Positions 1 to 64,000 of a stretch of 64,000 nucleotides of DNA are shown in pieces. Each line of letters starts with the position of its first letter. Position 1 is the stretch's first letter. The translations under genes were made by a program, and so were the position numbers. The stretch is from Eutreptiella sp. 'Long Island Sound 2002' (Eukaryota > Protista > Euglenida). The notes beneath the pieces are model-generated. The model made no database searches. It saw only the letters and a program-made list of their open reading frames with translations, and was not told the DNA's origin. Location: NCBI GenBank assembly GCA_964036045.1, contig OZ038378.1, forward strand, positions 12,524,001 to 12,588,000, read 5' to 3'.

Positions 1-1475
1 CCCTGCGGTAATTCGATCAGGGATAGACTTCCAGGTGAACGTGTGTAGTATTTCACTCCACCCAATAAAAACTCCACAACACAGGGTTGATTGTCTACAG
101 GGAGATCCGCCCCCCATAGTGGTGTGGCAGAAGCATCTGTGAGATCGGTGAGATCTAGGAACTTATCAGCATCTATTGCATACAAAAACAGCTCCGGTCT
201 TGCATTACCACTACCATCGGCTCAAATACTGAATTGTAAACCATCAATGGTATGTTGATCACCCAACTCCATATACACTTTAAGTACCCCCCCTTGTAAA
301 TGTTTGCACATTATTGCATCCGAAGTTGATTCAGACAGGGAACCATAACTCAGGTGTCGAACTTCAAAATTTGCGGAGGTGGATACATTGGAAATCACAC
401 CACGCGGGACAACGGAACGATGGGATTCTGTTTTTGCCAACAGCCGCACTTTGCGCTCGTTGTCGTGCTGCCCGGCCGGCCAATTAAAAGACAGGGTTCC
501 CATAGTACCACTTTGTATCCTCTGTACATCGTTCCACGAACCTTGGTTGTCCTGTTTCTGCAACCACAATCTGACGCTACCAGGATCACTCAATGTGATG
601 TTGTACTCGAAACATACACCATTTAATCGGTCTGGCATTTCGTCATATTGTGTGTGGCACAGAATACATGATACAATGGCATCAGACCCATCACAGGGAA
701 AAGACATCTGAACGTAATCTGCCCATCTGTCCAAATTGTGTGTATTTAAAAGCCTGTGACTGAAGGGGGAGGCATGTGGCCCAATGCAACGCAACCCATT
801 CTCTGTAGACACATAAATGCTCCCGCCATGTGCGGAACCTGACTCCACAAATACAAGTTTTCCGGGTTCCAAATTACTAGACCCATTGATGCCTCCTGTC
901 TGCAAATACAAGACCTCAGTGTCACTCGCAACATTGATGCCATCAATTGTATTACCCGGATTCGTAACTGAGCCGTGCCTCAACAGAACATCAGCATGTA
1001 GCATTCCCTTCTCATGTGCTGATGGCGCAAGAGTATTGATGGGAACCACAAGAATTGTCTCACCACTGCGGCGTAAAATCAAAAGTTGAGCATTCTCAGG
1101 ATCATTGACATTAACAACCACTGTACCATGATCAATGGCTTTTTTCTGTTGTGCAGTCCCATCACCACATCTCCAAATGCCATCACGCTCGCTGCTTGTC
1201 TGACCGAGGAGCAGTACATTTTTACCTGAGCCAACACGATTATTCACATTTATGACACCCGGGTCCGCACTCGTGGATCCTCGCCAGGTGCCATCCAAAA
1301 GATTTTGAAATGCTACGCCAGTGAGAGGCTGTGTGTGTACAGCATCAACGAAAATGCGAACACGCGACGTAGTATTCTGTACCACTTCTGTCACACTGTC
1401 TGTGATGTTGGCTACTGATGCCACATTGACGCTTGAAAGACGACCAGTTGGGTAAAGCGACTGACCACGTTGCAT
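1..1475 (-). pseudogene. Fibre/virion-like beta-rich protein interrupted by an in-frame TGA at 222-224; frame continues off the left edge
   Basis: 417-aa ORF with repeated motifs (GKNVLLLGQTSSERDGIW, IDGINVASDTEVLY) resembling phage/giant-virus fibre repeats; after the TGA the same frame reads ADGSGNARPELFLYAIDADKFLD... with no stop to position 1. Confidence 0.5.
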
Positions 1476-1498
1476 TATATTTTGATTCCTTTGTGTTC

Positions 1499-2032
1499 AT
1501 GAGAAGCAGCATATGTAGTAATGAAAATATTACAGTGATGAGTCAGTGGATGGACAGGCCCCTTTGCAGCGACACAGAAAATCCACACTGTACCGCACTA
1601 AAAAGTAAAAGAGAAGAGTTGCAGCATCTACTTGAGAAAGGTAAGGATGGCACTGCCTACGATAAGGCATACTCTGAGTATAATGAAATTGCCAAACTAT
1701 ATGATAAGTGGGCTGATGAGAATGGTCGGACGGCACTCAAAAAAATCATGGATACACATGGTATAACAGATGACGACATACAACAAAAGAAGAAGCCACG
1801 ATCACCAAAACCACGTCGTTGCAAGCAACAAAAAACCAATGATGGGGGATCCAAGGCGACAGCGTTGATTCTTGATGATGAAAATGAAGAGGATGAAGAG
1901 GATGAGGACTACATTGAAAGCGAAGAAGACGAAGAGGAGGAGGATGAAGAATGCGATGAGGAGGAGGAGAATGATGACAGCGAGGATGAGGAAAACGAGG
2001 AGAAGGATACAGACAAAATGACAGATTTATAA
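1499..2032 (+). CDS. Hypothetical protein with basic patch and long Asp/Glu tail
   Basis: ORF 1433..2032 (first ATG 1499); KKKPRSPKPRR followed by ~45 mostly acidic residues. Confidence 0.65.
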   Translation: MRSSICSNENITVMSQWMDRPLCSDTENPHCTALKSKREELQHLLEKGKDGTAYDKAYSEYNEIAKLYDKWADENGRTALKKIMDTHGITDDDIQQKKKPRSPKPRRCKQQKTNDGGSKATALILDDENEEDEEDEDYIESEEDEEEEDEECDEEEENDDSEDEENEEKDTDKMTDL

Positions 2033-2059
2033 AAGAAGAGAAAAAAAAAGAAAACCATT

Positions 2060-2395
2060 GTGCAATTTAATATATGTATGCATTTCAAATACATGGATTT
2101 ATTCACACACGAGCGCGGTATGTTGCATGTGGCGGAAAAGCTCAGCCAGGCAACAGTGCAAATTCGGAGCTTACAACAATCATTAACAGAAAAGGTTCGT
2201 CTATGTCATCAACTGCGGCGAATTATAGCAGCCATGGAAGCCCATGGGCCACAATATCACATTGACACAATGCCAGTAATTGCAAGAGATGTGTCATCAC
2301 AAACAGATGATATACAATATGAGGAACCGGATGCATACAAGGGGGATGTGTCATATAACATCAGACCCATCGGGATATTGATGGATCACGATTGA
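2060..2395 (+). CDS. Hypothetical protein with short coiled coil; possibly the 3' part of the preceding gene
   Basis: 111-aa ORF (EKLSQATVQIRSLQQSLTEK), in frame with 1433..2032 across a single TAA. Confidence 0.45.
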   Translation: MQFNICMHFKYMDLFTHERGMLHVAEKLSQATVQIRSLQQSLTEKVRLCHQLRRIIAAMEAHGPQYHIDTMPVIARDVSSQTDDIQYEEPDAYKGDVSYNIRPIGILMDHD

Positions 2396-2907
2396 AAACA
2401 TGCAAGAAGACATTTAAATGCCTGCAGTGTTGATTGCCTCGCGTCCGATCCATAATGCATCTGCATCAAATGTTCCAAAAATGACACGGATTCCTTTCCT
2501 TCCGGTACCAGGCACAAGCAGATATTGGTTACATTGTTTTTTTTTTCCTCGCAAAGAACGGCAAGAGCACCAATCGCATTCACCCACTGGCTCCTTTCTA
2601 CTGGCACATCGAAATGATCAGAGCGTCTGTTATCGCATGTGTTAAAATGCTCATACCACATGTCTATGGTATGCAAGCTATGGACATCCTCGTCATCCTT
2701 GACATCCTTGTACGCCAAGCATTGTGTGAACACATATTGCATGGCGGTTGATACTGAGCCTTCAGCGAGAAACCCACCATCTGACCACGACACCAGCCGC
2801 TCGCCCACGCCGATTTTTTCAATGCAGCCTGCCAACTGTAGTAACGTATTTTCCAGTGGTTCCATTTTCGGATCCATATATATGTACGCAACCTTTAAGT
2901 ATGACAA
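2386..2907 (-). CDS. Hypothetical protein
   Basis: 173-aa ORF with globular composition, packed between neighbours. Confidence 0.55.
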   Translation of the reverse strand: MSYLKVAYIYMDPKMEPLENTLLQLAGCIEKIGVGERLVSWSDGGFLAEGSVSTAMQYVFTQCLAYKDVKDDEDVHSLHTIDMWYEHFNTCDNRRSDHFDVPVERSQWVNAIGALAVLCEEKKNNVTNICLCLVPEGKESVSFLEHLMQMHYGSDARQSTLQAFKCLLACFQS

Positions 2908-3053
2908 AAATGAAAAACTGATCCATCATCATTGTACTGCTTCTCCTCCTCTGCTTTATCGTTATACAACATGTTTTACGTCACACATACGCAACAAAAT
3001 CATTCGTCATCGTACCACCATGTGAGAAACACATCCGTCGTTTTTTCAACGAG

Positions 3054-3695
3054 ATGCAGACTGTTGATGTTACATCCCTTATGTACACTGGTGACATTCT
3101 ACTTGTGCACAGTGCTTTTACAACGGGCAACGTAATACGCAACATCACGGGAGCGTGGTATGACCACGTGGCAATGATTTTGAAAAATCCAGAAGGACAG
3201 ATACTACAGCTCTTCAGATGTTCTGTAACACAAGACAAGGGACTGTTTGTTTTGGAATCCATATACCCTCGTCCGAGATTAATACAACTTTCTAAATGGT
3301 TAGACGAGTACAGCAAATCAATTGTTTCCTGGCGTAAATTGCTGTGTGTCCCCGAAGGTGGCAAAGTGTGCAATGGATGTGAACTCATACATCAAATTCT
3401 ACTCTCCGACACACTGCAGACGTGGAGGTATGCAGGACTGACCCAATTCCTCAGTGGTGCATATCTCGAAAGGGTTAACACAAGGCAGTTGTCATCACCA
3501 GTCACATGTGTACAACTAATCCTATCCTTGTATACCGCATGTGGCCTGATTCCTGATGATGCGAGCACAAGACACTGGAATCCACAAAGCTTCTCCGTGA
3601 TACATGATTCTGACAATGTTAACAAATTGCTTTCATACTCGAAATCACAACTTCTTCGAGATACAATTCTACTGAATGTCACAGAATGTGTATGA
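3054..3695 (+). CDS. Permuted papain-like amidase (NlpC/P60, YaeF/YiiX-type)
   Basis: TGDILLV near the N-terminus, His in WYDHVAM preceding Cys in VTCVQLI, and GLIP...NPQSF; the permuted His-before-Cys order. Confidence 0.75.
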   Translation: MQTVDVTSLMYTGDILLVHSAFTTGNVIRNITGAWYDHVAMILKNPEGQILQLFRCSVTQDKGLFVLESIYPRPRLIQLSKWLDEYSKSIVSWRKLLCVPEGGKVCNGCELIHQILLSDTLQTWRYAGLTQFLSGAYLERVNTRQLSSPVTCVQLILSLYTACGLIPDDASTRHWNPQSFSVIHDSDNVNKLLSYSKSQLLRDTILLNVTECV

Positions 3696-4080
3696 ATATA
3701 AACGCATAGTACACCAAAACGATCGCAATGGCACACAACGTCAGATTAGCACACACATTGGGACGTGTCATACCAATAACATTTTCAATACATCGGATGG
3801 AACAGATCACATACACCGTCATTGGAATGGTGCAGATAATATATACACACAATGCAATTCGTTGTTGCTTTGACAGAATGAAAAACACCATGGACACGGT
3901 GATTAGTACACCATACGCGGCACTGATGCACAATTCTGCCTTGTGATGTACTGTACGGAATTGACCATTCACGGATTCACTCTGCCGATGAAAAACGCGA
4001 TGAAACACACATACGCTGTAAATTACCACCGTCATCCAAATAAAAGTCACAACCATGTGTAGAAACATGTACAATGGCAT
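3679..4080 (-). CDS. Small multi-pass membrane protein
   Basis: 133 aa with 3-4 hydrophobic segments. Confidence 0.45.
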   Translation of the reverse strand: MPLYMFLHMVVTFIWMTVVIYSVCVFHRVFHRQSESVNGQFRTVHHKAELCISAAYGVLITVSMVFFILSKQQRIALCVYIICTIPMTVYVICSIRCIENVIGMTRPNVCANLTLCAIAIVLVYYAFIFIHIL

Positions 4081-4320
4081 TTTTGGTTTTACTACTACTT
4101 ACTTACTTCTACCATTACCTAATTGCTGGTGTCAGTATATCTGTTGGCTTTTCATCGCACGCTATCCAATGGTCTGATATATATCCTTCGGTGTAATGCA
4201 CACTGTATTGTTGCAAAACCATCAACACAAGAGCAAAAGCACTGACACAAGAAATAACAATTGTAGCAACAGAAACTTGCATTTTTATTGCCTTTTACAA
4301 ACATATACAAGAGACATATA

Positions 4321-5832
4321 CTATATTGTTTCGTCCTGTGCGGCAGCGGCCCAATATGGCTTTGTCCCTTGAATGGGTAAATATGTATTGGGATCAATGA
4401 ACAGGTCTTTTTGTGTGACGTCAAGGGGTTCCACTTGGTCGCGCAATTTGTTATGTGAGTTTCTGTATCTCCGTTTCATGAGATCTGCAATTTTGTCAAC
4501 TTTGATTTCGATCGTGTACTTCAGCATTATGTTGCCACCCGCGCCATACCCGTCTGCCAATTTACAAGCCAGTTTATCTATCAAATTCGTATTGTCCTGA
4601 CCGACTACCTGAACTGCTATTCCATCGAGAAGGGCTTTTACCACAAACGGGATGCTGGGTTGTGTCAAATGATTCTCGTTCCCCCACATTACATCTTTGC
4701 CATTCTTGTCAATCAACAAAACGTCTAGTTTTTGCCACCATGAACGCCACGAGTTCCTCACAACTTTCAGAGTATGGCGGCGTAATCGAATCTCAATTGC
4801 CTTATACATGTCATGGGCATCACAATCTCGACGAAAGATATGCTGTATGTCAACAAAAATACTGGCTATAATCATCACTGTCACCCTTAAAAGTATGTCC
4901 GCTATTACTGCTGCACGCGTCAATTCCTTTTCGTCAGTCTCCACAACCCGGAAGGGACCCCATTTCATTGGTAGCGGTACACCATGCTGACTGAAGGAAG
5001 CCACCATTGACCGAAATGGCAAATCCAATAACCTTTCGTTGTGCGGAATTTCATTGGGCATTGCCAGACGCCATTTGTCAAGATATAGCAGGATCAAGAA
5101 AAATTGTGTTTCAAACTTGTCACGGGTCCATACATTGTTCTTATTTTGGCACAGCAAAGCATGCTAATGTTTAGGGTCACGTTGTCTGGATTGTTTCTTT
5201 GTTGACTTGCTTGTCACATCACGTTCAGTCACATCTTTCACAGACTGCCATATGGTCTGATCTCTGTCACCAAAAGGCGCACTGATGGCAAACGGTACTG
5301 AGACCGATGCACGCAGGAAGTACACTGGCGACCAGGGTATAGTGCATGGGTACAATGCATATGTCTCATCGTTGCTCCATGACAATGCATCTGTCAATGT
5401 CCGCATCCGAGGAGGACGACGATCAGCAACTGCAGATTTCAGCAGTGTGTAATGTGTTTGTATGTCAAATGCCTGTCTTCGTGTAAGTGCCGAAAGTACA
5501 GATGTATACATTGGCCCCCTATCATGTGTGTACTGCACGTATTTCAGAAACACCCGTTTACCAGTTGTGAACATCCGTGACAATGACTCAATGTGATATC
5601 TGGCTGATATGTGAGCATCAACCAGTCTCCATGTCCCCATCATTGCATCCCATGTACGGACACCTACCCGGTATCCTGGTAGATGGACCTCATCATCACC
5701 TGCATAATCAGTACCATCACTTCCTCGGCCGGCTTTACCCTTATGCCTCCTATCAGCAGAGTGACGTATACTTTTCACAACTACGGCACGGGTGATTAAA
5801 ACCGGCTTGAATTTTAAAATTGCATCTGTCAA
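4321..5832 (-). pseudogene. Hypothetical ~500-codon gene split by an in-frame TAG at 5164-5166
   Basis: ORFs 5164..5832 and 4321..5157 are in the same frame, joined as ...RDPKH*HALLCQNK... Confidence 0.5.
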
Positions 5833-6008
5833 TTTGTTCTGTACCCCACGCCGCTGTTGCGGGGCGGTCTGATTCCAAAAATACGTTCATCTGACATGGT
5901 GTGTTGTTATACATACATATATGTCCAAGGTCTCTTATTAGTAGTCGTGGATGTGTTACATTGAACAAATTTGCTGATCATTTTTCAAGCACGATTCGCG
6001 TACTATAG

Positions 6009-6326
6009 GATGCAGAATATTTGTGTCCTGCTGCAAGTGTTAGAAGATTTTACAGCCAAACATTGACACAAACCGCAACCACACTGACTGTGGATACATT
6101 GAATGCATTCTGAGGCTCTGAACTACCTGTAAGGGTGCATCGTGACGGAAATGAGGTCTTGATCCAGGTGCGCAAAGTGATTGATGATGATTGGAGTGAT
6201 GATGATGATGCACAACAAAAACACTATTGGCATCACGTTTCGGACGAAGTACGTGCAATGCACTTGGAGACAAAAATGCCCGCACATCTCGACCAATTCT
6301 CATCTGGATACACAAATCTGGGTTGA
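6009..6326 (+). pseudogene. Possible gene fragment with in-frame TGA at 6111-6113
   Basis: Frame reads DAEYLCP...TLNAF*GSELPVRVHRDGNEVLIQVRKVIDDDWSDDDD. Confidence 0.25.
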
Positions 6327-6368
6327 ATGATAAACGTTCAGACATACATACGTACCACCGAATTGAGG

Positions 6369-6857
6369 CTAGATCAGGGTTGGATGCTCATATGGATTAC
6401 ATACGGTCATACAGGAGATTGTAGGTTCCATCGCCGCTGTCGCTTTCTGTTCGGTACACACGGAAATCTGCTCGATTGATTGGGACATAAAAGCATCAAG
6501 GGCATCACTGAGGTCTAGATTACAACAGGAATTGTGATACAATGCATACTGGCTGCTGTCACTGTCATAGTCTGCAATGTTAATCACAGTGTATCCACCA
6601 CCCCGCTGTAGCATAACCATTGACACAACTGACGCAACCATGGTATAAGCCACTACCTGAAATTCTGTGACATGATCCATATTGCAGTAGATGGTGTTCA
6701 TTCGCGGAATTGGAGTTAGATCAGGATGACCAATCTGAAAGGAGCCGGCGTCGATCTCACTGGTGACGGTCAATAGCTTACAGTGTAGATTTTCGGCAAT
6801 GCGGAGGAAGTTTTCATTTTTGCAGATGTTAATGTATTCACCAATGCGTAATGACAT
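6369..6857 (-). CDS. Hypothetical protein
   Basis: 162-aa ORF. Confidence 0.5.
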   Translation of the reverse strand: MSLRIGEYINICKNENFLRIAENLHCKLLTVTSEIDAGSFQIGHPDLTPIPRMNTIYCNMDHVTEFQVVAYTMVASVVSMVMLQRGGGYTVINIADYDSDSSQYALYHNSCCNLDLSDALDAFMSQSIEQISVCTEQKATAAMEPTISCMTVCNPYEHPTLI

Positions 6858-7088
6858 GACAGATTCTGAAGAACATTATTCTGAAGGAGCTCATGCAACA
6901 ACCGCATTCTGCAACGCATCATCCATTACTATCTTGGTTAACAGTTTTGAGGCCAAGGTAATATGTACGTATCTATCTATATCTATGCATTGCGGAACTT
7001 GATATACCGAATGCAACGCTTCATATACACACCAGGTTTTCGTGTTCTTCTGATGGACTTCTATTTTATCGTGTTGCTGAATAAGACA

Positions 7089-7427
7089 ATGCCCTGCCTA
7101 AATCGGTTTCAAAAGATGTTTGACATACCTAAAACAAACCATCAGTCAACAAATGAAATCTTATCACACCTATTCGGGCCACTGTTGCCCAAAACACGAA
7201 ATACAGTCACTGCAGACTTTATCGCTGCCGTGATTGTTCACTGTCGATTCGAAGGGGGTGTGGAGGAATTGCGAAAATTACCAGTCCGCACACTTGCTGA
7301 TTCGACACGGTCGTATCTTTTGTTGTTGCAGACAGCTGACATACTAACATTTGGTGTGATTTGCATTGGCTTCGCCAAATTGCTCAGGGCTCTTAAAATG
7401 GAATACCCTCTGAGCAGAGTGTTGTGA
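7089..7427 (+). pseudogene. 5' end of tyrosine recombinase 1 (first duplicate copy), cut by TGA 7425-7427
   Basis: ATG at 7089 (MPCLNRFQKMFD...); the matching codon in the second copy is CGA (9189-9191). Confidence 0.8.
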
Positions 7428-10400
7428 TCCACATTGACACGGGGAATACGGGGAAGAGGTATTTTGTCACAAGAATTCAAAATACCCGTGTTCACACACA
7501 GTGTGACAAATCAAATTCTGGAGTATCTATTTGGGCCATTGATGCCATCCAGGCGGGCATACTGTGCATACTCCGGGTTGCGGTTTATAATTTCACTTGT
7601 GCATTTTTGTAGGTTTGACAATGTCCATGCGATACACAGCATGGATGCTGGAGATTGGATACAAAAATTTCGAGAATACAGTTCTCATTTACAGAAAATA
7701 CCACCACTGATAACAGTGCAGGTGGCACTGACAAAGCTGCTCAGGGTACTCGGGGTCCACTGTCCACGCCCTATTAGACGCGACATACTGGGCAGGGGAT
7801 ATCGAAAAACTTGTATAGATGGTGCATGCCGCACCAAAATGACTGCCGCACTGATATCGTTCGCATCCAGCGATAAACAGATGCTGCGATGTAGTACAGC
7901 ACAATACCAACGCAACATACAAAGCATAGAGACACTCACAGTGAATTTGTCGCGAAAGTTTAATCTATCCTTGCCACACCAACTACTCGACGTCACACCC
8001 CAGCAGATGGTCAAATTCCTTGAAAAAGCAGGTTGTCCCAGTCAGTGTGTAAGAATCTTTGTTCGATTCTACGAGTCTGTAATCGTAGACACTTCCATTG
8101 ACTCAAACGATATACATAAAGCAGCACTACTTGCCAGTACTGCCAGTCCAAGGGGAATATATACAAAAATACTAGCGCTGGTTGCATTGGGCATCGCCTC
8201 TAACTTCAACGTGCACAGTGCGGACGACATGTGTAAGCTGAATGTAGTAGAATTTCGCGAATGGCTGACAGAAAATTGGGGTTACAAAAAATGGATTATG
8301 AGGGCTCTACTTCGAACGCGACAGAAACACATGACCAGCTCACATGGCCTCAATCGTGTTTTCGAATGCCACTGGCCGGATGCTGCTGATCAATGTGACA
8401 TTCGATTTATTTTGCACAAGGCAGTAAGGAAGGGCCACAAAGATCACCAGGTTGCAAAGAATGTGACTGCCTTCCGCTGGATGGCCCGAATGAGAGATGC
8501 AGAGAAATGCGACAGCATTCGAACACTCATTGGCTGGCCAGTCAGCTGTTCCTCCTTTGTATCATTCCTAGCTCGCATGCGTGCCTATGTGTACAGGCAC
8601 ATTCAGACAAGAGCAGCATTTGACGACAACGAGTGTGAAGTTGATCCTTTCCAAAATCTGTATAACACTTTAATGAGCTGGGTACGATCAGGAGTATTTG
8701 AAAAAATACCAGTTACGTGGATTCCGGACAGGACATTAATGCTGCAGGCCACAATGGAGCTACCAGACCTACCAGAGCTATACGCAAGGATACCACCAAA
8801 TCGTGTTCACAGCAAGCAGCGGTACGAACTGACAGATGAAATTGTTGATGCGCTGCCCTGCCTAAATCGGTTTCAAAAGATGTTTGACATACCTAAAACA
8901 AACCATCAGTCAACAAATGAAATCTTATCACACCTATTCGGGCCACTGTTGCCCAAAACACGAAATACAGTCACTGCAGACTTTATCGCTGCCGTGATTG
9001 TTCACTGTCGATTCGAAGGGGGTGTGGAGGAATTGCGAAAATTACCAGTCCGCACACTTGCTGATTCGACACGGTCGTATCTTTTGTTGTTGCAGACAGC
9101 TGACATACCAACATTTGGTGTGATTTGCATTGGCTTCGCCAAATTGCTCAGGGCTCTTAAAATGGAATACCCTCTGAGCAGAGTGTTGCGATCCACATTG
9201 ACACGGGGAATACGGGGAAGAGGTATTTTGTCACAAGAATTCAAAATACCCGTGTTCACACACAGTGTGACAAATCAAATTCTGGAGTATCTATTTGGGC
9301 CATTGATGCCATCCAGGCGGGCATACTGTGCATACTCCGGGTTGCGGTTTATAATTTCACTTGTGCATTTTTGTAGGTTTGACAATGTCCATGCGATACA
9401 CAGCATGGATGCTGGAGATTGGATACAAAAATTTCGAGAATACAGTTCTCATTTACAGAAAATACCACCACTGATAACAGTGCAGGTGGCACTGACAAAG
9501 CTGCTCAGGGTACTCGGGGTCCACTGTCCACGCCCTATTAGACGCGACATACTGGGCAGGGGATATCGAAAAACTTGTATAGATGGTGCATGCCGCACCA
9601 AAATGACTGCCGCACTGATATCGTTCGCATCCAGCGATAAACAGATGCTGCGATGTAGTACAGCACAATACCAACGCAACATACAAAGCATAGAGACACT
9701 CACAGTGAATTTGTCGCGAAAGTTTAATCTATCCTTGCCACACCAACTACTCGACGTCACACCCCAGCAGATGGTCAAATTCCTTGAAAAAGCAGGTTGT
9801 CCCAGTCAGTGTGTAAGAATCCTTGTTCGATTCTACGAGTCTGTAATCGTAGACACTTCCATTGACTCAAACGATATACATAAAGCAGCACTACTTGCCA
9901 GTACTGCCAGTCCAAGGGGAATATATACAAAAATACTAGCGCTGGTTGCATTGGGCATCGCCTCTAACTTCAACGTGCACAGTGCGGACGACATGTGTAA
10001 GCTGAATGTAGTAGAATTTCGCGAATGGCTGACAGAAAATTGGGGTTACAAAAAATGGATTATGAGGGCTCTACTTCGAACGCGACAGAAACACATGACC
10101 AGCTCACATGGCCTCAATCGTGTTTTCGAATGCCACTGGCCGGATGCTGCTGATCAATGTGACATTCGATTTATTTTGCACAAGGCAGTAAGGAAGGGCC
10201 ACAAAGATCACCAGGTTGCAAAGAATGTGACTGCCTTCCGCTGGATGGCCCGAATGAGAGATGCAGAGAAATGCGACAGCATTCGAACACTCATTGGCTG
10301 GCCAGTCAGCTGTTCCTCCTTTGTATCATTCCTAGCTCGCATGCGTGCCTATGTGTACAGGCACATTCAGACAAGAGCAGCATTTGACGACAACGAGTGT

Positions 10401-10619
10401 GAAGTTGATCCTTTCCAAAATCTGTATAACACTTTAATGAGCTGGGTACGATCAGGAGTATTTGAAAAAATACCAGTTACGTGGATTCCGGACAGGACAT
10501 TAATGCTGCAGGCCACAATGGAGCTACCAGACCTACCAGAGCTATACGCAAGGATACCACCAAATCGTGTTCACAGCAAGCAGCGGTACGAACTGACAGA
10601 TGAAATTGTTGATGCGCTG
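7090..10619 (+). repeat. Tandem duplication with a 1764-bp (588-codon) unit inside the recombinase 1 gene
   Basis: 7090..8853 matches 8854..10617 with TG microhomology at the junction; three substitutions found (7345, 7425, 8058). Confidence 0.97.
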
Positions 10620-11306
10620 ACATGTGCATGCAAATCGCCAGAAGAGAAACTGTACATCGAAATAAGTCGTGCAACAGGTCTCAGAGCCAGTGCAATGGCT
10701 AGAATGCAGGTCGCTGACATCTGGGACATACAACAGAGTAGCCCGAAAAAAAGGATCAGGGTATTAGAAAAAAACAAGAAATATCGCATTGTGGAAATGA
10801 GTGATTCACTCAAATCCTGTGTTGAAATCTTTATCGGCGGTACTGAACAATGCAGCACACAATACATATTTGGGCAATTTGCACTGCGTAGGGGACCACA
10901 TGTGACCCGCCGTATACTTTGGAGGCTTTGTGATCGAGTGGGCATAAAAAGAGCATACCACCATGCGTGGAGGAGCTATATAGTCTCCACCTGTGTTAGT
11001 CGCGGCGTTCCGATAGATGTTGTCTCCCGCTGGATTGGCCATGCGTCATCTGAGGTCACAATGAAGTATTACCTTTCCAAGGCACAGACAGACATGGCAA
11101 TACGAAATGCACTACAGCCATCTGACAACAGCAACGGCAACAACAATATAGCCATATCTGGAAACGATGCAATGTGGCAACGGCTCAGAGAAATGAACAC
11201 AGCCTTGGATGAAGCAGAGGCGGAAAATCACAATCTGCGCACAATGCTCACTGACAAAAAAGTAAAATTTACATCCCACCTGGATCCATTCGGCTGGAGG
11301 GATTAA
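7434..11306 (+). CDS. Tyrosine recombinase 1 (subfamily B), long N-terminal region duplicated, C-terminal coiled coil
   Basis: TGLRASA (R), EKNKK (K), HAWR (HxxR), WIGH (H), MKYY (Y); tail LREMNTALDEAEAENHNLRTML. Confidence 0.88.
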   Translation: MTRGIRGRGILSQEFKIPVFTHSVTNQILEYLFGPLMPSRRAYCAYSGLRFIISLVHFCRFDNVHAIHSMDAGDWIQKFREYSSHLQKIPPLITVQVALTKLLRVLGVHCPRPIRRDILGRGYRKTCIDGACRTKMTAALISFASSDKQMLRCSTAQYQRNIQSIETLTVNLSRKFNLSLPHQLLDVTPQQMVKFLEKAGCPSQCVRIFVRFYESVIVDTSIDSNDIHKAALLASTASPRGIYTKILALVALGIASNFNVHSADDMCKLNVVEFREWLTENWGYKKWIMRALLRTRQKHMTSSHGLNRVFECHWPDAADQCDIRFILHKAVRKGHKDHQVAKNVTAFRWMARMRDAEKCDSIRTLIGWPVSCSSFVSFLARMRAYVYRHIQTRAAFDDNECEVDPFQNLYNTLMSWVRSGVFEKIPVTWIPDRTLMLQATMELPDLPELYARIPPNRVHSKQRYELTDEIVDALPCLNRFQKMFDIPKTNHQSTNEILSHLFGPLLPKTRNTVTADFIAAVIVHCRFEGGVEELRKLPVRTLADSTRSYLLLLQTADIPTFGVICIGFAKLLRALKMEYPLSRVLRSTLTRGIRGRGILSQEFKIPVFTHSVTNQILEYLFGPLMPSRRAYCAYSGLRFIISLVHFCRFDNVHAIHSMDAGDWIQKFREYSSHLQKIPPLITVQVALTKLLRVLGVHCPRPIRRDILGRGYRKTCIDGACRTKMTAALISFASSDKQMLRCSTAQYQRNIQSIETLTVNLSRKFNLSLPHQLLDVTPQQMVKFLEKAGCPSQCVRILVRFYESVIVDTSIDSNDIHKAALLASTASPRGIYTKILALVALGIASNFNVHSADDMCKLNVVEFREWLTENWGYKKWIMRALLRTRQKHMTSSHGLNRVFECHWPDAADQCDIRFILHKAVRKGHKDHQVAKNVTAFRWMARMRDAEKCDSIRTLIGWPVSCSSFVSFLARMRAYVYRHIQTRAAFDDNECEVDPFQNLYNTLMSWVRSGVFEKIPVTWIPDRTLMLQATMELPDLPELYARIPPNRVHSKQRYELTDEIVDALTCACKSPEEKLYIEISRATGLRASAMARMQVADIWDIQQSSPKKRIRVLEKNKKYRIVEMSDSLKSCVEIFIGGTEQCSTQYIFGQFALRRGPHVTRRILWRLCDRVGIKRAYHHAWRSYIVSTCVSRGVPIDVVSRWIGHASSEVTMKYYLSKAQTDMAIRNALQPSDNSNGNNNIAISGNDAMWQRLREMNTALDEAEAENHNLRTMLTDKKVKFTSHLDPFGWRD

Positions 11307-13026
11307 TTGTACCTTGATTGCTGCGATTACGAGTATGAACATCAAGAGACATTTTTTCGGCGTTGCTGAGCACATTAGAAGCGTGCATTGCTACCCTCGG
11401 AAACGACGAAACAAATTGCTCTTGTGCAGAAAAGTTGTATGGTTCAGTCATCAGCCTCACAACAGCATTCCAGTCGGTGGGCTTCATCGACTTATCTACA
11501 CCAAGAAAACCCACATGTGCACCAACAACATGAGCCACTTCACTCATCCGGATACGCCCATATACACTTGCAGTCATTCGGCAGTCACTGTGCCCTATCC
11601 ACTTGGCTATTTGCTCAAACGACAGCCCCCTTGCATGCAGCAGATGCACCAACGTATGCCTGAAAGTATGAGGGTGCGCAATGCGATGCGGAATCGATGT
11701 ACGGCTCAATATAGTTTTGACTACCTTCCAGATGGCCGTACGGCTCATGCTACGACGGAGGTCGGAGCCCGGAAATATGTACGCACTTTGCTGAGTTGGT
11801 CTTCTATGCCATCGAAACCACTGCGCGATCAGAACTCGTATGGTCTGACTTAGTGGCGAAATACACCTTTTCTTGCCAAACTTTTCGATGGTATTGGCGC
11901 AATCTGGTACATCAACATGTCGCAACTTGGGCCCCGCTGCCTGCAAGCGACCTACCACATCTACACTGTATGCTAGTCTGCTGAGACCACCTATACGAAG
12001 CCCGAATGACAGCAGGAGCAACACAAAGAGTCGTTCCTGAACAGTATGTGCTGCAAGTATCACCTCCTCCACATGCGACGGATTGAAAGCGAACTGAATG
12101 TCGTCCGTTTCTGATCCATCCACGTGGCACACCCTGATTTGTATTCGCGACAATTCCCGCTGAAGTTTTTCCTTCATATGTAGTCCACTTTCGCACTCAG
12201 TGCCCGACGAGCCAATGGACATATACCCCGTATCCTCCTCATCTGATTCTGTATCCATATCCACAATGGCAAGTGTCGGAATTGGTATATGTGGTGGTTC
12301 ACCATGGCATATGATTGAGTGCATTCGCCGCAAATGGGAGATATCCTTTCGAAATTCAACGAATGATTTTTTGTGGAGGGTAGTTGAGCCATACAGCCGC
12401 AGCCACTGATACGCGGAAAGCTGTTGAATGCGCCCCCACTGTGTATCAAATAGTCCAGCACATGATGCATTGTCTAACAAGGAACAGTAAATACGCTTAA
12501 ATAGCAAGGCTATGCGTTGCATGTTTCCCTTACTGACAGCGGTCAGGACCTGGCGACCAAAAGAGTCCAATGTTTTTGCGAGTAGCAGATACAAAAGACT
12601 GTCGGGATTACGGCGTACAGCAATGGGTATACAATGATGCAGCAACACCTCGCTATATGCTGATTGGTGGCAACGGAATTTGACCCTGGTACCAAGGCGC
12701 AAAGTGGGGTTGATGGCATATGCCAACACCTCAAGTGGTAGGGAGAATAAGGCCCTTGAGAGGTGTGTGCGTACATGTAGTACATGCCTCGATGACCAGC
12801 CGGTCTGCATGTGCCGCCATGCTTCGATCGCGATGGCACAGCTGTTGTTTGAGGTGAACAATGTGTCGGAATGGTCACCACTGCCACCCGCGATCTGATT
12901 GAAAGTCCTCACAAAGACAACAAGATAATGAAGAGCTGTGTCTGCCCTCTTGGTTCCCCAACCCTGTGCAATCATACAGCCATGCACTCTGTCGTATACA
13001 TACTTGGTCCTGATTAATTCACGCAC
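11269..13026 (-). CDS. Tyrosine recombinase 2 (subfamily A)
   Basis: FGLRIGG, EKFGK, AHPHTFRH, WIGH, SVYG; GTG start in the ORF track. Confidence 0.92.
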   Translation of the reverse strand: MRELIRTKYVYDRVHGCMIAQGWGTKRADTALHYLVVFVRTFNQIAGGSGDHSDTLFTSNNSCAIAIEAWRHMQTGWSSRHVLHVRTHLSRALFSLPLEVLAYAINPTLRLGTRVKFRCHQSAYSEVLLHHCIPIAVRRNPDSLLYLLLAKTLDSFGRQVLTAVSKGNMQRIALLFKRIYCSLLDNASCAGLFDTQWGRIQQLSAYQWLRLYGSTTLHKKSFVEFRKDISHLRRMHSIICHGEPPHIPIPTLAIVDMDTESDEEDTGYMSIGSSGTECESGLHMKEKLQRELSRIQIRVCHVDGSETDDIQFAFNPSHVEEVILAAHTVQERLFVLLLLSFGLRIGGLSRLAYSVDVVGRLQAAGPKLRHVDVPDCANTIEKFGKKRCISPLSQTIRVLIAQWFRWHRRPTQQSAYIFPGSDLRRSMSRTAIWKVVKTILSRTSIPHRIAHPHTFRHTLVHLLHARGLSFEQIAKWIGHSDCRMTASVYGRIRMSEVAHVVGAHVGFLGVDKSMKPTDWNAVVRLMTEPYNFSAQEQFVSSFPRVAMHASNVLSNAEKMSLDVHTRNRSNQGTINPSSRMDPGGM

Positions 13027-13035
13027 ATGCCATAC

Positions 13036-13383
13036 TTACATGTCACGCAGAGGTTGCCAAAAGAGGAGTATACATACACCAGCAAACAGACTGACAAGAA
13101 AGGCAATGCGGCGATCACGCATTGACTTTTTTCTTGCCTTTAACTGTGCATCAGTGAGACTATCACCAAACGGTGTGCCGTAGTTGTGGGTCACAGCAAG
13201 ATAGCCAATACAAGCAATCACATATGCCAATGAGGCATTAGCAAGAAGCTTAATATGCAGTGGACATACCATTTTGTCTAATGGATAGATGTATACATCC
13301 ATATGATCAATGGGCCACTTATTACATACTCCAGGCATATCATCACGGTCCTCGGTGTGAGAATGGGGTCTTATGGTTCTCAT
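13036..13383 (-). CDS. Small 2-TM membrane protein of a giant-virus-like family
   Basis: TM-GTPFGDSLTDAQLKARKKS-RR-TM layout recalled from NCLDV hypothetical proteins. Confidence 0.6.
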   Translation of the reverse strand: MRTIRPHSHTEDRDDMPGVCNKWPIDHMDVYIYPLDKMVCPLHIKLLANASLAYVIACIGYLAVTHNYGTPFGDSLTDAQLKARKKSMRDRRIAFLVSLFAGVCILLFWQPLRDM

Positions 13384-13469
13384 GAGCCATTCTGTCCGTT
13401 TCTGGTTGTTTTCTCATCACCTTTTCGTATACGTACAACTGAAAAGTATTCTACATCTATTTATACAAA

Positions 13470-14516
13470 ATGGGAGTGACGGTGTCGTCCCTGTGTTTCC
13501 GTGTGAATGCCACATGGTGGGGTACTCAGAACAGAGAATCGCAGTGCCACATCATCACGCAAGTGCTATTGTACTGTGGTGCATATGGATTTTTGGGTGG
13601 CCATCGCATATTCCCTGGTATTGTTCCAATCAGGGGAAATAGGGTAAATCGCAATTCCCTCAATGACCTATACCACTACATCCGCAACAAATGTGAATAT
13701 ATGGAAGCTGGGAGCATCTTGACAGCATTGATATTTTCAGAGCAGCACTTTTATGTGCTTCTCGTAGACATACACAACAAAAGTGCAACAATCTGGGACC
13801 CAGACAACATGCGGAAACTTAACCCTGATACTTATTATTATTGGGATATACTCAAGGACATCTGTAGTATCCTACAACTCCACCCAGTTGAATATGCCAT
13901 TGAAACAGAAGCTCCGGATCATCAGTGGCAGTTGATTCGTAACATTGCATATAATATATATGACTACGGATCATGGGGGTTGTGTGGGATTGTTGCACTC
14001 TCTATGATGTTGCACACAACAATCTGTGCTGGCAGACACGCCACCTGGCTGGGTAACAGGGGTGGAGGGAGCGGACTTGAAATCTTTATAACACGGTTTC
14101 TGACAGAGTGTGCAAAACGTGAAAATGATTGTGTCCTGACATTGATACACACACTGTCGCTCACAAGTAGTATCAATACTAATGCACCCATATGTTGGTT
14201 ATACGATGTGTGTACCCCACTAGCACGCCTGCGCAAAATACTGTATGTATCGAATTCCAAATGTCCATTTTGGTCCACATGCCATGTTATGAATGCACGT
14301 AGATCCACCATAACCTACATGATTGGATGGCCAATATCCACTTACGAGGATGCAATCAGATGGGGCTGGTGCACTGAAACGCAGTCCATCGTACACAAAG
14401 GGACAAACAGTACTGAAATAGAACAGGAAATCAAGCACTTGCTGAATACTGTAGCACCCGAAAATCGTCTGATTGCATTTGCACACATCGCACCCAACGT
14501 ACTACTTGCACAATAA
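13470..14516 (+). CDS. Ulp1/SENP-like (clan CE) cysteine protease
   Basis: Catalytic order His (EQHFYVLLVD), Asp (IWDP), Gln, Cys (WGLCGIVAL). Confidence 0.65.
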   Translation: MGVTVSSLCFRVNATWWGTQNRESQCHIITQVLLYCGAYGFLGGHRIFPGIVPIRGNRVNRNSLNDLYHYIRNKCEYMEAGSILTALIFSEQHFYVLLVDIHNKSATIWDPDNMRKLNPDTYYYWDILKDICSILQLHPVEYAIETEAPDHQWQLIRNIAYNIYDYGSWGLCGIVALSMMLHTTICAGRHATWLGNRGGGSGLEIFITRFLTECAKRENDCVLTLIHTLSLTSSINTNAPICWLYDVCTPLARLRKILYVSNSKCPFWSTCHVMNARRSTITYMIGWPISTYEDAIRWGWCTETQSIVHKGTNSTEIEQEIKHLLNTVAPENRLIAFAHIAPNVLLAQ

Positions 14517-14627
14517 CTACAACAAGTACTGTTGTTGTAAAAATTGCACAATACACAACCAAATAAAGTAAAAAATAAAAAAAATCCGACGAGGATAGGG
14601 ACACACCAGATGAGCAGCACACACCCA

Positions 14628-15437
14628 AAACATCAGACCCTCGCCACATCATGCAAGGTGCTGGTCAAGGAATGGTGACTCGGCTGGCCCAGGCTTCCAT
14701 CCTCTCCAGGCACCGGGAGAACCACCCCTGATAGGGATACCAAATGGCGTGTATTGTCTGTCACTGAACAAAACGCCATGCACAACTTCAAGAAATTGTG
14801 CTGTGAGGTCTTTACGTGTTATTGCATACTGTCGAATCATCATGAAGGGCAAATCTGACATGCGTGAATTTTTATGCTCCCGCAGGTATATTGTTACCCA
14901 ATCCGCCACACCCTCCATCAAATTGCTGTACCGTTGAGAATATGGTGTGTCATCTGACAATCCCAGAATATCAAATGCCACAAATCGCGCAATCCCCCAA
15001 TTCGCATGATTTGAATTACTGTTGGCGAGCGCAACCGCAAGGTGAAGCGAGTGCGAGCCACAGATCAACTCACCAATCACGGGGAGACCTGGCGGCAATG
15101 CAGCCCTGAATTGTGATGGTGGTGACATACGTTTGCCATTTTTTGTGTAAAGCGATTCACCATCCCAGATTGCCATAATTCCATCCAATTTCTCTTGTGA
15201 CTTGAAAAGCCTACCATTGTGTCCAATCCAGTTTTCCAAATCTTTTGCATCCCCATACATGGCATTGTCCGCTCTCGGGGCATTCGCATGCAAGCCATCT
15301 GGGGTGGGTGACCATGTGCGCCTATATGGTAGTGGTGGCAGCGTGATGGAGTGACTATTCCGAGCCCTGTCCCTCAATTGCATAAGAACATCCAGACATG
15401 AAATTGCCATTACCACAGACTTTATACACCCATACAT
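14628..15437 (-). pseudogene. ATP-dependent DNA ligase nucleotidyltransferase domain, truncated
   Basis: EKLDGIMAIWDG (motif I), IGELICG (III), AFDI (IIIa); motif IV GEGLMF lies just after the in-frame TGA at 14649-14651; no OB domain follows. Confidence 0.8.
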
Positions 15438-15455
15438 ACTGCATACCCTTATGTA

Positions 15456-18410
15456 TCACACAATATCAATAGTCATTGCACACAATGCTCGGAGTAACCA
15501 GTGGCACTGTTCTCCCAAATGTGAAAATGGAAAATCCATGTGAACTGAACTGATACGGAGATTACGCATAATTACTGGAAGTGTCAATGTTTCGTATATA
15601 ATCTTTGTATCCATGGCATACTCTACAACACCACATTGCATCATGTTACTACCTGATATGGTTGTTGTCAATTTACGGCTTTTCCACTGATGTGCTGCCA
15701 CCGCTGTACATGTACACACCCATTGGTGGTATGTTGATCCATTTTTCAAGTTTTCGCCACACCAACAATATCCAGTATGCTGTTGTTCATTCAGGATAAT
15801 TTTGACACCCTGGCAAAATTCAGCGTTTCGCCATGCCTGTAATTCATGCTGTATCGTTCTGCTATGGTCATGGAATATTGCAAATATGCGCACGGGGTAA
15901 TCAGCATGGTAACACATATGCTCAAACATGCTGATCAAATGCTCACCACCTGTGACAATCTGACTCAGACTAAATCCCGAATATATGAAATTAGCACCAA
16001 CAGTTGGAAGGTGAACCGAGTCCTGCAATGATACAGGATGCAGATACAACGGAAACCCACGATGCCGCGTTGTACTGAATAACACGGCTGATATGCACCC
16101 ATTTTCTTCATTGCGCACCTCAGCTTTTCCGTTGAGACGATTGATGTATTCTGAACGTGCCTCAATGTCGGGTTCAAATACATGCAATACCAAGGGTGCC
16201 AACTTTGCCCATATGCTCATGGTTCCACCGCGCCCACCCCCAATATCCAGTGCATAGCAATTGCCAATTGCCGCAAATGCATTTTGTAGTAGATCACGTA
16301 TCTTCGGACGCAAAGCACCAGCTATACAAAATTTCAACGTCATGCCATTTGTGGGTGCCTGTAGATCACCCAGTGTAACACCACTGGTCACTGTGCAGAC
16401 CACATTGTCATATATGTTAGCAGTCTTTCCCTTCTCTCGCAAACAGAGGGGTTCCAATGTCTCGTGTGTCTTAGACAAAGCAAACTCAACAACACGACCA
16501 CTGACACCAGGGTCAGAACAATGCAGCAAGACTGGCAATTCATATACACTACCCGTTTTACTACAGCTTATGTGCTGTATATTACGAAAACCACCACCCT
16601 GACTGAATGGGATTCGAGCCATGATCTCATACCAACAGTGATCGCTGTCAACAAGGACTGGCATTGCAAGAAGATCAATTGTGATTGTGCGTTTCACTTT
16701 ATACATACACGAGGTGACATAATCCATATCATGATTATTGTACAGAATGATACCATCGCAGGGGTGCATCACAATTTCCGCCCATCGCAAACACTTTTCG
16801 AGGCTTTGATAGGGATCTGACGTGAGACGAAAGGCTGGTTTGTATGAAAGCTTCAACGGGCCATCTCTCAGGCCGAGAGCCTGGACAAGTGACCTCAGCG
16901 CTAGTTGACGCACCGAAAACGACATGCCATACGTGTAACACAAAATTGGAGATGCCAAACAATCATAAACACAGGCTTGTACGCTTGCAGTACCCACACC
17001 CCAAGCCTCAGCCTCCAGCAGAATAGGATACAACCTGGACTTATATATCAGTTTCTCCCATGTCCAGGCCGACCAATCACCCGTACGCGTCAGCATATAG
17101 ACCCCAAACCTGTTACTCCATATTACACATTCACGACCATCTGATTTTGGTGTGACCCACATGTCACCATGTACTAAATGTCGATCTGTGCACAGTAAGT
17201 CCCGTGGTCTGGGAATGACCGGGTACCCTGCGCTTTCACGCAACGCATACCTGCGACAAAGAATTGAAAGGTGCCTACGGGCCAATTGCATCAGTGGACC
17301 CAATAGCTGCTCCCAATTACCGATACCATGAAATACCCGGGTAGTGATCGCCTCCTTCGTGATCATACCGAACACAGTTGGTAAATCCGGCAAAATATCG
17401 TCTGAGGTGTCTGATGACAGGCCAGCAACCTGAATATCTGATGTAACACATTTATGTGCAAACATTGCCATGGCAATAGCTCGTGCACTGACTGGTTCAA
17501 CGACCTCCGTTTCGATTCTCCAAGTTGAATACTGGGAACCCAATACACCAATCCACACCTGTAGTTCTTGTTCGCTGCTTGGTACAGGAAGGGACTGAAT
17601 CTTTTTTTCCAGTTCTGACACAGGCATGCGGCTGATGAATGATAGTCGCAACATGAACACAAAAAAAGTGCTGATGTGACTGATCCACTCCACTTTGACC
17701 AACATGCTATCAGTAGAGGACTTCTGTATGAACGATGCACACACATTCGGTATTCCGCAGGAAAACCCAGTACTTTGAGGGTCGGCAGTTTCATTTGCAA
17801 CCTGTAAGGAAAGGCCACATATTTGATATGTTCGTTTTACTTTCATGTCGGTGCAATCACCAAGTTTTCTGATGTCAGCTGAATATCTGACAGATTTGCG
17901 ATGGGCCCAAGTGTATGTTTGCTGATCGTTAGCATATACGCGACACGAACTGATGGCACCAAGTATGACCGTCGGGGATTCAAATGCACAACATGCTTCA
18001 ATTTGCTGGACTAGCTTACGTATCTGTTGTGGAGCCCAGGAGTGTGGCGAAACAGGAATGGAACCATTCTTTGTACTACAATGCACGGTCACTGTACTTT
18101 TACAGACAAGTGAACGGAGCAAAATATTGCTGGACTGCTGGTTAACAGTATATTGGGTACGATTATCTGGTTGTGCATGTACGCGTAGAAGGTCTGCACC
18201 TAGCTCAACTTCAAGTACAACCTCTCCTGTCTGTTTCCAACATGAGGTACCCAGGCCAGTACTTGCACAGTCCAACAAGGGCAGATCGAACAAAAAGGCA
18301 ACAGCCTGTTCATACATTTGGAGCGTGTCCGTGAAGCGATTTGTGTTGGTTGTGGCGCCGGAATCCGCAAATGTGGGACCATTACTTCGACGACGCAGTG
18401 GAAGTTTCAT
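15456..18410 (-). CDS. NCLDV-type multi-domain mRNA capping enzyme (guanylyltransferase + N7-methyltransferase, presumed N-terminal triphosphatase)
   Basis: VTPKSDG (KxDG), YDCL, DGIILY, YKVKRTITIDL; SAM motif ALDIGGGRGG; 984 aa. Confidence 0.88.
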   Translation of the reverse strand: MKLPLRRRSNGPTFADSGATTNTNRFTDTLQMYEQAVAFLFDLPLLDCASTGLGTSCWKQTGEVVLEVELGADLLRVHAQPDNRTQYTVNQQSSNILLRSLVCKSTVTVHCSTKNGSIPVSPHSWAPQQIRKLVQQIEACCAFESPTVILGAISSCRVYANDQQTYTWAHRKSVRYSADIRKLGDCTDMKVKRTYQICGLSLQVANETADPQSTGFSCGIPNVCASFIQKSSTDSMLVKVEWISHISTFFVFMLRLSFISRMPVSELEKKIQSLPVPSSEQELQVWIGVLGSQYSTWRIETEVVEPVSARAIAMAMFAHKCVTSDIQVAGLSSDTSDDILPDLPTVFGMITKEAITTRVFHGIGNWEQLLGPLMQLARRHLSILCRRYALRESAGYPVIPRPRDLLCTDRHLVHGDMWVTPKSDGRECVIWSNRFGVYMLTRTGDWSAWTWEKLIYKSRLYPILLEAEAWGVGTASVQACVYDCLASPILCYTYGMSFSVRQLALRSLVQALGLRDGPLKLSYKPAFRLTSDPYQSLEKCLRWAEIVMHPCDGIILYNNHDMDYVTSCMYKVKRTITIDLLAMPVLVDSDHCWYEIMARIPFSQGGGFRNIQHISCSKTGSVYELPVLLHCSDPGVSGRVVEFALSKTHETLEPLCLREKGKTANIYDNVVCTVTSGVTLGDLQAPTNGMTLKFCIAGALRPKIRDLLQNAFAAIGNCYALDIGGGRGGTMSIWAKLAPLVLHVFEPDIEARSEYINRLNGKAEVRNEENGCISAVLFSTTRHRGFPLYLHPVSLQDSVHLPTVGANFIYSGFSLSQIVTGGEHLISMFEHMCYHADYPVRIFAIFHDHSRTIQHELQAWRNAEFCQGVKIILNEQQHTGYCWCGENLKNGSTYHQWVCTCTAVAAHQWKSRKLTTTISGSNMMQCGVVEYAMDTKIIYETLTLPVIMRNLRISSVHMDFPFSHLGEQCHWLLRALCAMTIDIV

Positions 18411-18432
18411 CTGTGATAGAAATAAAGGGTGA

Positions 18433-19695
18433 CTAAAGGAGTGACCGGGCGAGTTCCTCCGCGGTGGGCGAATGATCAGAACACTGAAATGCTAGTTCCA
18501 GCTTAGTAAATCCGGTGAACTGCGGGAATGTGGTCACTGGTTGAGGGTACTCAACCCCACTAAATGACCTGATATGTGGACTCAGGGAATGAAATTGCAT
18601 CACTTCGCGCTTGAATAACCGCCGTGAGCGTTTCAGCATTTTTCGTAACACAGGCTGGAAACATTTCTTGTTGAGCTTATCTTGATTTCGCAATATACGG
18701 CGGACAAAAACTTCAATTAATGAAGTTTCGCTGTCATCATCACCCAAAAAAGCGACAAGAAATGATGGGGTAGTTCGATTGAGGTCTTCGCATTGTTCGG
18801 ATTGAATTTCATCTGTGCGAAAAAACACATCATCCCATATGTCAGGGGGACTGAAGCAGCTTTTTTGTGCGTGGTAAAGACACAAAACATACTCAAGAAG
18901 GGCGGCTTGATACAAAACTTGTTCAGAATCTATCATCCTTTAGTACAATCGGTGGTTGTTACAACAAATATATCTTGCGACAGACAATGGAAAATCAGTC
19001 CTCTCCATCACCCTACGGAATTCCCGTGCTATTTCCTCCTCATCAGTCAACTTCCTTCCACTGACCATGGATTTGAATGTATGCAAAAGTGATCTCAAAA
19101 GCGCAATAGGTTCCTGCTCAAGTCGTCCGTTGTCATCGAGCATCTGATCAAGATAGTCGGGATAGTTCCGTTTCCTGCTTCTACCACAACCCTGTGCAAC
19201 ATCCAGGCAATCAGTGGGGTTTTCGGATGCCATCCGATTGTTGACTCTGGGGTCGTATGCTGTAATCTTTCCATGACCTCTTTCTTTATCAAACACAAAA
19301 AATCCAAATTCCCTGTCTCCGTTTTTGAATTTGGGTTCTTTGCTTTCCACGAAGCAGAGTTTGCAGGTGGTCTGCCATTGTATATCGGTTATGTTTTTTT
19401 TTGGTGTGTACAATGCATCCTTGACCATTTTAATTATGCTGGTGTTTGCAGCATTTAAATCCTATTGTACATCGACAATCTCGCGCAGTCGTAATGCTTC
19501 CATATGCGGTTTAATCGTGGGTATACATTTTATATCCGTACGTTCAGACGTGACACAACCCAAAAACTTGGAAAACACCATGAAATAGTAGTCCGTAAAA
19601 GCATCGCACAACTCTTTGTCGGTTGACATAAGAATTCTGGCTTTGTACATTGTTACAAGACGCCAACTCTTATGCAGGGATTTTTTGTGTACCAC
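18433..19695 (-). pseudogene. Hypothetical ~420-codon gene split into three same-frame ORFs
   Basis: ORFs 19462..19695, 18940..19428 and 18433..18936 share one frame, separated only by TAG (19462-64) and TAA (18940-42). Confidence 0.5.
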
Positions 19696-20271
19696 GCAAC
19701 AGACGCAGAGGGCAGAATGTGGGCTGAAACACTGCAGCTATTTAGCAACTCGAGTAACTGTATGTTAAAATTTGTTGCGTTGGTCACAGAAGACGAAAGG
19801 AAAAGAAGTCATGCATTTCTCGAGCTCAAAAACGAGAAAATGTGCAACATGTACATCGTCACATACGATCCTACTACCAAACTTCGCAGTGTGCTCAGCA
19901 ATGAACACCCCAGGGACTGGCTCCAAAAGACACTAGAAGATTTACCGAATATTTGCAGCAACACAAACTGCACACATGTATTGCAGAATCTGATGCCACA
20001 AACAATAGACTTAATAAAAACAATAGTGACAACACCAAAATCTGAAAAACAACCCATTTGCGGAACAGATAAACCCCAAAAGACGATATCACAGGCAGAA
20101 AAATGCGATGACAATGATCTCATCTACAGCGAATCGGTCATACCGGAATCGAAAATGCGGAACTCGAATCTACACAAAAAAGTAAATATCGCTGAGGCAA
20201 TACAAAGCGCAGAGGCACGCGAAACTAATACAAACACAAGGTCCACACTAGGCCGGATTACAGATGAATGA
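19672..20271 (+). CDS. Hypothetical protein
   Basis: 199-aa ORF. Confidence 0.55.
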   Translation: MQGFFVYHATDAEGRMWAETLQLFSNSSNCMLKFVALVTEDERKRSHAFLELKNEKMCNMYIVTYDPTTKLRSVLSNEHPRDWLQKTLEDLPNICSNTNCTHVLQNLMPQTIDLIKTIVTTPKSEKQPICGTDKPQKTISQAEKCDDNDLIYSESVIPESKMRNSNLHKKVNIAEAIQSAEARETNTNTRSTLGRITDE

Positions 20272-20283
20272 CCGCCGCCCAGA

Positions 20284-20652
20284 TTGCTGTATATGACAAT
20301 TAAAAATATGCTTTCAACCCATTGGGCAATAAACACCGATGCAGAAAATACTACGACAAAACCACCATTTCTCATCATGTATCATCGCACAGATTGCGCA
20401 CTATGTGTCAATCAAAAGGCCAATGTATGGCCAAGGCTGGCGAAGGAGAGTGACGACAGAGGAATTATTCCGATACTATGGGAAGTGTCTGCACAAAAAA
20501 AGCTACCCACTGTTCGTATTACTGCTGTACCGATGTATCACTATGTTTTACCTGATAAGGGGGGTCAAAGTACATATGGCGAGGACACCAAGCTCGAAGT
20601 ATACAAAGCAGACCAGACTGGTAGCCTGCTTGAAAAAATCAAAAATGCCTAA
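20284..20652 (+). CDS. Thioredoxin-fold protein
   Basis: LIMYHRTDCALC (CxxC), WPRLAKE helix and ITAVPMY cis-Pro motif. Confidence 0.7.
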   Translation: MLYMTIKNMLSTHWAINTDAENTTTKPPFLIMYHRTDCALCVNQKANVWPRLAKESDDRGIIPILWEVSAQKKLPTVRITAVPMYHYVLPDKGGQSTYGEDTKLEVYKADQTGSLLEKIKNA

Positions 20653-21196
20653 ACCACCACGCGATAGAAAAATGTGCGCGTTTTGGATCGCGGTGATGAC
20701 GTTGAATTTTGATGATATCCCCTGTCCGAAAACCCATGTACATCGCGATGGGATCTGACCGCAACAATTTTGGCAAGGTGCTTGCCGGCCAGGGACATTC
20801 TTCCCTCGAAATATGTTCATGTGGTGGAACAAGTACATGATCAACTACTCGCATCAGTACAATCCACCACCTGACAATACTTATTCGGCAGCCAATAGGG
20901 ATGTTACGACCAATGTCGTTCTGCGATACTATCTCAATGCACAATTCATCCTGTGTGCCTCCACTGCTGACCTCCCAAATTTCTCGCACATACTGTATTG
21001 GCAGCTTTGGCAAGTTGGACACCGACGTCAGAAGCCGCCTAGACGGTGTATACCACACTGGGGTGGCTGGTATGCAAATTCTTTTTCTCAATATCTTAAC
21101 AACGTCATGGTGTACCATTTGATCATCCAGTCTTATATACTCTATTCCACGTCGCATCAACATATTCTCTGTGGAGCTGACAACCATGGATTGCAT
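20649..21196 (-). CDS. RPB5: RNA polymerase subunit RPB5 homolog with a C-terminal frameshift
   Basis: HVLVPPHEHI, LPKLLRSDPIAMYMGFRTGDIIKIQR; canonical ending (TFFYRVVV*) is in the -1 frame with TAG at 20649-20651. Confidence 0.88.
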
Positions 21197-21244
21197 GTTG
21201 TGCTTGATTGTAATACTCTGTAAAAGAAGTAAAAAAAAAGTGTA

Positions 21245-21622
21245 ATGGAGACAACCACCACCAATGACTTGGTTGAATCTGTTTCTGTTGGTGGGGATGC
21301 GGCAAGGACGGGTCTACGAACGCGTATGACCGGTGTGACTGACAGGACACAGGTCCACACAAAGCTTGGCAAAATGAACACAGGCACAAGGACATTACAG
21401 CAGGCATGTCTGCTCAGACCGGAGGCGGCAGAATGCAAGACACAGCAAAATATGCGTACGGCGTATGTCTTTACCATGGGCGAGGGGGACAAAAGGGCAT
21501 CCAATTCAGCCCGTGCGTGTGCGGATCAGTGGTGTGCCAAACAAAATAGAATCAGGCGCCATAGTCGAGTTCACCAGTGCAAGGTGGTCAACAGCATGAA
21601 ACAAGATCAAGAGGGGCAATAA
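21245..21622 (+). CDS. Hypothetical protein
   Basis: 125-aa ATG ORF after an A-rich upstream tract. Confidence 0.5.
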   Translation: METTTTNDLVESVSVGGDAARTGLRTRMTGVTDRTQVHTKLGKMNTGTRTLQQACLLRPEAAECKTQQNMRTAYVFTMGEGDKRASNSARACADQWCAKQNRIRRHSRVHQCKVVNSMKQDQEGQ

Positions 21623-21657
21623 GTGTCACTGAAAATTATATAGTATAGTAATCGAAA

Positions 21658-21942
21658 ATGGACAAATCGCTTTTGGCTGATGCCTTCGGTGACGTGCAAC
21701 CAGTGGATGAAGCGGCGGTGGCCAAAAATAAAAACAGTACACCATGTCTGTTCACAGATATACAGATCGCACTCCTTGTATTTGGATTATGTGCCATGAT
21801 CAATTGCTACACCGTACACAAGGCAACTGTGTACCCTGAGCTACTGAGGTCAGACAAGAAGGCATGGTACGCAACCATGGGAACGACAACTATGGCACTT
21901 TTTTTTGCTTTTTGTGTTATCATAATTCACTTTCGCAGATAA
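21658..21942 (+). CDS. Small 2-TM membrane protein
   Basis: 94 aa, two hydrophobic helices. Confidence 0.55.
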   Translation: MDKSLLADAFGDVQPVDEAAVAKNKNSTPCLFTDIQIALLVFGLCAMINCYTVHKATVYPELLRSDKKAWYATMGTTTMALFFAFCVIIIHFRR

Positions 21943-22581
21943 GACACACATAGAAAAAAATGAAAACCAACACATTTGTGCTGGTATAGTAACTCCTGAC
22001 CACCAGGCACCACGAGTACAATCAGCATTGGTATCCCGAGCACAGCCTCTACGAGACCCAGCATACTCGACACAAGCAAATCTACCTTTGATTGATCATA
22101 TGAAGACAGAGAATGTGCATGACCACATGCTGCCTCCAATACGCCACCTACAATATTACCATCCAGGTCCAATTTCTCCACCAATTGCAACATCATCGTC
22201 GTCATCACAGTCCTCGCAATTCTCTTGCTGTACTGTACAATCCACTGTGTTATGTACCGAATCACCACAATCTGTGCCTACCTCTGTTTGTATATCTTTT
22301 TTTACATCGTGTTCCCTGATCATATTAAGGTGTATATATTCATTCCGACATGCCAACTGTGTTGCAGAGCTGACCGTATCACCAACAGGCAACTTTTCCG
22401 CCCATGTATGTAAACTGTGTAGTGTACGCATGTATCTTTGCTGTGGTAATTTCTGCTTCCGATGACCTTCGGTGATTGACCTTTGTACATCATGCATCAA
22501 CCTCATGAATGCTATGTCTTCTGGATGTGATGCCAATGTCCACTCAAGCAGAAATGTGATGATCTCATTCTGTGTACACAA
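21927..22581 (-). pseudogene. Hypothetical protein probably frameshifted near 22190
   Basis: ORF 22156..22581 (ends in an acidic run) overlaps ORF 21927..22268, whose protein-like part starts at LQLVEKLDLDGNIV. Confidence 0.35.
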
Positions 22582-22583
22582 AA

Positions 22584-23093
22584 TTAAACCACTGTAACAA
22601 TCGCTAGCATGACAAAAGTGGAAAACAATTTAAGACAGGGGTTACAAACCTGCAATTTGATGGTATCATCGTTGTTGTCCTCGGTCGCAACTGTCAAATC
22701 CCACAGGACCGAGATATCGTTCATGACAATCAGCAGAGTGTTGTCATCTGTGTTTGCTTGCCTCCATGCATTGACTGTACTCGAGGAATATAGATGCGCA
22801 ACTGCCTCTGTGTGATGGACCTGCCTGTTTTTTTCTGTCACAGTTACCATACGATTGAATTTGAGATGGGTATCCGACACATATGACACGCCAATGGGGG
22901 TTGATCCATACGCCATTGCGCCGAGTACATGAAAAAGGCCGAGATTACTGTCCATATGCAACTCAGAACATTTTGCCAGCACCCTGTTCATTGCCAGTGG
23001 CTGTAGCTGTCGAAGAAGACGAAAAGGCAGCAAAGTGTGTGGGGTTTGAAGATGTTTGGGCGGTGCCGAAACCAAATTTTGGAAGGGGGCCAC
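22584..23093 (-). CDS. Hypothetical protein
   Basis: 169-aa ORF. Confidence 0.45.
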   Translation of the reverse strand: MAPFQNLVSAPPKHLQTPHTLLPFRLLRQLQPLAMNRVLAKCSELHMDSNLGLFHVLGAMAYGSTPIGVSYVSDTHLKFNRMVTVTEKNRQVHHTEAVAHLYSSSTVNAWRQANTDDNTLLIVMNDISVLWDLTVATEDNNDDTIKLQVCNPCLKLFSTFVMLAIVTVV

Positions 23094-23233
23094 TGCTGTT
23101 GCTGTTGCTGTCCATCGGTGCGGCCCCAGTCATGGCTCCGAGGGTTGGTAGCATGTCGATACCAAACCACTTATGCAAAACAGCATTGGCGACGTGCATG
23201 ATCCGGACTTAAAATTCAGCCGAATCACGGCCA

Positions 23234-23666
23234 CTACCCAGAATCACAGTAGTCCCGAGGAAACGTTGCAGGGGTTAGTTCAATTGTTGGATTGTTGGGT
23301 AGACTGCGTTTTATGAGAACAAGAGACCCATGTGTCATTTTCAGTGCTTTGGAGAAGGCATGCAGTTCACTTGGTGTCCAAGGCACACCGCGTGCTTTCA
23401 CATAAGTATGCAGTGTATGATGTTTTTTGTGTGACTCAAAACACATGCGAATAGTCTTGTATTCGCATTCCTGGCAACTTTGTCCAGATAATACCACCTG
23501 GTCGAAAATCAGTGTGCGGGCAGTTATCCACTTGGAAATCATATTCTTGGCCAAAGTGCTGTATCAAATTACTGATCGTCTCTGCTAGAAAAATATGATT
23601 GTCTCTGGGCATATCCGCACTGCAGTACATTCGGAAACCCTTGCGTGAATATACTGACATCTGCAT
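23234..23666 (-). pseudogene. Possible frameshifted hypothetical gene
   Basis: Overlapping same-strand ORFs 23436..23666 and 23234..23554. Confidence 0.3.
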
Positions 23667-23751
23667 CTTGGCGGAACGTGTGTGCGCAATGTGTTATATT
23701 GACGTATCACTACTGTTATTGCCTCGCTCCAGAAAACAGCTTGCATGTACA

Positions 23752-25186
23752 TCATTCTGGGCTGCCTTTTTTGTTGTATATCATTTCCTGTGTGAAATCA
23801 AGTAATCCGGCATCCAGGCTGGCGGGCCAAGGCTCGCTCTCAGGCTCGGTCACGGGTGCGTATGTTGTAAGCATGACCTCGGGTGGGTTCAGCCACTCGT
23901 CGACCCCAAGCACAGAGTCCTCGAAGTAGCCATGTAAGCCTAGCTTCTGCAGCAGGTCGGCAAAAACACCATTGTCACCATGGCTCCTGGTTACAAAGCT
24001 GGGGGTATATTCGGGGAACCACTTTATCGCGTCGCTTTCAGCCTCCTTGAAGCCGTACTCCGGTGTGAGGTGCACCAGCTTCGCGTCCTGCCGCAGACTA
24101 TAGCTATACAGCACCAGATATTCCCTTATCATTTCGCTCGCGCAGCGACAATCCTCCATCGCTTTCCAGATGATCACGCTATCCAGGGTTTCCGGGCTCA
24201 CGAGAAACCAGGACTTCTCTTTGTTTACCGTGATGAAAGAGTCCTTTCTTTTCGACCCTCCACAGCCGGGTACCCTTCCTAAGAATAAGGGTCGGCCACA
24301 CACTGCCTGGGATGAATCTGTCTGGTTCGCGTAGCGTTTTGTAATCCCCACTCCACGCCAGGTCCGGCTTTTCTAGGTCTCCGTCTCGTATCGAAGCCAT
24401 TTCACCTCGACCTTTCATATGTTGTGCGGATCCCAAACACTGTTTGATTGTGAGCTGGTCTGGATCACTGTAGTTGCACAACCGTTCCTTAGGCACAAAA
24501 TGAAATTCAACCAGGTTACCGATGACACTATGGTAAAACCGCTGGTAATCCGACCAGGCGTCTTCGTGCGTGTTGTACCTAAACATGGACGACGCAAAGG
24601 TGTTACACAAGATTGCATGTAACATGGATGGTAGGCATTCGCCACCCTCGCACCCTTCGTAGCCCCCATCGTCATTCATAATTGGCTTGACCGGTAATCC
24701 CCGTTCGTCCGGGTAATCATTGTACCCAACCTCGCGCAATTCGTTCTGGAGCTGAATGAAAAATGGGGAATGTAGGTTAACCTTGTATGTATACACCCCC
24801 TCGATGCTGATCACGGCACACGTGTCATAGATTTCCCTGGCCGCGGCTAATAGTACATAGAAGATATCCGGACCAGACGGCGGACGGAAAAAAGTGTCCT
24901 CTTCGGGTGGCTCGAGACAGCTCGTTGGTGGGTGCAAGTGCCAGGCTAGCAGACACTCATCGGTCTCGGGGGGGACAGGTCTAGTCACAGCACCCTCGAT
25001 TTCATCCTGGGTGGGTATATGTTTGAGTATGATTCGGTTTTTATTGTCTATCACCCCTGATATTTCGAATGTATGTGTTCCGAAATTGTGTGCAAGTCGC
25101 CTCCAGAACGTCCAAATGCTTAACAGATCTTCAGATTTGAAACCAATTTTTGACTCCAATGTCATACGATAATGCTCGGCATCCAT
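23752..25186 (-). CDS. JAB/MPN+ metalloprotease-domain protein with a frameshifted C-terminal (possibly ART-like) domain
   Basis: FEISGVI...WHLHP...PPSGPDI (JAMM E/HxH/SxxD) and VISIEGVY; ORF 24179..25186 overlaps ORF 23752..24351 in the +1 frame. Confidence 0.6.
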
Positions 25187-25187
25187 G

Positions 25188-25517
25188 TCAATGTACTACT
25201 TGTTTTGTGTGTTTTTTATGGCTGCCTTTTTTCTGAACTCTTTTTGAGAAAAGGCCGTCATTGACTGTGTTCGGTCCAGTTCCGGGCATTTCCAGGTGAT
25301 TGTTTCGTCTGGCTTGGCAGCATCTGGCATTCAGGATAATACCCATCTGCCCTTGCAGACTTGCACGGCACAACACTCTATCACCACCGGTTTCCGCGTT
25401 TCTATCAACTACGGGTGCGTTTGGGACGTTGTATATCATATCCTGTGTGAAATCAAGGATCCAGGGTATTCGGCCCTCACGGCAGAGTCACGAATGCGTA
25501 TGTTGTAAGCGTGACCT
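25188..25517 (-). pseudogene. Degenerate paralogous remnant of the 3' end of ORF 23752..24351
   Basis: QVTLTTYAFVTLP* and LDFTQDMIYN versus EVMLTTYAPVTEP and LDFTQEMIYN. Confidence 0.6.
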
Positions 25518-25556
25518 GACGTCTCCCGCTGTATATATAATGTCCTGATTGGTGAG

Positions 25557-26702
25557 TCATGAATGGTGCCCCGAATTTTCACAGCGTTTTTTCTCTGATT
25601 GGTGGATCAGCAGTTCTGGCAAATGCTGTGCAATATCGCAGACCGGAATATACACCCTATCATAAGATCCATACAGATCGAAAATAGCAATGCGTGCCGC
25701 AACACGATTGTGCTCGGCTGCGCGCTGCTCAACTACAAGCTTCACATCATCTATTGACTTATCCAACAATGCCAGAAGGTCGGTGTAGTAGGAGACTTTT
25801 TTTTGATGAATTTTATCCCCTGTGTCACTTCTTCCTATTGCCTCCTTCTCCTTGTGAATCCTGGCACGTAGTCGTAGTATTTCAAGCCCATGTTCATTCG
25901 GTGAGCGATCCGGACGCGTCATAATGTGCAGAATGTACTGTGCATCTATCAAGCATGTCTGCAGGTCCAACGCACTCTTCCTGTATGTGCCTTCCACTGT
26001 TGAAATCGCATTGCTGAGTATTTTTGCAGCTGATTGAAACAACATCCGGATGTTGTATATTGAGTATTTACCAAGGCCATTACCATTGTTCAGGCGATTA
26101 TGGAAGTCAATGAGTGCGAATTCTTCCTCTACCAGCGTGTTCAACAGGTGCCACAAACGAAACGCGGTTGACATAGCATGTCCCAGGTCCAGGTAGAGGG
26201 TTGACATCAGCAAACGGGTAATGTAAACGTATCCTGTTGTAAACGTTTCCTCTGTGTTTGACAGTATGGACATGCCAGACATACAAGCGGCCTGCCTCAG
26301 GAGTATGGCTATATGCAGACCGCCATCGGCACTGAGGATCGGTTCTTCTAATCCGAGGGATTTGGTATTTAAAACATTCTCAGTGTGGCACATCTCGTGC
26401 AACCGTTTCAATTTGCGCCAAACAATATACAAAGGCACTGACGACGGGGCTGTATTCTTCTGCTTCGCCAGCAGGGAACGGAACTCATGTAACAGCAGGT
26501 CGCTGGTCACATGTTTGTGTAGTAGTGTCGTGACGTCTTTGATATGCACTTGATCGCCATGTGGCCATAAAAGCATACCAAGTACCACAACGTAGTCGTC
26601 CACATCCTGCTCTCGCACCAAAGAATTATCGAAAAAATTCAAAATATCCATGCTTCTAATTGCAGGGCGGAAATGTTGCCAAACCAGACGGTAGGGCATC
26701 AA
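25557..26702 (-). CDS. Hypothetical helical protein with C-terminal coiled coil
   Basis: 381-aa ORF. Confidence 0.65.
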   Translation of the reverse strand: MMPYRLVWQHFRPAIRSMDILNFFDNSLVREQDVDDYVVVLGMLLWPHGDQVHIKDVTTLLHKHVTSDLLLHEFRSLLAKQKNTAPSSVPLYIVWRKLKRLHEMCHTENVLNTKSLGLEEPILSADGGLHIAILLRQAACMSGMSILSNTEETFTTGYVYITRLLMSTLYLDLGHAMSTAFRLWHLLNTLVEEEFALIDFHNRLNNGNGLGKYSIYNIRMLFQSAAKILSNAISTVEGTYRKSALDLQTCLIDAQYILHIMTRPDRSPNEHGLEILRLRARIHKEKEAIGRSDTGDKIHQKKVSYYTDLLALLDKSIDDVKLVVEQRAAEHNRVAARIAIFDLYGSYDRVYIPVCDIAQHLPELLIHQSEKKRCENSGHHS

Positions 26703-26748
26703 CTTGTGGACGCAGATCTGACAACATGTGCGACCAGATGTGTCATAC

Positions 26749-27225
26749 TCAGTAAGGCATCCCCATCTCTACCATGAAATCATGCACAGGACTTTCACTG
26801 CTGTTATTGCGACTTGCAGTGTATTTTAATTGATATCTCTGTGCAATTTCGTGCATCTGTTGGCCTATACGATAAATTGCAACAACTGGTCCTGCTATCT
26901 TCACCACAAGTTTACGACTAAATGATGTGATACCAACAAGAATTTCATGTTCTGTCAGCATGTCAATATCACAGATTGTGTTATCTGCAAGAACCCCCCT
27001 GTTAGGTAGCATGCACGACATGGCGTAGTCCCACCGCAGTTCATATGTAATCTCCTTATCATCAGCAAAGTTGACGAATGAGATGTATGGTCTGTACTCA
27101 TCACCTGCACTCAGTCGGTGTGAGACAAGATTATCCTGAACGCAGCAAATAACATTTGTGACGAATTCCATGAGAATTTCGGATCGATGCAGCTTGACCC
27201 GCTTTCTGACGGACATGGCACCCAC
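26749..27225 (-). CDS. Hypothetical protein
   Basis: 158-aa ORF. Confidence 0.55.
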   Translation of the reverse strand: MGAMSVRKRVKLHRSEILMEFVTNVICCVQDNLVSHRLSAGDEYRPYISFVNFADDKEITYELRWDYAMSCMLPNRGVLADNTICDIDMLTEHEILVGITSFSRKLVVKIAGPVVAIYRIGQQMHEIAQRYQLKYTASRNNSSESPVHDFMVEMGMPY

Positions 27226-27318
27226 CTACCCACACAAAACAATATGATGCTGTTCAACCATCAATGAGACAAAGAAAATACCGAGCATCTATATAACTTT
27301 CAGATCAAAAATATATGG

Positions 27319-27945
27319 GTGTCACTCAGCACCTGTTGGTCAGGTCCATTGGACGCGGATCGTCAGCAGCAGGTCACATCCAGTGTACCAAAACTTACCC
27401 GCCAGACAGTACTGGGGATGCTGCAACACATGAGTACCACACGAAGGGCTCGCTGCTTGTTGTTGATTCTGTACACCACTACGTTGCGCCGTCGAGCGGT
27501 GGCCAATCTGAGACTACGAGATGTATGGGATAGCTCTTCCGATTCCTGCAAAACTCAATGGGCAGCCCTCGAAAAGTTTAGTGAAACCCGCACTGTGTGG
27601 CCCTGCAAAGATCTGCGGCAGAGCATTGAGGATTTCGTGCGAAAAGATTACGACCATTCTTGCGAATATCTTTTTGGCGATTCGCGACGGCCTGCACAGA
27701 GACCAAATAACAGGGTCCGCTACATTTTACAACGCGTCTGTCAACTACAAGGTTTACCAAAATTTCATGCCCATCAATTTCGGTCCCTGATGGTCGACAT
27801 TTTCATTGAACAGGGAAATTCCATGGAAAAGGCCTGCAAGTTTCTGGGTCATAAAAATGTTTCCACAACATACAGACACTATTACACTCCGAATGTTGAT
27901 GAGCTGGCACAAAATATCCAATTTCTCGAGGCTTGTGGAAAATGA
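27319..27945 (+). CDS. Tyrosine recombinase 3 (catalytic domain only, subfamily B-like)
   Basis: TTLRRRAVANLRLRDVWD, EKFSE, HAHQFR, FLGH, YRHYY. Confidence 0.88.
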   Translation: MSLSTCWSGPLDADRQQQVTSSVPKLTRQTVLGMLQHMSTTRRARCLLLILYTTTLRRRAVANLRLRDVWDSSSDSCKTQWAALEKFSETRTVWPCKDLRQSIEDFVRKDYDHSCEYLFGDSRRPAQRPNNRVRYILQRVCQLQGLPKFHAHQFRSLMVDIFIEQGNSMEKACKFLGHKNVSTTYRHYYTPNVDELAQNIQFLEACGK

Positions 27946-28090
27946 GAAGCGTCTGCGTATTGAGGCAGAGGCCCGTGTGAAAGTGCTAGAAGCGCGGCTA
28001 GCGGCTTTGAGAGTCGAAACTGTGGAGTGTGTCGGTGTCACGCAGCATACTTCCACGTCCTCGCTTCCCGACATGGACGAGCTTTTCTGA
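27806..28090 (+). pseudogene. Coiled-coil tail in the +1 frame, probably the original C-terminus of recombinase 3
   Basis: LVENEKRLRIEAEARVKVLEARLAALRVE overlaps the recombinase stop; recombinases 1, 4 and 6 have comparable tails in frame. Confidence 0.45.
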
Positions 28091-28192
28091 GGGAATGTAG
28101 CCGCCTACCAGTAACCCCCCCCCTCTGCTGCAGACTTATCATAGACATCATGACACAATGTCCTCAAAGTTGGCTTCGGGGGGGGACCGCTG

Positions 28193-28438
28193 ATGAGCAC
28201 CCGTGGTGGTCTCGACATGAGCATCCTCATGAAAGAAGCAGCGGATATGTCAGGCCTTTCCACTTTCGCCAGCAATGCTGTTCCATCCGAGCTGTTGTTG
28301 CCTCTATGTCAATTTTTTTCTGTAGGAATTCTAAAAGTACAAGGGAGACTAGAGGAAGCCGCATTGTGGCATTGCATTCAAATCAGGGATAAAACAATTG
28401 CAAGTTTTCTATTCGTTGGTCTCTGGATGAATAAGTAG
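28193..28438 (+). CDS. Small hypothetical protein with a paralogous motif at 39996..40046 (-)
   Basis: STRGGLDMSILMKEAADMSG versus STDGGVDIAMLMTRAADMSG. Confidence 0.45.
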   Translation: MSTRGGLDMSILMKEAADMSGLSTFASNAVPSELLLPLCQFFSVGILKVQGRLEEAALWHCIQIRDKTIASFLFVGLWMNK

Positions 28439-28457
28439 TAAAAAACAACAAAGAGAC

Positions 28458-28817
28458 ATGTTTTCGACAAATCTACAGAAGCGACTGGCAATGTTCTTGG
28501 TGTTCTGCGTTCCGATACGGCTTGTGTGGGCTGAGCTTGCCCGACGTGACCCCAGGTGGGCTAGGGTCGCCTTGGTGCCGGCTTTGGGTCTGTTGCTGTT
28601 GTACATTACAGGTGTTCGTCAAAGTGGGCCGGAGACACTGGGCGAACCTATACACTGGAACTACGCACGTCCCTACCATGCCGCCCTGCTTATAATGGCA
28701 ACTGGTCTGTCATTGGTAGACTCGTCGTACGCCGGCATTGCATTGTACATGGATGCTGCATTGGCCGCTGTAGTTGTACTTACCTACCATTATGGTGCCC
28801 ATTCCTGTATTTCTTGA
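28458..28817 (+). CDS. Giant-virus-type small membrane protein
   Basis: TM segments around RQSGPETLGEPIHWNYARPYHA, a motif recalled from NCLDV hypothetical proteins. Confidence 0.65.
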   Translation: MFSTNLQKRLAMFLVFCVPIRLVWAELARRDPRWARVALVPALGLLLLYITGVRQSGPETLGEPIHWNYARPYHAALLIMATGLSLVDSSYAGIALYMDAALAAVVVLTYHYGAHSCIS

Positions 28818-28849
28818 GTCAGCTCAGATCAATATGGACATCTAAGGCA

Positions 28850-29389
28850 TCATTTCGGAACCGTTTGGAGTGGATCCTGACGTTGTGGTGTCCCGTGGAT
28901 TGGACTCGTTTGAAAGAAAAAATGACGAACCACAAGGGTCATGCCAACAAGAATCAAAACTGAACCCAATGCGATAAATAATGATGATAATATCAACATG
29001 GGTTGCTTTTTGCCTATACGCAGAGATTCGGCAGGGTCTTCAGGGTCATATGTTAGTTGGGTGGGCTGTAAAATGCTGCCAGGCGGCTCTGTGCGCCCCT
29101 GCCGCAGTCTGAGTGTTTTCGAATGGTGATGACCGTAAGGGTCCTTGAACTGTATGGTGTATTCGCATCGTTGTTTGCGTGTACTACGCGTGCTCACACG
29201 CTCACAGTTTTTGTTTGTTCTGGTATACATTGTACTTGTTGTTTCAACACGCCTCAGTGTGGCCGTCAGCTGCCAAATACCGAAACATACTTTACAGACC
29301 CCAACCAAAAGTAAAGTAAGGTAAAAAGAAACATTTACATTGTTGAACATTGTTGGTTTTTTTTGTATTGATTTAGAAAAAAAATGCAT
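28850..29389 (-). CDS. Membrane protein, DUF3592-like layout (TM - beta domain - TM)
   Basis: YTIQFKDPYG...LTYDPEDP between two hydrophobic helices. Confidence 0.55.
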   Translation of the reverse strand: MHFFSKSIQKKPTMFNNVNVSFYLTLLLVGVCKVCFGIWQLTATLRRVETTSTMYTRTNKNCERVSTRSTRKQRCEYTIQFKDPYGHHHSKTLRLRQGRTEPPGSILQPTQLTYDPEDPAESLRIGKKQPMLILSSLFIALGSVLILVGMTLVVRHFFFQTSPIHGTPQRQDPLQTVPK

Positions 29390-29558
29390 CAGACATTTTC
29401 TGTTAAAAACTGTTGTGTCCTACTGGCACATTCTATTCAGAACTGAATGGGCCTTCGGAGAATTCATTGGATCCGTAGGTGGAAAAACTAACAGGAAAAG
29501 GTCTGAAAAATTCGAGTCTCCCCGTATGGACTGTAAGCAGGTGCCTGTAATGCTACCA

Positions 29559-30617
29559 TCATCGCAACAGAAATGTAAAGCAACACAGCACAAGCACAAT
29601 AATCAAGAAAATGCATAGATCTGCCCGGTGCCGCCAGAAGGAGGACGTCTGCAACAACTCCAAAATTGGTGCATTGGGTGGGTATATGTATTTGCAGTGT
29701 GCAATGAAGAAGCGATGGTAACCGTTAAATTTTACTGCTCCGCAGTGTCGTAAGACATCTTTAACCTCAGTTGCATGGCACGGGAGGGTCAACAACGTCA
29801 TCAATCGGGGAATGCTCCATTTGCAATGGGCTTGCAATCGATAGGCAGTGTCCTCTGCACAAAAGAGACACCTTGCAGAATGGGGTAGAACACGTGGACA
29901 TTTCTGTAACACTTTTGGAATGGCTACGTGTATCCACAGGTACACTGGAATATCAATGTTCTGCAAATCAACGCCATCAGATCGCACATACTTTAACCAA
30001 ATTTGCAAGCTGCCCGTGGGATGCCTTTTGCGATAGATGTTTGCAGTCTTGAACTCATGTAGGACATATTTCATAAATTCCGTTTGAGGGCGCGCTACCA
30101 TGATCCAGCTTTCAATCACAGGGTACTCCGCATTTGATGTAAACCTTTTCAAATAGAAGCCCCAAAAGCACAATCGGGTATCTGTCAATGGAAACCACTG
30201 ATCAATAGGCTGTAGTACTATACAGGACGCGTCCATCCAGACCCCGCCATGTGCAAATAGCAGGGCAACCCTGACAACATCCGAAAAGGCCTGATGCGAC
30301 ATATTTTCAGCTGTACACTCCTCCAGGACTTGTTCATCGATGTAAAAGCTTGCAGTTGCCCTGGTGACTACCGTAATGTCCCATCCCGGGGACCTGCTGC
30401 ACCATGTGTCTATACACCTCTGCACGATCCAGGGCAGGGGTTCACTGTGCCAGAAGGACCATATCTTTCGAGGTACGCACTGTACCATCACCAGTATCAG
30501 TATCAAACAACGGGGGATCGTTTTCAAATATACATGTGAAATTTTGCGGTAAACTTGCTTTCGTTTTGTAGCTTGTATTTGCATCATCCATCTGTCGATT
30601 CCGTTTGAAAAGGCCAC
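29559..30617 (-). CDS. DxD-motif glycosyltransferase (GT32/Caps_synth-like) with C-terminal membrane anchor
   Basis: KIWSFW...RCIDTW, FSDVVRVALLFAHGGVWMDAS. Confidence 0.85.
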   Translation of the reverse strand: MAFSNGIDRWMMQIQATKRKQVYRKISHVYLKTIPRCLILILVMVQCVPRKIWSFWHSEPLPWIVQRCIDTWCSRSPGWDITVVTRATASFYIDEQVLEECTAENMSHQAFSDVVRVALLFAHGGVWMDASCIVLQPIDQWFPLTDTRLCFWGFYLKRFTSNAEYPVIESWIMVARPQTEFMKYVLHEFKTANIYRKRHPTGSLQIWLKYVRSDGVDLQNIDIPVYLWIHVAIPKVLQKCPRVLPHSARCLFCAEDTAYRLQAHCKWSIPRLMTLLTLPCHATEVKDVLRHCGAVKFNGYHRFFIAHCKYIYPPNAPILELLQTSSFWRHRADLCIFLIIVLVLCCFTFLLR

Positions 30618-30899
30618 ATGTCAGTCGCCTTGGCACACATTTGCAACTGTCACCCTGTGATTGGAGGCGTTGCTTCGCAATCTCCCTTTTCATCCTAGCT
30701 CGTTCCAAACGCACATCTGGAGGATCACAGGCACCACCATTGTGCACTCTAAGCGGGGTTGAAAAACGATCGTTGTTGCACACCGCAGTCGTAGTCATAT
30801 TCTATGATACAGGGGACAAATGGACAACGCAATTCATATATCATATTCAAATCAGAAAATTTTGAATTTTTTAAAACTTACACATACAAACACACATAT

Positions 30900-32807
30900 T
30901 TACGGAGTCACAACCGATTCACAACCATCGCTCTCATCATCTGCATCGCTACTGTCTGAAACACTAATGCCATGGTCACGCATTTTTTGTCTGTAAAAAA
31001 TCAACTTATCAACAACTGACTTGTATTTGTTGCATAACAGCTCTGTAGTGCCACTTTCGGTTGACTGTGCAATTTCTGATCCTGTTTCATCGTGGGTTGC
31101 TCCCTCCAATACCATATCAATATCAAGACATTCGTCAACCCAGCAGTACCTTTCGGTGACACACCCAGAACTGTGACCGAGCCACTTGGAAACAACGTCA
31201 AGGCTCACCCCCCTCGCCATTGCTTTGCACACGATCCAATGTCGAAACAAATGTGGGTGAAAACGGCGTGTGCCATTGAATGCACGCTTGCACAATGTTT
31301 TCATGAAATTACCAACCAATCCCCTACACCTATCCATCGGCCGCTGAGGGTGTGCAAAAAGGTAATTATCAGCATACAGAAACGCACATGGTATCTGGGC
31401 AATGTAATTGCTCATTATTTTCACCACAGAGGGTGTCACCCTCACCCGTCGCACTTTAGCATTTTTTTCAACAAATGTGAAGATCTCACGAACCCGCATG
31501 GCCACGGTGTCATAGACACCATCGACACGTGTAGTTTCCAGAGCTTCCGCCCTCAGTCCATATGCACGTAGTAGTGCAAACAACGCAACTTCCCTTGCAT
31601 CACGACACACTGAAGCCATTTGATCGACATCACTGGTTTGCAAATATGTTTTTGATACAGTTTGTGTCAGGGGCTTGAGCCTGTAGCTGCGGGGATCCTC
31701 CATTGTAAACTGGCGTATTTTATCGTGTACGAGTCTTTTTGTTATTCGATATGACGCATCCAGTACAGGTGCGAACACGCCAGTGTCAATGAACCGCTGA
31801 AATTCCCTGATCGCGCGATCAAATGGTGAATAATGTGGCTGTATGGGGTGTGATGTTTTCATTGTTATGTGCATATTCTGAACTGCCACTGTCTTGCCTA
31901 TCAATTGCACCAGATCCTCACTACAGTTGACTTTTTCACAGATGGTCGATGTCAACTGTTCACCAGGAGAGGCCCGCATGATCCAGCCCAACACCTCTGT
32001 CAATCGTCGCACTTGTGCTCGCTTGAAACGATCCTCCCTCGCCGGTTTGCTTATCAGACCCTCCACACAACAGCACCGCTCAGCAATTTGCAGAACAAGC
32101 ACATAATCACCCTCATGACATTTTTTCAGCAGAAAGCGACCAAGACTGACAGGAAAATCCCAGAGTACCTGATATTGACACATTAAACCCAATGGGAGGT
32201 ACCGAAGATGACTACTGTATCTACCCTGCGGATCCACACTCGGATGCAACTTAGCTGTATGCAAATACGATGTCAAACAACGCCGTATCGTTGAATTCCA
32301 CTTTTGGGTGGAACAAGTGTCGGCTACGAGCGCTTCCAGACCATGCCGATCGAGATCGGCCAGCTTGTCAATTGTGTCGATTGTGTTCAACTCAAGAAAT
32401 TGAGATATACGAGCGACCAACCATTTCCAACACTTTTTCGACACACAGCAGCGGAGCACCAATGCCAGAACGCCAGAATTGCAAGCGGGAGTGTCCAATA
32501 TTCTCTTTGAAGTTGCACCAAACGTTCGGAAATACACCCGTTTTCGTATACGTTGTTTTTCTATGGAAGAAACCGCCAGTCCAAGTGCGCTTGTCAGCAC
32601 GGGGACCAACATTTTGCATCGACTCATTTCGCGTGGGATATTCGGATTCATCAAGAAGGATTCCCACATTACTAGCAGGCTACATTTCGTAATCGAACGG
32701 AGATGCTCCACGCACTCAATGCCGTTGCACTGCAAAAAAAAGCTCAGTGCCTTGGCTGTTATTGGGCCAACTTTGTTGTCACGGACAATGTAATCAATGA
32801 TGGCCAT
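30900..32807 (-). CDS. Tyrosine recombinase 4 (subfamily B)
   Basis: YGLRAEA, VYD, EKNAK, HPHLFRH, WLGH, TERY. Confidence 0.92.
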   Translation of the reverse strand: MAIIDYIVRDNKVGPITAKALSFFLQCNGIECVEHLRSITKCSLLVMWESFLMNPNIPREMSRCKMLVPVLTSALGLAVSSIEKQRIRKRVYFRTFGATSKRILDTPACNSGVLALVLRCCVSKKCWKWLVARISQFLELNTIDTIDKLADLDRHGLEALVADTCSTQKWNSTIRRCLTSYLHTAKLHPSVDPQGRYSSHLRYLPLGLMCQYQVLWDFPVSLGRFLLKKCHEGDYVLVLQIAERCCCVEGLISKPAREDRFKRAQVRRLTEVLGWIMRASPGEQLTSTICEKVNCSEDLVQLIGKTVAVQNMHITMKTSHPIQPHYSPFDRAIREFQRFIDTGVFAPVLDASYRITKRLVHDKIRQFTMEDPRSYRLKPLTQTVSKTYLQTSDVDQMASVCRDAREVALFALLRAYGLRAEALETTRVDGVYDTVAMRVREIFTFVEKNAKVRRVRVTPSVVKIMSNYIAQIPCAFLYADNYLFAHPQRPMDRCRGLVGNFMKTLCKRAFNGTRRFHPHLFRHWIVCKAMARGVSLDVVSKWLGHSSGCVTERYCWVDECLDIDMVLEGATHDETGSEIAQSTESGTTELLCNKYKSVVDKLIFYRQKMRDHGISVSDSSDADDESDGCESVVTP

Positions 32808-32818
32808 TTAGGGTCATA

Positions 32819-34606
32819 TTGCGAGAGTATCTTAAGACAGATATTGCATTATACTCAAAACTGGTTGATATGCGCATACACACCACAGACTGGCAGGCGA
32901 AGAAAAACACACAGCTGCAGCGGATATACGAGACAATGCAAGAATCTGTCAACAGAACGGAGGCGAACCGAATCTGTGCATACCTTTTCGAATGCATGCA
33001 CAGTTTTTTTGACGGGGATCCAATGGACCTGACACAGATCACAGGTTCACTCGTGGATGTTGAAAGACTGCAGCGTGCGTGGCATGGAATGTGTGCGAAA
33101 TACCGTTGGGGCAGGAGGCATCAGGTACGCGTCAAGGCGTCTCTTTCGCGGGGGCTACTGATGATATCCAAAAAGCTGGCATGCACACTGAATGCACGAA
33201 CTGGGGGTCAGAGTGTACAATTCGAGACCAGCACATCATACCAAAGCACATTTGATCTCCATTGCTGTTTACCACTCCGCAACAGACAAAGATATGGAAG
33301 ACACACAACAAGATACCAAGTACTGTCACAGCTTATTGACGAAGTCTCGAACCATCTCAAATCACTATCAAGACAGAATATGAAACGTATCGGGCTCCTT
33401 CTCGACAGGATGATTTTCGGAGGTGACAGTAATGAGGAAGGAATTGTTGGTGCAAACAACTTCACTGTACGTGAGGTGATTGTGCATCTGCGCACATTAA
33501 GTGCAATGGATTGGCTGACTCGGTACGCGCATGTGCACAGGGGCCAGAAAATCTCATTTGACCATTTCAAGCATCAGCTACGTAGCATCAGTTTACTGCA
33601 CGAAAAGGTCCTACAGTCGTCCTGCAAAGACATGCTCACTATTCCAATTGTCAGAGCCGCTGGTCGGATGATAAATACAAGAGAAATGTATTGCCGCTCT
33701 TCAACATCAGCCACAACGGACGCGAACAGTACACAATCAAGAAAACATGCGGAGTACACAGCCCTTCGCACGCTTCTGTCCACGATAAAAAGTGAAATGA
33801 TTGTGCGAAATGATGTACTTGCTCTTGCAAATAAAAGATACGCATTCACCTGTGCAGAAGTACGTTGCATAGTACGTGCCACAGGCACAAACCTTGAACG
33901 GGTCATTGTTAATCTATTTTTGTTAACAGGACTTCGGATAGGAGGTCTATCACGGATACAGTGGAATGTTCCTGTGCATGCCGCTGAAATGTGCAATGCA
34001 AATAACATACCATCGGTAATGATCACAATCGAAAAGGGCCGCAGGGTCCGTCGCATACGTTTAAGTGGAGGTTGTAGGGTGCTGATCGCAAGACTGTACA
34101 GAGAACGCCATCTTACTTCCAAGGTGGCATACTCCTCTACCTACTTGTTTCCCTCCCCTCACCACCACGGCAAGTGTGTCAGTACCCATTATATATGGAC
34201 CCTGTGCAGGCAAATATTCGCGAGAAGTGGCGTAAGCGGATGCCATGCACATCCACACAGCTTCAGACATACTCTTATACAAATGATGTTTATGCGGGGG
34301 GCTACCTTTGAGTCCATTGCAAAATTCATTGGGCATGCCAATGTCAATATTACATCCGGGGTCTATGGAAAACTCGACTGTAGCCAAACAGATGCGCTGA
34401 TGCGCATGGATGACACAGGTCATGACAACTGCGAGAAAGGGTCCTGGGAACGTCTGTATGGTGAACTCTGTGGATTGAGACTATACACTGACATTAACGA
34501 GGATGAATGGTTCGGAGTGACAAGGATGGCCCCCAAAAAAGGCAAAACACTAAAATCCAATGCCATCAAAAGGGAGGCGCTCAGCTATCGTGGCTATCGC
34601 AGGTAG
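32819..34606 (+). CDS. Tyrosine recombinase 5 (subfamily A)
   Basis: TGLRIGG, EKGRR, AHPHSFRH, FIGH, GVYG; TTG start, first ATG 32870. Confidence 0.92.
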   Translation: MREYLKTDIALYSKLVDMRIHTTDWQAKKNTQLQRIYETMQESVNRTEANRICAYLFECMHSFFDGDPMDLTQITGSLVDVERLQRAWHGMCAKYRWGRRHQVRVKASLSRGLLMISKKLACTLNARTGGQSVQFETSTSYQSTFDLHCCLPLRNRQRYGRHTTRYQVLSQLIDEVSNHLKSLSRQNMKRIGLLLDRMIFGGDSNEEGIVGANNFTVREVIVHLRTLSAMDWLTRYAHVHRGQKISFDHFKHQLRSISLLHEKVLQSSCKDMLTIPIVRAAGRMINTREMYCRSSTSATTDANSTQSRKHAEYTALRTLLSTIKSEMIVRNDVLALANKRYAFTCAEVRCIVRATGTNLERVIVNLFLLTGLRIGGLSRIQWNVPVHAAEMCNANNIPSVMITIEKGRRVRRIRLSGGCRVLIARLYRERHLTSKVAYSSTYLFPSPHHHGKCVSTHYIWTLCRQIFARSGVSGCHAHPHSFRHTLIQMMFMRGATFESIAKFIGHANVNITSGVYGKLDCSQTDALMRMDDTGHDNCEKGSWERLYGELCGLRLYTDINEDEWFGVTRMAPKKGKTLKSNAIKREALSYRGYRR

Positions 34607-34923
34607 AACGGTCAATAGACTTTAGGCTGCATAAATGCAGTCATCTGCGAAAGAATCGCGTTGATGTGTCTCTGCGCATTCGGTCCAACACACAACCTTC
34701 CAACATAAATGGCAGCGGGCTTGCTACATTCCACCCACTTTCCAGACAACATGGATGATGCTGGATTTACATGCACATTGTCATCAACAGTACATTAACG
34801 TAGATACTTGGGACCCGATTTATAGCCCAGCATCCGGTACTGGATGCAATGCATTAAAAAGTGCAAATTTCGACATCAATGTAGAACGTCTGCACATTGT
34901 GATACATTGCTTGATTCCGTGGT

Positions 34924-35490
34924 TTATGGCTTGAGAATTTCATCTACGTGTTGCTCCACGGCATCAATACGCCGCCTGTTCTGAATCAAAATTGCTGTAT
35001 ATGGATAAACTGACTTTACTACCGGACCATTTCCTACCCAGTCAGTGCTGTAGTCTATGACCATACCATCAACCCTTTCAATGATGTCTTTGTGACGCTC
35101 TTCAAACGATCTATCCAAAAACACTACACCTTGACCAATACCACGTTCGGACAACCGTATCATTGCTGCCATCAAGACAGCATACTCAAGGGCCTGCGAG
35201 GCAGGCGTACCTGGCCTCAGAAGTACAGTGTGAAACCAGCCACACAAACTCCAGTACCCAGCACTCCTCAACTGTTCGATTGCCAGATCTGAGAGACCAG
35301 ATTTCACAACGAATTCCCCGATGTGACGCTCCACGTTCACATCTGCGACAAAGGACTGCACTATACGGAATGCCTCAGTCATGGCACCAGTACATGTTTG
35401 ACATTGCGGACACTGCTTCTGAGGTGGACACTGTCTTTGGGTTGGGCATTCAGGGCATGGCTTGCAGGGCTTGCAGGAGATAGCACCCAT
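34924..35490 (-). CDS. Hypothetical protein with Cys/Pro-rich N-terminus
   Basis: MGAISCKPCKPCPECPTQRQCPPQKQCPQC repeats followed by a globular region. Confidence 0.6.
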   Translation of the reverse strand: MGAISCKPCKPCPECPTQRQCPPQKQCPQCQTCTGAMTEAFRIVQSFVADVNVERHIGEFVVKSGLSDLAIEQLRSAGYWSLCGWFHTVLLRPGTPASQALEYAVLMAAMIRLSERGIGQGVVFLDRSFEERHKDIIERVDGMVIDYSTDWVGNGPVVKSVYPYTAILIQNRRRIDAVEQHVDEILKP

Positions 35491-35693
35491 CTTATTTCAC
35501 TTTTATTACAGATAAAGAAAGAAAATGCGCCTCAATTTCAATGATCTCGTATTTATGTGGTGTGTGCTTTGCGTAACCGCTGTGGTCATCGTCAACCGCG
35601 TGAACAGTCAGTCTGACATTGCATACTATACAGCCATGACAGGGATCAATAAACAATTCATACAGAGAATGCTCACACCAGAACAACACGAAA

Positions 35694-36188
35694 TTGATGC
35701 ATAGAGTCTGTAAAGAGACAGACACAACAACCATGCTACGCTTTGCATCACGTTATGAAATATATCACGTGGTGCTATTGCTTGGTTTTGCTCTCTACCC
35801 CTTCAGCTGTAGATCACGAGCAAAAGATGTAGCATATCTAACACTGGCACTGGTTGTGTTCACCCACTGGACCTTATTCGAAAATGAATGTCTACTGACG
35901 TATCTGGAAAAGGTATCAATCGACAAATCCTACGCCCTTGGTACGTGCCCGAGTGTCCGGCCATGCGACTATGCCAGTCCGCTTATTCCATACATCCGTG
36001 TCATGGTCCCTCTTGCCATATTATATACAATTGTCACCACAGAATCATGCGGTATACACCGAAAAGGGGTGTACATTACAGTCATTTTCGGGTGTCTCAT
36101 TTTCGGGTGTCTTCTACCGACGTCAGAGCGATGTGCTGCTCAAATCTGGCATCATAAATGTGTGGTTGCACATGGAATTCCCGAATAA
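35694..36188 (+). CDS. Multi-pass membrane protein (HW...ECxLT motif)
   Basis: VFTHWTLFENECLLTYLEK between hydrophobic helices. Confidence 0.6.
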   Translation: MMHRVCKETDTTTMLRFASRYEIYHVVLLLGFALYPFSCRSRAKDVAYLTLALVVFTHWTLFENECLLTYLEKVSIDKSYALGTCPSVRPCDYASPLIPYIRVMVPLAILYTIVTTESCGIHRKGVYITVIFGCLIFGCLLPTSERCAAQIWHHKCVVAHGIPE

Positions 36189-36602
36189 AATAGTCCGTGC
36201 GTGATCATCGTTTATAAATGTATAAAGCAGACAAGCCTGCAATTTCGAGCAGGGTATGCTTTCTGCCAAAATCCACCAAAATACAGCAAGAAAGTAAGGG
36301 ACTGGGTTTGTGCCTACATCGCAGACTTGGATGTCGATATTGGACATGACCAGTTTGTGACCTCAGCACTTAAGCGGAATCATAATATCTCTAATATACC
36401 TGATTTAAGCGATGGAACGTACATGGACATGAACATACACCACGAAGATATATTAAATGCGGAAACCATGACCCGTGCGATTGAGAGGGAGTCTGTGGAG
36501 AGGAGACACCATACTTATATTGCTAAACTGTTGCTGTTTTACACGCCAGAACGAGTGTGGGACGAGTGGATGGAAAGGTTGTTGATGAAAACAGACGATG
36601 AT

Positions 36603-36618
36603 GCATTATCATTTGCTG
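36603..36618 (+). repeat. Left target-site duplication GCATTATCATTTGCTG
   Basis: Identical 16-mer at 37900..37915. Confidence 0.92.
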
Positions 36619-37028
36619 ACACCAGGCGCCCCTCACAACGGGGGAAGGCACCCCCCCCGGGGACGCCCTTCCACCACCCCCACAGCGAGCAACGCCGGCC
36701 CGCAAGGGCGCACGCTGGGGGGCCGGTGCTGGGTACACACGCCCGTATCGACCGCACCCGGGACACACGGGTCGCGGAACCTTGGCAGCCCGCTCCAGAG
36801 GACGGGCGGCCAGGGGAGGGACAGCGCCTGACACCAGGCGCCCCTCACAAAGGTGGAAAGCACCCCCCCCGGGGACGCCCTTCCGCCACCCCCACAGCGA
36901 GCAACACCGGCCCGCGAGGGCTCACGCTGTGGGGCCGGTGCGGAGATCCCACGCCCGCACCGACCGCACCCAGGACACGCGGGACGCGGAACCCTGGCTG
37001 CCCGCTCCAGAGGACGGGCGGCCAGGGG
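36616..37028 (+). repeat. Two diverged ~200-bp tandem copies (period 212 bp) inside the insertion
   Basis: CTGACACCAGGCGCCCCTCACAA...CCCGCTCCAGAGGACGGGCGGCCAGGGG at 36616 and 36828. Confidence 0.9.
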
Positions 37029-37899
37029 CCGCCGCCCCCGCAACCCCAAGCCAAGGAGGGGGGAACCGGGACCGGACCGCCCCCCCCCAAGCACGCCAGA
37101 CGGAGCACGGGACCGGGGCAGGACACGCGGAGGGGCACGGACCAAGTGGAACGGCCCTACCAGCGCCCAGTGCCGGGACCACGCGAGATGCGCGCGCCAC
37201 ACCACCCAGCGGGGGGGGGAGCGGACCCCGCGAGAGCGCGAGCGCACACACACGAAAAGAACACGCGGGGACTACCGGAAGGGCAACCGGACCGAGCGCG
37301 CGGAACGCACAGACCGCATGGAATGGCGTACCAGCGAGCGAGGGTAAGGGACACCCGGAGGGGACGGCCCGCCACACGCAGCGCGGAACACGCGGGGCGG
37401 GAAGGGGGAAACAGGAGAGACACAACACCAGGTACCGGCCCGAACCCCCCCCGAACCGGCCGCGAGCGCCGCGCACACACAGACGGGACACTGCACCCGC
37501 CAAGGCAGTAGTGGCGCACAACGCCACGCCCCAACCCCTAGGCTAGGCAGCCTCCGCGCCAGCCCAAGGGGGTCCCACTGGCGACAAGCCAGTAGCACGG
37601 GCCCGGCGGCGCCGGCGCCCCGGGCGACCACGCATTAGGGGGGCGACGCAGTGGGTAAGCGCCCGCAGCCACGGCTGCGAATTGATGCACTGACCGAGGA
37701 GTGGCGAAACGGGGACGCCGGGGAAGGACGGGGCTCCGAGCTCTGTGAACCCGGGGGACTCCGCCACCAGGCAGGAGGTGCGTCTTGGAGGGCCCCCCAC
37801 TAGGACCCGGTGGGGAGGATATCACCTGGCCCGACCAGGTGGCCCCCCGGGGCCGAAAGGCGTCTAGTACCCGCAAAATCAAACCTCAAACCTCAAACC
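36619..37899. mobile_element. 1281-bp GC-rich insertion, non-LTR-retroelement-like (non-autonomous or truncated)
   Basis: Abrupt GC shift at both edges, 16-bp TSD, (TCAAACC)3 at 37879..37899, no transposase or RT motif. Confidence 0.8.
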
Positions 37900-37915
37900 G
37901 CATTATCATTTGCTG
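37900..37915 (+). repeat. Right target-site duplication
   Basis: Identical to 36603..36618. Confidence 0.92.
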
Positions 37916-38372
37916 TATCTGCGATCATCAGAACAGTAGACCACCAGTCCAGACAATGCGACACTGAATTTGAGTACATGACGCGGGTCAAATCAAACAT
38001 TGACACATCTGAACTCATCAAGCATTTCAAAGACAATGGTTTTCTGGACCCGTACATTCGTAAAAAAAATCATATTCTATCGCGCATAATCTCAATTGCT
38101 GCATTGTGTGGAAATACACCAGGCATTAAGTGCCTTGTGTATATCTTCAGTCAGCTGTTGATCGATGTCGATTGCTTCAATCAATTCGATAATTTGACTC
38201 TCGACAAATGGAATAGCCTTCTGGAGTGCTTCGATGCCACTGAACGAAAAAAAATCTGTAAGACGCTCACCGAAAAAGGGTACCGGCCTGTAAAAAATGT
38301 AACCAGAAAAGAATGGATTACACTGACCAATGGCAAGGAATTCAAATTATCAGACGGTCTTGATGAAAGTGA

Positions 38373-40001
38373 ATGGGGCAAGTTCATCGTTCTGATTATC
38401 GACAGGCTTCTTCCTCAGTTCCTGGTGATCCTGGTGGAGGGTTTCTGAACCCAGACGATCAAGTAGCATTGACAGCTGTAGGGGAGCCACTGGTGAACCA
38501 ATTTTCGTTAGATAAGCTCCGAAAAACGATGACAGAAATGAATGAAGAAAAGGATGCAGACCAGGTGTATCTTCTTATACGCATCACTGCGTATATCGTA
38601 AAAATAGCGACCACACTTGAAAATCATGACGCTTATAAAAAATTCACGATGGACATCGGGAAGAGGGTCAAAGCGCCGACCATCTGGGATTGGGCTTCGG
38701 GACTTCTCCCCTTCCTGAATAAAATATCAGCGACCATGTCTTCTTTAAACCCGGATTTGGTAAAACTATACACGGATATCCAGAAAGACTTCCAGAAATG
38801 TCAAAGTGCAATTGCAAAATACACTGTCGGAACACAGATTTTCGAACAAACAATTTCAATGGCACCCACCGCCACCTCAGACGTCAGAGATCTTGTTGAA
38901 AGTTTAATACAACAACTTGATAAACATGCATATCTTAAAATTGATTTCATTAACATATGCTTGCGGTATGCGCATGACCTCGATTCATCCATCGAAACCA
39001 AAAAACCAACCAAGCGCCCAAGTCTGCAGCCACTTACACATGGCAATGATATTGTTGACTTAAGCATGGGCGAAATAATGTCACTAGCCGAAGATTGTGA
39101 CATGACCGTTCCAGCAAACAGGTCTAGAATAGCGAATCTTATCTGCATACTATACAAGCACGATGTGGACGACGAGAAGGCAAGACAGAATGTACATAAA
39201 TTATTCATCGAGAAAGGAGTGCTCAGCGAAGATGAATTCAACATTTTCTGGTTATACAATGTTCGCTTTCAGGCTTCCGGTCTTTTAGTGGATGGGTCAG
39301 ATCCATATACACAGGCTGCCAGTTTATATCCACATCTGAAACTTTTGCTGACCAGAGGGAAACCCCCACTGCCGTTTCATTTTATTGACCCTGACGATAG
39401 GGACTTCTCGAACACTCTCTCCAAAGCCCTCTACACATGGGCACATGCACAGACAGATTGGAACTCTGTCATAATTGATGTCGGAAACCTAACAGTAAAC
39501 GAGGGGCGGAGACGTTTGATTTCAAGCTTTGTCACAATATGCACTCTGGCGTGCAGTATGCATACTGCTACTGCCAAAGACAAAAAACTGTTTGACGCGA
39601 CAAAACAGTGGCTGAAAGCGATAGACCGCCTGGCCTGTGCGTCCGAAGAGGTCCTGCGTCCATGCGACTTCGAGGTGATCAGATTTTTGTTTTCGGAAGA
39701 ACGATTCGAAAAAAATGCAACTTTGCATTTTGTGAATAAATTAGGCTGCTATGTCGAGTTTCACAGGAGCGCGCGGAGGAGCAGCGAGGTGATCGTGTTA
39801 ATGCAGGAACTACAAGGGTGGATCCTCTCGTTCGATAAGAAATACCCGTTCAGTCGACCTTCTGTCTTTCTATATGGCTTCAGGAAATGGATGGTGGGAA
39901 AGGGGTGGATGTCATCAACCATCGAAAAGCGGCGCAGCGCCAGACTATGCGGCAGGAAACGGCTTCTGTCGATTGCACACGGTACGAACGGAAACGCCTG
40001 A
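38373..40001 (+). CDS. Large helical hypothetical protein; probably the -1-frame continuation of the interrupted gene
   Basis: 542-aa ORF overlapping the end of 37810..38448 at G GGT TTC TGA. Confidence 0.6.
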   Translation: MGQVHRSDYRQASSSVPGDPGGGFLNPDDQVALTAVGEPLVNQFSLDKLRKTMTEMNEEKDADQVYLLIRITAYIVKIATTLENHDAYKKFTMDIGKRVKAPTIWDWASGLLPFLNKISATMSSLNPDLVKLYTDIQKDFQKCQSAIAKYTVGTQIFEQTISMAPTATSDVRDLVESLIQQLDKHAYLKIDFINICLRYAHDLDSSIETKKPTKRPSLQPLTHGNDIVDLSMGEIMSLAEDCDMTVPANRSRIANLICILYKHDVDDEKARQNVHKLFIEKGVLSEDEFNIFWLYNVRFQASGLLVDGSDPYTQAASLYPHLKLLLTRGKPPLPFHFIDPDDRDFSNTLSKALYTWAHAQTDWNSVIIDVGNLTVNEGRRRLISSFVTICTLACSMHTATAKDKKLFDATKQWLKAIDRLACASEEVLRPCDFEVIRFLFSEERFEKNATLHFVNKLGCYVEFHRSARRSSEVIVLMQELQGWILSFDKKYPFSRPSVFLYGFRKWMVGKGWMSSTIEKRRSARLCGRKRLLSIAHGTNGNA

Positions 40002-40376
40002 CATATCGGCAGCTCTCGTCATGAGCATGGCTATGTCCACACCACCGTCAGTGCTTATTGGTGGTTCCATCCACCTGAAGCCAATTTGAGGGACATTGTT
40101 CGAGGGACATTGCCTATAATAAGCCTGAGGAGACACGCATGAGCAGACTGCCAGTATGTGAGTACGTCGGGTTACAGCGTAGGTCTCAAACAAGAGATTG
40201 TGTTTCTAGAATTGAATTGAAAATAACACACTCTGTGCATTGATTGTATGAACAAAACGTGAAACAAAATTGAAACCTTATCTATTTGTGAAAAAAAAAC
40301 CTGTCCTAAAACTTAAACATACATACAAGTAGATGTTAGTGCCAGGCAACCCACACAATCTATTTTTGGACAATTA

Positions 40377-41158
40377 TTGGTAGAATGGATGCATCTTGCA
40401 CTGAGATACGCCTTTGGGCGGCAACGAGCGCAGAATATGGGCGCGAAATTTGCATTGCTCAAGCTGGACATGACACTGAATATGGAAGACACAGCTTTTG
40501 ACAGGCAGGTGATAGAATGGCGAAGATCCACTGTTAATGTTCTGGTTGATGAAATCGATAATGCAGTGTGCTTTATACAAGAGACAGGTTGGAGCTGTAT
40601 CATCAGGATAGGCTTTGTCTGGCAAAGAGATTTCGATTCGCGTGCGAACAAACGTAGACGTCGGTACCTGAGATATCTGTTTGCTTTTGCTCACGGAATA
40701 CTCATTGAGGCCAGACACAGGCCGGGCGAAATGGGGCCCCATGCAATTCCACATGCATTCAATGTCTATGCTACTGATATGAAACTGAGGCTAGGACGCC
40801 CGTATGAATGGCATACAAGGCTAGGACAGCCCAACTGGTTTGCGGATGAATACTACATTCAGTTCACAGTGAATCGGCTTGAAACCCCACCACCACCAGA
40901 CCACCCTACCACCACTCTATCACACGGCATTCGGAAAGCTTGTTGTGATTCGGCATTGAACATATGCCCAATCTGCATGGAAGAAAAGCGACATCGTGTC
41001 TGCTTCAGTTGTGGACACACTGTGTGCATGTGTGTATGAACAAAATGTGGAACGAAATTGACTTCTCTGGGTATAAGTGTCCATTGTGTCGGACACACTT
41101 TGATAGACTTACATTTTACAGTCCATTTACAGTCGAAGACGATTGTCGAATGGCATAA
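40377..41158 (+). pseudogene. C-terminal C3HC4 RING-finger protein split by a frameshift
   Basis: CPICMEE...CGHTVC in ORF 40377..41039; CMNKMW...CPLCR in the -1 frame ORF 40964..41158. Confidence 0.8.
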
Positions 41159-41185
41159 TGAAAGAAGACAATGCTGATCATGTGT
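41150..41185 (+). repeat. 36-bp direct repeat (34/36 identical) of 42379..42414
   Basis: ATGGCATAATGAAAGAAGACAATGCTGATCATGTGT versus ATGGCATAATGAAAAAAGACGATGCTGATCATGTGT. Confidence 0.85.
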
Positions 41186-41207
41186 ACTATACAACACAAA
41201 AACGAAA

Positions 41208-42635
41208 ATGGATATTTGTAGGCATCAACTGTACTGTAAATGGCTTGATGGTATCTGTAAAGAGGATTGTTCTGGCTTTCTCAGCAGAAGTGTACAGAAT
41301 AATGTTGAGGTCTTTATTGAAGAATATGTAACATTGCATCGTAGATCACCAACCGCATTGGAGGTGTACGAGTTTTTGCATAACCTACCAATACCGTTAA
41401 AGGAGGACCGTAGGCGCAACAGGTGGGCGTGTAAGATTGTGGCTGTGCTGGTAATATTAGGTTTGTGTGTAGGTGTGTCACTACATTGCGCGATAGAGAT
41501 ACTGTTACATGAAATGGAGCCCTGGATAGAACACACAGAACGACACAGATCGGCTGTTGGCATGAACCTTCAGTATGTGGATGGGCAACTCCCAGTCGGG
41601 GATCTCCTACTGTGGAGCTATGGACAAGATCCCAGTGCAACAACGTTCAGTGAAAAACAAATAACAAAACACCGAACAACAGTGGTTGAGCCCACAGAGC
41701 AGATTTTTGAAGCAGCTATGCGGACGTACAATGTATCATCCTATGATGTATTTGTGAATTTTCACGGATTGACGGTTTACCTTGTACACCAAGACATATT
41801 CGACATGGTCGAACAGGATTACGCACGATACAACGAAAACTTTGTGCATGATGACACTCTCTGGGGAATATTTAGGAGTAGCCTGAACTTTCCACCACGA
41901 TTTTATCGAAGTGCGATGACCAAACTTGACTTTTACCATGGCCTATGTGTTCCATCCAATGAGAAGATACATGGTGTCTTTTGTTCGCGCCCACACGCTG
42001 TCTATGTGGCACTTACGGAAAACAACCCCTTTGCCGTGGACAATCTTGTTCATGAAGTATCTCATGCATTGTTCTCAACAATGGACTTATTATCGGAACC
42101 CTCAACAAATTTGGTCCTTACTTTCGACATGTTTGTCCAGCGTCCAAAGTATCATTCCTTTTCTGGACGATGGGACATTCTGCTTACGGATTTACTGGAT
42201 AGCATACTTGCTTTTCCAGCATTGCGAATCCAAAATACATCCTCACACGATTGGAGCATTGGCGCATTTACGAAAAGTGACGAGGGGATGCTTATGTATG
42301 CCGGTCAAGTAGCAAGTCATTATTGGTTTTCACCTGTTGAGTCTCGTGTTCATGTATTTATGTTGATGTTATTGTTGGATGGCATAATGAAAAAAGACGA
42401 TGCTGATCATGTGTGCAGGCACCTTTATTGGCTCTACAGTAATGATGCGAGGATCCGCAACATTCTTGACTCGTTGATTGGTATAATCAAACAGTATTTC
42501 GGGAACACACATTATCCAATACCTTTTCCTGGTACCAGACCTGGACATCGAGTCCAGTACCCTAACCCTAACCCTAACCCTAACCAGTCCAGTGATGTTG
42601 GTGAGGACGAGTGGATTGAGTGGATTGATGAGTGA
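41208..42635 (+). CDS. Membrane-anchored zincin-like metallopeptidase
   Basis: TM helix IVAVLVILGLCVGVSLHCAI; NLVHEVSH (HExxH). Confidence 0.6.
   Translation: MDICRHQLYCKWLDGICKEDCSGFLSRSVQNNVEVFIEEYVTLHRRSPTALEVYEFLHNLPIPLKEDRRRNRWACKIVAVLVILGLCVGVSLHCAIEILLHEMEPWIEHTERHRSAVGMNLQYVDGQLPVGDLLLWSYGQDPSATTFSEKQITKHRTTVVEPTEQIFEAAMRTYNVSSYDVFVNFHGLTVYLVHQDIFDMVEQDYARYNENFVHDDTLWGIFRSSLNFPPRFYRSAMTKLDFYHGLCVPSNEKIHGVFCSRPHAVYVALTENNPFAVDNLVHEVSHALFSTMDLLSEPSTNLVLTFDMFVQRPKYHSFSGRWDILLTDLLDSILAFPALRIQNTSSHDWSIGAFTKSDEGMLMYAGQVASHYWFSPVESRVHVFMLMLLLDGIMKKDDADHVCRHLYWLYSNDARIRNILDSLIGIIKQYFGNTHYPIPFPGTRPGHRVQYPNPNPNPNQSSDVGEDEWIEWIDE
42560..42585 (+). repeat. Telomere-type repeat (CCCTAA)4CC
   Basis: Four perfect copies, i.e. 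(TTAGGG)4 on the minus strand, encoding PNPNPNPN in frame. Confidence 0.85.
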
Positions 42636-42893
42636 AATGTTTTTCGGGTTTTTTGGGGGGTCATACAAAAAAACACATGGGCAACCAACGCATGTATGCC
42701 CACTGTGCCCCATATATCCGCCAGGCTCACCGACAAGGACAATAAAAAAGGGATTTATGTCCCGATCATGCACGGCGACAAACATTGCCGTGTTGAACAT
42801 TACTAGTGTTCTCAACTGCACTATTGGTGGCGACGTGGCAAATGGAGATCCGTAGTCCCCGAGCTCCACCAACAGTTCCTCATATGTAGACAT
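42632..42893 (-). CDS. Possible small hypothetical protein (5' part of ORF 42369..42893)
   Basis: ATG ORF whose first ~85 aa lie outside the metallopeptidase gene. Confidence 0.3.
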
Positions 42894-44234
42894 GTTCGCG
42901 TGTCATGTTGACATTCTGTTGGATCTTATCCCATTGATATACACAAACAAAAAATACGGGAAAGGTTAGGGCCTGCAATTGACACTACTGGGCATGATGC
43001 ACGGTGTCCAGGTATTGAGCCAGGTGAGGAGATGGGTTTGTACGAATTGCGCAAACATATCATGTCATCATATCAATGCTCAGAAGGGGTCTTCCCCTTA
43101 ACCTGATACAGAATGCTTTTGAATGGGAACAAAGCAATTACGCACAAAAATTGAAACAATCGTACACCTGGGTCAGATGGTAGAGACGCATCCGGGACGT
43201 TGGCTTATGTACGTGTGACTGGCGCGCATGTGTCTTTGCATGTGGTTTTGGTGGGGAAAACGAAAACGGTTTCAGTCAACAAACATAAAAAGGTCGTCGC
43301 GCCGATGGATATCGACACCGACCTCATCGAATGGGTTATAGATGGTTGTATTTTGACGGTGATTGTCACGGGTATTTAGCGGATTTCGCCGCACTACAGC
43401 AGCCACACATTACTATCGACATACGACGACCATCACTATCACTGTCATTCTATTCAGACGTGCAAACGGGTGCAAGACTCTTGCTGCACGCTCAGACACA
43501 CAAGCATCCGAAGTTGTGAATGCCATGCTGGGGCTGACGAATGAAGTACGACAACTGCGCAATGTAACGGCTGCGGAAAACAGGGGTTTGGAATTTGTCG
43601 TCGATGTACTTGTTGTGACGATATAGGAGCGCATCTACGTCTACATTGTTGCATTCCAGAGACAAGGCTCGTTCGCGCTCTTGTACATCTCGCTGAATAC
43701 ACATAGCCAACTCTCCTAGCTGGGTTAGGTACATGCTTGGTTAACAACACACTGTAAGTCAAGGTGGGTGCAGCACCTGCGCGCGGCGACGCACGTGCAT
43801 CCTGCTGCACAGGTACAGGTACGGCGGTTGCAAAGCTACAGTACAGCATGGGCCAGACAACAATGATGGTGAATTCACCAACACCACAGAACCTGACATG
43901 TCAGCACAAAACATATGGCACAGTTATCGCATCGAATTGCACAATCTCACCTCCAGGGCTAACAGGCTGTTCGCCGTTATGATACCACAGATATATGAAT
44001 CCAGTTGTCAGGATTTGCATTACAGAGAATGCAGTGCATCTACAGACAAATGTGGCTGTATTTGTGACAAGACCAGAACAATCACAGGATACAATGTCAA
44101 TTGATACTGCACAAACCGAGATTCACCTGTCCAGTACAAGTTCTACTGACAGCGGAGCTGATTCGTGCATGTCTGACCAGGGAGCTACGTTATTCTAATA
44201 CGGCACATGCCCCTTCTGATCAAAAACATATACA

Positions 44235-44753
44235 ATGGCACAGAAAACAGCTGCATACAATACAATTATAAGGAGAAGGAAAATATTTTTCCTTACGCAC
44301 GTAATGCCGATAGTTGAGAATATATTCACCGAATTTGTATCTTGTCAGCTACATACAATATGTATGACCTCTTTGGATTCTGCTCTGCGGAAGACAAACT
44401 ACATACTAGTCAATAAGCCAACAACACTGGAGAACATATTCGCAACGCATGTCCCATGGATCGACAGTGTCAAAGACTTGCAGGATGAATTCGCGTCAAC
44501 ACTACAAATGTACAGGTGGGTATACGATGCACACATGCAGGAATTTTACGGACATGAACAGGAATGCATCGGATATGAAACATCAGAAGTTCTGTGTGAT
44601 GCTACACAAACCAGTGTCTTTCTTGTTGATCTACACGAAAATACATGCAGGTGGGTCATACCACTGGTCAACGAAATTGATCCTCATTCTTTATTGCTGG
44701 CAGTCAGACTCTCAGATGACCAATATCAGTTGATCCAGCCTCGTGATTCATGA
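44235..44753 (+). CDS. Hypothetical protein
   Basis: 172-aa ATG ORF. Confidence 0.6.
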   Translation: MAQKTAAYNTIIRRRKIFFLTHVMPIVENIFTEFVSCQLHTICMTSLDSALRKTNYILVNKPTTLENIFATHVPWIDSVKDLQDEFASTLQMYRWVYDAHMQEFYGHEQECIGYETSEVLCDATQTSVFLVDLHENTCRWVIPLVNEIDPHSLLLAVRLSDDQYQLIQPRDS

Positions 44754-44810
44754 TATCATGATATCACAACACACAGGCAACAGCCACATGTATTAATTAC
44801 AAGAACAATC

Positions 44811-45554
44811 ATGAACGAGTCAAACCCCGATGTAACAGCAATACACAAAAAACTACTCCTGTATTGTGACCTCGGAAATTTGACGGAATTTCTGTTTAAT
44901 GTGGCGATTGCGTGTCAATCCATAATTGCCATATTTGCTGCATACTTATCGGAATCTGATGACAGTTTCTGCAACGTTGTTGTTGCAGTATTAAGTGTGT
45001 TGATTCTGGTTTGTACTCAGATTAGCGATCATTTTTCGGTCATTGCATCCAGACAGTACACCACCTTGCATTCCTACCTGCCATCAATTTGTAGCATCCC
45101 ACACCCCTATCCATTCATATCACCAGCATGGAGTCGCAGTAAAAGACCATTGGTAGATATGACGCACACAGAGCAACGTATATCACTACAAAACCGCGGC
45201 TCCGTATCAAATGAGGCTATGGTACTCTCTGACAAAGGTAGACAGCTCCTGCAATCAATTGAATCCAACGTCATGCATACTTTTGCCCGCCAGCGATGCT
45301 TGCGATGTATCAGTAAGGTTACGTGCACAGCCCGACTTACACTCATGATAATCAGCGCAGTGTCATCCGTGATATATGTAACATTTTTGCATGTGGCTTG
45401 CGTCAATGTTATCGCACTCGCCTGTACATCATTGATCGCACCAATATTGCGATTCGAAGACTACATCACGAAGGAGATATCTGAAAACCAGGAGCGTACT
45501 GCCAGAATGCGTGAGTTTGTTAACAAAGCCATATACGGAACTACGGAAACATGA
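44811..45554 (+). CDS. Membrane protein with two 2-TM modules
   Basis: Two helix-TM-TM-amphipathic-helix units; resembles 49905..50351. Confidence 0.6.
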   Translation: MNESNPDVTAIHKKLLLYCDLGNLTEFLFNVAIACQSIIAIFAAYLSESDDSFCNVVVAVLSVLILVCTQISDHFSVIASRQYTTLHSYLPSICSIPHPYPFISPAWSRSKRPLVDMTHTEQRISLQNRGSVSNEAMVLSDKGRQLLQSIESNVMHTFARQRCLRCISKVTCTARLTLMIISAVSSVIYVTFLHVACVNVIALACTSLIAPILRFEDYITKEISENQERTARMREFVNKAIYGTTET

Positions 45555-45638
45555 AAAGGTCTCATCTGCAGGCTCGTCCATGTCAATTTCCCTATAAACA
45601 CCCTATTAACTTGCACACCGCGTTTAGGTGTACCAACA

Positions 45639-47231
45639 ATGAAATTTCTATGTCAGAAAAGCAAACAATTTTTGACAAGTATGTTAGTAGAGAACGGTGG
45701 ACCCATCAACACCAAAAACTACTTGAATGACGTCAGGCGTGGAATTCTGCTTACTGGTGTAAAATGTCACACGGATGTCACCCTGCTGCAAGTGGATGAG
45801 CTCAAAGTCCTCGTTTCCCCACACAAATATCCACACCGAGCACGAAAAGCGATAAACGCTCTGGTATCTGCTTGTGGTTGTACAGCACTCATTATCCCAC
45901 AGCAAACACAGAGCGCGTACAGCAAGGCGGAAAAGGCATGGCTGAGTCAGCAAAGTTTGCATCGCGCGGACTTCTACGTCAGGGAGAGGAGCCACCTGCT
46001 TTGTGAACTGAAAAAACGCCGTGGTTACCTTGCGCAATCCACACTGTGTGACATTAGCAGCAAAATGTTTCGTATACTGATGTGTGTACATCCATCGGAC
46101 AAAGACAACATAAATGCAGGACACTTCGTGGAGTATGTAACTGCTTTGGTTGTACAGTCCACACAGCAAAATTCAGTGCTGATGCACCGTGGCAGCCGAA
46201 GAAAAGTCCCATATAGACTCAGCGAACAGCAGGACATGATAGCAAAATTCATGGATGCTGCAAACTTCATCATGAATGTATGGGACATCCGACAAACACA
46301 GCCAACACACAAGTCATCTCACAGGATGGTAGCACGCCAGGTCACACAGAAACTTGACAGTATGCAGAAGCACAAAGAAGGTTTCAGGCCCATATTGGAT
46401 CGCCTTACAATGCAGGAGATGGATGATTCCACACAAGGAGCACATCAAAAGCCACGCCTGCAACTGATGCTGTTTCTCATGAGTCGACTTGCCATGCGTG
46501 TTGGTGCCCTTCTTAATTTGCGCTTAGTGGCCTTGGTGCATGGTTTTGATGACCCGGAAGCACTAAAATACGACGCACAATGGAAAGTCAGGTCATTCAT
46601 ACGGTCATGGGACAAGTGTTACCAGATGAACGAATGGTCGACTGTGCATGTACGTCACCAATTGGAGACGTACATCAATACAATCTGGAGACCACAACAT
46701 GAAATATGGGTGTCGAATACAAATGACGGAAAGATAGTACTCAAAAACGGATATCTTTTTCCTGCGCGTGCAGGAAAAAGCCACACTGAGAAGCACATGT
46801 GCACATCCACAGTGTGCCAGGAGGTAAGATCGCATCTCCTACAGATGGGAATTGACAGTGGACGGGCACACTGCCACGCATTCCGCAAGGGTGTGATTAC
46901 GCACCTCCTGAAAATAGGGAACCAGATTGATCGAGTTGCCCGTTTTGCTCATCACAGGAGTGCACTTACAACGGAACGAAGCTATGACAATCGCACAGAT
47001 GATGAGGTGGTCAATAGCCTGATCATACCACATCAATGGAGTGACAGCAACACGAAAAACAACAACCCGAGTATACCAGAGCACATTGATGACAGCCAAT
47101 GCACCGAGGTACAACTTGAACTGGCAACTGACACGGTTATACAATTAACGGAGGAGAGGAACACACTTCAAAAACGTTTGCATGATGCCATGTCCATGTT
47201 GACCGATGAGCAAAAATATCAGCTTTCATAA
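45639..47231 (+). CDS. Tyrosine recombinase 6 (divergent)
   Basis: LAMRVGALLNL, WDK, AHCHAFRK, FAHH, ERSYD, C-terminal coiled coil. Confidence 0.85.
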   Translation: MKFLCQKSKQFLTSMLVENGGPINTKNYLNDVRRGILLTGVKCHTDVTLLQVDELKVLVSPHKYPHRARKAINALVSACGCTALIIPQQTQSAYSKAEKAWLSQQSLHRADFYVRERSHLLCELKKRRGYLAQSTLCDISSKMFRILMCVHPSDKDNINAGHFVEYVTALVVQSTQQNSVLMHRGSRRKVPYRLSEQQDMIAKFMDAANFIMNVWDIRQTQPTHKSSHRMVARQVTQKLDSMQKHKEGFRPILDRLTMQEMDDSTQGAHQKPRLQLMLFLMSRLAMRVGALLNLRLVALVHGFDDPEALKYDAQWKVRSFIRSWDKCYQMNEWSTVHVRHQLETYINTIWRPQHEIWVSNTNDGKIVLKNGYLFPARAGKSHTEKHMCTSTVCQEVRSHLLQMGIDSGRAHCHAFRKGVITHLLKIGNQIDRVARFAHHRSALTTERSYDNRTDDEVVNSLIIPHQWSDSNTKNNNPSIPEHIDDSQCTEVQLELATDTVIQLTEERNTLQKRLHDAMSMLTDEQKYQLS

Positions 47232-47264
47232 AAGGTACAATTCTTTAATGACACACACACAGGG

Positions 47265-48863
47265 ATGCACATCCGACTACTGACCCTCCCTGCCAGTATG
47301 TTCCGCGTGCAAATTGCGGAACTACTCTGTGTTGCGGACTATGACACCTTGCGTATGTGCTGTCGTTCCTTGCGCTACTGCCTACCAAGCCTCCGAGGGA
47401 TGTACACATCATACGCCAAACGAAACTTCAACGAGTCATATTCCGCTCGAGTCCTACATAAAGTCTGTAATGGTGCGGATGGTATACCACTGAAATGGCT
47501 ACACGATGCACTGTTCAACTATCAAGCCCATCCGCTGACACTGCTCATTGCGGAAACAATCCGGGTGCACGGTGATGTACCATGGGCGGAGGAAGGCCAT
47601 ACCACGGACGCAATTCTTTTTTACAATGAATTTGTGCCTCGAACCGTGAAACACAATCACAAGAAAAAGTATGCACAGTGCCTAAGTATTGTACGGGCAT
47701 GCAACACCCAACTTACACAGGAGGTAAATAGTACCGAGATCCCACTGTACATGGATTCTTGGGCCTTCAATAACATACCCACCGCCATACTAACGCGGAT
47801 ACTACAAGACAGGTACTCCCACCATGATATGATGTTTGTATCAACCAACTGCTTCGCCGCATTGTGGTCCCTGAACCGTTTCAGGGACCCACATGCAAAA
47901 GAGATACATGTATGTACAGACGGGTACGAAGAACCCTTATTAGTATTCAAAAATTTAGGAGGCGTGCAATGCAGTAGAAGTCTACAATTTCTGCGGACTG
48001 TGGAGGATTCCGACACACTGTGTATGTTGCATCGGCATGGCCTGCTGCATACAAAATACCCAAAACAGCTGATGATGACCCCATTTGCCCGAACGTGGCG
48101 ATACACATGCGACGATCTGTGGTTTCTGAAACCACACAATATGTCATCCCTGCTTTCGGTCATAGACAATCAACGAACCTTTCGAACTGGCATATTTATC
48201 GCATCAAATGGAAGGGAATGGAACACTACACTTTCACAGACTGTCGTACAATGTGGCGACTGGATGCGGGCAAATTCGTTTATTGGCTGTCTATGGAATC
48301 ACAGTGGATTATATCTACGGTCCGATGCAGGTTTTTGGTGGTCATATTGCTCGCTGTACTTTTTGTGTCACACAGCACCGGGTAGGAAGGCAATCGAAAG
48401 ATCAATCATTGACAAAAAAAGAAACATCGGAGCTGGGTTATGCTTTATCAATACCGCATGCAATGAAATGACATCACTCACCACACAAACCTACCTCACA
48501 GCTGAGATGATACAGCTTCTCATGTCCACTGTTGGTGAAAAGGCCGAAAAACAATTTCAAATCATCAGTAGGAGTCACGTGCATGGTGGCAGATTCAGAA
48601 GCTGCCCTCTGAAAAATTGCTCTCATGTATGGACATCTGTTGACCGGATCATCTACGCAACAAAGCATGCCTACCAATTGGGAATAGCGACGGCACAGGG
48701 TGCATTCCAGACCGGTACGGACAGTAAGACATCGCAGGATATACATCGAAGCCTATGCCTCAACCCTCAATCGCTATTGCACACAGACTTTGCGAAGATT
48801 ATGGATCTCCTAGACACCACCGTCGGAGTACACAAGCGGAAATTCAAAATGTCAGACAATTGA
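47265..48863 (+). CDS. Protein with N-terminal F-box-like motif
   Basis: LLTLPASMFRVQIAELLCVADYDTLRMCCRSL. Confidence 0.55.
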   Translation: MHIRLLTLPASMFRVQIAELLCVADYDTLRMCCRSLRYCLPSLRGMYTSYAKRNFNESYSARVLHKVCNGADGIPLKWLHDALFNYQAHPLTLLIAETIRVHGDVPWAEEGHTTDAILFYNEFVPRTVKHNHKKKYAQCLSIVRACNTQLTQEVNSTEIPLYMDSWAFNNIPTAILTRILQDRYSHHDMMFVSTNCFAALWSLNRFRDPHAKEIHVCTDGYEEPLLVFKNLGGVQCSRSLQFLRTVEDSDTLCMLHRHGLLHTKYPKQLMMTPFARTWRYTCDDLWFLKPHNMSSLLSVIDNQRTFRTGIFIASNGREWNTTLSQTVVQCGDWMRANSFIGCLWNHSGLYLRSDAGFWWSYCSLYFLCHTAPGRKAIERSIIDKKRNIGAGLCFINTACNEMTSLTTQTYLTAEMIQLLMSTVGEKAEKQFQIISRSHVHGGRFRSCPLKNCSHVWTSVDRIIYATKHAYQLGIATAQGAFQTGTDSKTSQDIHRSLCLNPQSLLHTDFAKIMDLLDTTVGVHKRKFKMSDN

Positions 48864-49632
48864 TTGCAACAGGTTCGGCAATGTCCAGCAGGTTCGACAG
48901 CCCATAGTTCTGTCCTGGCATAGTTTCCGGTGGGTCTATCTGCTTATCATGACCAAATACCACAGTGAATACACGAAATTCCTTGTCCGTCGCCCATTGT
49001 GTATCCACAATCTGGTCATAAGTAACGCGTGACTGACCTCCTGTGAGTTTATGGGACTGAAGTGCACAGTTAAATTGAACCCATTTTGTCGTGTATGCAG
49101 CAGTGGTGAATTGACTCAGACTGTTTAAGCCACTGAAACCCGCAGCGCCATCAGCTTGCCACACGAAAATGGAGTAAAAATTGTATACCTTGTCATTGAG
49201 TGTATTGTACAGACACACAACTGGTGCATTCGTGTACATCTCTGCGGGGTCTCTCGGTGGCTGTGAACCATGTCGCAGTTCCACGGCCAGAGATGTCTCT
49301 GTTGTATTTGGTATTTGGTACGACGCTCTATAAAGAAGACCTACCTTACGCAACGATCTCAACTCTTCATCTTTCAATTTCAGGTGAACCTGCAAATACA
49401 CTGCATTTGCCGCAGAGGATAATGGCACCGACTGTGGGTCATTGATCACACTTTCCAAGCGCTCCTTTACACCATCAACCGCCGCTCGGGTGTCCGATGT
49501 GACATTCGCCACAGAGCGTGGTGTTCTCGAGACAGAAATTTGCATTAGTGTTATTTTCTTGTTGAGTGTTGATATAAATAGACAAGTGAAATTGCGTCTC
49601 GTATTTTTTATTTGTGACCGACACCGTAACAC
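48844..49632 (-). CDS. Hypothetical beta-rich protein
   Basis: 262-aa ORF; likely ATG start at MQISVSRT. Confidence 0.55.
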   Translation of the reverse strand: MLRCRSQIKNTRRNFTCLFISTLNKKITLMQISVSRTPRSVANVTSDTRAAVDGVKERLESVINDPQSVPLSSAANAVYLQVHLKLKDEELRSLRKVGLLYRASYQIPNTTETSLAVELRHGSQPPRDPAEMYTNAPVVCLYNTLNDKVYNFYSIFVWQADGAAGFSGLNSLSQFTTAAYTTKWVQFNCALQSHKLTGGQSRVTYDQIVDTQWATDKEFRVFTVVFGHDKQIDPPETMPGQNYGLSNLLDIAEPVAINCLTF

Positions 49633-49671
49633 GTAACACCTGCAACGTCTGTATACAAATAATCTCCTATA

Positions 49672-49986
49672 TTGTCATTGAATTGGATTGCGTCAATGAC
49701 CTGTCGGGGCACAAAGATTCGATTCAGTGTATTCAGGTGCAGGGCGCGTTTTAATCGAACTCGTCGAGATATACCAATGCGTGGACCAAGGGAGCGTTGC
49801 ATATCAAAGAAGGCTATCACATCCGCCAGCAACACACGATCTGTCATCAACACAAAAAAACAAACGATTTGTTCATCCCCTAAGCAAATACAAAGCGTGA
49901 AACAATGCAACTGGCAAAGAAAATTGCACTGGCAAAACGACAAAGAAGTCAATCAATACCATCCACACTCGTTGAGGACGTGCTGA
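49672..49986 (+). CDS. Small basic hypothetical protein
   Basis: 104-aa ORF. Confidence 0.25.
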   Translation: MSLNWIASMTCRGTKIRFSVFRCRARFNRTRRDIPMRGPRERCISKKAITSASNTRSVINTKKQTICSSPKQIQSVKQCNWQRKLHWQNDKEVNQYHPHSLRTC

Positions 49987-50351
49987 ATCCGACTGTTGCA
50001 CACAGCCTCGAAAACGCATTGCATGCCCGGAAGATATGGAAGCAGGTATCGGACACATGTGACGTTGCAGCTCATGTGCTGATGGCAACAACCGGCATAT
50101 TGGCATTTCTCGCACCCCACACCGGCAACAACAGCGCCGTGGTTCTTGCGAACGGATGTACTAGTACACTTAGCGTGGTTCTATTAAAATTTTCTTGTTA
50201 TGCTTCGGAGCGGTGTGAGGAGGAACACAGAATTGTCCAAAGTACATTGTCATATTTCAAAACGGATGCAATCCCATCCTTACAGCCTGACATGTCGACC
50301 GAGACGAATGAAACCACTCAGGTGCCTGTAACTCCAGTAACCAACGAATAA
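49905..50351 (+). CDS. 2-TM membrane protein of a giant-virus-like (SLATT-like) layout
   Basis: RKIWKQVSDTCD-TM-TM-FSCYASERCEEEHR. Confidence 0.6.
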   Translation: MQLAKKIALAKRQRSQSIPSTLVEDVLNPTVAHSLENALHARKIWKQVSDTCDVAAHVLMATTGILAFLAPHTGNNSAVVLANGCTSTLSVVLLKFSCYASERCEEEHRIVQSTLSYFKTDAIPSLQPDMSTETNETTQVPVTPVTNE

Positions 50352-50395
50352 CCGATCATAACAGTTCAACATGCATCACACTGTTTAAAGTAAGC

Positions 50396-52111
50396 ATGAC
50401 ACTCAGGACCCAGGATAACCTACGGAAATATCTTCTCAAAAACTACGCATTGCAAAACATCAACGATACAAAAAAAAAAGAATCCCCTGCGTGGGATGAT
50501 GTGTGTCTCGTACTGCACACAATTGCAACACAATGTGATGTTTTACAGCCAATCAAAATAATCAAATGGTCCTATACTGATGATTTTTCAACCTACAACG
50601 ATTCGTCGGAACAAGAAATCAAAAAGCACATGACCAGTGGCACTTGCCTCTTCGTAGCTTTTCAGGAATTGGAATTGTTTCTCGAGAACGCAAAAATTAC
50701 AGAAATTGATGGTAAACCACAGACAGACCCTCAAAGACGCATCAAATTGTGTAATGGAAACCCCCAGAAAATCATACCAAAATCTATTCGTATAGGCATG
50801 AATGGCACAAATCATCCCCATAAATCATATGTTCACCACATATTTGCACAGGGTCTATCTTTGATTGGGGTTGTCTATCAACTTTGTTACCATGAGGCGC
50901 TTTTTAGTGAATCAACGGCTGACGGACTTCTTCTGACACACCACAAGATAATAAGTCATGTGGATGGATCGCCAGATGTCCCGAATCACGAACAGGAACA
51001 GAACAACATGCAAACGACATTAATAGAAACAGGCACAGGAAGGATGCAGCCATCCATTGACTCGAAAATTCTGGCCGAACTCCATGTTGACGGAAAGGAG
51101 CCTACGTCCAAACAGATGCTGGCACTGTATATACAGGGATTGGCTGTACAACGTGATATGCATCGCGTCGATAATGGAGTACACATATGGTATCGTTCAT
51201 CGGAACAGAAACCTGTACTACAAGACAAGCTTGACAAGCACAAAAACTTACTGATATTGGTGCTTGACGAAATAGTATGGGGGTTGCACTTCAGAAGCAC
51301 TAAAATTAGTACGAAAAAGATTGTGAATGTATACCACAATGGCAACGCCGGGCAACAGTATACAGACACGGTCTCGGATATACTTGAAGTTGCCAATGCT
51401 TTGTACACAATTGAAACTGACAACTCAAACGATCACAATGTTTGGCCCACGATAGGCAAAGTACCTACAACAGCAAGGTTCGTCGATACGGCATACATGC
51501 TGCGCGAGCTTATGGTACCCATGGTCAGCCTTGGCAGAGAGTCCGTTACACCACACACACCACACACTGACACCATAATAAGATGTACTCTGACGGACAT
51601 ATACCATGCGCTGCCGAGTATGGACACTGTAAAGGTGCCCGACGTAATGGAAAAACTGTCACTAATTGGCATAGACAACGTCACACGTGCTCAGCTGTCT
51701 GCCATGCGCGATGGAGTGACGTTGAGCCACCAGTCGAGGCCACAGGACAAGGACCACAATGACAACAAATCCGCGTACAGCATGTGTCACCATGATATGA
51801 GGTACCTGCACCCGGCCACTGATACACCAGCTTTTCACTCACGACTACTCGGTATTTTAGGCCATATACCCAAGAACAATCCCGGGTGTCAGGGATTTGT
51901 GGTACTCCATGACCATACAACGCCGATACAGCAACGACATATACTACTGCACTACTTAATGGCTGAATCTTCATGTTTGTTCAAAATGCATACGTACCCT
52001 GATGTTGTGCAAAACTGGTTGTCTAATGGGTGGATAATCCTACAAATGAAACAGGACTGGGAGGATCAGGAACAGAAATTCTGCCGGCCATGTGTTATTG
52101 TGGCACCATGA
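50396..52111 (+). CDS. Hypothetical protein
   Basis: 571-aa ATG ORF. Confidence 0.75.
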   Translation: MTLRTQDNLRKYLLKNYALQNINDTKKKESPAWDDVCLVLHTIATQCDVLQPIKIIKWSYTDDFSTYNDSSEQEIKKHMTSGTCLFVAFQELELFLENAKITEIDGKPQTDPQRRIKLCNGNPQKIIPKSIRIGMNGTNHPHKSYVHHIFAQGLSLIGVVYQLCYHEALFSESTADGLLLTHHKIISHVDGSPDVPNHEQEQNNMQTTLIETGTGRMQPSIDSKILAELHVDGKEPTSKQMLALYIQGLAVQRDMHRVDNGVHIWYRSSEQKPVLQDKLDKHKNLLILVLDEIVWGLHFRSTKISTKKIVNVYHNGNAGQQYTDTVSDILEVANALYTIETDNSNDHNVWPTIGKVPTTARFVDTAYMLRELMVPMVSLGRESVTPHTPHTDTIIRCTLTDIYHALPSMDTVKVPDVMEKLSLIGIDNVTRAQLSAMRDGVTLSHQSRPQDKDHNDNKSAYSMCHHDMRYLHPATDTPAFHSRLLGILGHIPKNNPGCQGFVVLHDHTTPIQQRHILLHYLMAESSCLFKMHTYPDVVQNWLSNGWIILQMKQDWEDQEQKFCRPCVIVAP

Positions 52112-54134
52112 CTTCAGATGGTGGAGGGGTATAAATACGGCTCATTCGCATACCATCGGCCTCATTGATAACATGTCGCCAGACACCACTTTGCATATCG
52201 AAATAGGGGATGTGCAAATACAACGCCAGTGGGTTCTGTCGCATGACACCATCGATTTGCAATTGTAGACTGACAATGAACTTGTTCCTGTGTTCCGATT
52301 GCATTGAATGTAATTTTGGATACCAAACAAACGCAAGTGTTAATAGCACAGATGCATCACTTGGCATATTCATTGGTATGTCAAATTGCCCAGGCAATGC
52401 ACCCATGTATTCGGTGGGATTTGGTAGCCACACTATAAAGGGACCTGAATATGACACATTGTTTTTGAGAAATGCCAGTGCGAATGTACTATTTTCCTTG
52501 CCATCCACTGACACATACTGCCAGCCATTTTTACTATACACCTTGTGATGCTGCAGATTGACATCTTCCATGTGTAGAATTTCACGTGCGTCAATCCCAC
52601 ATGCAAGCAGCGCATTTCTGACATACACCAGAAGTTGAAGTGGTGTTACATCTAAGTACCATGCCTCTGGTACACACAATGGATTTCCGAGCGCCCAGGG
52701 CTGATGCCTTCCCCCGCAGGCAACACACGCCGCGTGGCGCCATTCGTTTTTATGGCGCAACTGATTCTCGAACCATGTGCGCATGGATTCGGATTTTACA
52801 AGCTGTAATTGCAATGCCTTGCCTTCTTCGTGTATCACAATCAGGCACCTGGTCAAAAGAGGTCGGATATCCTGTCTGATACACTCGACCAACGCGTTGT
52901 TGGTTGCACACATTGCCTCAGTTGAACTATACGACATACCCATCTGCACACTGAAAATTTCTGGAAAAACGCGCTGCATAGGAGAGACAAAATCTGTATG
53001 TTTTTTGCCAGTACCACACACAATGGTACCAAAGCGTAACAGGAATGCGACGCTCTGGGATTCCCAGCTGCTGTCACCACCAGCATCAACAGCAAAGTGC
53101 AGACAAAACCTATGCAATGCGACTGTGACAGTGGCATCGCTTTCGTGCATTTGAAATAATGCCCTCGCATGTGCAAAAATGTTGTACAGGCACACCATAT
53201 CCTTCACCAAAAGGTTACCTGTTTTAGATAAATGCCTGACAATTTCCATGGCTTCCAAAACACGTGGATGGCGCTTGAGTGCACCTTCAGGTGCTGACGA
53301 CGACACAACACTGAAACATCCACGGATATGTTCAATTAATAAGGTCCGAATCATGTCATCGGAGACAGCATCCACAAAAAGGCGATGCATAAGGTCAAAA
53401 AATGCAGTCACTACACATTGGTCACGCACACGCTCCCTGAAAAAGTCAACATATGTAACGCAAGCACAGTTCTGTTCAGCAAGCTTATTGGACAAAAAAC
53501 CACACAAATCTGCATCAGTATAAACATCAAGGTTAACAATCTGATCCCTCAGTGCAGTGATGCGGCACAAAATCAAGCGCAACCGCTTGATTGTAGCTTT
53601 GTCACCCGAAGCCATGCGTGATCCGCGTTTGATACGCTGCACAAAAGAATCAGGAAAATAATTTTGTAATATTTGCCTCAGCACACTCACCAAGTGTGTA
53701 TCACCCCCAATACTGTCAACCACCTTCCAAACATCAGGGTACGCAGAACGATCAGCCTGTTCCTTATCGTGAAGTTCTAATTCAGTATGCCTGGCTTTCA
53801 ATGCAATTTTTCGCTCCCAATCATCATCCTCCAACTTCCGCTTCCAGTTGCGCTCGGCCTCCTCAACCTTTTGCTGTTGTAAACGATCTTCTTCCTCAAT
53901 CATCCGACGGGTCCGTCTTTTCTCTGCATCATGAGTGTTTTGTTCAATCCAAAACATTTTTTGCATTCGCAACAGCCTTTCCCAATTTTCAATGTATCTC
54001 TCTTGAAGGGCAATCTGCTGTTCATCAATACCATGGATAGGCAGCAACTGAAAAACGGAACATGAAGAAACAAAGCACAGATATACAAATATAGACACAC
54101 AACGAATAGACGGCACGTTGGCGCACACATGCAT
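52095..54134 (-). CDS. Hypothetical protein with N-terminal charged coiled coil
   Basis: 679-aa ORF; EEEDRLQQQKVEEAERNWKRKLE. Confidence 0.75.
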   Translation of the reverse strand: MHVCANVPSIRCVSIFVYLCFVSSCSVFQLLPIHGIDEQQIALQERYIENWERLLRMQKMFWIEQNTHDAEKRRTRRMIEEEDRLQQQKVEEAERNWKRKLEDDDWERKIALKARHTELELHDKEQADRSAYPDVWKVVDSIGGDTHLVSVLRQILQNYFPDSFVQRIKRGSRMASGDKATIKRLRLILCRITALRDQIVNLDVYTDADLCGFLSNKLAEQNCACVTYVDFFRERVRDQCVVTAFFDLMHRLFVDAVSDDMIRTLLIEHIRGCFSVVSSSAPEGALKRHPRVLEAMEIVRHLSKTGNLLVKDMVCLYNIFAHARALFQMHESDATVTVALHRFCLHFAVDAGGDSSWESQSVAFLLRFGTIVCGTGKKHTDFVSPMQRVFPEIFSVQMGMSYSSTEAMCATNNALVECIRQDIRPLLTRCLIVIHEEGKALQLQLVKSESMRTWFENQLRHKNEWRHAACVACGGRHQPWALGNPLCVPEAWYLDVTPLQLLVYVRNALLACGIDAREILHMEDVNLQHHKVYSKNGWQYVSVDGKENSTFALAFLKNNVSYSGPFIVWLPNPTEYMGALPGQFDIPMNMPSDASVLLTLAFVWYPKLHSMQSEHRNKFIVSLQLQIDGVMRQNPLALYLHIPYFDMQSGVWRHVINEADGMRMSRIYTPPPSEVMVPQ

Positions 54135-54309
54135 ACTGATGCGTTGTCAGGTGTCGCAACAATGGGCGTGTTGCTGAGCAATGTCAGTTGATCATCTGAG
54201 CGGTTCATTTGCCTCCAGTGCCACTTTTTGGTGTTCTGAGAGATGATGAAGATGCTTGGAGCGTTGATTGATGTATGCATACATGCATGTCATCATTAAT
54301 CGCATATTA

Positions 54310-54612
54310 TTAATAACATATCCACGCCTCATCATAGAACGCCCTTTGGTTGATGCATTTTCGTACAGTGGTCTTCACAAACTCGCGCTGAGTGGTGCTT
54401 TCAATCTCATATGTGAATTCAGTGTCGGCCAAAACTTTCGTCTCCATATCTTCCAGTACAAAACCGGTGTTCTCCTTCGTGTCTGTAAGTCTGCGCACTT
54501 GACTCTGTATGTGGTATTGCACGTCTTTCTTGTTGTATTCTTTTCCTGGGGTGGAAACATGGCAACAAGGCAGGAATAGGATGGCAAGGAGCTTATATGT
54601 CCATATAACCAT
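54310..54612 (-). CDS. Small hypothetical protein
   Basis: 100-aa ORF with charged helical composition. Confidence 0.4.
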   Translation of the reverse strand: MVIWTYKLLAILFLPCCHVSTPGKEYNKKDVQYHIQSQVRRLTDTKENTGFVLEDMETKVLADTEFTYEIESTTQREFVKTTVRKCINQRAFYDEAWICY

Positions 54613-54665
54613 AGATATATAAGCATATCAGGGCATAATCAGTGCAATGAAATAAAACCGTGTTC

Positions 54666-55328
54666 GGTATCAGGGTGCTGTCAACAATGTAGTATCAGGG
54701 TGGTATCAGCGTGCTGTCAACAATGTGGTATCAGGGTGGTATCAGGGTGCTGTCAACTCGGGGTGCTGTCAACAATGTGGTATCAGGGTGGTATCAGGGT
54801 GCTGTCAACAATGTGGTATCAGGGTGGTATCAGGGTGCTGTCAACTCAGGGTGCTGTCAACAATGTGGTATCAGGGTGGTATCAGGGTGCTGTCAACAAT
54901 GTGGTATCAGGGTGGTATCAGGGTGCTGTCAACAATGTGGTATCAGGGTGGTATCAGGGTGCTGTCAACAATGTGGTATCAGGGTGGTATCAGGGTGCTG
55001 TCAACAATGTGGTATCAGGGTGGTATCAGGGTGCTGTCAACAATGTAGTATCAGGGTGGTATCAGGGTGCTGTCAACAATGTGGTATCAGGGTGGTATCA
55101 GGGTGCTGTCAACAATGTAGTATCAGGGTGGTATCAGGGTGCTGTCAACAATGTGGTATCAGGGTGGTATCAGGGTGCTGTCAACAATGTAGTATCAGGG
55201 TGCTGTCAACAATGTGGTATCAGGGTGGTATCAGGGTGCTGTCAACAATGTAGTATCAGGGTGGTATCAGGGTGCTGTCAACAATGTAGTATCAGGGTGC
55301 TGTCAACAATGTAGTATCAGGGTGGTAT
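54666..55328 (+). repeat. Modular minisatellite, main unit 36 bp (TGCTGTCAACAATG + 2x TGGTATCAGGG), ~18 units
   Basis: Direct reading; 12-aa periodicity in all three frames; variants drop or truncate modules. Confidence 0.97.
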
Positions 55329-55424
55329 TATTTTGATTAAACCTGCGGTCGTACAGGTCAATTATACGCATTCGTTGTAGCTTGTTTCTGTTGGCTGTTG
55401 TTTTTCTCGTAGCGGTACTCCGTC

Positions 55425-55955
55425 ATGGGTGTGGTTTCGTCGGTAATTATGTCCATACCAATAATGTTCAAATGGGCACCAGCTGTCTGTTTGTGTCTGA
55501 TGATCAATGAATGCATTGATGTTTACATTAAAATGGCGCATATGATATCTCTACATCCGTCTGTGGCGATGTTTGGGGCTTCCTGCATGGCGATGGTTCT
55601 GATGGTGGTCCCGCCCGACTTCCTAAATGCGTTCATTGCCGCCAAGGACACCATATGTCACCTCAAATTACTGGTGGTTGGTGACGCAGAAATGGTGACA
55701 CTGGAACGAATGTCCACAATATACAAGACAATGCGCCGATACGTTTTCCAACCCGCTCGTCTACTGTGTCTATTCTGTCTGATTGTATGTAGTAGTGCGT
55801 TCTTCAGTGGACTATGTGGGACAACATTGCTTGTGTATTCTGTGCTGGGCTTTGTGTACAAGAAATGTCTCAAGCAAAAGTCGCGGTTTGATCGGCGACA
55901 ACACCAGTGTGCTGGTGTGGATGTATTTCATCAGGTACACATCAATTGCTATTAG
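55425..55955 (+). CDS. Multi-pass membrane protein
   Basis: 176 aa, about four hydrophobic segments. Confidence 0.55.
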   Translation: MGVVSSVIMSIPIMFKWAPAVCLCLMINECIDVYIKMAHMISLHPSVAMFGASCMAMVLMVVPPDFLNAFIAAKDTICHLKLLVVGDAEMVTLERMSTIYKTMRRYVFQPARLLCLFCLIVCSSAFFSGLCGTTLLVYSVLGFVYKKCLKQKSRFDRRQHQCAGVDVFHQVHINCY

Positions 55956-55982
55956 CATGCTTAGTTGTTGGTAGCACCACGA

Positions 55983-56315
55983 TCACGAACAAATACCTGA
56001 TTTCCGAACGCCATTTTTGAAGAAATCGGGAAAGGAATTTCTGATCAGATTCCGCTTCCATATTTTAATAGTTGTGTCACACCTAGACTCAGTTGCAGCC
56101 AATTGCCAATCAATTGAGGCATCACCCGTGAGCAAAGATGTGATATCCACCAAGCTGTGGTTATCATACGTATTCAGAAATGCCTTCTTCAATGAGTCCA
56201 TGAGTAGGAGAACAACTTGCAAAAAAAGACACAAAATACTGAAGAGCTTATACAAATAGCACCACACCACAACAACCCTATAGACTCTCTCCAGCCAATG
56301 TCCCACGACAAACAA
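55983..56315 (-). CDS. Small hypothetical protein
   Basis: Protein-like part MDSLKKAFLNTYDNHSLVDITSLL... Confidence 0.35.
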   Translation of the reverse strand: MFVVGHWLERVYRVVVVWCYLYKLFSILCLFLQVVLLLMDSLKKAFLNTYDNHSLVDITSLLTGDASIDWQLAATESRCDTTIKIWKRNLIRNSFPDFFKNGVRKSGICS

Positions 56316-56317
56316 AA

Positions 56318-59300
56318 ATTGCGCACACTGGGAACCTTAGTGACACTGTGTATTTTTTCTGAGCCAAAAGGGTATAGGGGTGTGTATTTGTGCTGACCGT
56401 GCGCAACATTGCAATATTGCGCACACTGGGAACCTTAGTGACAATGTGTATTTTTTCTGAGCCAAAAGGGTATAGGGGTGTGTATTTGTGCTGACCGTGC
56501 GCAACATTGCAATATTGCGCACACTGGGAACCTCAGTGACACTGTGTATTTTTTCTGAGCCAAAAGGGTATAGGGGTGTGTATTTGTGCTGACCGTGCGC
56601 AACATTGCAATATTGCGCACACTGGGAACCTTAGTGACACTGTGTATTTTTTCTGAGCCAAAAGGGTATAGGGGTGTGTATTTGTGCTGACCGTGCGCAA
56701 CATTGCAATATTGCGCACACTGGGAACCTTAGTGACACTGTGTATTTTTTCTGAGCCAAAAGGGTATAGGGGTGTGTATTTGTGATGACCGTGCGCAACA
56801 TTGCAATATTGCGCACACTGGGAACCTTAGTGACACTGTGTATTTTTTTTTAGCCAAAAGGGTATAGGGGTGTGTATTTGTGATGACCGTGCGCAACATT
56901 GCAATATTGCGCACACTGGGAACCTTAGTGACACTGTGTATTTTTTCTGAGCCAAAAGGGTATAGGGGTGTGTATTTGTGATGACCGTGCGCAACATTGC
57001 AACATTGCGCACACTGGGAACCTTAGTGACACTGTGTATTTTTTCTGAGCCAAAAGGGTATAGGGGTGTGTATTTGTGCTGACCGTGCGCAACATTGCAA
57101 TATTGCGCACACTGGGAACCTTAGTGACACTGTGTATTTTTTCTGAGCCAAAAGGGTATAGGGGTGTGTATTTGTGCTGACCGTGCGCAACATTGCAATA
57201 TTGCGCACACTGGGAACCTTAGTGACACTGTGTATTTTTTTTGAGCCAAAAGGGTATAGGGGTGTGTATTTGTGCTGACCGTGCGCAACATTGCAATATT
57301 GCGCACACTGGGAACCTTAGTGACACTGTGTATTTTTTCTGAGCCAAAAGGGTATAGGGGTGTGTATTTGTGCTGACCGTGCGCAACATTGCAATATTGC
57401 GCACACTGGGAACCTTAGTGACACTGTGTATTTTGTTTGAGCCAAAAGGGTATAGGGGTGTGTATTTGTGCTGACCGTGCGCAACATTGCAATATTGCGC
57501 ACACTGGGAACCTTAGTGACACTGTGTATTTTTTTTGAGCCAAAAGGGTATAGGGGTGTGTATTTGTGCTGACCGTGCGCAACATTGCAATATTGCGCAC
57601 ACTGGGAACCTTAGTGACACTGTGTATTTTTTTTGAGCCAAAAGGGTATAGGGGTGTGTATTTGTGCTGACCGTGCGCAACATTGCAATATTGCGCACAC
57701 TGGGAACCTTAGTGACACTGTGTATTTTTTCTGAGCCAAAAGGGTATAGGGGTGTGTATTTGTGCTGACCGTGCGCAACATTGCAATATTGCGCACACTG
57801 GGAACCTTAGTGACACTGTGTATTTTTTCTGAGCCAAAAGGGTATAGGGGTGTGTATTTGTGCTGACCGTGCGCAACATTGCAATATTGCGCACACTGGG
57901 AACCTTAGTCACACTGTGTATTTGTTCTGAGCCAAAAGGGTATAGGGGTGTGTATTTGTGCTGACCGTGCGCAACATTGCAATATTGCGCACACTGGGAA
58001 CCTTAGTGACACTGTGTATTTTATTCTGAGCCAAAAGGGTATAGGGGTGTGTATTTGTGATGACCGTGCGCAACATTGCAATATTGCGCACACTGGGAAC
58101 CTTAGTGACACTGTGTATTTTTTTTGAGCCAAAAGGGTATAGGGGTGTGTATTTGTGCTGACCGTGCGCAACATTGCAATATTGCGCACACTGGGAACCT
58201 CAGTGACACTGTGTATTTTTTCTGAGCCAAAAGGGTATAGGGGTGTGTATTTGTGCTGACCGTGCGCAACATTGCAATATTGCGCACACTGGGAACCTCA
58301 GTGACACTGTGTATTTTTTCTGAGCCAAAAGGGTATAGGGGTGTGTATTTGTGCTGACCGTGCGCAACATTGCAATATTGCGCACACTGGGAACCTTAGT
58401 GACACTGTGTATTTTTTCTGAGCCAAAAGGGTATAGGGGTGTGTATTTGTGATGACCGTGCGCAACATTGCAATATTGCGCACACTGGGAACCTTAGTGA
58501 CACTGTGTATTTTTTTTGAGCCAAAAGGGTATAGGGGTGTGTATTTGTGATGACCGTGCGCAACATTGCAATATTGCGCACACTGGGAACCTTAGTGACA
58601 CTGTGTATTTTTTTTGAGCCAAAAGGGTATAGGGGTGTGTATTTGTGATGACCGTGCGCAACATTGCAATATTGCGCACACTGGGAACCTTAGTGACACT
58701 GTGTATTTTTTCTGAGCCAAAAGGGTATAGGGGTGTGTATTTGTGCTGACCGTGCGCAACATTGCAATATTGCGCACACTGGGAACCTTAGTGACACTGT
58801 GTATTTTTTCTGAGCCAAAAGGGTATAGGGGTGTGTATTTGTGCTGACCGTGCGCAACATTGCAATATTGCGCACACTGGGAACCTTAGTGACACTGTGT
58901 ATTTTTTTTGAGCCAAAAGGGTATAGGGGTGTGTATTTGTGCTGACCGTGCGCAACATTGCAATATTGCGCACACTGGGAACCTTAGTGACACTGTGTAT
59001 TTTTTCTGAGCCAAAAGGGTATAGGGGTGTGTATTTGTGCTGACCGTGCGCAACATTGCAATATTGCGCACACTGGGAACCTTAGTGACACTGTGTATTT
59101 TTTTTGAGCCAAAAGGGTATAGGGGTGTGTATTTGTGCTGACTGTGCGCAACATTGCAATATTGCGCACACTGGGAACCTTAGTGACACTGTGTATTTTT
59201 TTTTAGCCAAAAGGGTATAGGGGTGTGTATTTGTGCTGACCGTGCGCAACATTGCAATATTGCGCACACTGGGAACCTTAGTGACACTGTGTATTTTTTT

Positions 59301-59985
59301 TGAGCCAAAAGGGTATAGGGGTGTGTATTTGTGCTGACCGTGCGCAACATTGCAATATTGCGCACACTGGGAACCTTAGTGACACTGTGTATTTTTTCTG
59401 AGCCAAAAGGGTATAGGGGTGTGTATTTGTGCTGACCGTGCGCAACATTGCAATATTGCGCACACTGGGAACCTTAGTGACACTGTGTATTTTTTCTGAG
59501 CCAAAAGGGTATAGGGGTGTGTATTTGTGCTGACCGTGCGCAACATTGCAATATTGCGCACACTGGGAACCTTAGTGACACTGTGTATTTTTTCTGAGCC
59601 AAAAGGGTATAGGGGTGTGTACTTGTGCTGACCGTGCGCAACATTGCAATATTGCGCACACTGGGAACCTTAGTGACACTGTGTATTTTTTTCTGAGCCA
59701 AAAGGGTATAGGGGTGTGTATTTGTGATGACCGTGCGCAACATTGCAATATTGCGCACACTGGGAACCTTAGTGACACTGTGTATTTTTTTTGAGCCAAA
59801 AGGGTATAGGGGTGTGTATTTGTGCTGACCGTGCGCAACATTGCAATATTGCGCACACTGAAAACCTTAGTGACACTGTGTATTTTTTTTGAGCCAAAAG
59901 GGTATAGGGGTGTGTATTTGTGCTGACCGTGCGCAACATTGCAATATTGCGCACACTGGGAACCTTAGTGACACTGTGTATTTTT
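56318..59985. repeat. Tandem array of ~37 x 98-bp units, each with a 26-bp imperfect palindrome
   Basis: Unit ACTGGGAACCTTAGTGACACTGTGTATTTTTTCTGAGCCAAAAGGGTATAGGGGTGTGTATTTGTGCTGACCGTGCGCAACATTGCAATATTGCGCAC; ORF track repeats every 98 bp. Confidence 0.99.
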
Positions 59986-60155
59986 AAAGGGGAAAGGATC
60001 GATTCAGCAAAAAAAAAGATTCGGGCAAATCGCCTATAGCAGGAGACGCCCATACCATAACCTCGGCATGGACATATGCTAGACATACAGGCCGGTTATA
60101 TGGCATTGGGTATATATCAGGAGAAATATTTATAAAAAAAACCTGGGTCGGCAAC

Positions 60156-61952
60156 TCATTGCTCGAGTAACGAATCAATTCTGTTTTTTATATCCTGCAT
60201 AGCTGCGTGAAATGCGCTCTTTTCATTGTGCGATGTGTACATTGCACTGGCGTCTCTTTTGAGTAGATCCCAGTCACTCACTTCAAATACAAAAGGTGCC
60301 GCTAAATATGATGCAAGCTTCTTCCATTTGGACGCGTCATTCCTGTGTGTATTTGGAATGAATGGTACGTTGCTGATTAGTCCTGCAATGTCATCATGTC
60401 TTAGTCGACCGTATGTGTGTGTAGTTACCGCTGGTGTTGCATGTCCTACGAATTTGCTTATACCTTCCCACGTTACCCCATTCATGAATAGCATCTGGAT
60501 GACTGTATGACGAAATGTATGTGGATGGGCATGTGGTAGGTGCAGTATACCACAACGATTAAAAATATTGCGACATATGGTACTGATGTAGCCAGTACCC
60601 ACTGAGTCCATATTGTCAGATGTAAATTGACATTTCGCTGGAAAGATGTAGGAGCGGGAACCTTGTGGCCTCCGACGTCCTGTCTCTCTGTACCAGTGTG
60701 TAAGCAAAATGCGGCAGGTCTGTGTCAGTGCAACCCGCTGTATGTGGTTGTTTTTTTCTGTTGTCCACAGAAAACGAGGTGGCTGTTGGTGGTCTGTGTT
60801 GTCGTTGACGCCATCATTATCTTTGCACCACTGTAGTCGACATATTCCTCCAATACGTAGTCCTGTTGTCAGAAAGAGCATCAGAACTAATCTCTCCAGT
60901 GTGGTGTTTGTGCAGCTCACCATGCGGTGTACTTCCTCTGACGAGAAAGAGTATACACGTTCATGTGACGGAATATCTTCACCAATTGCTTCATGACACC
61001 ATCGACCCTGTATTTGTGCAATCACCGTTTTTTTGTCTGCACTGGTTTCGAAGGAATGACACTCTGATGCCGCAGCATCATCACAGATCAGGGAATGCTG
61101 TTTCAGTCTATTTGTTGGTATTTTGGGCCCTGGTCCCCTCAAGATTGCAGTATGTAGTATACCGAGATATCGCATGTGCCGCTGTATGTGTTCAATTGAC
61201 ACACGATAGTTTCTTTTTGTCATCATCGAATTATAAGAAGCTAGGATGTCCAGTGATGATATATTTCGGAGTGCAGTCCATGTTATTGAGTGGTCGCCAT
61301 GGTCACATGCCGGAATGCCCCTCTCTTCAGGACAATGAGTGAGAACAGAGTTGTAGAAACACAAGACGGACTGTAATGTCTTTTTTGATACTCTTTTGAG
61401 TGTACATATCAACTCTTCAGCTATTTCGCATATGATATCATACCATGTTGTTGTTCTACGTACTCGGATTGGTATGCAGCAGTGTAACAAAAATTTGTTG
61501 TTAGCAGATGATTTGGTCAGAATTGATATACAGGAACCGGGTCGCAAAAGTGGACATATGCCATACGCGATTTCAGTCAGGCCGAGTGCCACAAGAGCCC
61601 TGCACAGTCTGCTGCGAGTGACGCGTGACCATTTACGGGACCAATTGTGTCTGGTGCAGAGTGAATTCCATGCTTCGCAAGCCGTTTCCCGGTTGAGGGA
61701 ACGAAGAATCTCTTCGTCTGTTCGGTGGTGCTTTCCAGGGCCAGCCTCACCTTCTGCGCACAACACAAATTCGTTGATGAGACGAATAAGATTCGTTATA
61801 CGCCGTTTTTTTGTAAAAATCTTTGCTGCAGAGAGTGTTTTCTCTAACCGTTTTTGCCAATCTGTACAGGGGTGTGCTGGTCTGGGTATATACAGGGTCA
61901 TTTGACATACTGGACCCTTTGACATCTTAGGCATAAAAGGAAACGTCCACAA
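60156..61952 (-). CDS. Tyrosine recombinase 7 (subfamily A)
   Basis: TGLRIGG, EKNN, AHPHTFRH, FVGH, HTYG. Confidence 0.92.
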   Translation of the reverse strand: MWTFPFMPKMSKGPVCQMTLYIPRPAHPCTDWQKRLEKTLSAAKIFTKKRRITNLIRLINEFVLCAEGEAGPGKHHRTDEEILRSLNRETACEAWNSLCTRHNWSRKWSRVTRSRLCRALVALGLTEIAYGICPLLRPGSCISILTKSSANNKFLLHCCIPIRVRRTTTWYDIICEIAEELICTLKRVSKKTLQSVLCFYNSVLTHCPEERGIPACDHGDHSITWTALRNISSLDILASYNSMMTKRNYRVSIEHIQRHMRYLGILHTAILRGPGPKIPTNRLKQHSLICDDAAASECHSFETSADKKTVIAQIQGRWCHEAIGEDIPSHERVYSFSSEEVHRMVSCTNTTLERLVLMLFLTTGLRIGGICRLQWCKDNDGVNDNTDHQQPPRFLWTTEKNNHIQRVALTQTCRILLTHWYRETGRRRPQGSRSYIFPAKCQFTSDNMDSVGTGYISTICRNIFNRCGILHLPHAHPHTFRHTVIQMLFMNGVTWEGISKFVGHATPAVTTHTYGRLRHDDIAGLISNVPFIPNTHRNDASKWKKLASYLAAPFVFEVSDWDLLKRDASAMYTSHNEKSAFHAAMQDIKNRIDSLLEQ

Positions 61953-61977
61953 ATGTGGTTCTACACATTAAAAAGGA

Positions 61978-62721
61978 ATGGAAGAGAGGTATGGATTGTA
62001 CACATGCAATCAATTCACATGGCCCATACACAGACATTTTGGATTTCATCTTGCAACAAAGAGAAAACATATACTTCAACACCAGCAACACCACCAGACA
62101 CTCCGCAGGTTGGATTCCTCGTTGTGTAACGCAGACAGATATGCCGTGCAGGCAATTCTACACATGGCAAGGCATTTCTATCAACAGGGGACAGCCGTTG
62201 GCTTGCTCCGCTGTGATCCCGGTAGTCTGAATCCTGAAACACGGTTTTCGGACATGATGGTCAACTTTTGGCAATTGGTTGAGAGTGGTGATAATGTATT
62301 TAATAGGCATACTACTGTTGTATCGCTGGCTCCAGTCAGATCTGGTAGTGGTAGGTACATAGTTGAGCTGCATGATGAAAGTACTGGAAGGCTGTCGCAC
62401 ATACGAGTCAAAAATGCAACACACGCTGCTCACAAGCTTTTGCCATACGTTGCTTCGATGACCCTGTCCCATTTGTGGGGTCCGCGCTTTGTGTGTGAGA
62501 TAATCGATTTTATACATGCCAGCAAGGCAGACAATGCGCTTTCAGTATCACTATTGATTAAAGAACATATGAGATCACTAGATGCGGACAATTTGTCGGA
62601 TGTTTTGCAACCCCTACCAGTTGTTGGTACATATATCAACCCAATTTTGAAAAGTATCATCCGTTGGACCCGCAAACAGCTTACAAAATGGATCCAGTCA
62701 TCAACAATCCTTGAAAGGTAG
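61978..62721 (+). CDS. Hypothetical protein
   Basis: 247-aa ATG ORF, divergent from recombinase 7. Confidence 0.6.
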   Translation: MEERYGLYTCNQFTWPIHRHFGFHLATKRKHILQHQQHHQTLRRLDSSLCNADRYAVQAILHMARHFYQQGTAVGLLRCDPGSLNPETRFSDMMVNFWQLVESGDNVFNRHTTVVSLAPVRSGSGRYIVELHDESTGRLSHIRVKNATHAAHKLLPYVASMTLSHLWGPRFVCEIIDFIHASKADNALSVSLLIKEHMRSLDADNLSDVLQPLPVVGTYINPILKSIIRWTRKQLTKWIQSSTILER

Positions 62722-62744
62722 ATTGCTGTAATACATAGCTGAAT

Positions 62745-63440
62745 CTATGCTTTGTAGTTGTGACTACAATGAATGAGCATGGGTTGTCGGATCCTGTTGA
62801 TTTTATTCTGCGGCAACCTGGGAAGCGGGTTGGAATGTGCAAAGATGCAGTAGAAGATATTGTCAAGCGTTACAATAAATGGGAGACTGTGCAGCAGATG
62901 AAAAATTCATTGACGAACACTGCCGTGGTATACAGAATGTGGAAAGCCTATCTGAGTGACCCCTGCACCGAAAAAAAAATGCGGCGCTGTGGCCGTGCAA
63001 TAAAACTTATAATCAGATCCATTGGCCTGAGGGACGATAACAGACTGCACTATCGAGTGAGACGCCAGGTTGCTCCCTGTGAGGTGCAGAATCCTTCTCT
63101 GCCTGTGGTTGTTGAAGATTGTGAGAGTAGAATACCATACATCAAAAAAGAACTGACTGTGCCTGTCATGCAATTGAATTTCATTGAGGATGTTCTGAGA
63201 CATTGTGGCAAGGCGCGCATCAGTAAGTATGCCATACAAGGTTTGTTACGCTTCGCCCAGAGTCTGCCTACTGCAGGCATGGGTGTTGCAGAGATGGACG
63301 GTCCCTTCATACATACACAAGTGGAGCAAATCAGACACGTGTACTGTCTCAGTGGAACTGTGTGCAATGGTGTCAAGAGTCTTCTCTGGGCAGCAAGGAC
63401 CCACCAAAAATTTGACCCACATGCATATTTTCAAAGTCAT
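62745..63440 (-). pseudogene. Hypothetical gene with two in-frame stops (TAA 63246-48, TGA 62907-09)
   Basis: ORFs 63246..63440 and 62907..63239 share a frame; 53 further open codons follow the TGA to TAG 62745-47. Confidence 0.5.
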
Positions 63441-64000
63441 TTGTGTCAGGTGCCATTCAAATTATTGGAGCGGTATCCGTTGCTTTGGAGGTTTCCTGTT
63501 CGTCTCGCAAAAAAGGTGTTAGGTGTGGCATGTGAGATTGATCGTGATCATATTGTCACAGCAGCTGCAACCCTGGCGCATGAAAGAATGTCTAATAGTG
63601 CGAAAAGACTACCCAGTCGAGCATATAGGTCCCTGGGGAACCAGTTGTGCACTGTACTTTATTATTGCGAACAAATTCGTTCGTCTGTCCGTCAGACATA
63701 TAGGGATGATTTGTGTCCAACTGGTCGCATTCGGAGCAAAGATTGCCTGATACTCTTGGTGGCACGCATTGTGGCATACAATAATAAGAATGGACACTGC
63801 AAGACGCTGATGCGTAGATCACATGCGTCCATGTTTGGAAGTAGTACCGACATACTGGACAGCGTGCTGCAATTTTTCCGTTTTTGTGTTCGCTCTGCAC
63901 TGTATGAGCCTGTTATAAAATCTGATTTCTTGATACAGCGGCGTATGATATATCTGAAAATGCATGAGCTGGAGGTCCAAAATCCGAACAAATATAGCTC

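What the first reader, a model, noticed from the sequence alone, without database searches (positions are those of the whole stretch)
7089..61952. Seven catalytically intact tyrosine recombinases in two subfamilies within 55 kb of giant-virus DNA
Seen: seven ORFs (7434+, 11269-, 27319+, 30900-, 32819+, 45639+, 60156-) each have R...K...HxxR...H...Y. Subfamily A (YR2, YR5, YR7; ~590 aa) shares GLRIGG, AHPH(T/S)FRH, a terminal YG and N-terminal motifs (W..H/W.RV...L.RAL, LH(H/C)C(I/L)P). Subfamily B (YR1, YR4, YR3) shares LR.(S/E/R)A, D(I/V)(W/Y)D or GVYD, EK and a charged C-terminal tail. YR6 is an outlier. Knowledge: viruses usually carry one or two integrases or resolvases. Inference: an expanded, possibly undescribed recombinase family that could handle integration, concatemer resolution or genome shuffling. 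The catalytic residues survive while the ligase and RPB5 are damaged.
Basis: partly seen in the sequence, partly recalled or inferred. Interest (0 to 1): 0.9.

Follow-up and report, generated by a model that had tools for sequence, protein, structure and literature searches.

The report
Paired Xer-like recombinase genes in giant-virus DNA
A stretch of uncultured giant-virus-like DNA carries eight tyrosine recombinase genes, six of them as three neighbouring pairs of two unnamed families (A+B); the pairing recurs in distant relatives, which points to a two-subunit DNA-rearranging enzyme I found no description of for viruses of eukaryotes.

Summary
All seven ORFs score above Pfam's threshold for the tyrosine recombinase domain and keep R-K-HxxR-H-Y. 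An eighth gene starts at 62769 and runs off the window.

Family A (about 590 aa) and family B (about 635 aa or longer) lie side by side three times here (YR1+YR2, YR4+YR5, YR7+YR8). They are also adjacent in five other contexts, four of them unrelated metagenome contigs, one of which carries viral RNA polymerase genes. A and B share only the catalytic domain, which is closest to archaeal XerA and bacterial XerC/D but far below those families' cut-offs. Partner distances co-vary (Mantel r 0.69, 2 of 5040 permutations). Four paired genes show pN/pS 0.30 against a 96-97% identical sister contig.

Not all seven genes are intact. YR1 has one in-frame stop and one internal tandem duplication. YR3 is a catalytic-domain remnant that the sister contig lacks. 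YR6 is a solo orphan. I found no ligase, and RPB5 shows no evident damage.

Best reading: heteromeric A+B site-specific recombinases, duplicated as units and long resident in this virus lineage. Their target sites and biological role are not known. This is a new variant of a known kind, of moderate to high interest.

The parts
6963..11306 (+). YR1, long family-B tyrosine recombinase gene. It is broken: one in-frame stop and one in-frame internal tandem duplication of 1,764 bp. It is convergent with YR2, and the two ORFs overlap by 38 bp.
   Evidence: PF00589 54 bits at the C-terminus. 24% identity to YR4 over 421 aa. Duplication. One internal stop in the frame. Catalytic residues present.
11269..13026 (-). 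YR2, family-A tyrosine recombinase and partner of YR1. It is full length; the 591-aa orthologue in the sister contig is 99% identical.
27319..27945 (+). YR3, a solo family-B remnant consisting of the catalytic domain only (208 aa) with no N-terminal region. It lies in a segment of about 1.5 kb that is replaced by 34 nt of unrelated sequence in the sister contig.
   Evidence: PF00589 56.9 bits. Not called as one gene. Strain comparison. 42% identical to the L083 B protein over 179 aa.
30900..32807 (-). YR4, family-B tyrosine recombinase (635 aa), divergent partner of YR5.
   Evidence: AlphaFold2 model pLDDT 86.8. The fold matches XerA, Cre and IntI4 over 320-390 columns. pN/pS 0.24 against the sister contig.
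32819..34606 (+). YR5, family-A tyrosine recombinase. The called gene starts at the ATG at 32870 (578 aa). It is head to head with YR4, with an intergenic spacer of about 60 bp.
   Evidence: pN/pS 0.40.
45639..47231 (+). YR6, a solo orphan tyrosine recombinase (530 aa). Only the catalytic domain resembles A and B, and the N-terminal 265 aa are unique. It is conserved at 96-99% in two sister contigs.
   Evidence: PF00589 31.6 bits. hhalign to B 2.2e-11 and to A 1.8e-07, catalytic columns only. No relatives outside its own cluster. Orthologues.
60156..61952 (-). YR7, family-A tyrosine recombinase. The called gene is 592 aa, starting from the ATG at 61934. It is the divergent partner of YR8, with one ORF between them.
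   Evidence: Model pLDDT 73.7. Fold matches XerA, XerH and Cre. pN/pS 0.26.
61978..62721 (+). 247-aa ORF lying between YR7 and YR8. It has no Pfam hit and no detectable likeness to the ORFs found between A and B in other pairs.
62769..64000 (+). YR8, family-B tyrosine recombinase (636 aa in full). Only its first 410 codons lie in the window.
   Evidence: Full gene at L003 10792-12702 with PF00589. 25% identity to YR4 over 597 aa. 37% to the B partner in L085. pN/pS 0.29.
56318..59985 (.). Tandem array of 98-bp units (37 copies) ending 170 bp from the 3' end of YR7. Each unit holds a 26-bp near-palindrome (8-bp inverted arms around 10 bp). Its relation to the recombinases is unknown, and it is listed only as a neighbour.
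   Evidence: 51 units at the same place in the sister contig. The motif does not occur next to the other pairs.
20639..21196 (-). RPB5-like RNA polymerase subunit gene (185 aa). It is the only virus or eukaryote hallmark found in the window and is listed as context.
   Evidence: PF01191 39.6 bits. Orthologue of 182 aa.

Best explanation
The window holds three copies of a two-gene module. One gene encodes a family-A and the other a family-B Xer-like tyrosine recombinase. The window also holds one solo orphan recombinase (YR6) and one decayed B remnant (YR3).

Shown:
- A and B are distinct families that share only the catalytic domain.
- Each has the two-domain clamp fold of Xer/Cre recombinases plus its own extra helical N-terminal region.
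- Both keep all catalytic residues.
- They are neighbours in eight contexts: five in the sample's own virus lineage or its sister contigs, and three in four unrelated metagenome contigs of 51-68% G+C plus one contig without DNA on hand.
- Partners co-diverge.
- The paired genes are under purifying selection.
- They sit at the same places in three 96-99% identical sister contigs.

Inferred: A and B act together as a heteromeric site-specific recombinase, in the way XerC and XerD do. Each subunit would bind one half of an asymmetric site and exchange one pair of strands. The module was duplicated as a unit long ago, so each pair probably serves its own site. The pairs look like long-resident genes of this giant-virus lineage rather than recently active transposons.

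Not determined: what the reaction achieves. Resolution of replication products, inversion or excision within the variable ORFan-rich region, and integration of the genome are all open.
For: - Domain and residues.
- A/B adjacency: window pairs; L005 with B 937 aa and A 617 aa; the contig of P0004; L083/L084; L085; L088-L090. Family assignment of the partners was by BLASTP.
- Co-divergence: the A of L085 is closest to YR7 (38%) and its B is closest to YR8 (37%); L088 shows the same pattern. A neighbouring gene X is also shared. Mantel r 0.69, with 2 of 5040 permutations as high.
- Selection: pooled pN/pS of YR4, YR5, YR7 and YR8 is 0.30 (42 non-synonymous, 41 synonymous changes; binomial p 9e-8 against neutrality), compared with 0.55 for eight neighbours (Fisher p 0.03).
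- Conservation in sister contigs.
- Xer-like nature: PDB profile hits to XerA 4a8e (5.8e-19 for A, 3.9e-23 for B) and to XerD. Foldseek top hits are XerA, XerH, Cre, IntI4 and the Tn1549 integrase, across both domains. In NCBIfam the best hits of all eight genes are XerA, XerC or XerD.
- A and B share only 182 catalytic columns, as expected if they recognise different half-sites.
- No near-identical paralogues and no terminal repeats around the pairs.
Against: - No recombination site has been identified, and the intergenic spacers of the pairs share no motif.
- Physical interaction of A and B was not tested. Adjacency and co-divergence would also fit two recombinases acting separately on one switch, as FimB and FimE do.
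- The Mantel signal rests largely on the YR7/YR8-L085-L088 clade and on only seven pairs.
- Substitution counts for pN/pS are small.
- One pair has a broken member (YR1). Pair orientation is not uniform: one pair is convergent, and three have an unrelated ORF between the partners.
- The window's contig shows several shortened genes and a retroelement nearby, so this copy may be a decaying or integrated one in which the recombinases need not still act.
Confidence: 0.55

Rival explanations
1. Each A+B pair is the recombinase module of a separate integrative mobile element that parasitises giant-virus genomes, analogous to Tn554-type elements with two tyrosine recombinases. The window would then be a graveyard or hotspot of several independent insertions.
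For: Tyrosine recombinases are typical of mobile elements. The region is almost wholly ORFans and is rich in insertions and deletions between sister contigs, with at least six in 22 kb. A B remnant (YR3) is present in one contig and absent in another. L083 packs four recombinase genes into 8 kb. The gene X next to the YR7/YR8-type pair travels with it in three viruses, which could mean a larger shared element.
Against: Paralogous pairs are only 24-30% identical, so there are no recent copies. No inverted or direct terminal repeats flank the pairs. YR2, YR4, YR5, YR6, YR7 and YR8 have orthologues in the sister contigs, and for YR4/YR5 and YR7/YR8 the DNA is collinear. The YR3 difference has unrelated filler at the junction, which looks like an ordinary deletion rather than clean site-specific excision. 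The families are rare: 15 A relatives in 5.8 billion proteins.
Confidence: 0.25
2. The recombinases serve integration of the whole giant-virus genome into a host chromosome, as proposed for the single integrase of phaeoviruses. The window's 1.3-Mb contig would itself be such an integrated, decaying copy.
For: Several genes are shorter here than in two sister contigs that agree with each other. One 818-aa gene in the sister contig appears as three ORFs here. A 1632-aa reverse transcriptase/RNase H/integrase ORF lies just where synteny with the sister contig ends. Read depth is 43x here against 71-75x for the sister contigs, judging by the contig names.
Against: No virus-host junction was seen. 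Coding density is about 82% with no sign of host genes in the 85 kb inspected. One integration function does not explain three or more ancient, divergent pairs. The sister contigs, which look less damaged, carry the same pairs.
Confidence: 0.12
3. The pairs are relics without present function. The ORFs stay open only because the copies are young relative to the sister contigs.
For: YR1 is broken and YR3 is a remnant. Divergence between sister contigs is low (dS 0.01-0.04), so open frames over that span mean little on their own.
Against: Orthologous pairs at 29-38% identity in other viruses still have full-length ORFs and all catalytic residues. The ratio of non-synonymous to synonymous change is far below neutral.
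Confidence: 0.05

Closest known systems
XerC/XerD of bacteria, and the single XerA of archaea
   Same: XerA, XerC and XerD are the closest catalytic-domain relatives by sequence profile and by fold. Both systems use a two-domain clamp (core-binding plus catalytic) and keep the full R-K-H-R-H-Y set. As with XerC/XerD, there are two distinct paralogues, which suggests a heterotetramer on an asymmetric site.
   Different: Scores are 28-62 bits against family cut-offs of 220-335. An extra, family-specific helical N-terminal region makes the proteins twice as long. The genes are adjacent, there are several divergent pairs per genome, and the setting is giant-virus-like DNA of eukaryotes. No dif-like site and no FtsK-like partner are known.
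Bacterial elements with two or three tyrosine recombinase genes (Tn554 TnpA/TnpB, 'recombinase in trio' elements). This comparison is from my own knowledge.
   Same: Adjacent, divergent tyrosine recombinase genes are inherited as a unit.
   Different: No sequence relationship was detected beyond the shared superfamily. No element ends or target duplications were found. No named hit to these proteins came back from NCBIfam.
FimB/FimE-type invertase pairs (my own knowledge)
   Same: Two neighbouring tyrosine recombinase genes lie next to the DNA they might invert. Between two relatives (L085, L088) a segment holding the B gene is inverted, with one end in the A-B spacer.
   Different: FimB and FimE are close paralogues of about 200 aa that act separately. 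Here the partners belong to different families. The inversion seen is between distant viruses and has only a TA-rich 13-14-nt match at its ends.
Eukaryotic tyrosine-recombinase elements (Crypton, DIRS, Ngaro, Starship 'captains'), and the tyrosine-recombinase gene clusters of up to 50 kb reported in Amoebidium (PMC11244446)
   Same: These are tyrosine recombinases in eukaryote-associated DNA. The Amoebidium clusters are likewise intron-poor, multi-gene and without close named relatives.
   Different: Those elements carry one recombinase each. No Pfam domain other than PF00589 was found in A or B, and 37 of 39 B members show nothing else. There is no reverse transcriptase within the pairs. The Amoebidium sequences were not on hand, so no direct comparison was made.
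Single integrases of other large DNA viruses (phaeovirus integrase, entomopoxvirus and lymphocystis virus Tyr recombinases, virophage and polinton-like virus integrases)
   Same: They share the superfamily. Entomopoxvirus and lymphocystis disease virus 4 proteins appear among the fold matches.
   Different: Those matches are weak (E about 1e-4, 300-500 columns) and rank below phage integrases. They are single genes without the A or B N-terminal regions. No phaeovirus protein came back as a hit, so that likeness is untested.

Membership tests
Tyrosine recombinase superfamily (Pfam PF00589 / DNA breaking-rejoining fold) | Significant match to the catalytic-domain profile | tested here: met
   All seven ORFs score 31.6-58.7 bits against a cut-off of 27.1. 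YR8 is covered by the precomputed hit. 37 of 39 family-B members match.
Tyrosine recombinase superfamily (Pfam PF00589 / DNA breaking-rejoining fold) | Catalytic residues Arg, Lys, His-x-x-Arg, His/Trp and the Tyr nucleophile | tested here: met
   Present in all eight window genes and in the partners from L005, L083 and L085. They are invariant or nearly invariant columns in A1 and A2.
Tyrosine recombinase superfamily (Pfam PF00589 / DNA breaking-rejoining fold) | Two-domain clamp: helical core-binding domain plus catalytic domain | tested here: met
   Foldseek aligns 320-390 columns of the A and B models to full-length XerA, XerH, Cre, IntI4 and Tn1549 Int. YR3 lacks the first domain.
XerC / XerD / XerA (NCBIfam equivalogs TIGR02224, TIGR02225, NF040815) | Score above the curated family cut-off | tested here: not met
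   These are the best hits of all eight genes, but they score 28-62 bits against cut-offs of 220-335.
XerC / XerD / XerA (NCBIfam equivalogs TIGR02224, TIGR02225, NF040815) | Protein of about 260-300 aa with no extra domains, acting at a dif site of a cellular chromosome | tested here: not met
   The proteins are 530-940 aa with family-specific N-terminal regions. No dif-like site was found. The setting is not a cellular chromosome of a prokaryote.
Heteromeric two-recombinase system (works like XerC/XerD) | Two distinct paralogues that co-occur | tested here: met
   A and B are adjacent in eight contexts. Partner distances correlate.
Heteromeric two-recombinase system (works like XerC/XerD) | Physical A-B complex on an asymmetric site, each subunit exchanging one strand pair | not testable with these tools
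   No complex prediction tool was available and no site has been identified.
Mobile element with tyrosine recombinases (Crypton, Tn554-like, integrative element) | Defined ends (repeats or target duplications) and presence/absence between related genomes | tested here: not met
   No flanking repeats. Paired genes have orthologues in the sister contigs, collinear where DNA was compared. Only the YR3 remnant differs, and its junction is untidy.
Mobile element with tyrosine recombinases (Crypton, Tn554-like, integrative element) | Multiple recent copies in a genome | tested here: not met
   Paralogues within the window are 24-30% identical. The rest of the 1.3-Mb contig could not be read.
DIRS-type retroelement | Tyrosine recombinase linked to reverse transcriptase and RNase H in one element | tested here: not met
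   No RT domain lies in or next to any of the eight genes. The RT ORF beyond the window carries an rve integrase and lies 7 kb from YR8.
Telomere resolvase (protelomerase) | Named hit to TelK/ResT-type proteins or their domains | tested here: not met
   None among the Pfam, PDB sequence or fold hits.
Nucleocytoviricota (giant virus) genome as the setting | Hallmark genes (capsid, DNA polymerase B, packaging ATPase, RNA polymerase subunits, etc.) | tested here: inconclusive
   In the window only RPB5 was found. A relative's contig with an A+B pair has Rpb1, TFIIS, ERCC4 and a UvrD helicase. L005 has a poly(A) polymerase. The sequence is dense and intron-free, about 82% coding, and nearly all ORFans. 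Capsid and polymerase genes were not seen, because only about 130 kb of the contigs could be read.

The most novel reading that the evidence does not exclude
The A+B pairs are heterotetrameric recombinases that a lineage of giant viruses uses for programmed rearrangement of its own genome. Each ancient pair would have its own site, driving inversion, excision or integration of segments within the ORFan-rich variable region. This would be a site-specific recombination system native to giant viruses and a mechanism for their genomic islands.
Probability: 0.2. Interest if true: 0.85.

Novelty: new variant of a known kind. Interest (0 to 1): 0.62.

Why it matters
Giant viruses have mosaic, fast-changing genome regions whose mechanism of change is poorly understood. 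A recent survey of their genomic islands names transposases but no recombinases (PMC13620141).

A conserved two-subunit recombinase module, kept in several ancient copies and under selection, is a concrete candidate for such a mechanism, or for integration or genome resolution. It would also be the first Xer-like heteromeric pair I am aware of in eukaryote-associated viral DNA. My searches of the held literature found none described.

Families A and B add two unnamed architectures to the tyrosine recombinase superfamily, each with a sizeable N-terminal region of unknown role.

Tried and rejected
- Terminal repeats around the pairs: only short matches that look like chance.
- A shared motif in the A-B spacers: none seen by eye.
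- The 26-bp near-palindrome of the 98-bp array as a candidate site: it occurs only inside the array and not near the other pairs or in relatives. The link is unsupported.
- The ORFs lying between or beside the partners (247, 206, 250 aa) as a conserved third gene: no similarity among them and no Pfam hits.
- The 532-aa ORF after YR6 as a degenerate partner: hhalign probability 0.2%.
- IMG/VR scans for A and B: only phage-type catalytic-domain matches for A and nothing for B. The full B alignment was too divergent to seed a scan.
- JGI metagenomes: two short true A contigs only.
- GTDB genomes: catalytic-domain matches only.
- Word-seeded searches with YR4 and YR6 found only their own clusters. 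The exhaustive phmmer search was needed to find family B.
- Two exact-protein look-ups failed because the called starts differ.
- L005 and L006 turned out to be the same sequence (99.5%), so they gave no extra comparison.
- Crypton, DIRS, Starship and telomere-resolvase readings were rejected for lack of any named hit.
- The taxon of the virus could not be set with the tools at hand.

Full report

Searches printed coordinates or sequence around that duplication and around a strain-specific deletion. This report gives only counts and outer bounds for broken genes. No repaired, joined or consensus sequence was built.

**1. The observation**

All seven ORFs hit the tyrosine recombinase catalytic domain (PF00589) above Pfam's gathering score: 31.6-58.7 bits against 27.1. 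In a MAFFT alignment of the catalytic regions, every one keeps the first Arg, the Lys of the beta-hairpin, His-x-x-Arg, the second His and the Tyr nucleophile.

- YR2, YR5 and YR7 are 28-30% identical over 450-510 aa.
- YR1 and YR4 are 24% identical over 421 aa.
- YR3 matches that group over its catalytic domain only.
- YR6 is an outlier. Only its catalytic domain aligns to either family profile.

Four corrections are needed:
- An eighth recombinase starts at 62769 and runs off the window. It is B-type, 636 aa, and read in full in L003.
- The YR1 gene (6963-11306) has one in-frame stop and one in-frame tandem duplication of 1,764 bp, whose two copies are about 99.4% identical.
- YR3 is a 208-aa catalytic domain without the family's N-terminal part, and the gene caller did not call it as one gene.
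- No ligase was found in any ORF scanned or in the precomputed Pfam hits. RPB5 (185 aa) is 99% identical over 176 aa to a 182-aa orthologue, so damage is not evident.

**2. Where the window comes from**

Exact-protein look-ups place the window at about 773.9-837.9 kb of a 1,305,775-bp linear contig of an ENA metagenome assembly, ERZ25074135 ctg10506, with 43x in its name.

Features of the sequence:
- The window is about 82% coding with ATG-started ORFs on both strands, short spacers and no tRNA genes.
- About 50 ORFs were scanned against Pfam, and precomputed hits cover the rest of the called genes. Beyond the recombinases, only a glycosyltransferase (29559-30617) and RPB5 have hits above Pfam's thresholds.
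- The same sample holds sister contigs of 605, 311, 351 and 591 kb, at 71-75x for the two with depth in the name. They are 96-99% identical and collinear with the window apart from many insertions and deletions.
- A distant relative's contig that also carries an A+B pair encodes Rpb1, TFIIS, an ERCC4 nuclease and a UvrD-type helicase. Another stretch of the sister contig encodes a poly(A) polymerase.

This fits a giant virus of the Nucleocytoviricota kind. However, capsid and DNA polymerase genes were not seen, so the assignment stays probable rather than shown.

Several genes are shorter here than in two sister contigs that agree with each other: 417 vs 733/738 aa, 262 vs 306, 162 vs 232/237 and 679 vs 745. 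One 818-aa gene is three ORFs here. A reverse transcriptase/RNase H/rve ORF lies where synteny with the sister contig ends, about 7 kb past the window. This copy may therefore be a decaying or integrated one. That question is open.

**3.

The recombinases come as neighbouring A+B pairs. In the window:

| Pair | Members | Arrangement |
|---|---|---|
| 1 | YR1 (B) + YR2 (A) | convergent, ORFs overlap by 38 bp |
| 2 | YR4 (B) + YR5 (A) | head to head |
| 3 | YR7 (A) + YR8 (B) | divergent, with a 247-aa ORF between |

Elsewhere:

| Context | B partner | A partner | Notes |
|---|---|---|---|
| Sister contig, about 150 kb from the YR7/YR8 orthologues (L005) | 937 aa | 617 aa | a 206-aa ORF lies between |
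| 36-kb contig of another sample | 502-aa recombinase | 594 aa | no DNA on hand, so the partner's family is unchecked |
| L083/L084 | 747 aa | 647 aa | two further recombinases of 488 and 484 aa; 67.5% G+C |
| L085 | 662 aa | 594 aa | |
| L088-L090 | 602 aa | 571 aa | a 374-aa ORF lies between |

**4. What A and B are**

Family A (alignment A1, 14 sequences):
- The catalytic residues are invariant or nearly invariant.
- Only 15 relatives turned up among 5.8 billion cluster representatives, and 'integrase' or 'hypothetical protein' are the only names given.

Family B:
- It was found only by exhaustive phmmer: 715 representatives at E<=1e-3 and 86 at E<=1e-10. About 60 align from roughly residue 120-180 through the catalytic domain.
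- All of those looked up come from Logan, ENA or JGI assemblies without accession or name.
- Pfam sees nothing but PF00589 in 37 of 39 members.

Both families:
- The profiles hit archaeal XerA (4a8e: 5.8e-19 for A, 3.9e-23 for B), then XerA 5hxy and XerD.
- In NCBIfam, all eight window genes have XerA, XerC or XerD as best hits, but at 28-62 bits against cut-offs of 220-335.
- AlphaFold2 models (A: pLDDT 73.7; B: 86.8, pTM 0.75) match full-length XerA, XerH, Cre, IntI4 and the Tn1549 integrase over 320-390 columns. That span covers the core-binding and catalytic domains, and a further helical N-terminal region is left unmatched.
- Against predicted viral structures, the best matches are phage integrases. 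A few poxvirus and iridovirus recombinases rank lower.
- A and B are homologous only over 182 catalytic columns (hhalign 2.4e-28).
- Neither family turned up in IMG/VR.
- A scan of 185,579 prokaryotic species genomes found only catalytic-domain matches of 22-40% identity.

**5. Are the pairs units?**

- The A of L085 is closest to YR7 (38%), and its B is closest to YR8 (37% over 620 aa). L088 behaves likewise.
- A neighbouring gene X is shared by all three. It is 731 aa in L085, split as 276 + 374 aa in L088, and only a 157-aa C-terminal homologue lies next to YR8.
- Over seven pairs, the A and B distance matrices correlate (Mantel r 0.69). Only 2 of all 5040 permutations reach that value. Most of the signal comes from the YR7/YR8-type clade.
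- Paralogous pairs within the virus are only 24-30% identical, so the duplications are ancient.

**6. Are they maintained?**

- YR2, YR4, YR5, YR6, YR7 and YR8 have full-length orthologues at 96-99.5% identity in the sister contigs.
- Against the 605-kb contig, YR4, YR5, YR7 and YR8 together show 42 non-synonymous and 41 synonymous differences. That gives pN/pS 0.30, with p 9e-8 against neutrality.
- Eight neighbouring genes give pN/pS 0.55 (Fisher p 0.03). The counts are small.
- Full-length ORFs and intact catalytic residues in relatives at about 30-38% identity are the stronger argument.

**7. Are they mobile?**

- No terminal inverted or direct repeats flank the pairs, and no recent copies exist.
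- For YR4/YR5 and YR7/YR8, the DNA is collinear with the sister contig.
- Only the YR3 remnant differs. The segment of about 1.5 kb that holds it is replaced by 34 nt of unrelated sequence in the sister contig, which looks like an ordinary deletion.
- I therefore rank 'resident paired recombinases' above 'independent transposon insertions', but I do not exclude the latter.

**8. Mechanism**

Shown:
- Two distinct families with complete active sites and clamp folds.
- Conserved adjacency, co-divergence and purifying selection.

Inferred:
- A heterotetramer of A and B on an asymmetric site, as for XerC/XerD, with each pair having its own site.

Unknown:
- The sites and the outcome of the reaction.

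One lead concerns an inversion. Between L085 and L088, the segment holding the C-terminal half of X and the B gene is inverted. One end lies in the A-B spacer and the other inside X, where L085 has a 13-14-nt TA-rich inverted match. This is a difference between distant viruses and may be ordinary rearrangement at promoter-like TA tracts.

A second lead is the 98-bp tandem array next to YR7. It has 37 units here and 51 in the sister contig, and each unit contains a 26-bp near-palindrome. The motif is found nowhere else in the loci held, so a link to the recombinases is unsupported.

**9. Comparison and novelty**

- The system most likely works like XerC/XerD, but it fails the membership tests for XerA, XerC and XerD on score and architecture.
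- It is not a DIRS, Crypton, Starship or telomere-resolvase relative by any named hit.
- Four full-text searches found no description of paired or expanded tyrosine recombinases in giant viruses.
- The nearest published observation is the clusters of tyrosine recombinase genes of up to 50 kb, without close named relatives, in Amoebidium (PMC11244446). I could not compare those sequences.
- Verdict: a new variant of a known kind, namely two unnamed recombinase families forming a conserved two-gene module in giant-virus-like DNA. Interest 0.62.

Noticed in passing
window 56318-59985: Tandem array of 37 units of 98 bp (98% matches), ending 170 bp from the 3' end of YR7. Each unit has a 26-bp near-palindrome with 8-bp arms around 10 bp. 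The sister contig has 51 units at the same place, so copy number varies between strains.
   Followed up: partly
window 54666-55299: A second array of 36-bp units, about 17 copies (83% matches), lying inside overlapping ORFs. It is also present, in diverged form, in the sister contig.
   Followed up: no
L003 17078-20744 (about 5-9 kb beyond the window's end): An 833-aa ORF without Pfam hits is followed by a 1632-aa ORF with reverse transcriptase, RNase H and rve integrase domains. They sit exactly where collinearity with the 605-kb sister contig stops. A retroelement in or beside giant-virus-like DNA would be unusual and bears on whether this contig is an integrated copy.
   Followed up: partly
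window 222-1475, 14649-15437, 18940-19428, 36201-40001, 52095-54134: These genes are shorter here than their 97-99% identical orthologues in two sister contigs (417 vs 733/738 aa, 262 vs 306, 162 vs 232/237, 679 vs 745). One 818-aa gene is three ORFs here. That makes five genes shortened or split, besides YR1, which suggests this copy is decaying while the paired recombinases stay whole.
   Followed up: partly
window 36616-37900: A G+C-rich stretch of about 1.3 kb (53% in the surrounding 4 kb against 45% elsewhere) with a 212-bp unit repeated 1.9 times. It is absent from the sister contig and lies within the gene that is split here.
   Followed up: no
window 42559-42585: Four and a half copies of ACCCTA, a (CCCTAA)n telomere-like repeat, near the 3' end of the 475-aa ORF at 41208-42635.
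   Followed up: no
L085 691-6869 compared with L088 9184-14718: The segment holding the C-terminal half of neighbour gene X plus the B recombinase gene is inverted between these two relatives. One end lies in the A-B spacer and the other inside X, where L085 has a short TA-rich inverted match.
   Followed up: partly
L083 4122-12312: A 67.5% G+C relative packs four recombinase genes into 8 kb: B 747 aa, A 647 aa, and a tandem pair of 488 and 484 aa. The last two are about 33% identical to each other and belong to neither A nor B.
   Followed up: partly
window 29559-30617: A glycosyltransferase (Caps_synth, 80.9 bits) lies next to YR4. It is one of the very few annotatable genes in the window and is conserved in the sister contigs.
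   Followed up: no
L087 18840-20638 compared with window about 21985: The sister contig has about 1.8 kb, with three small ORFs, that the window lacks. Together with at least five other insertions or deletions in 22 kb, this marks the region as highly variable between strains.
   Followed up: no
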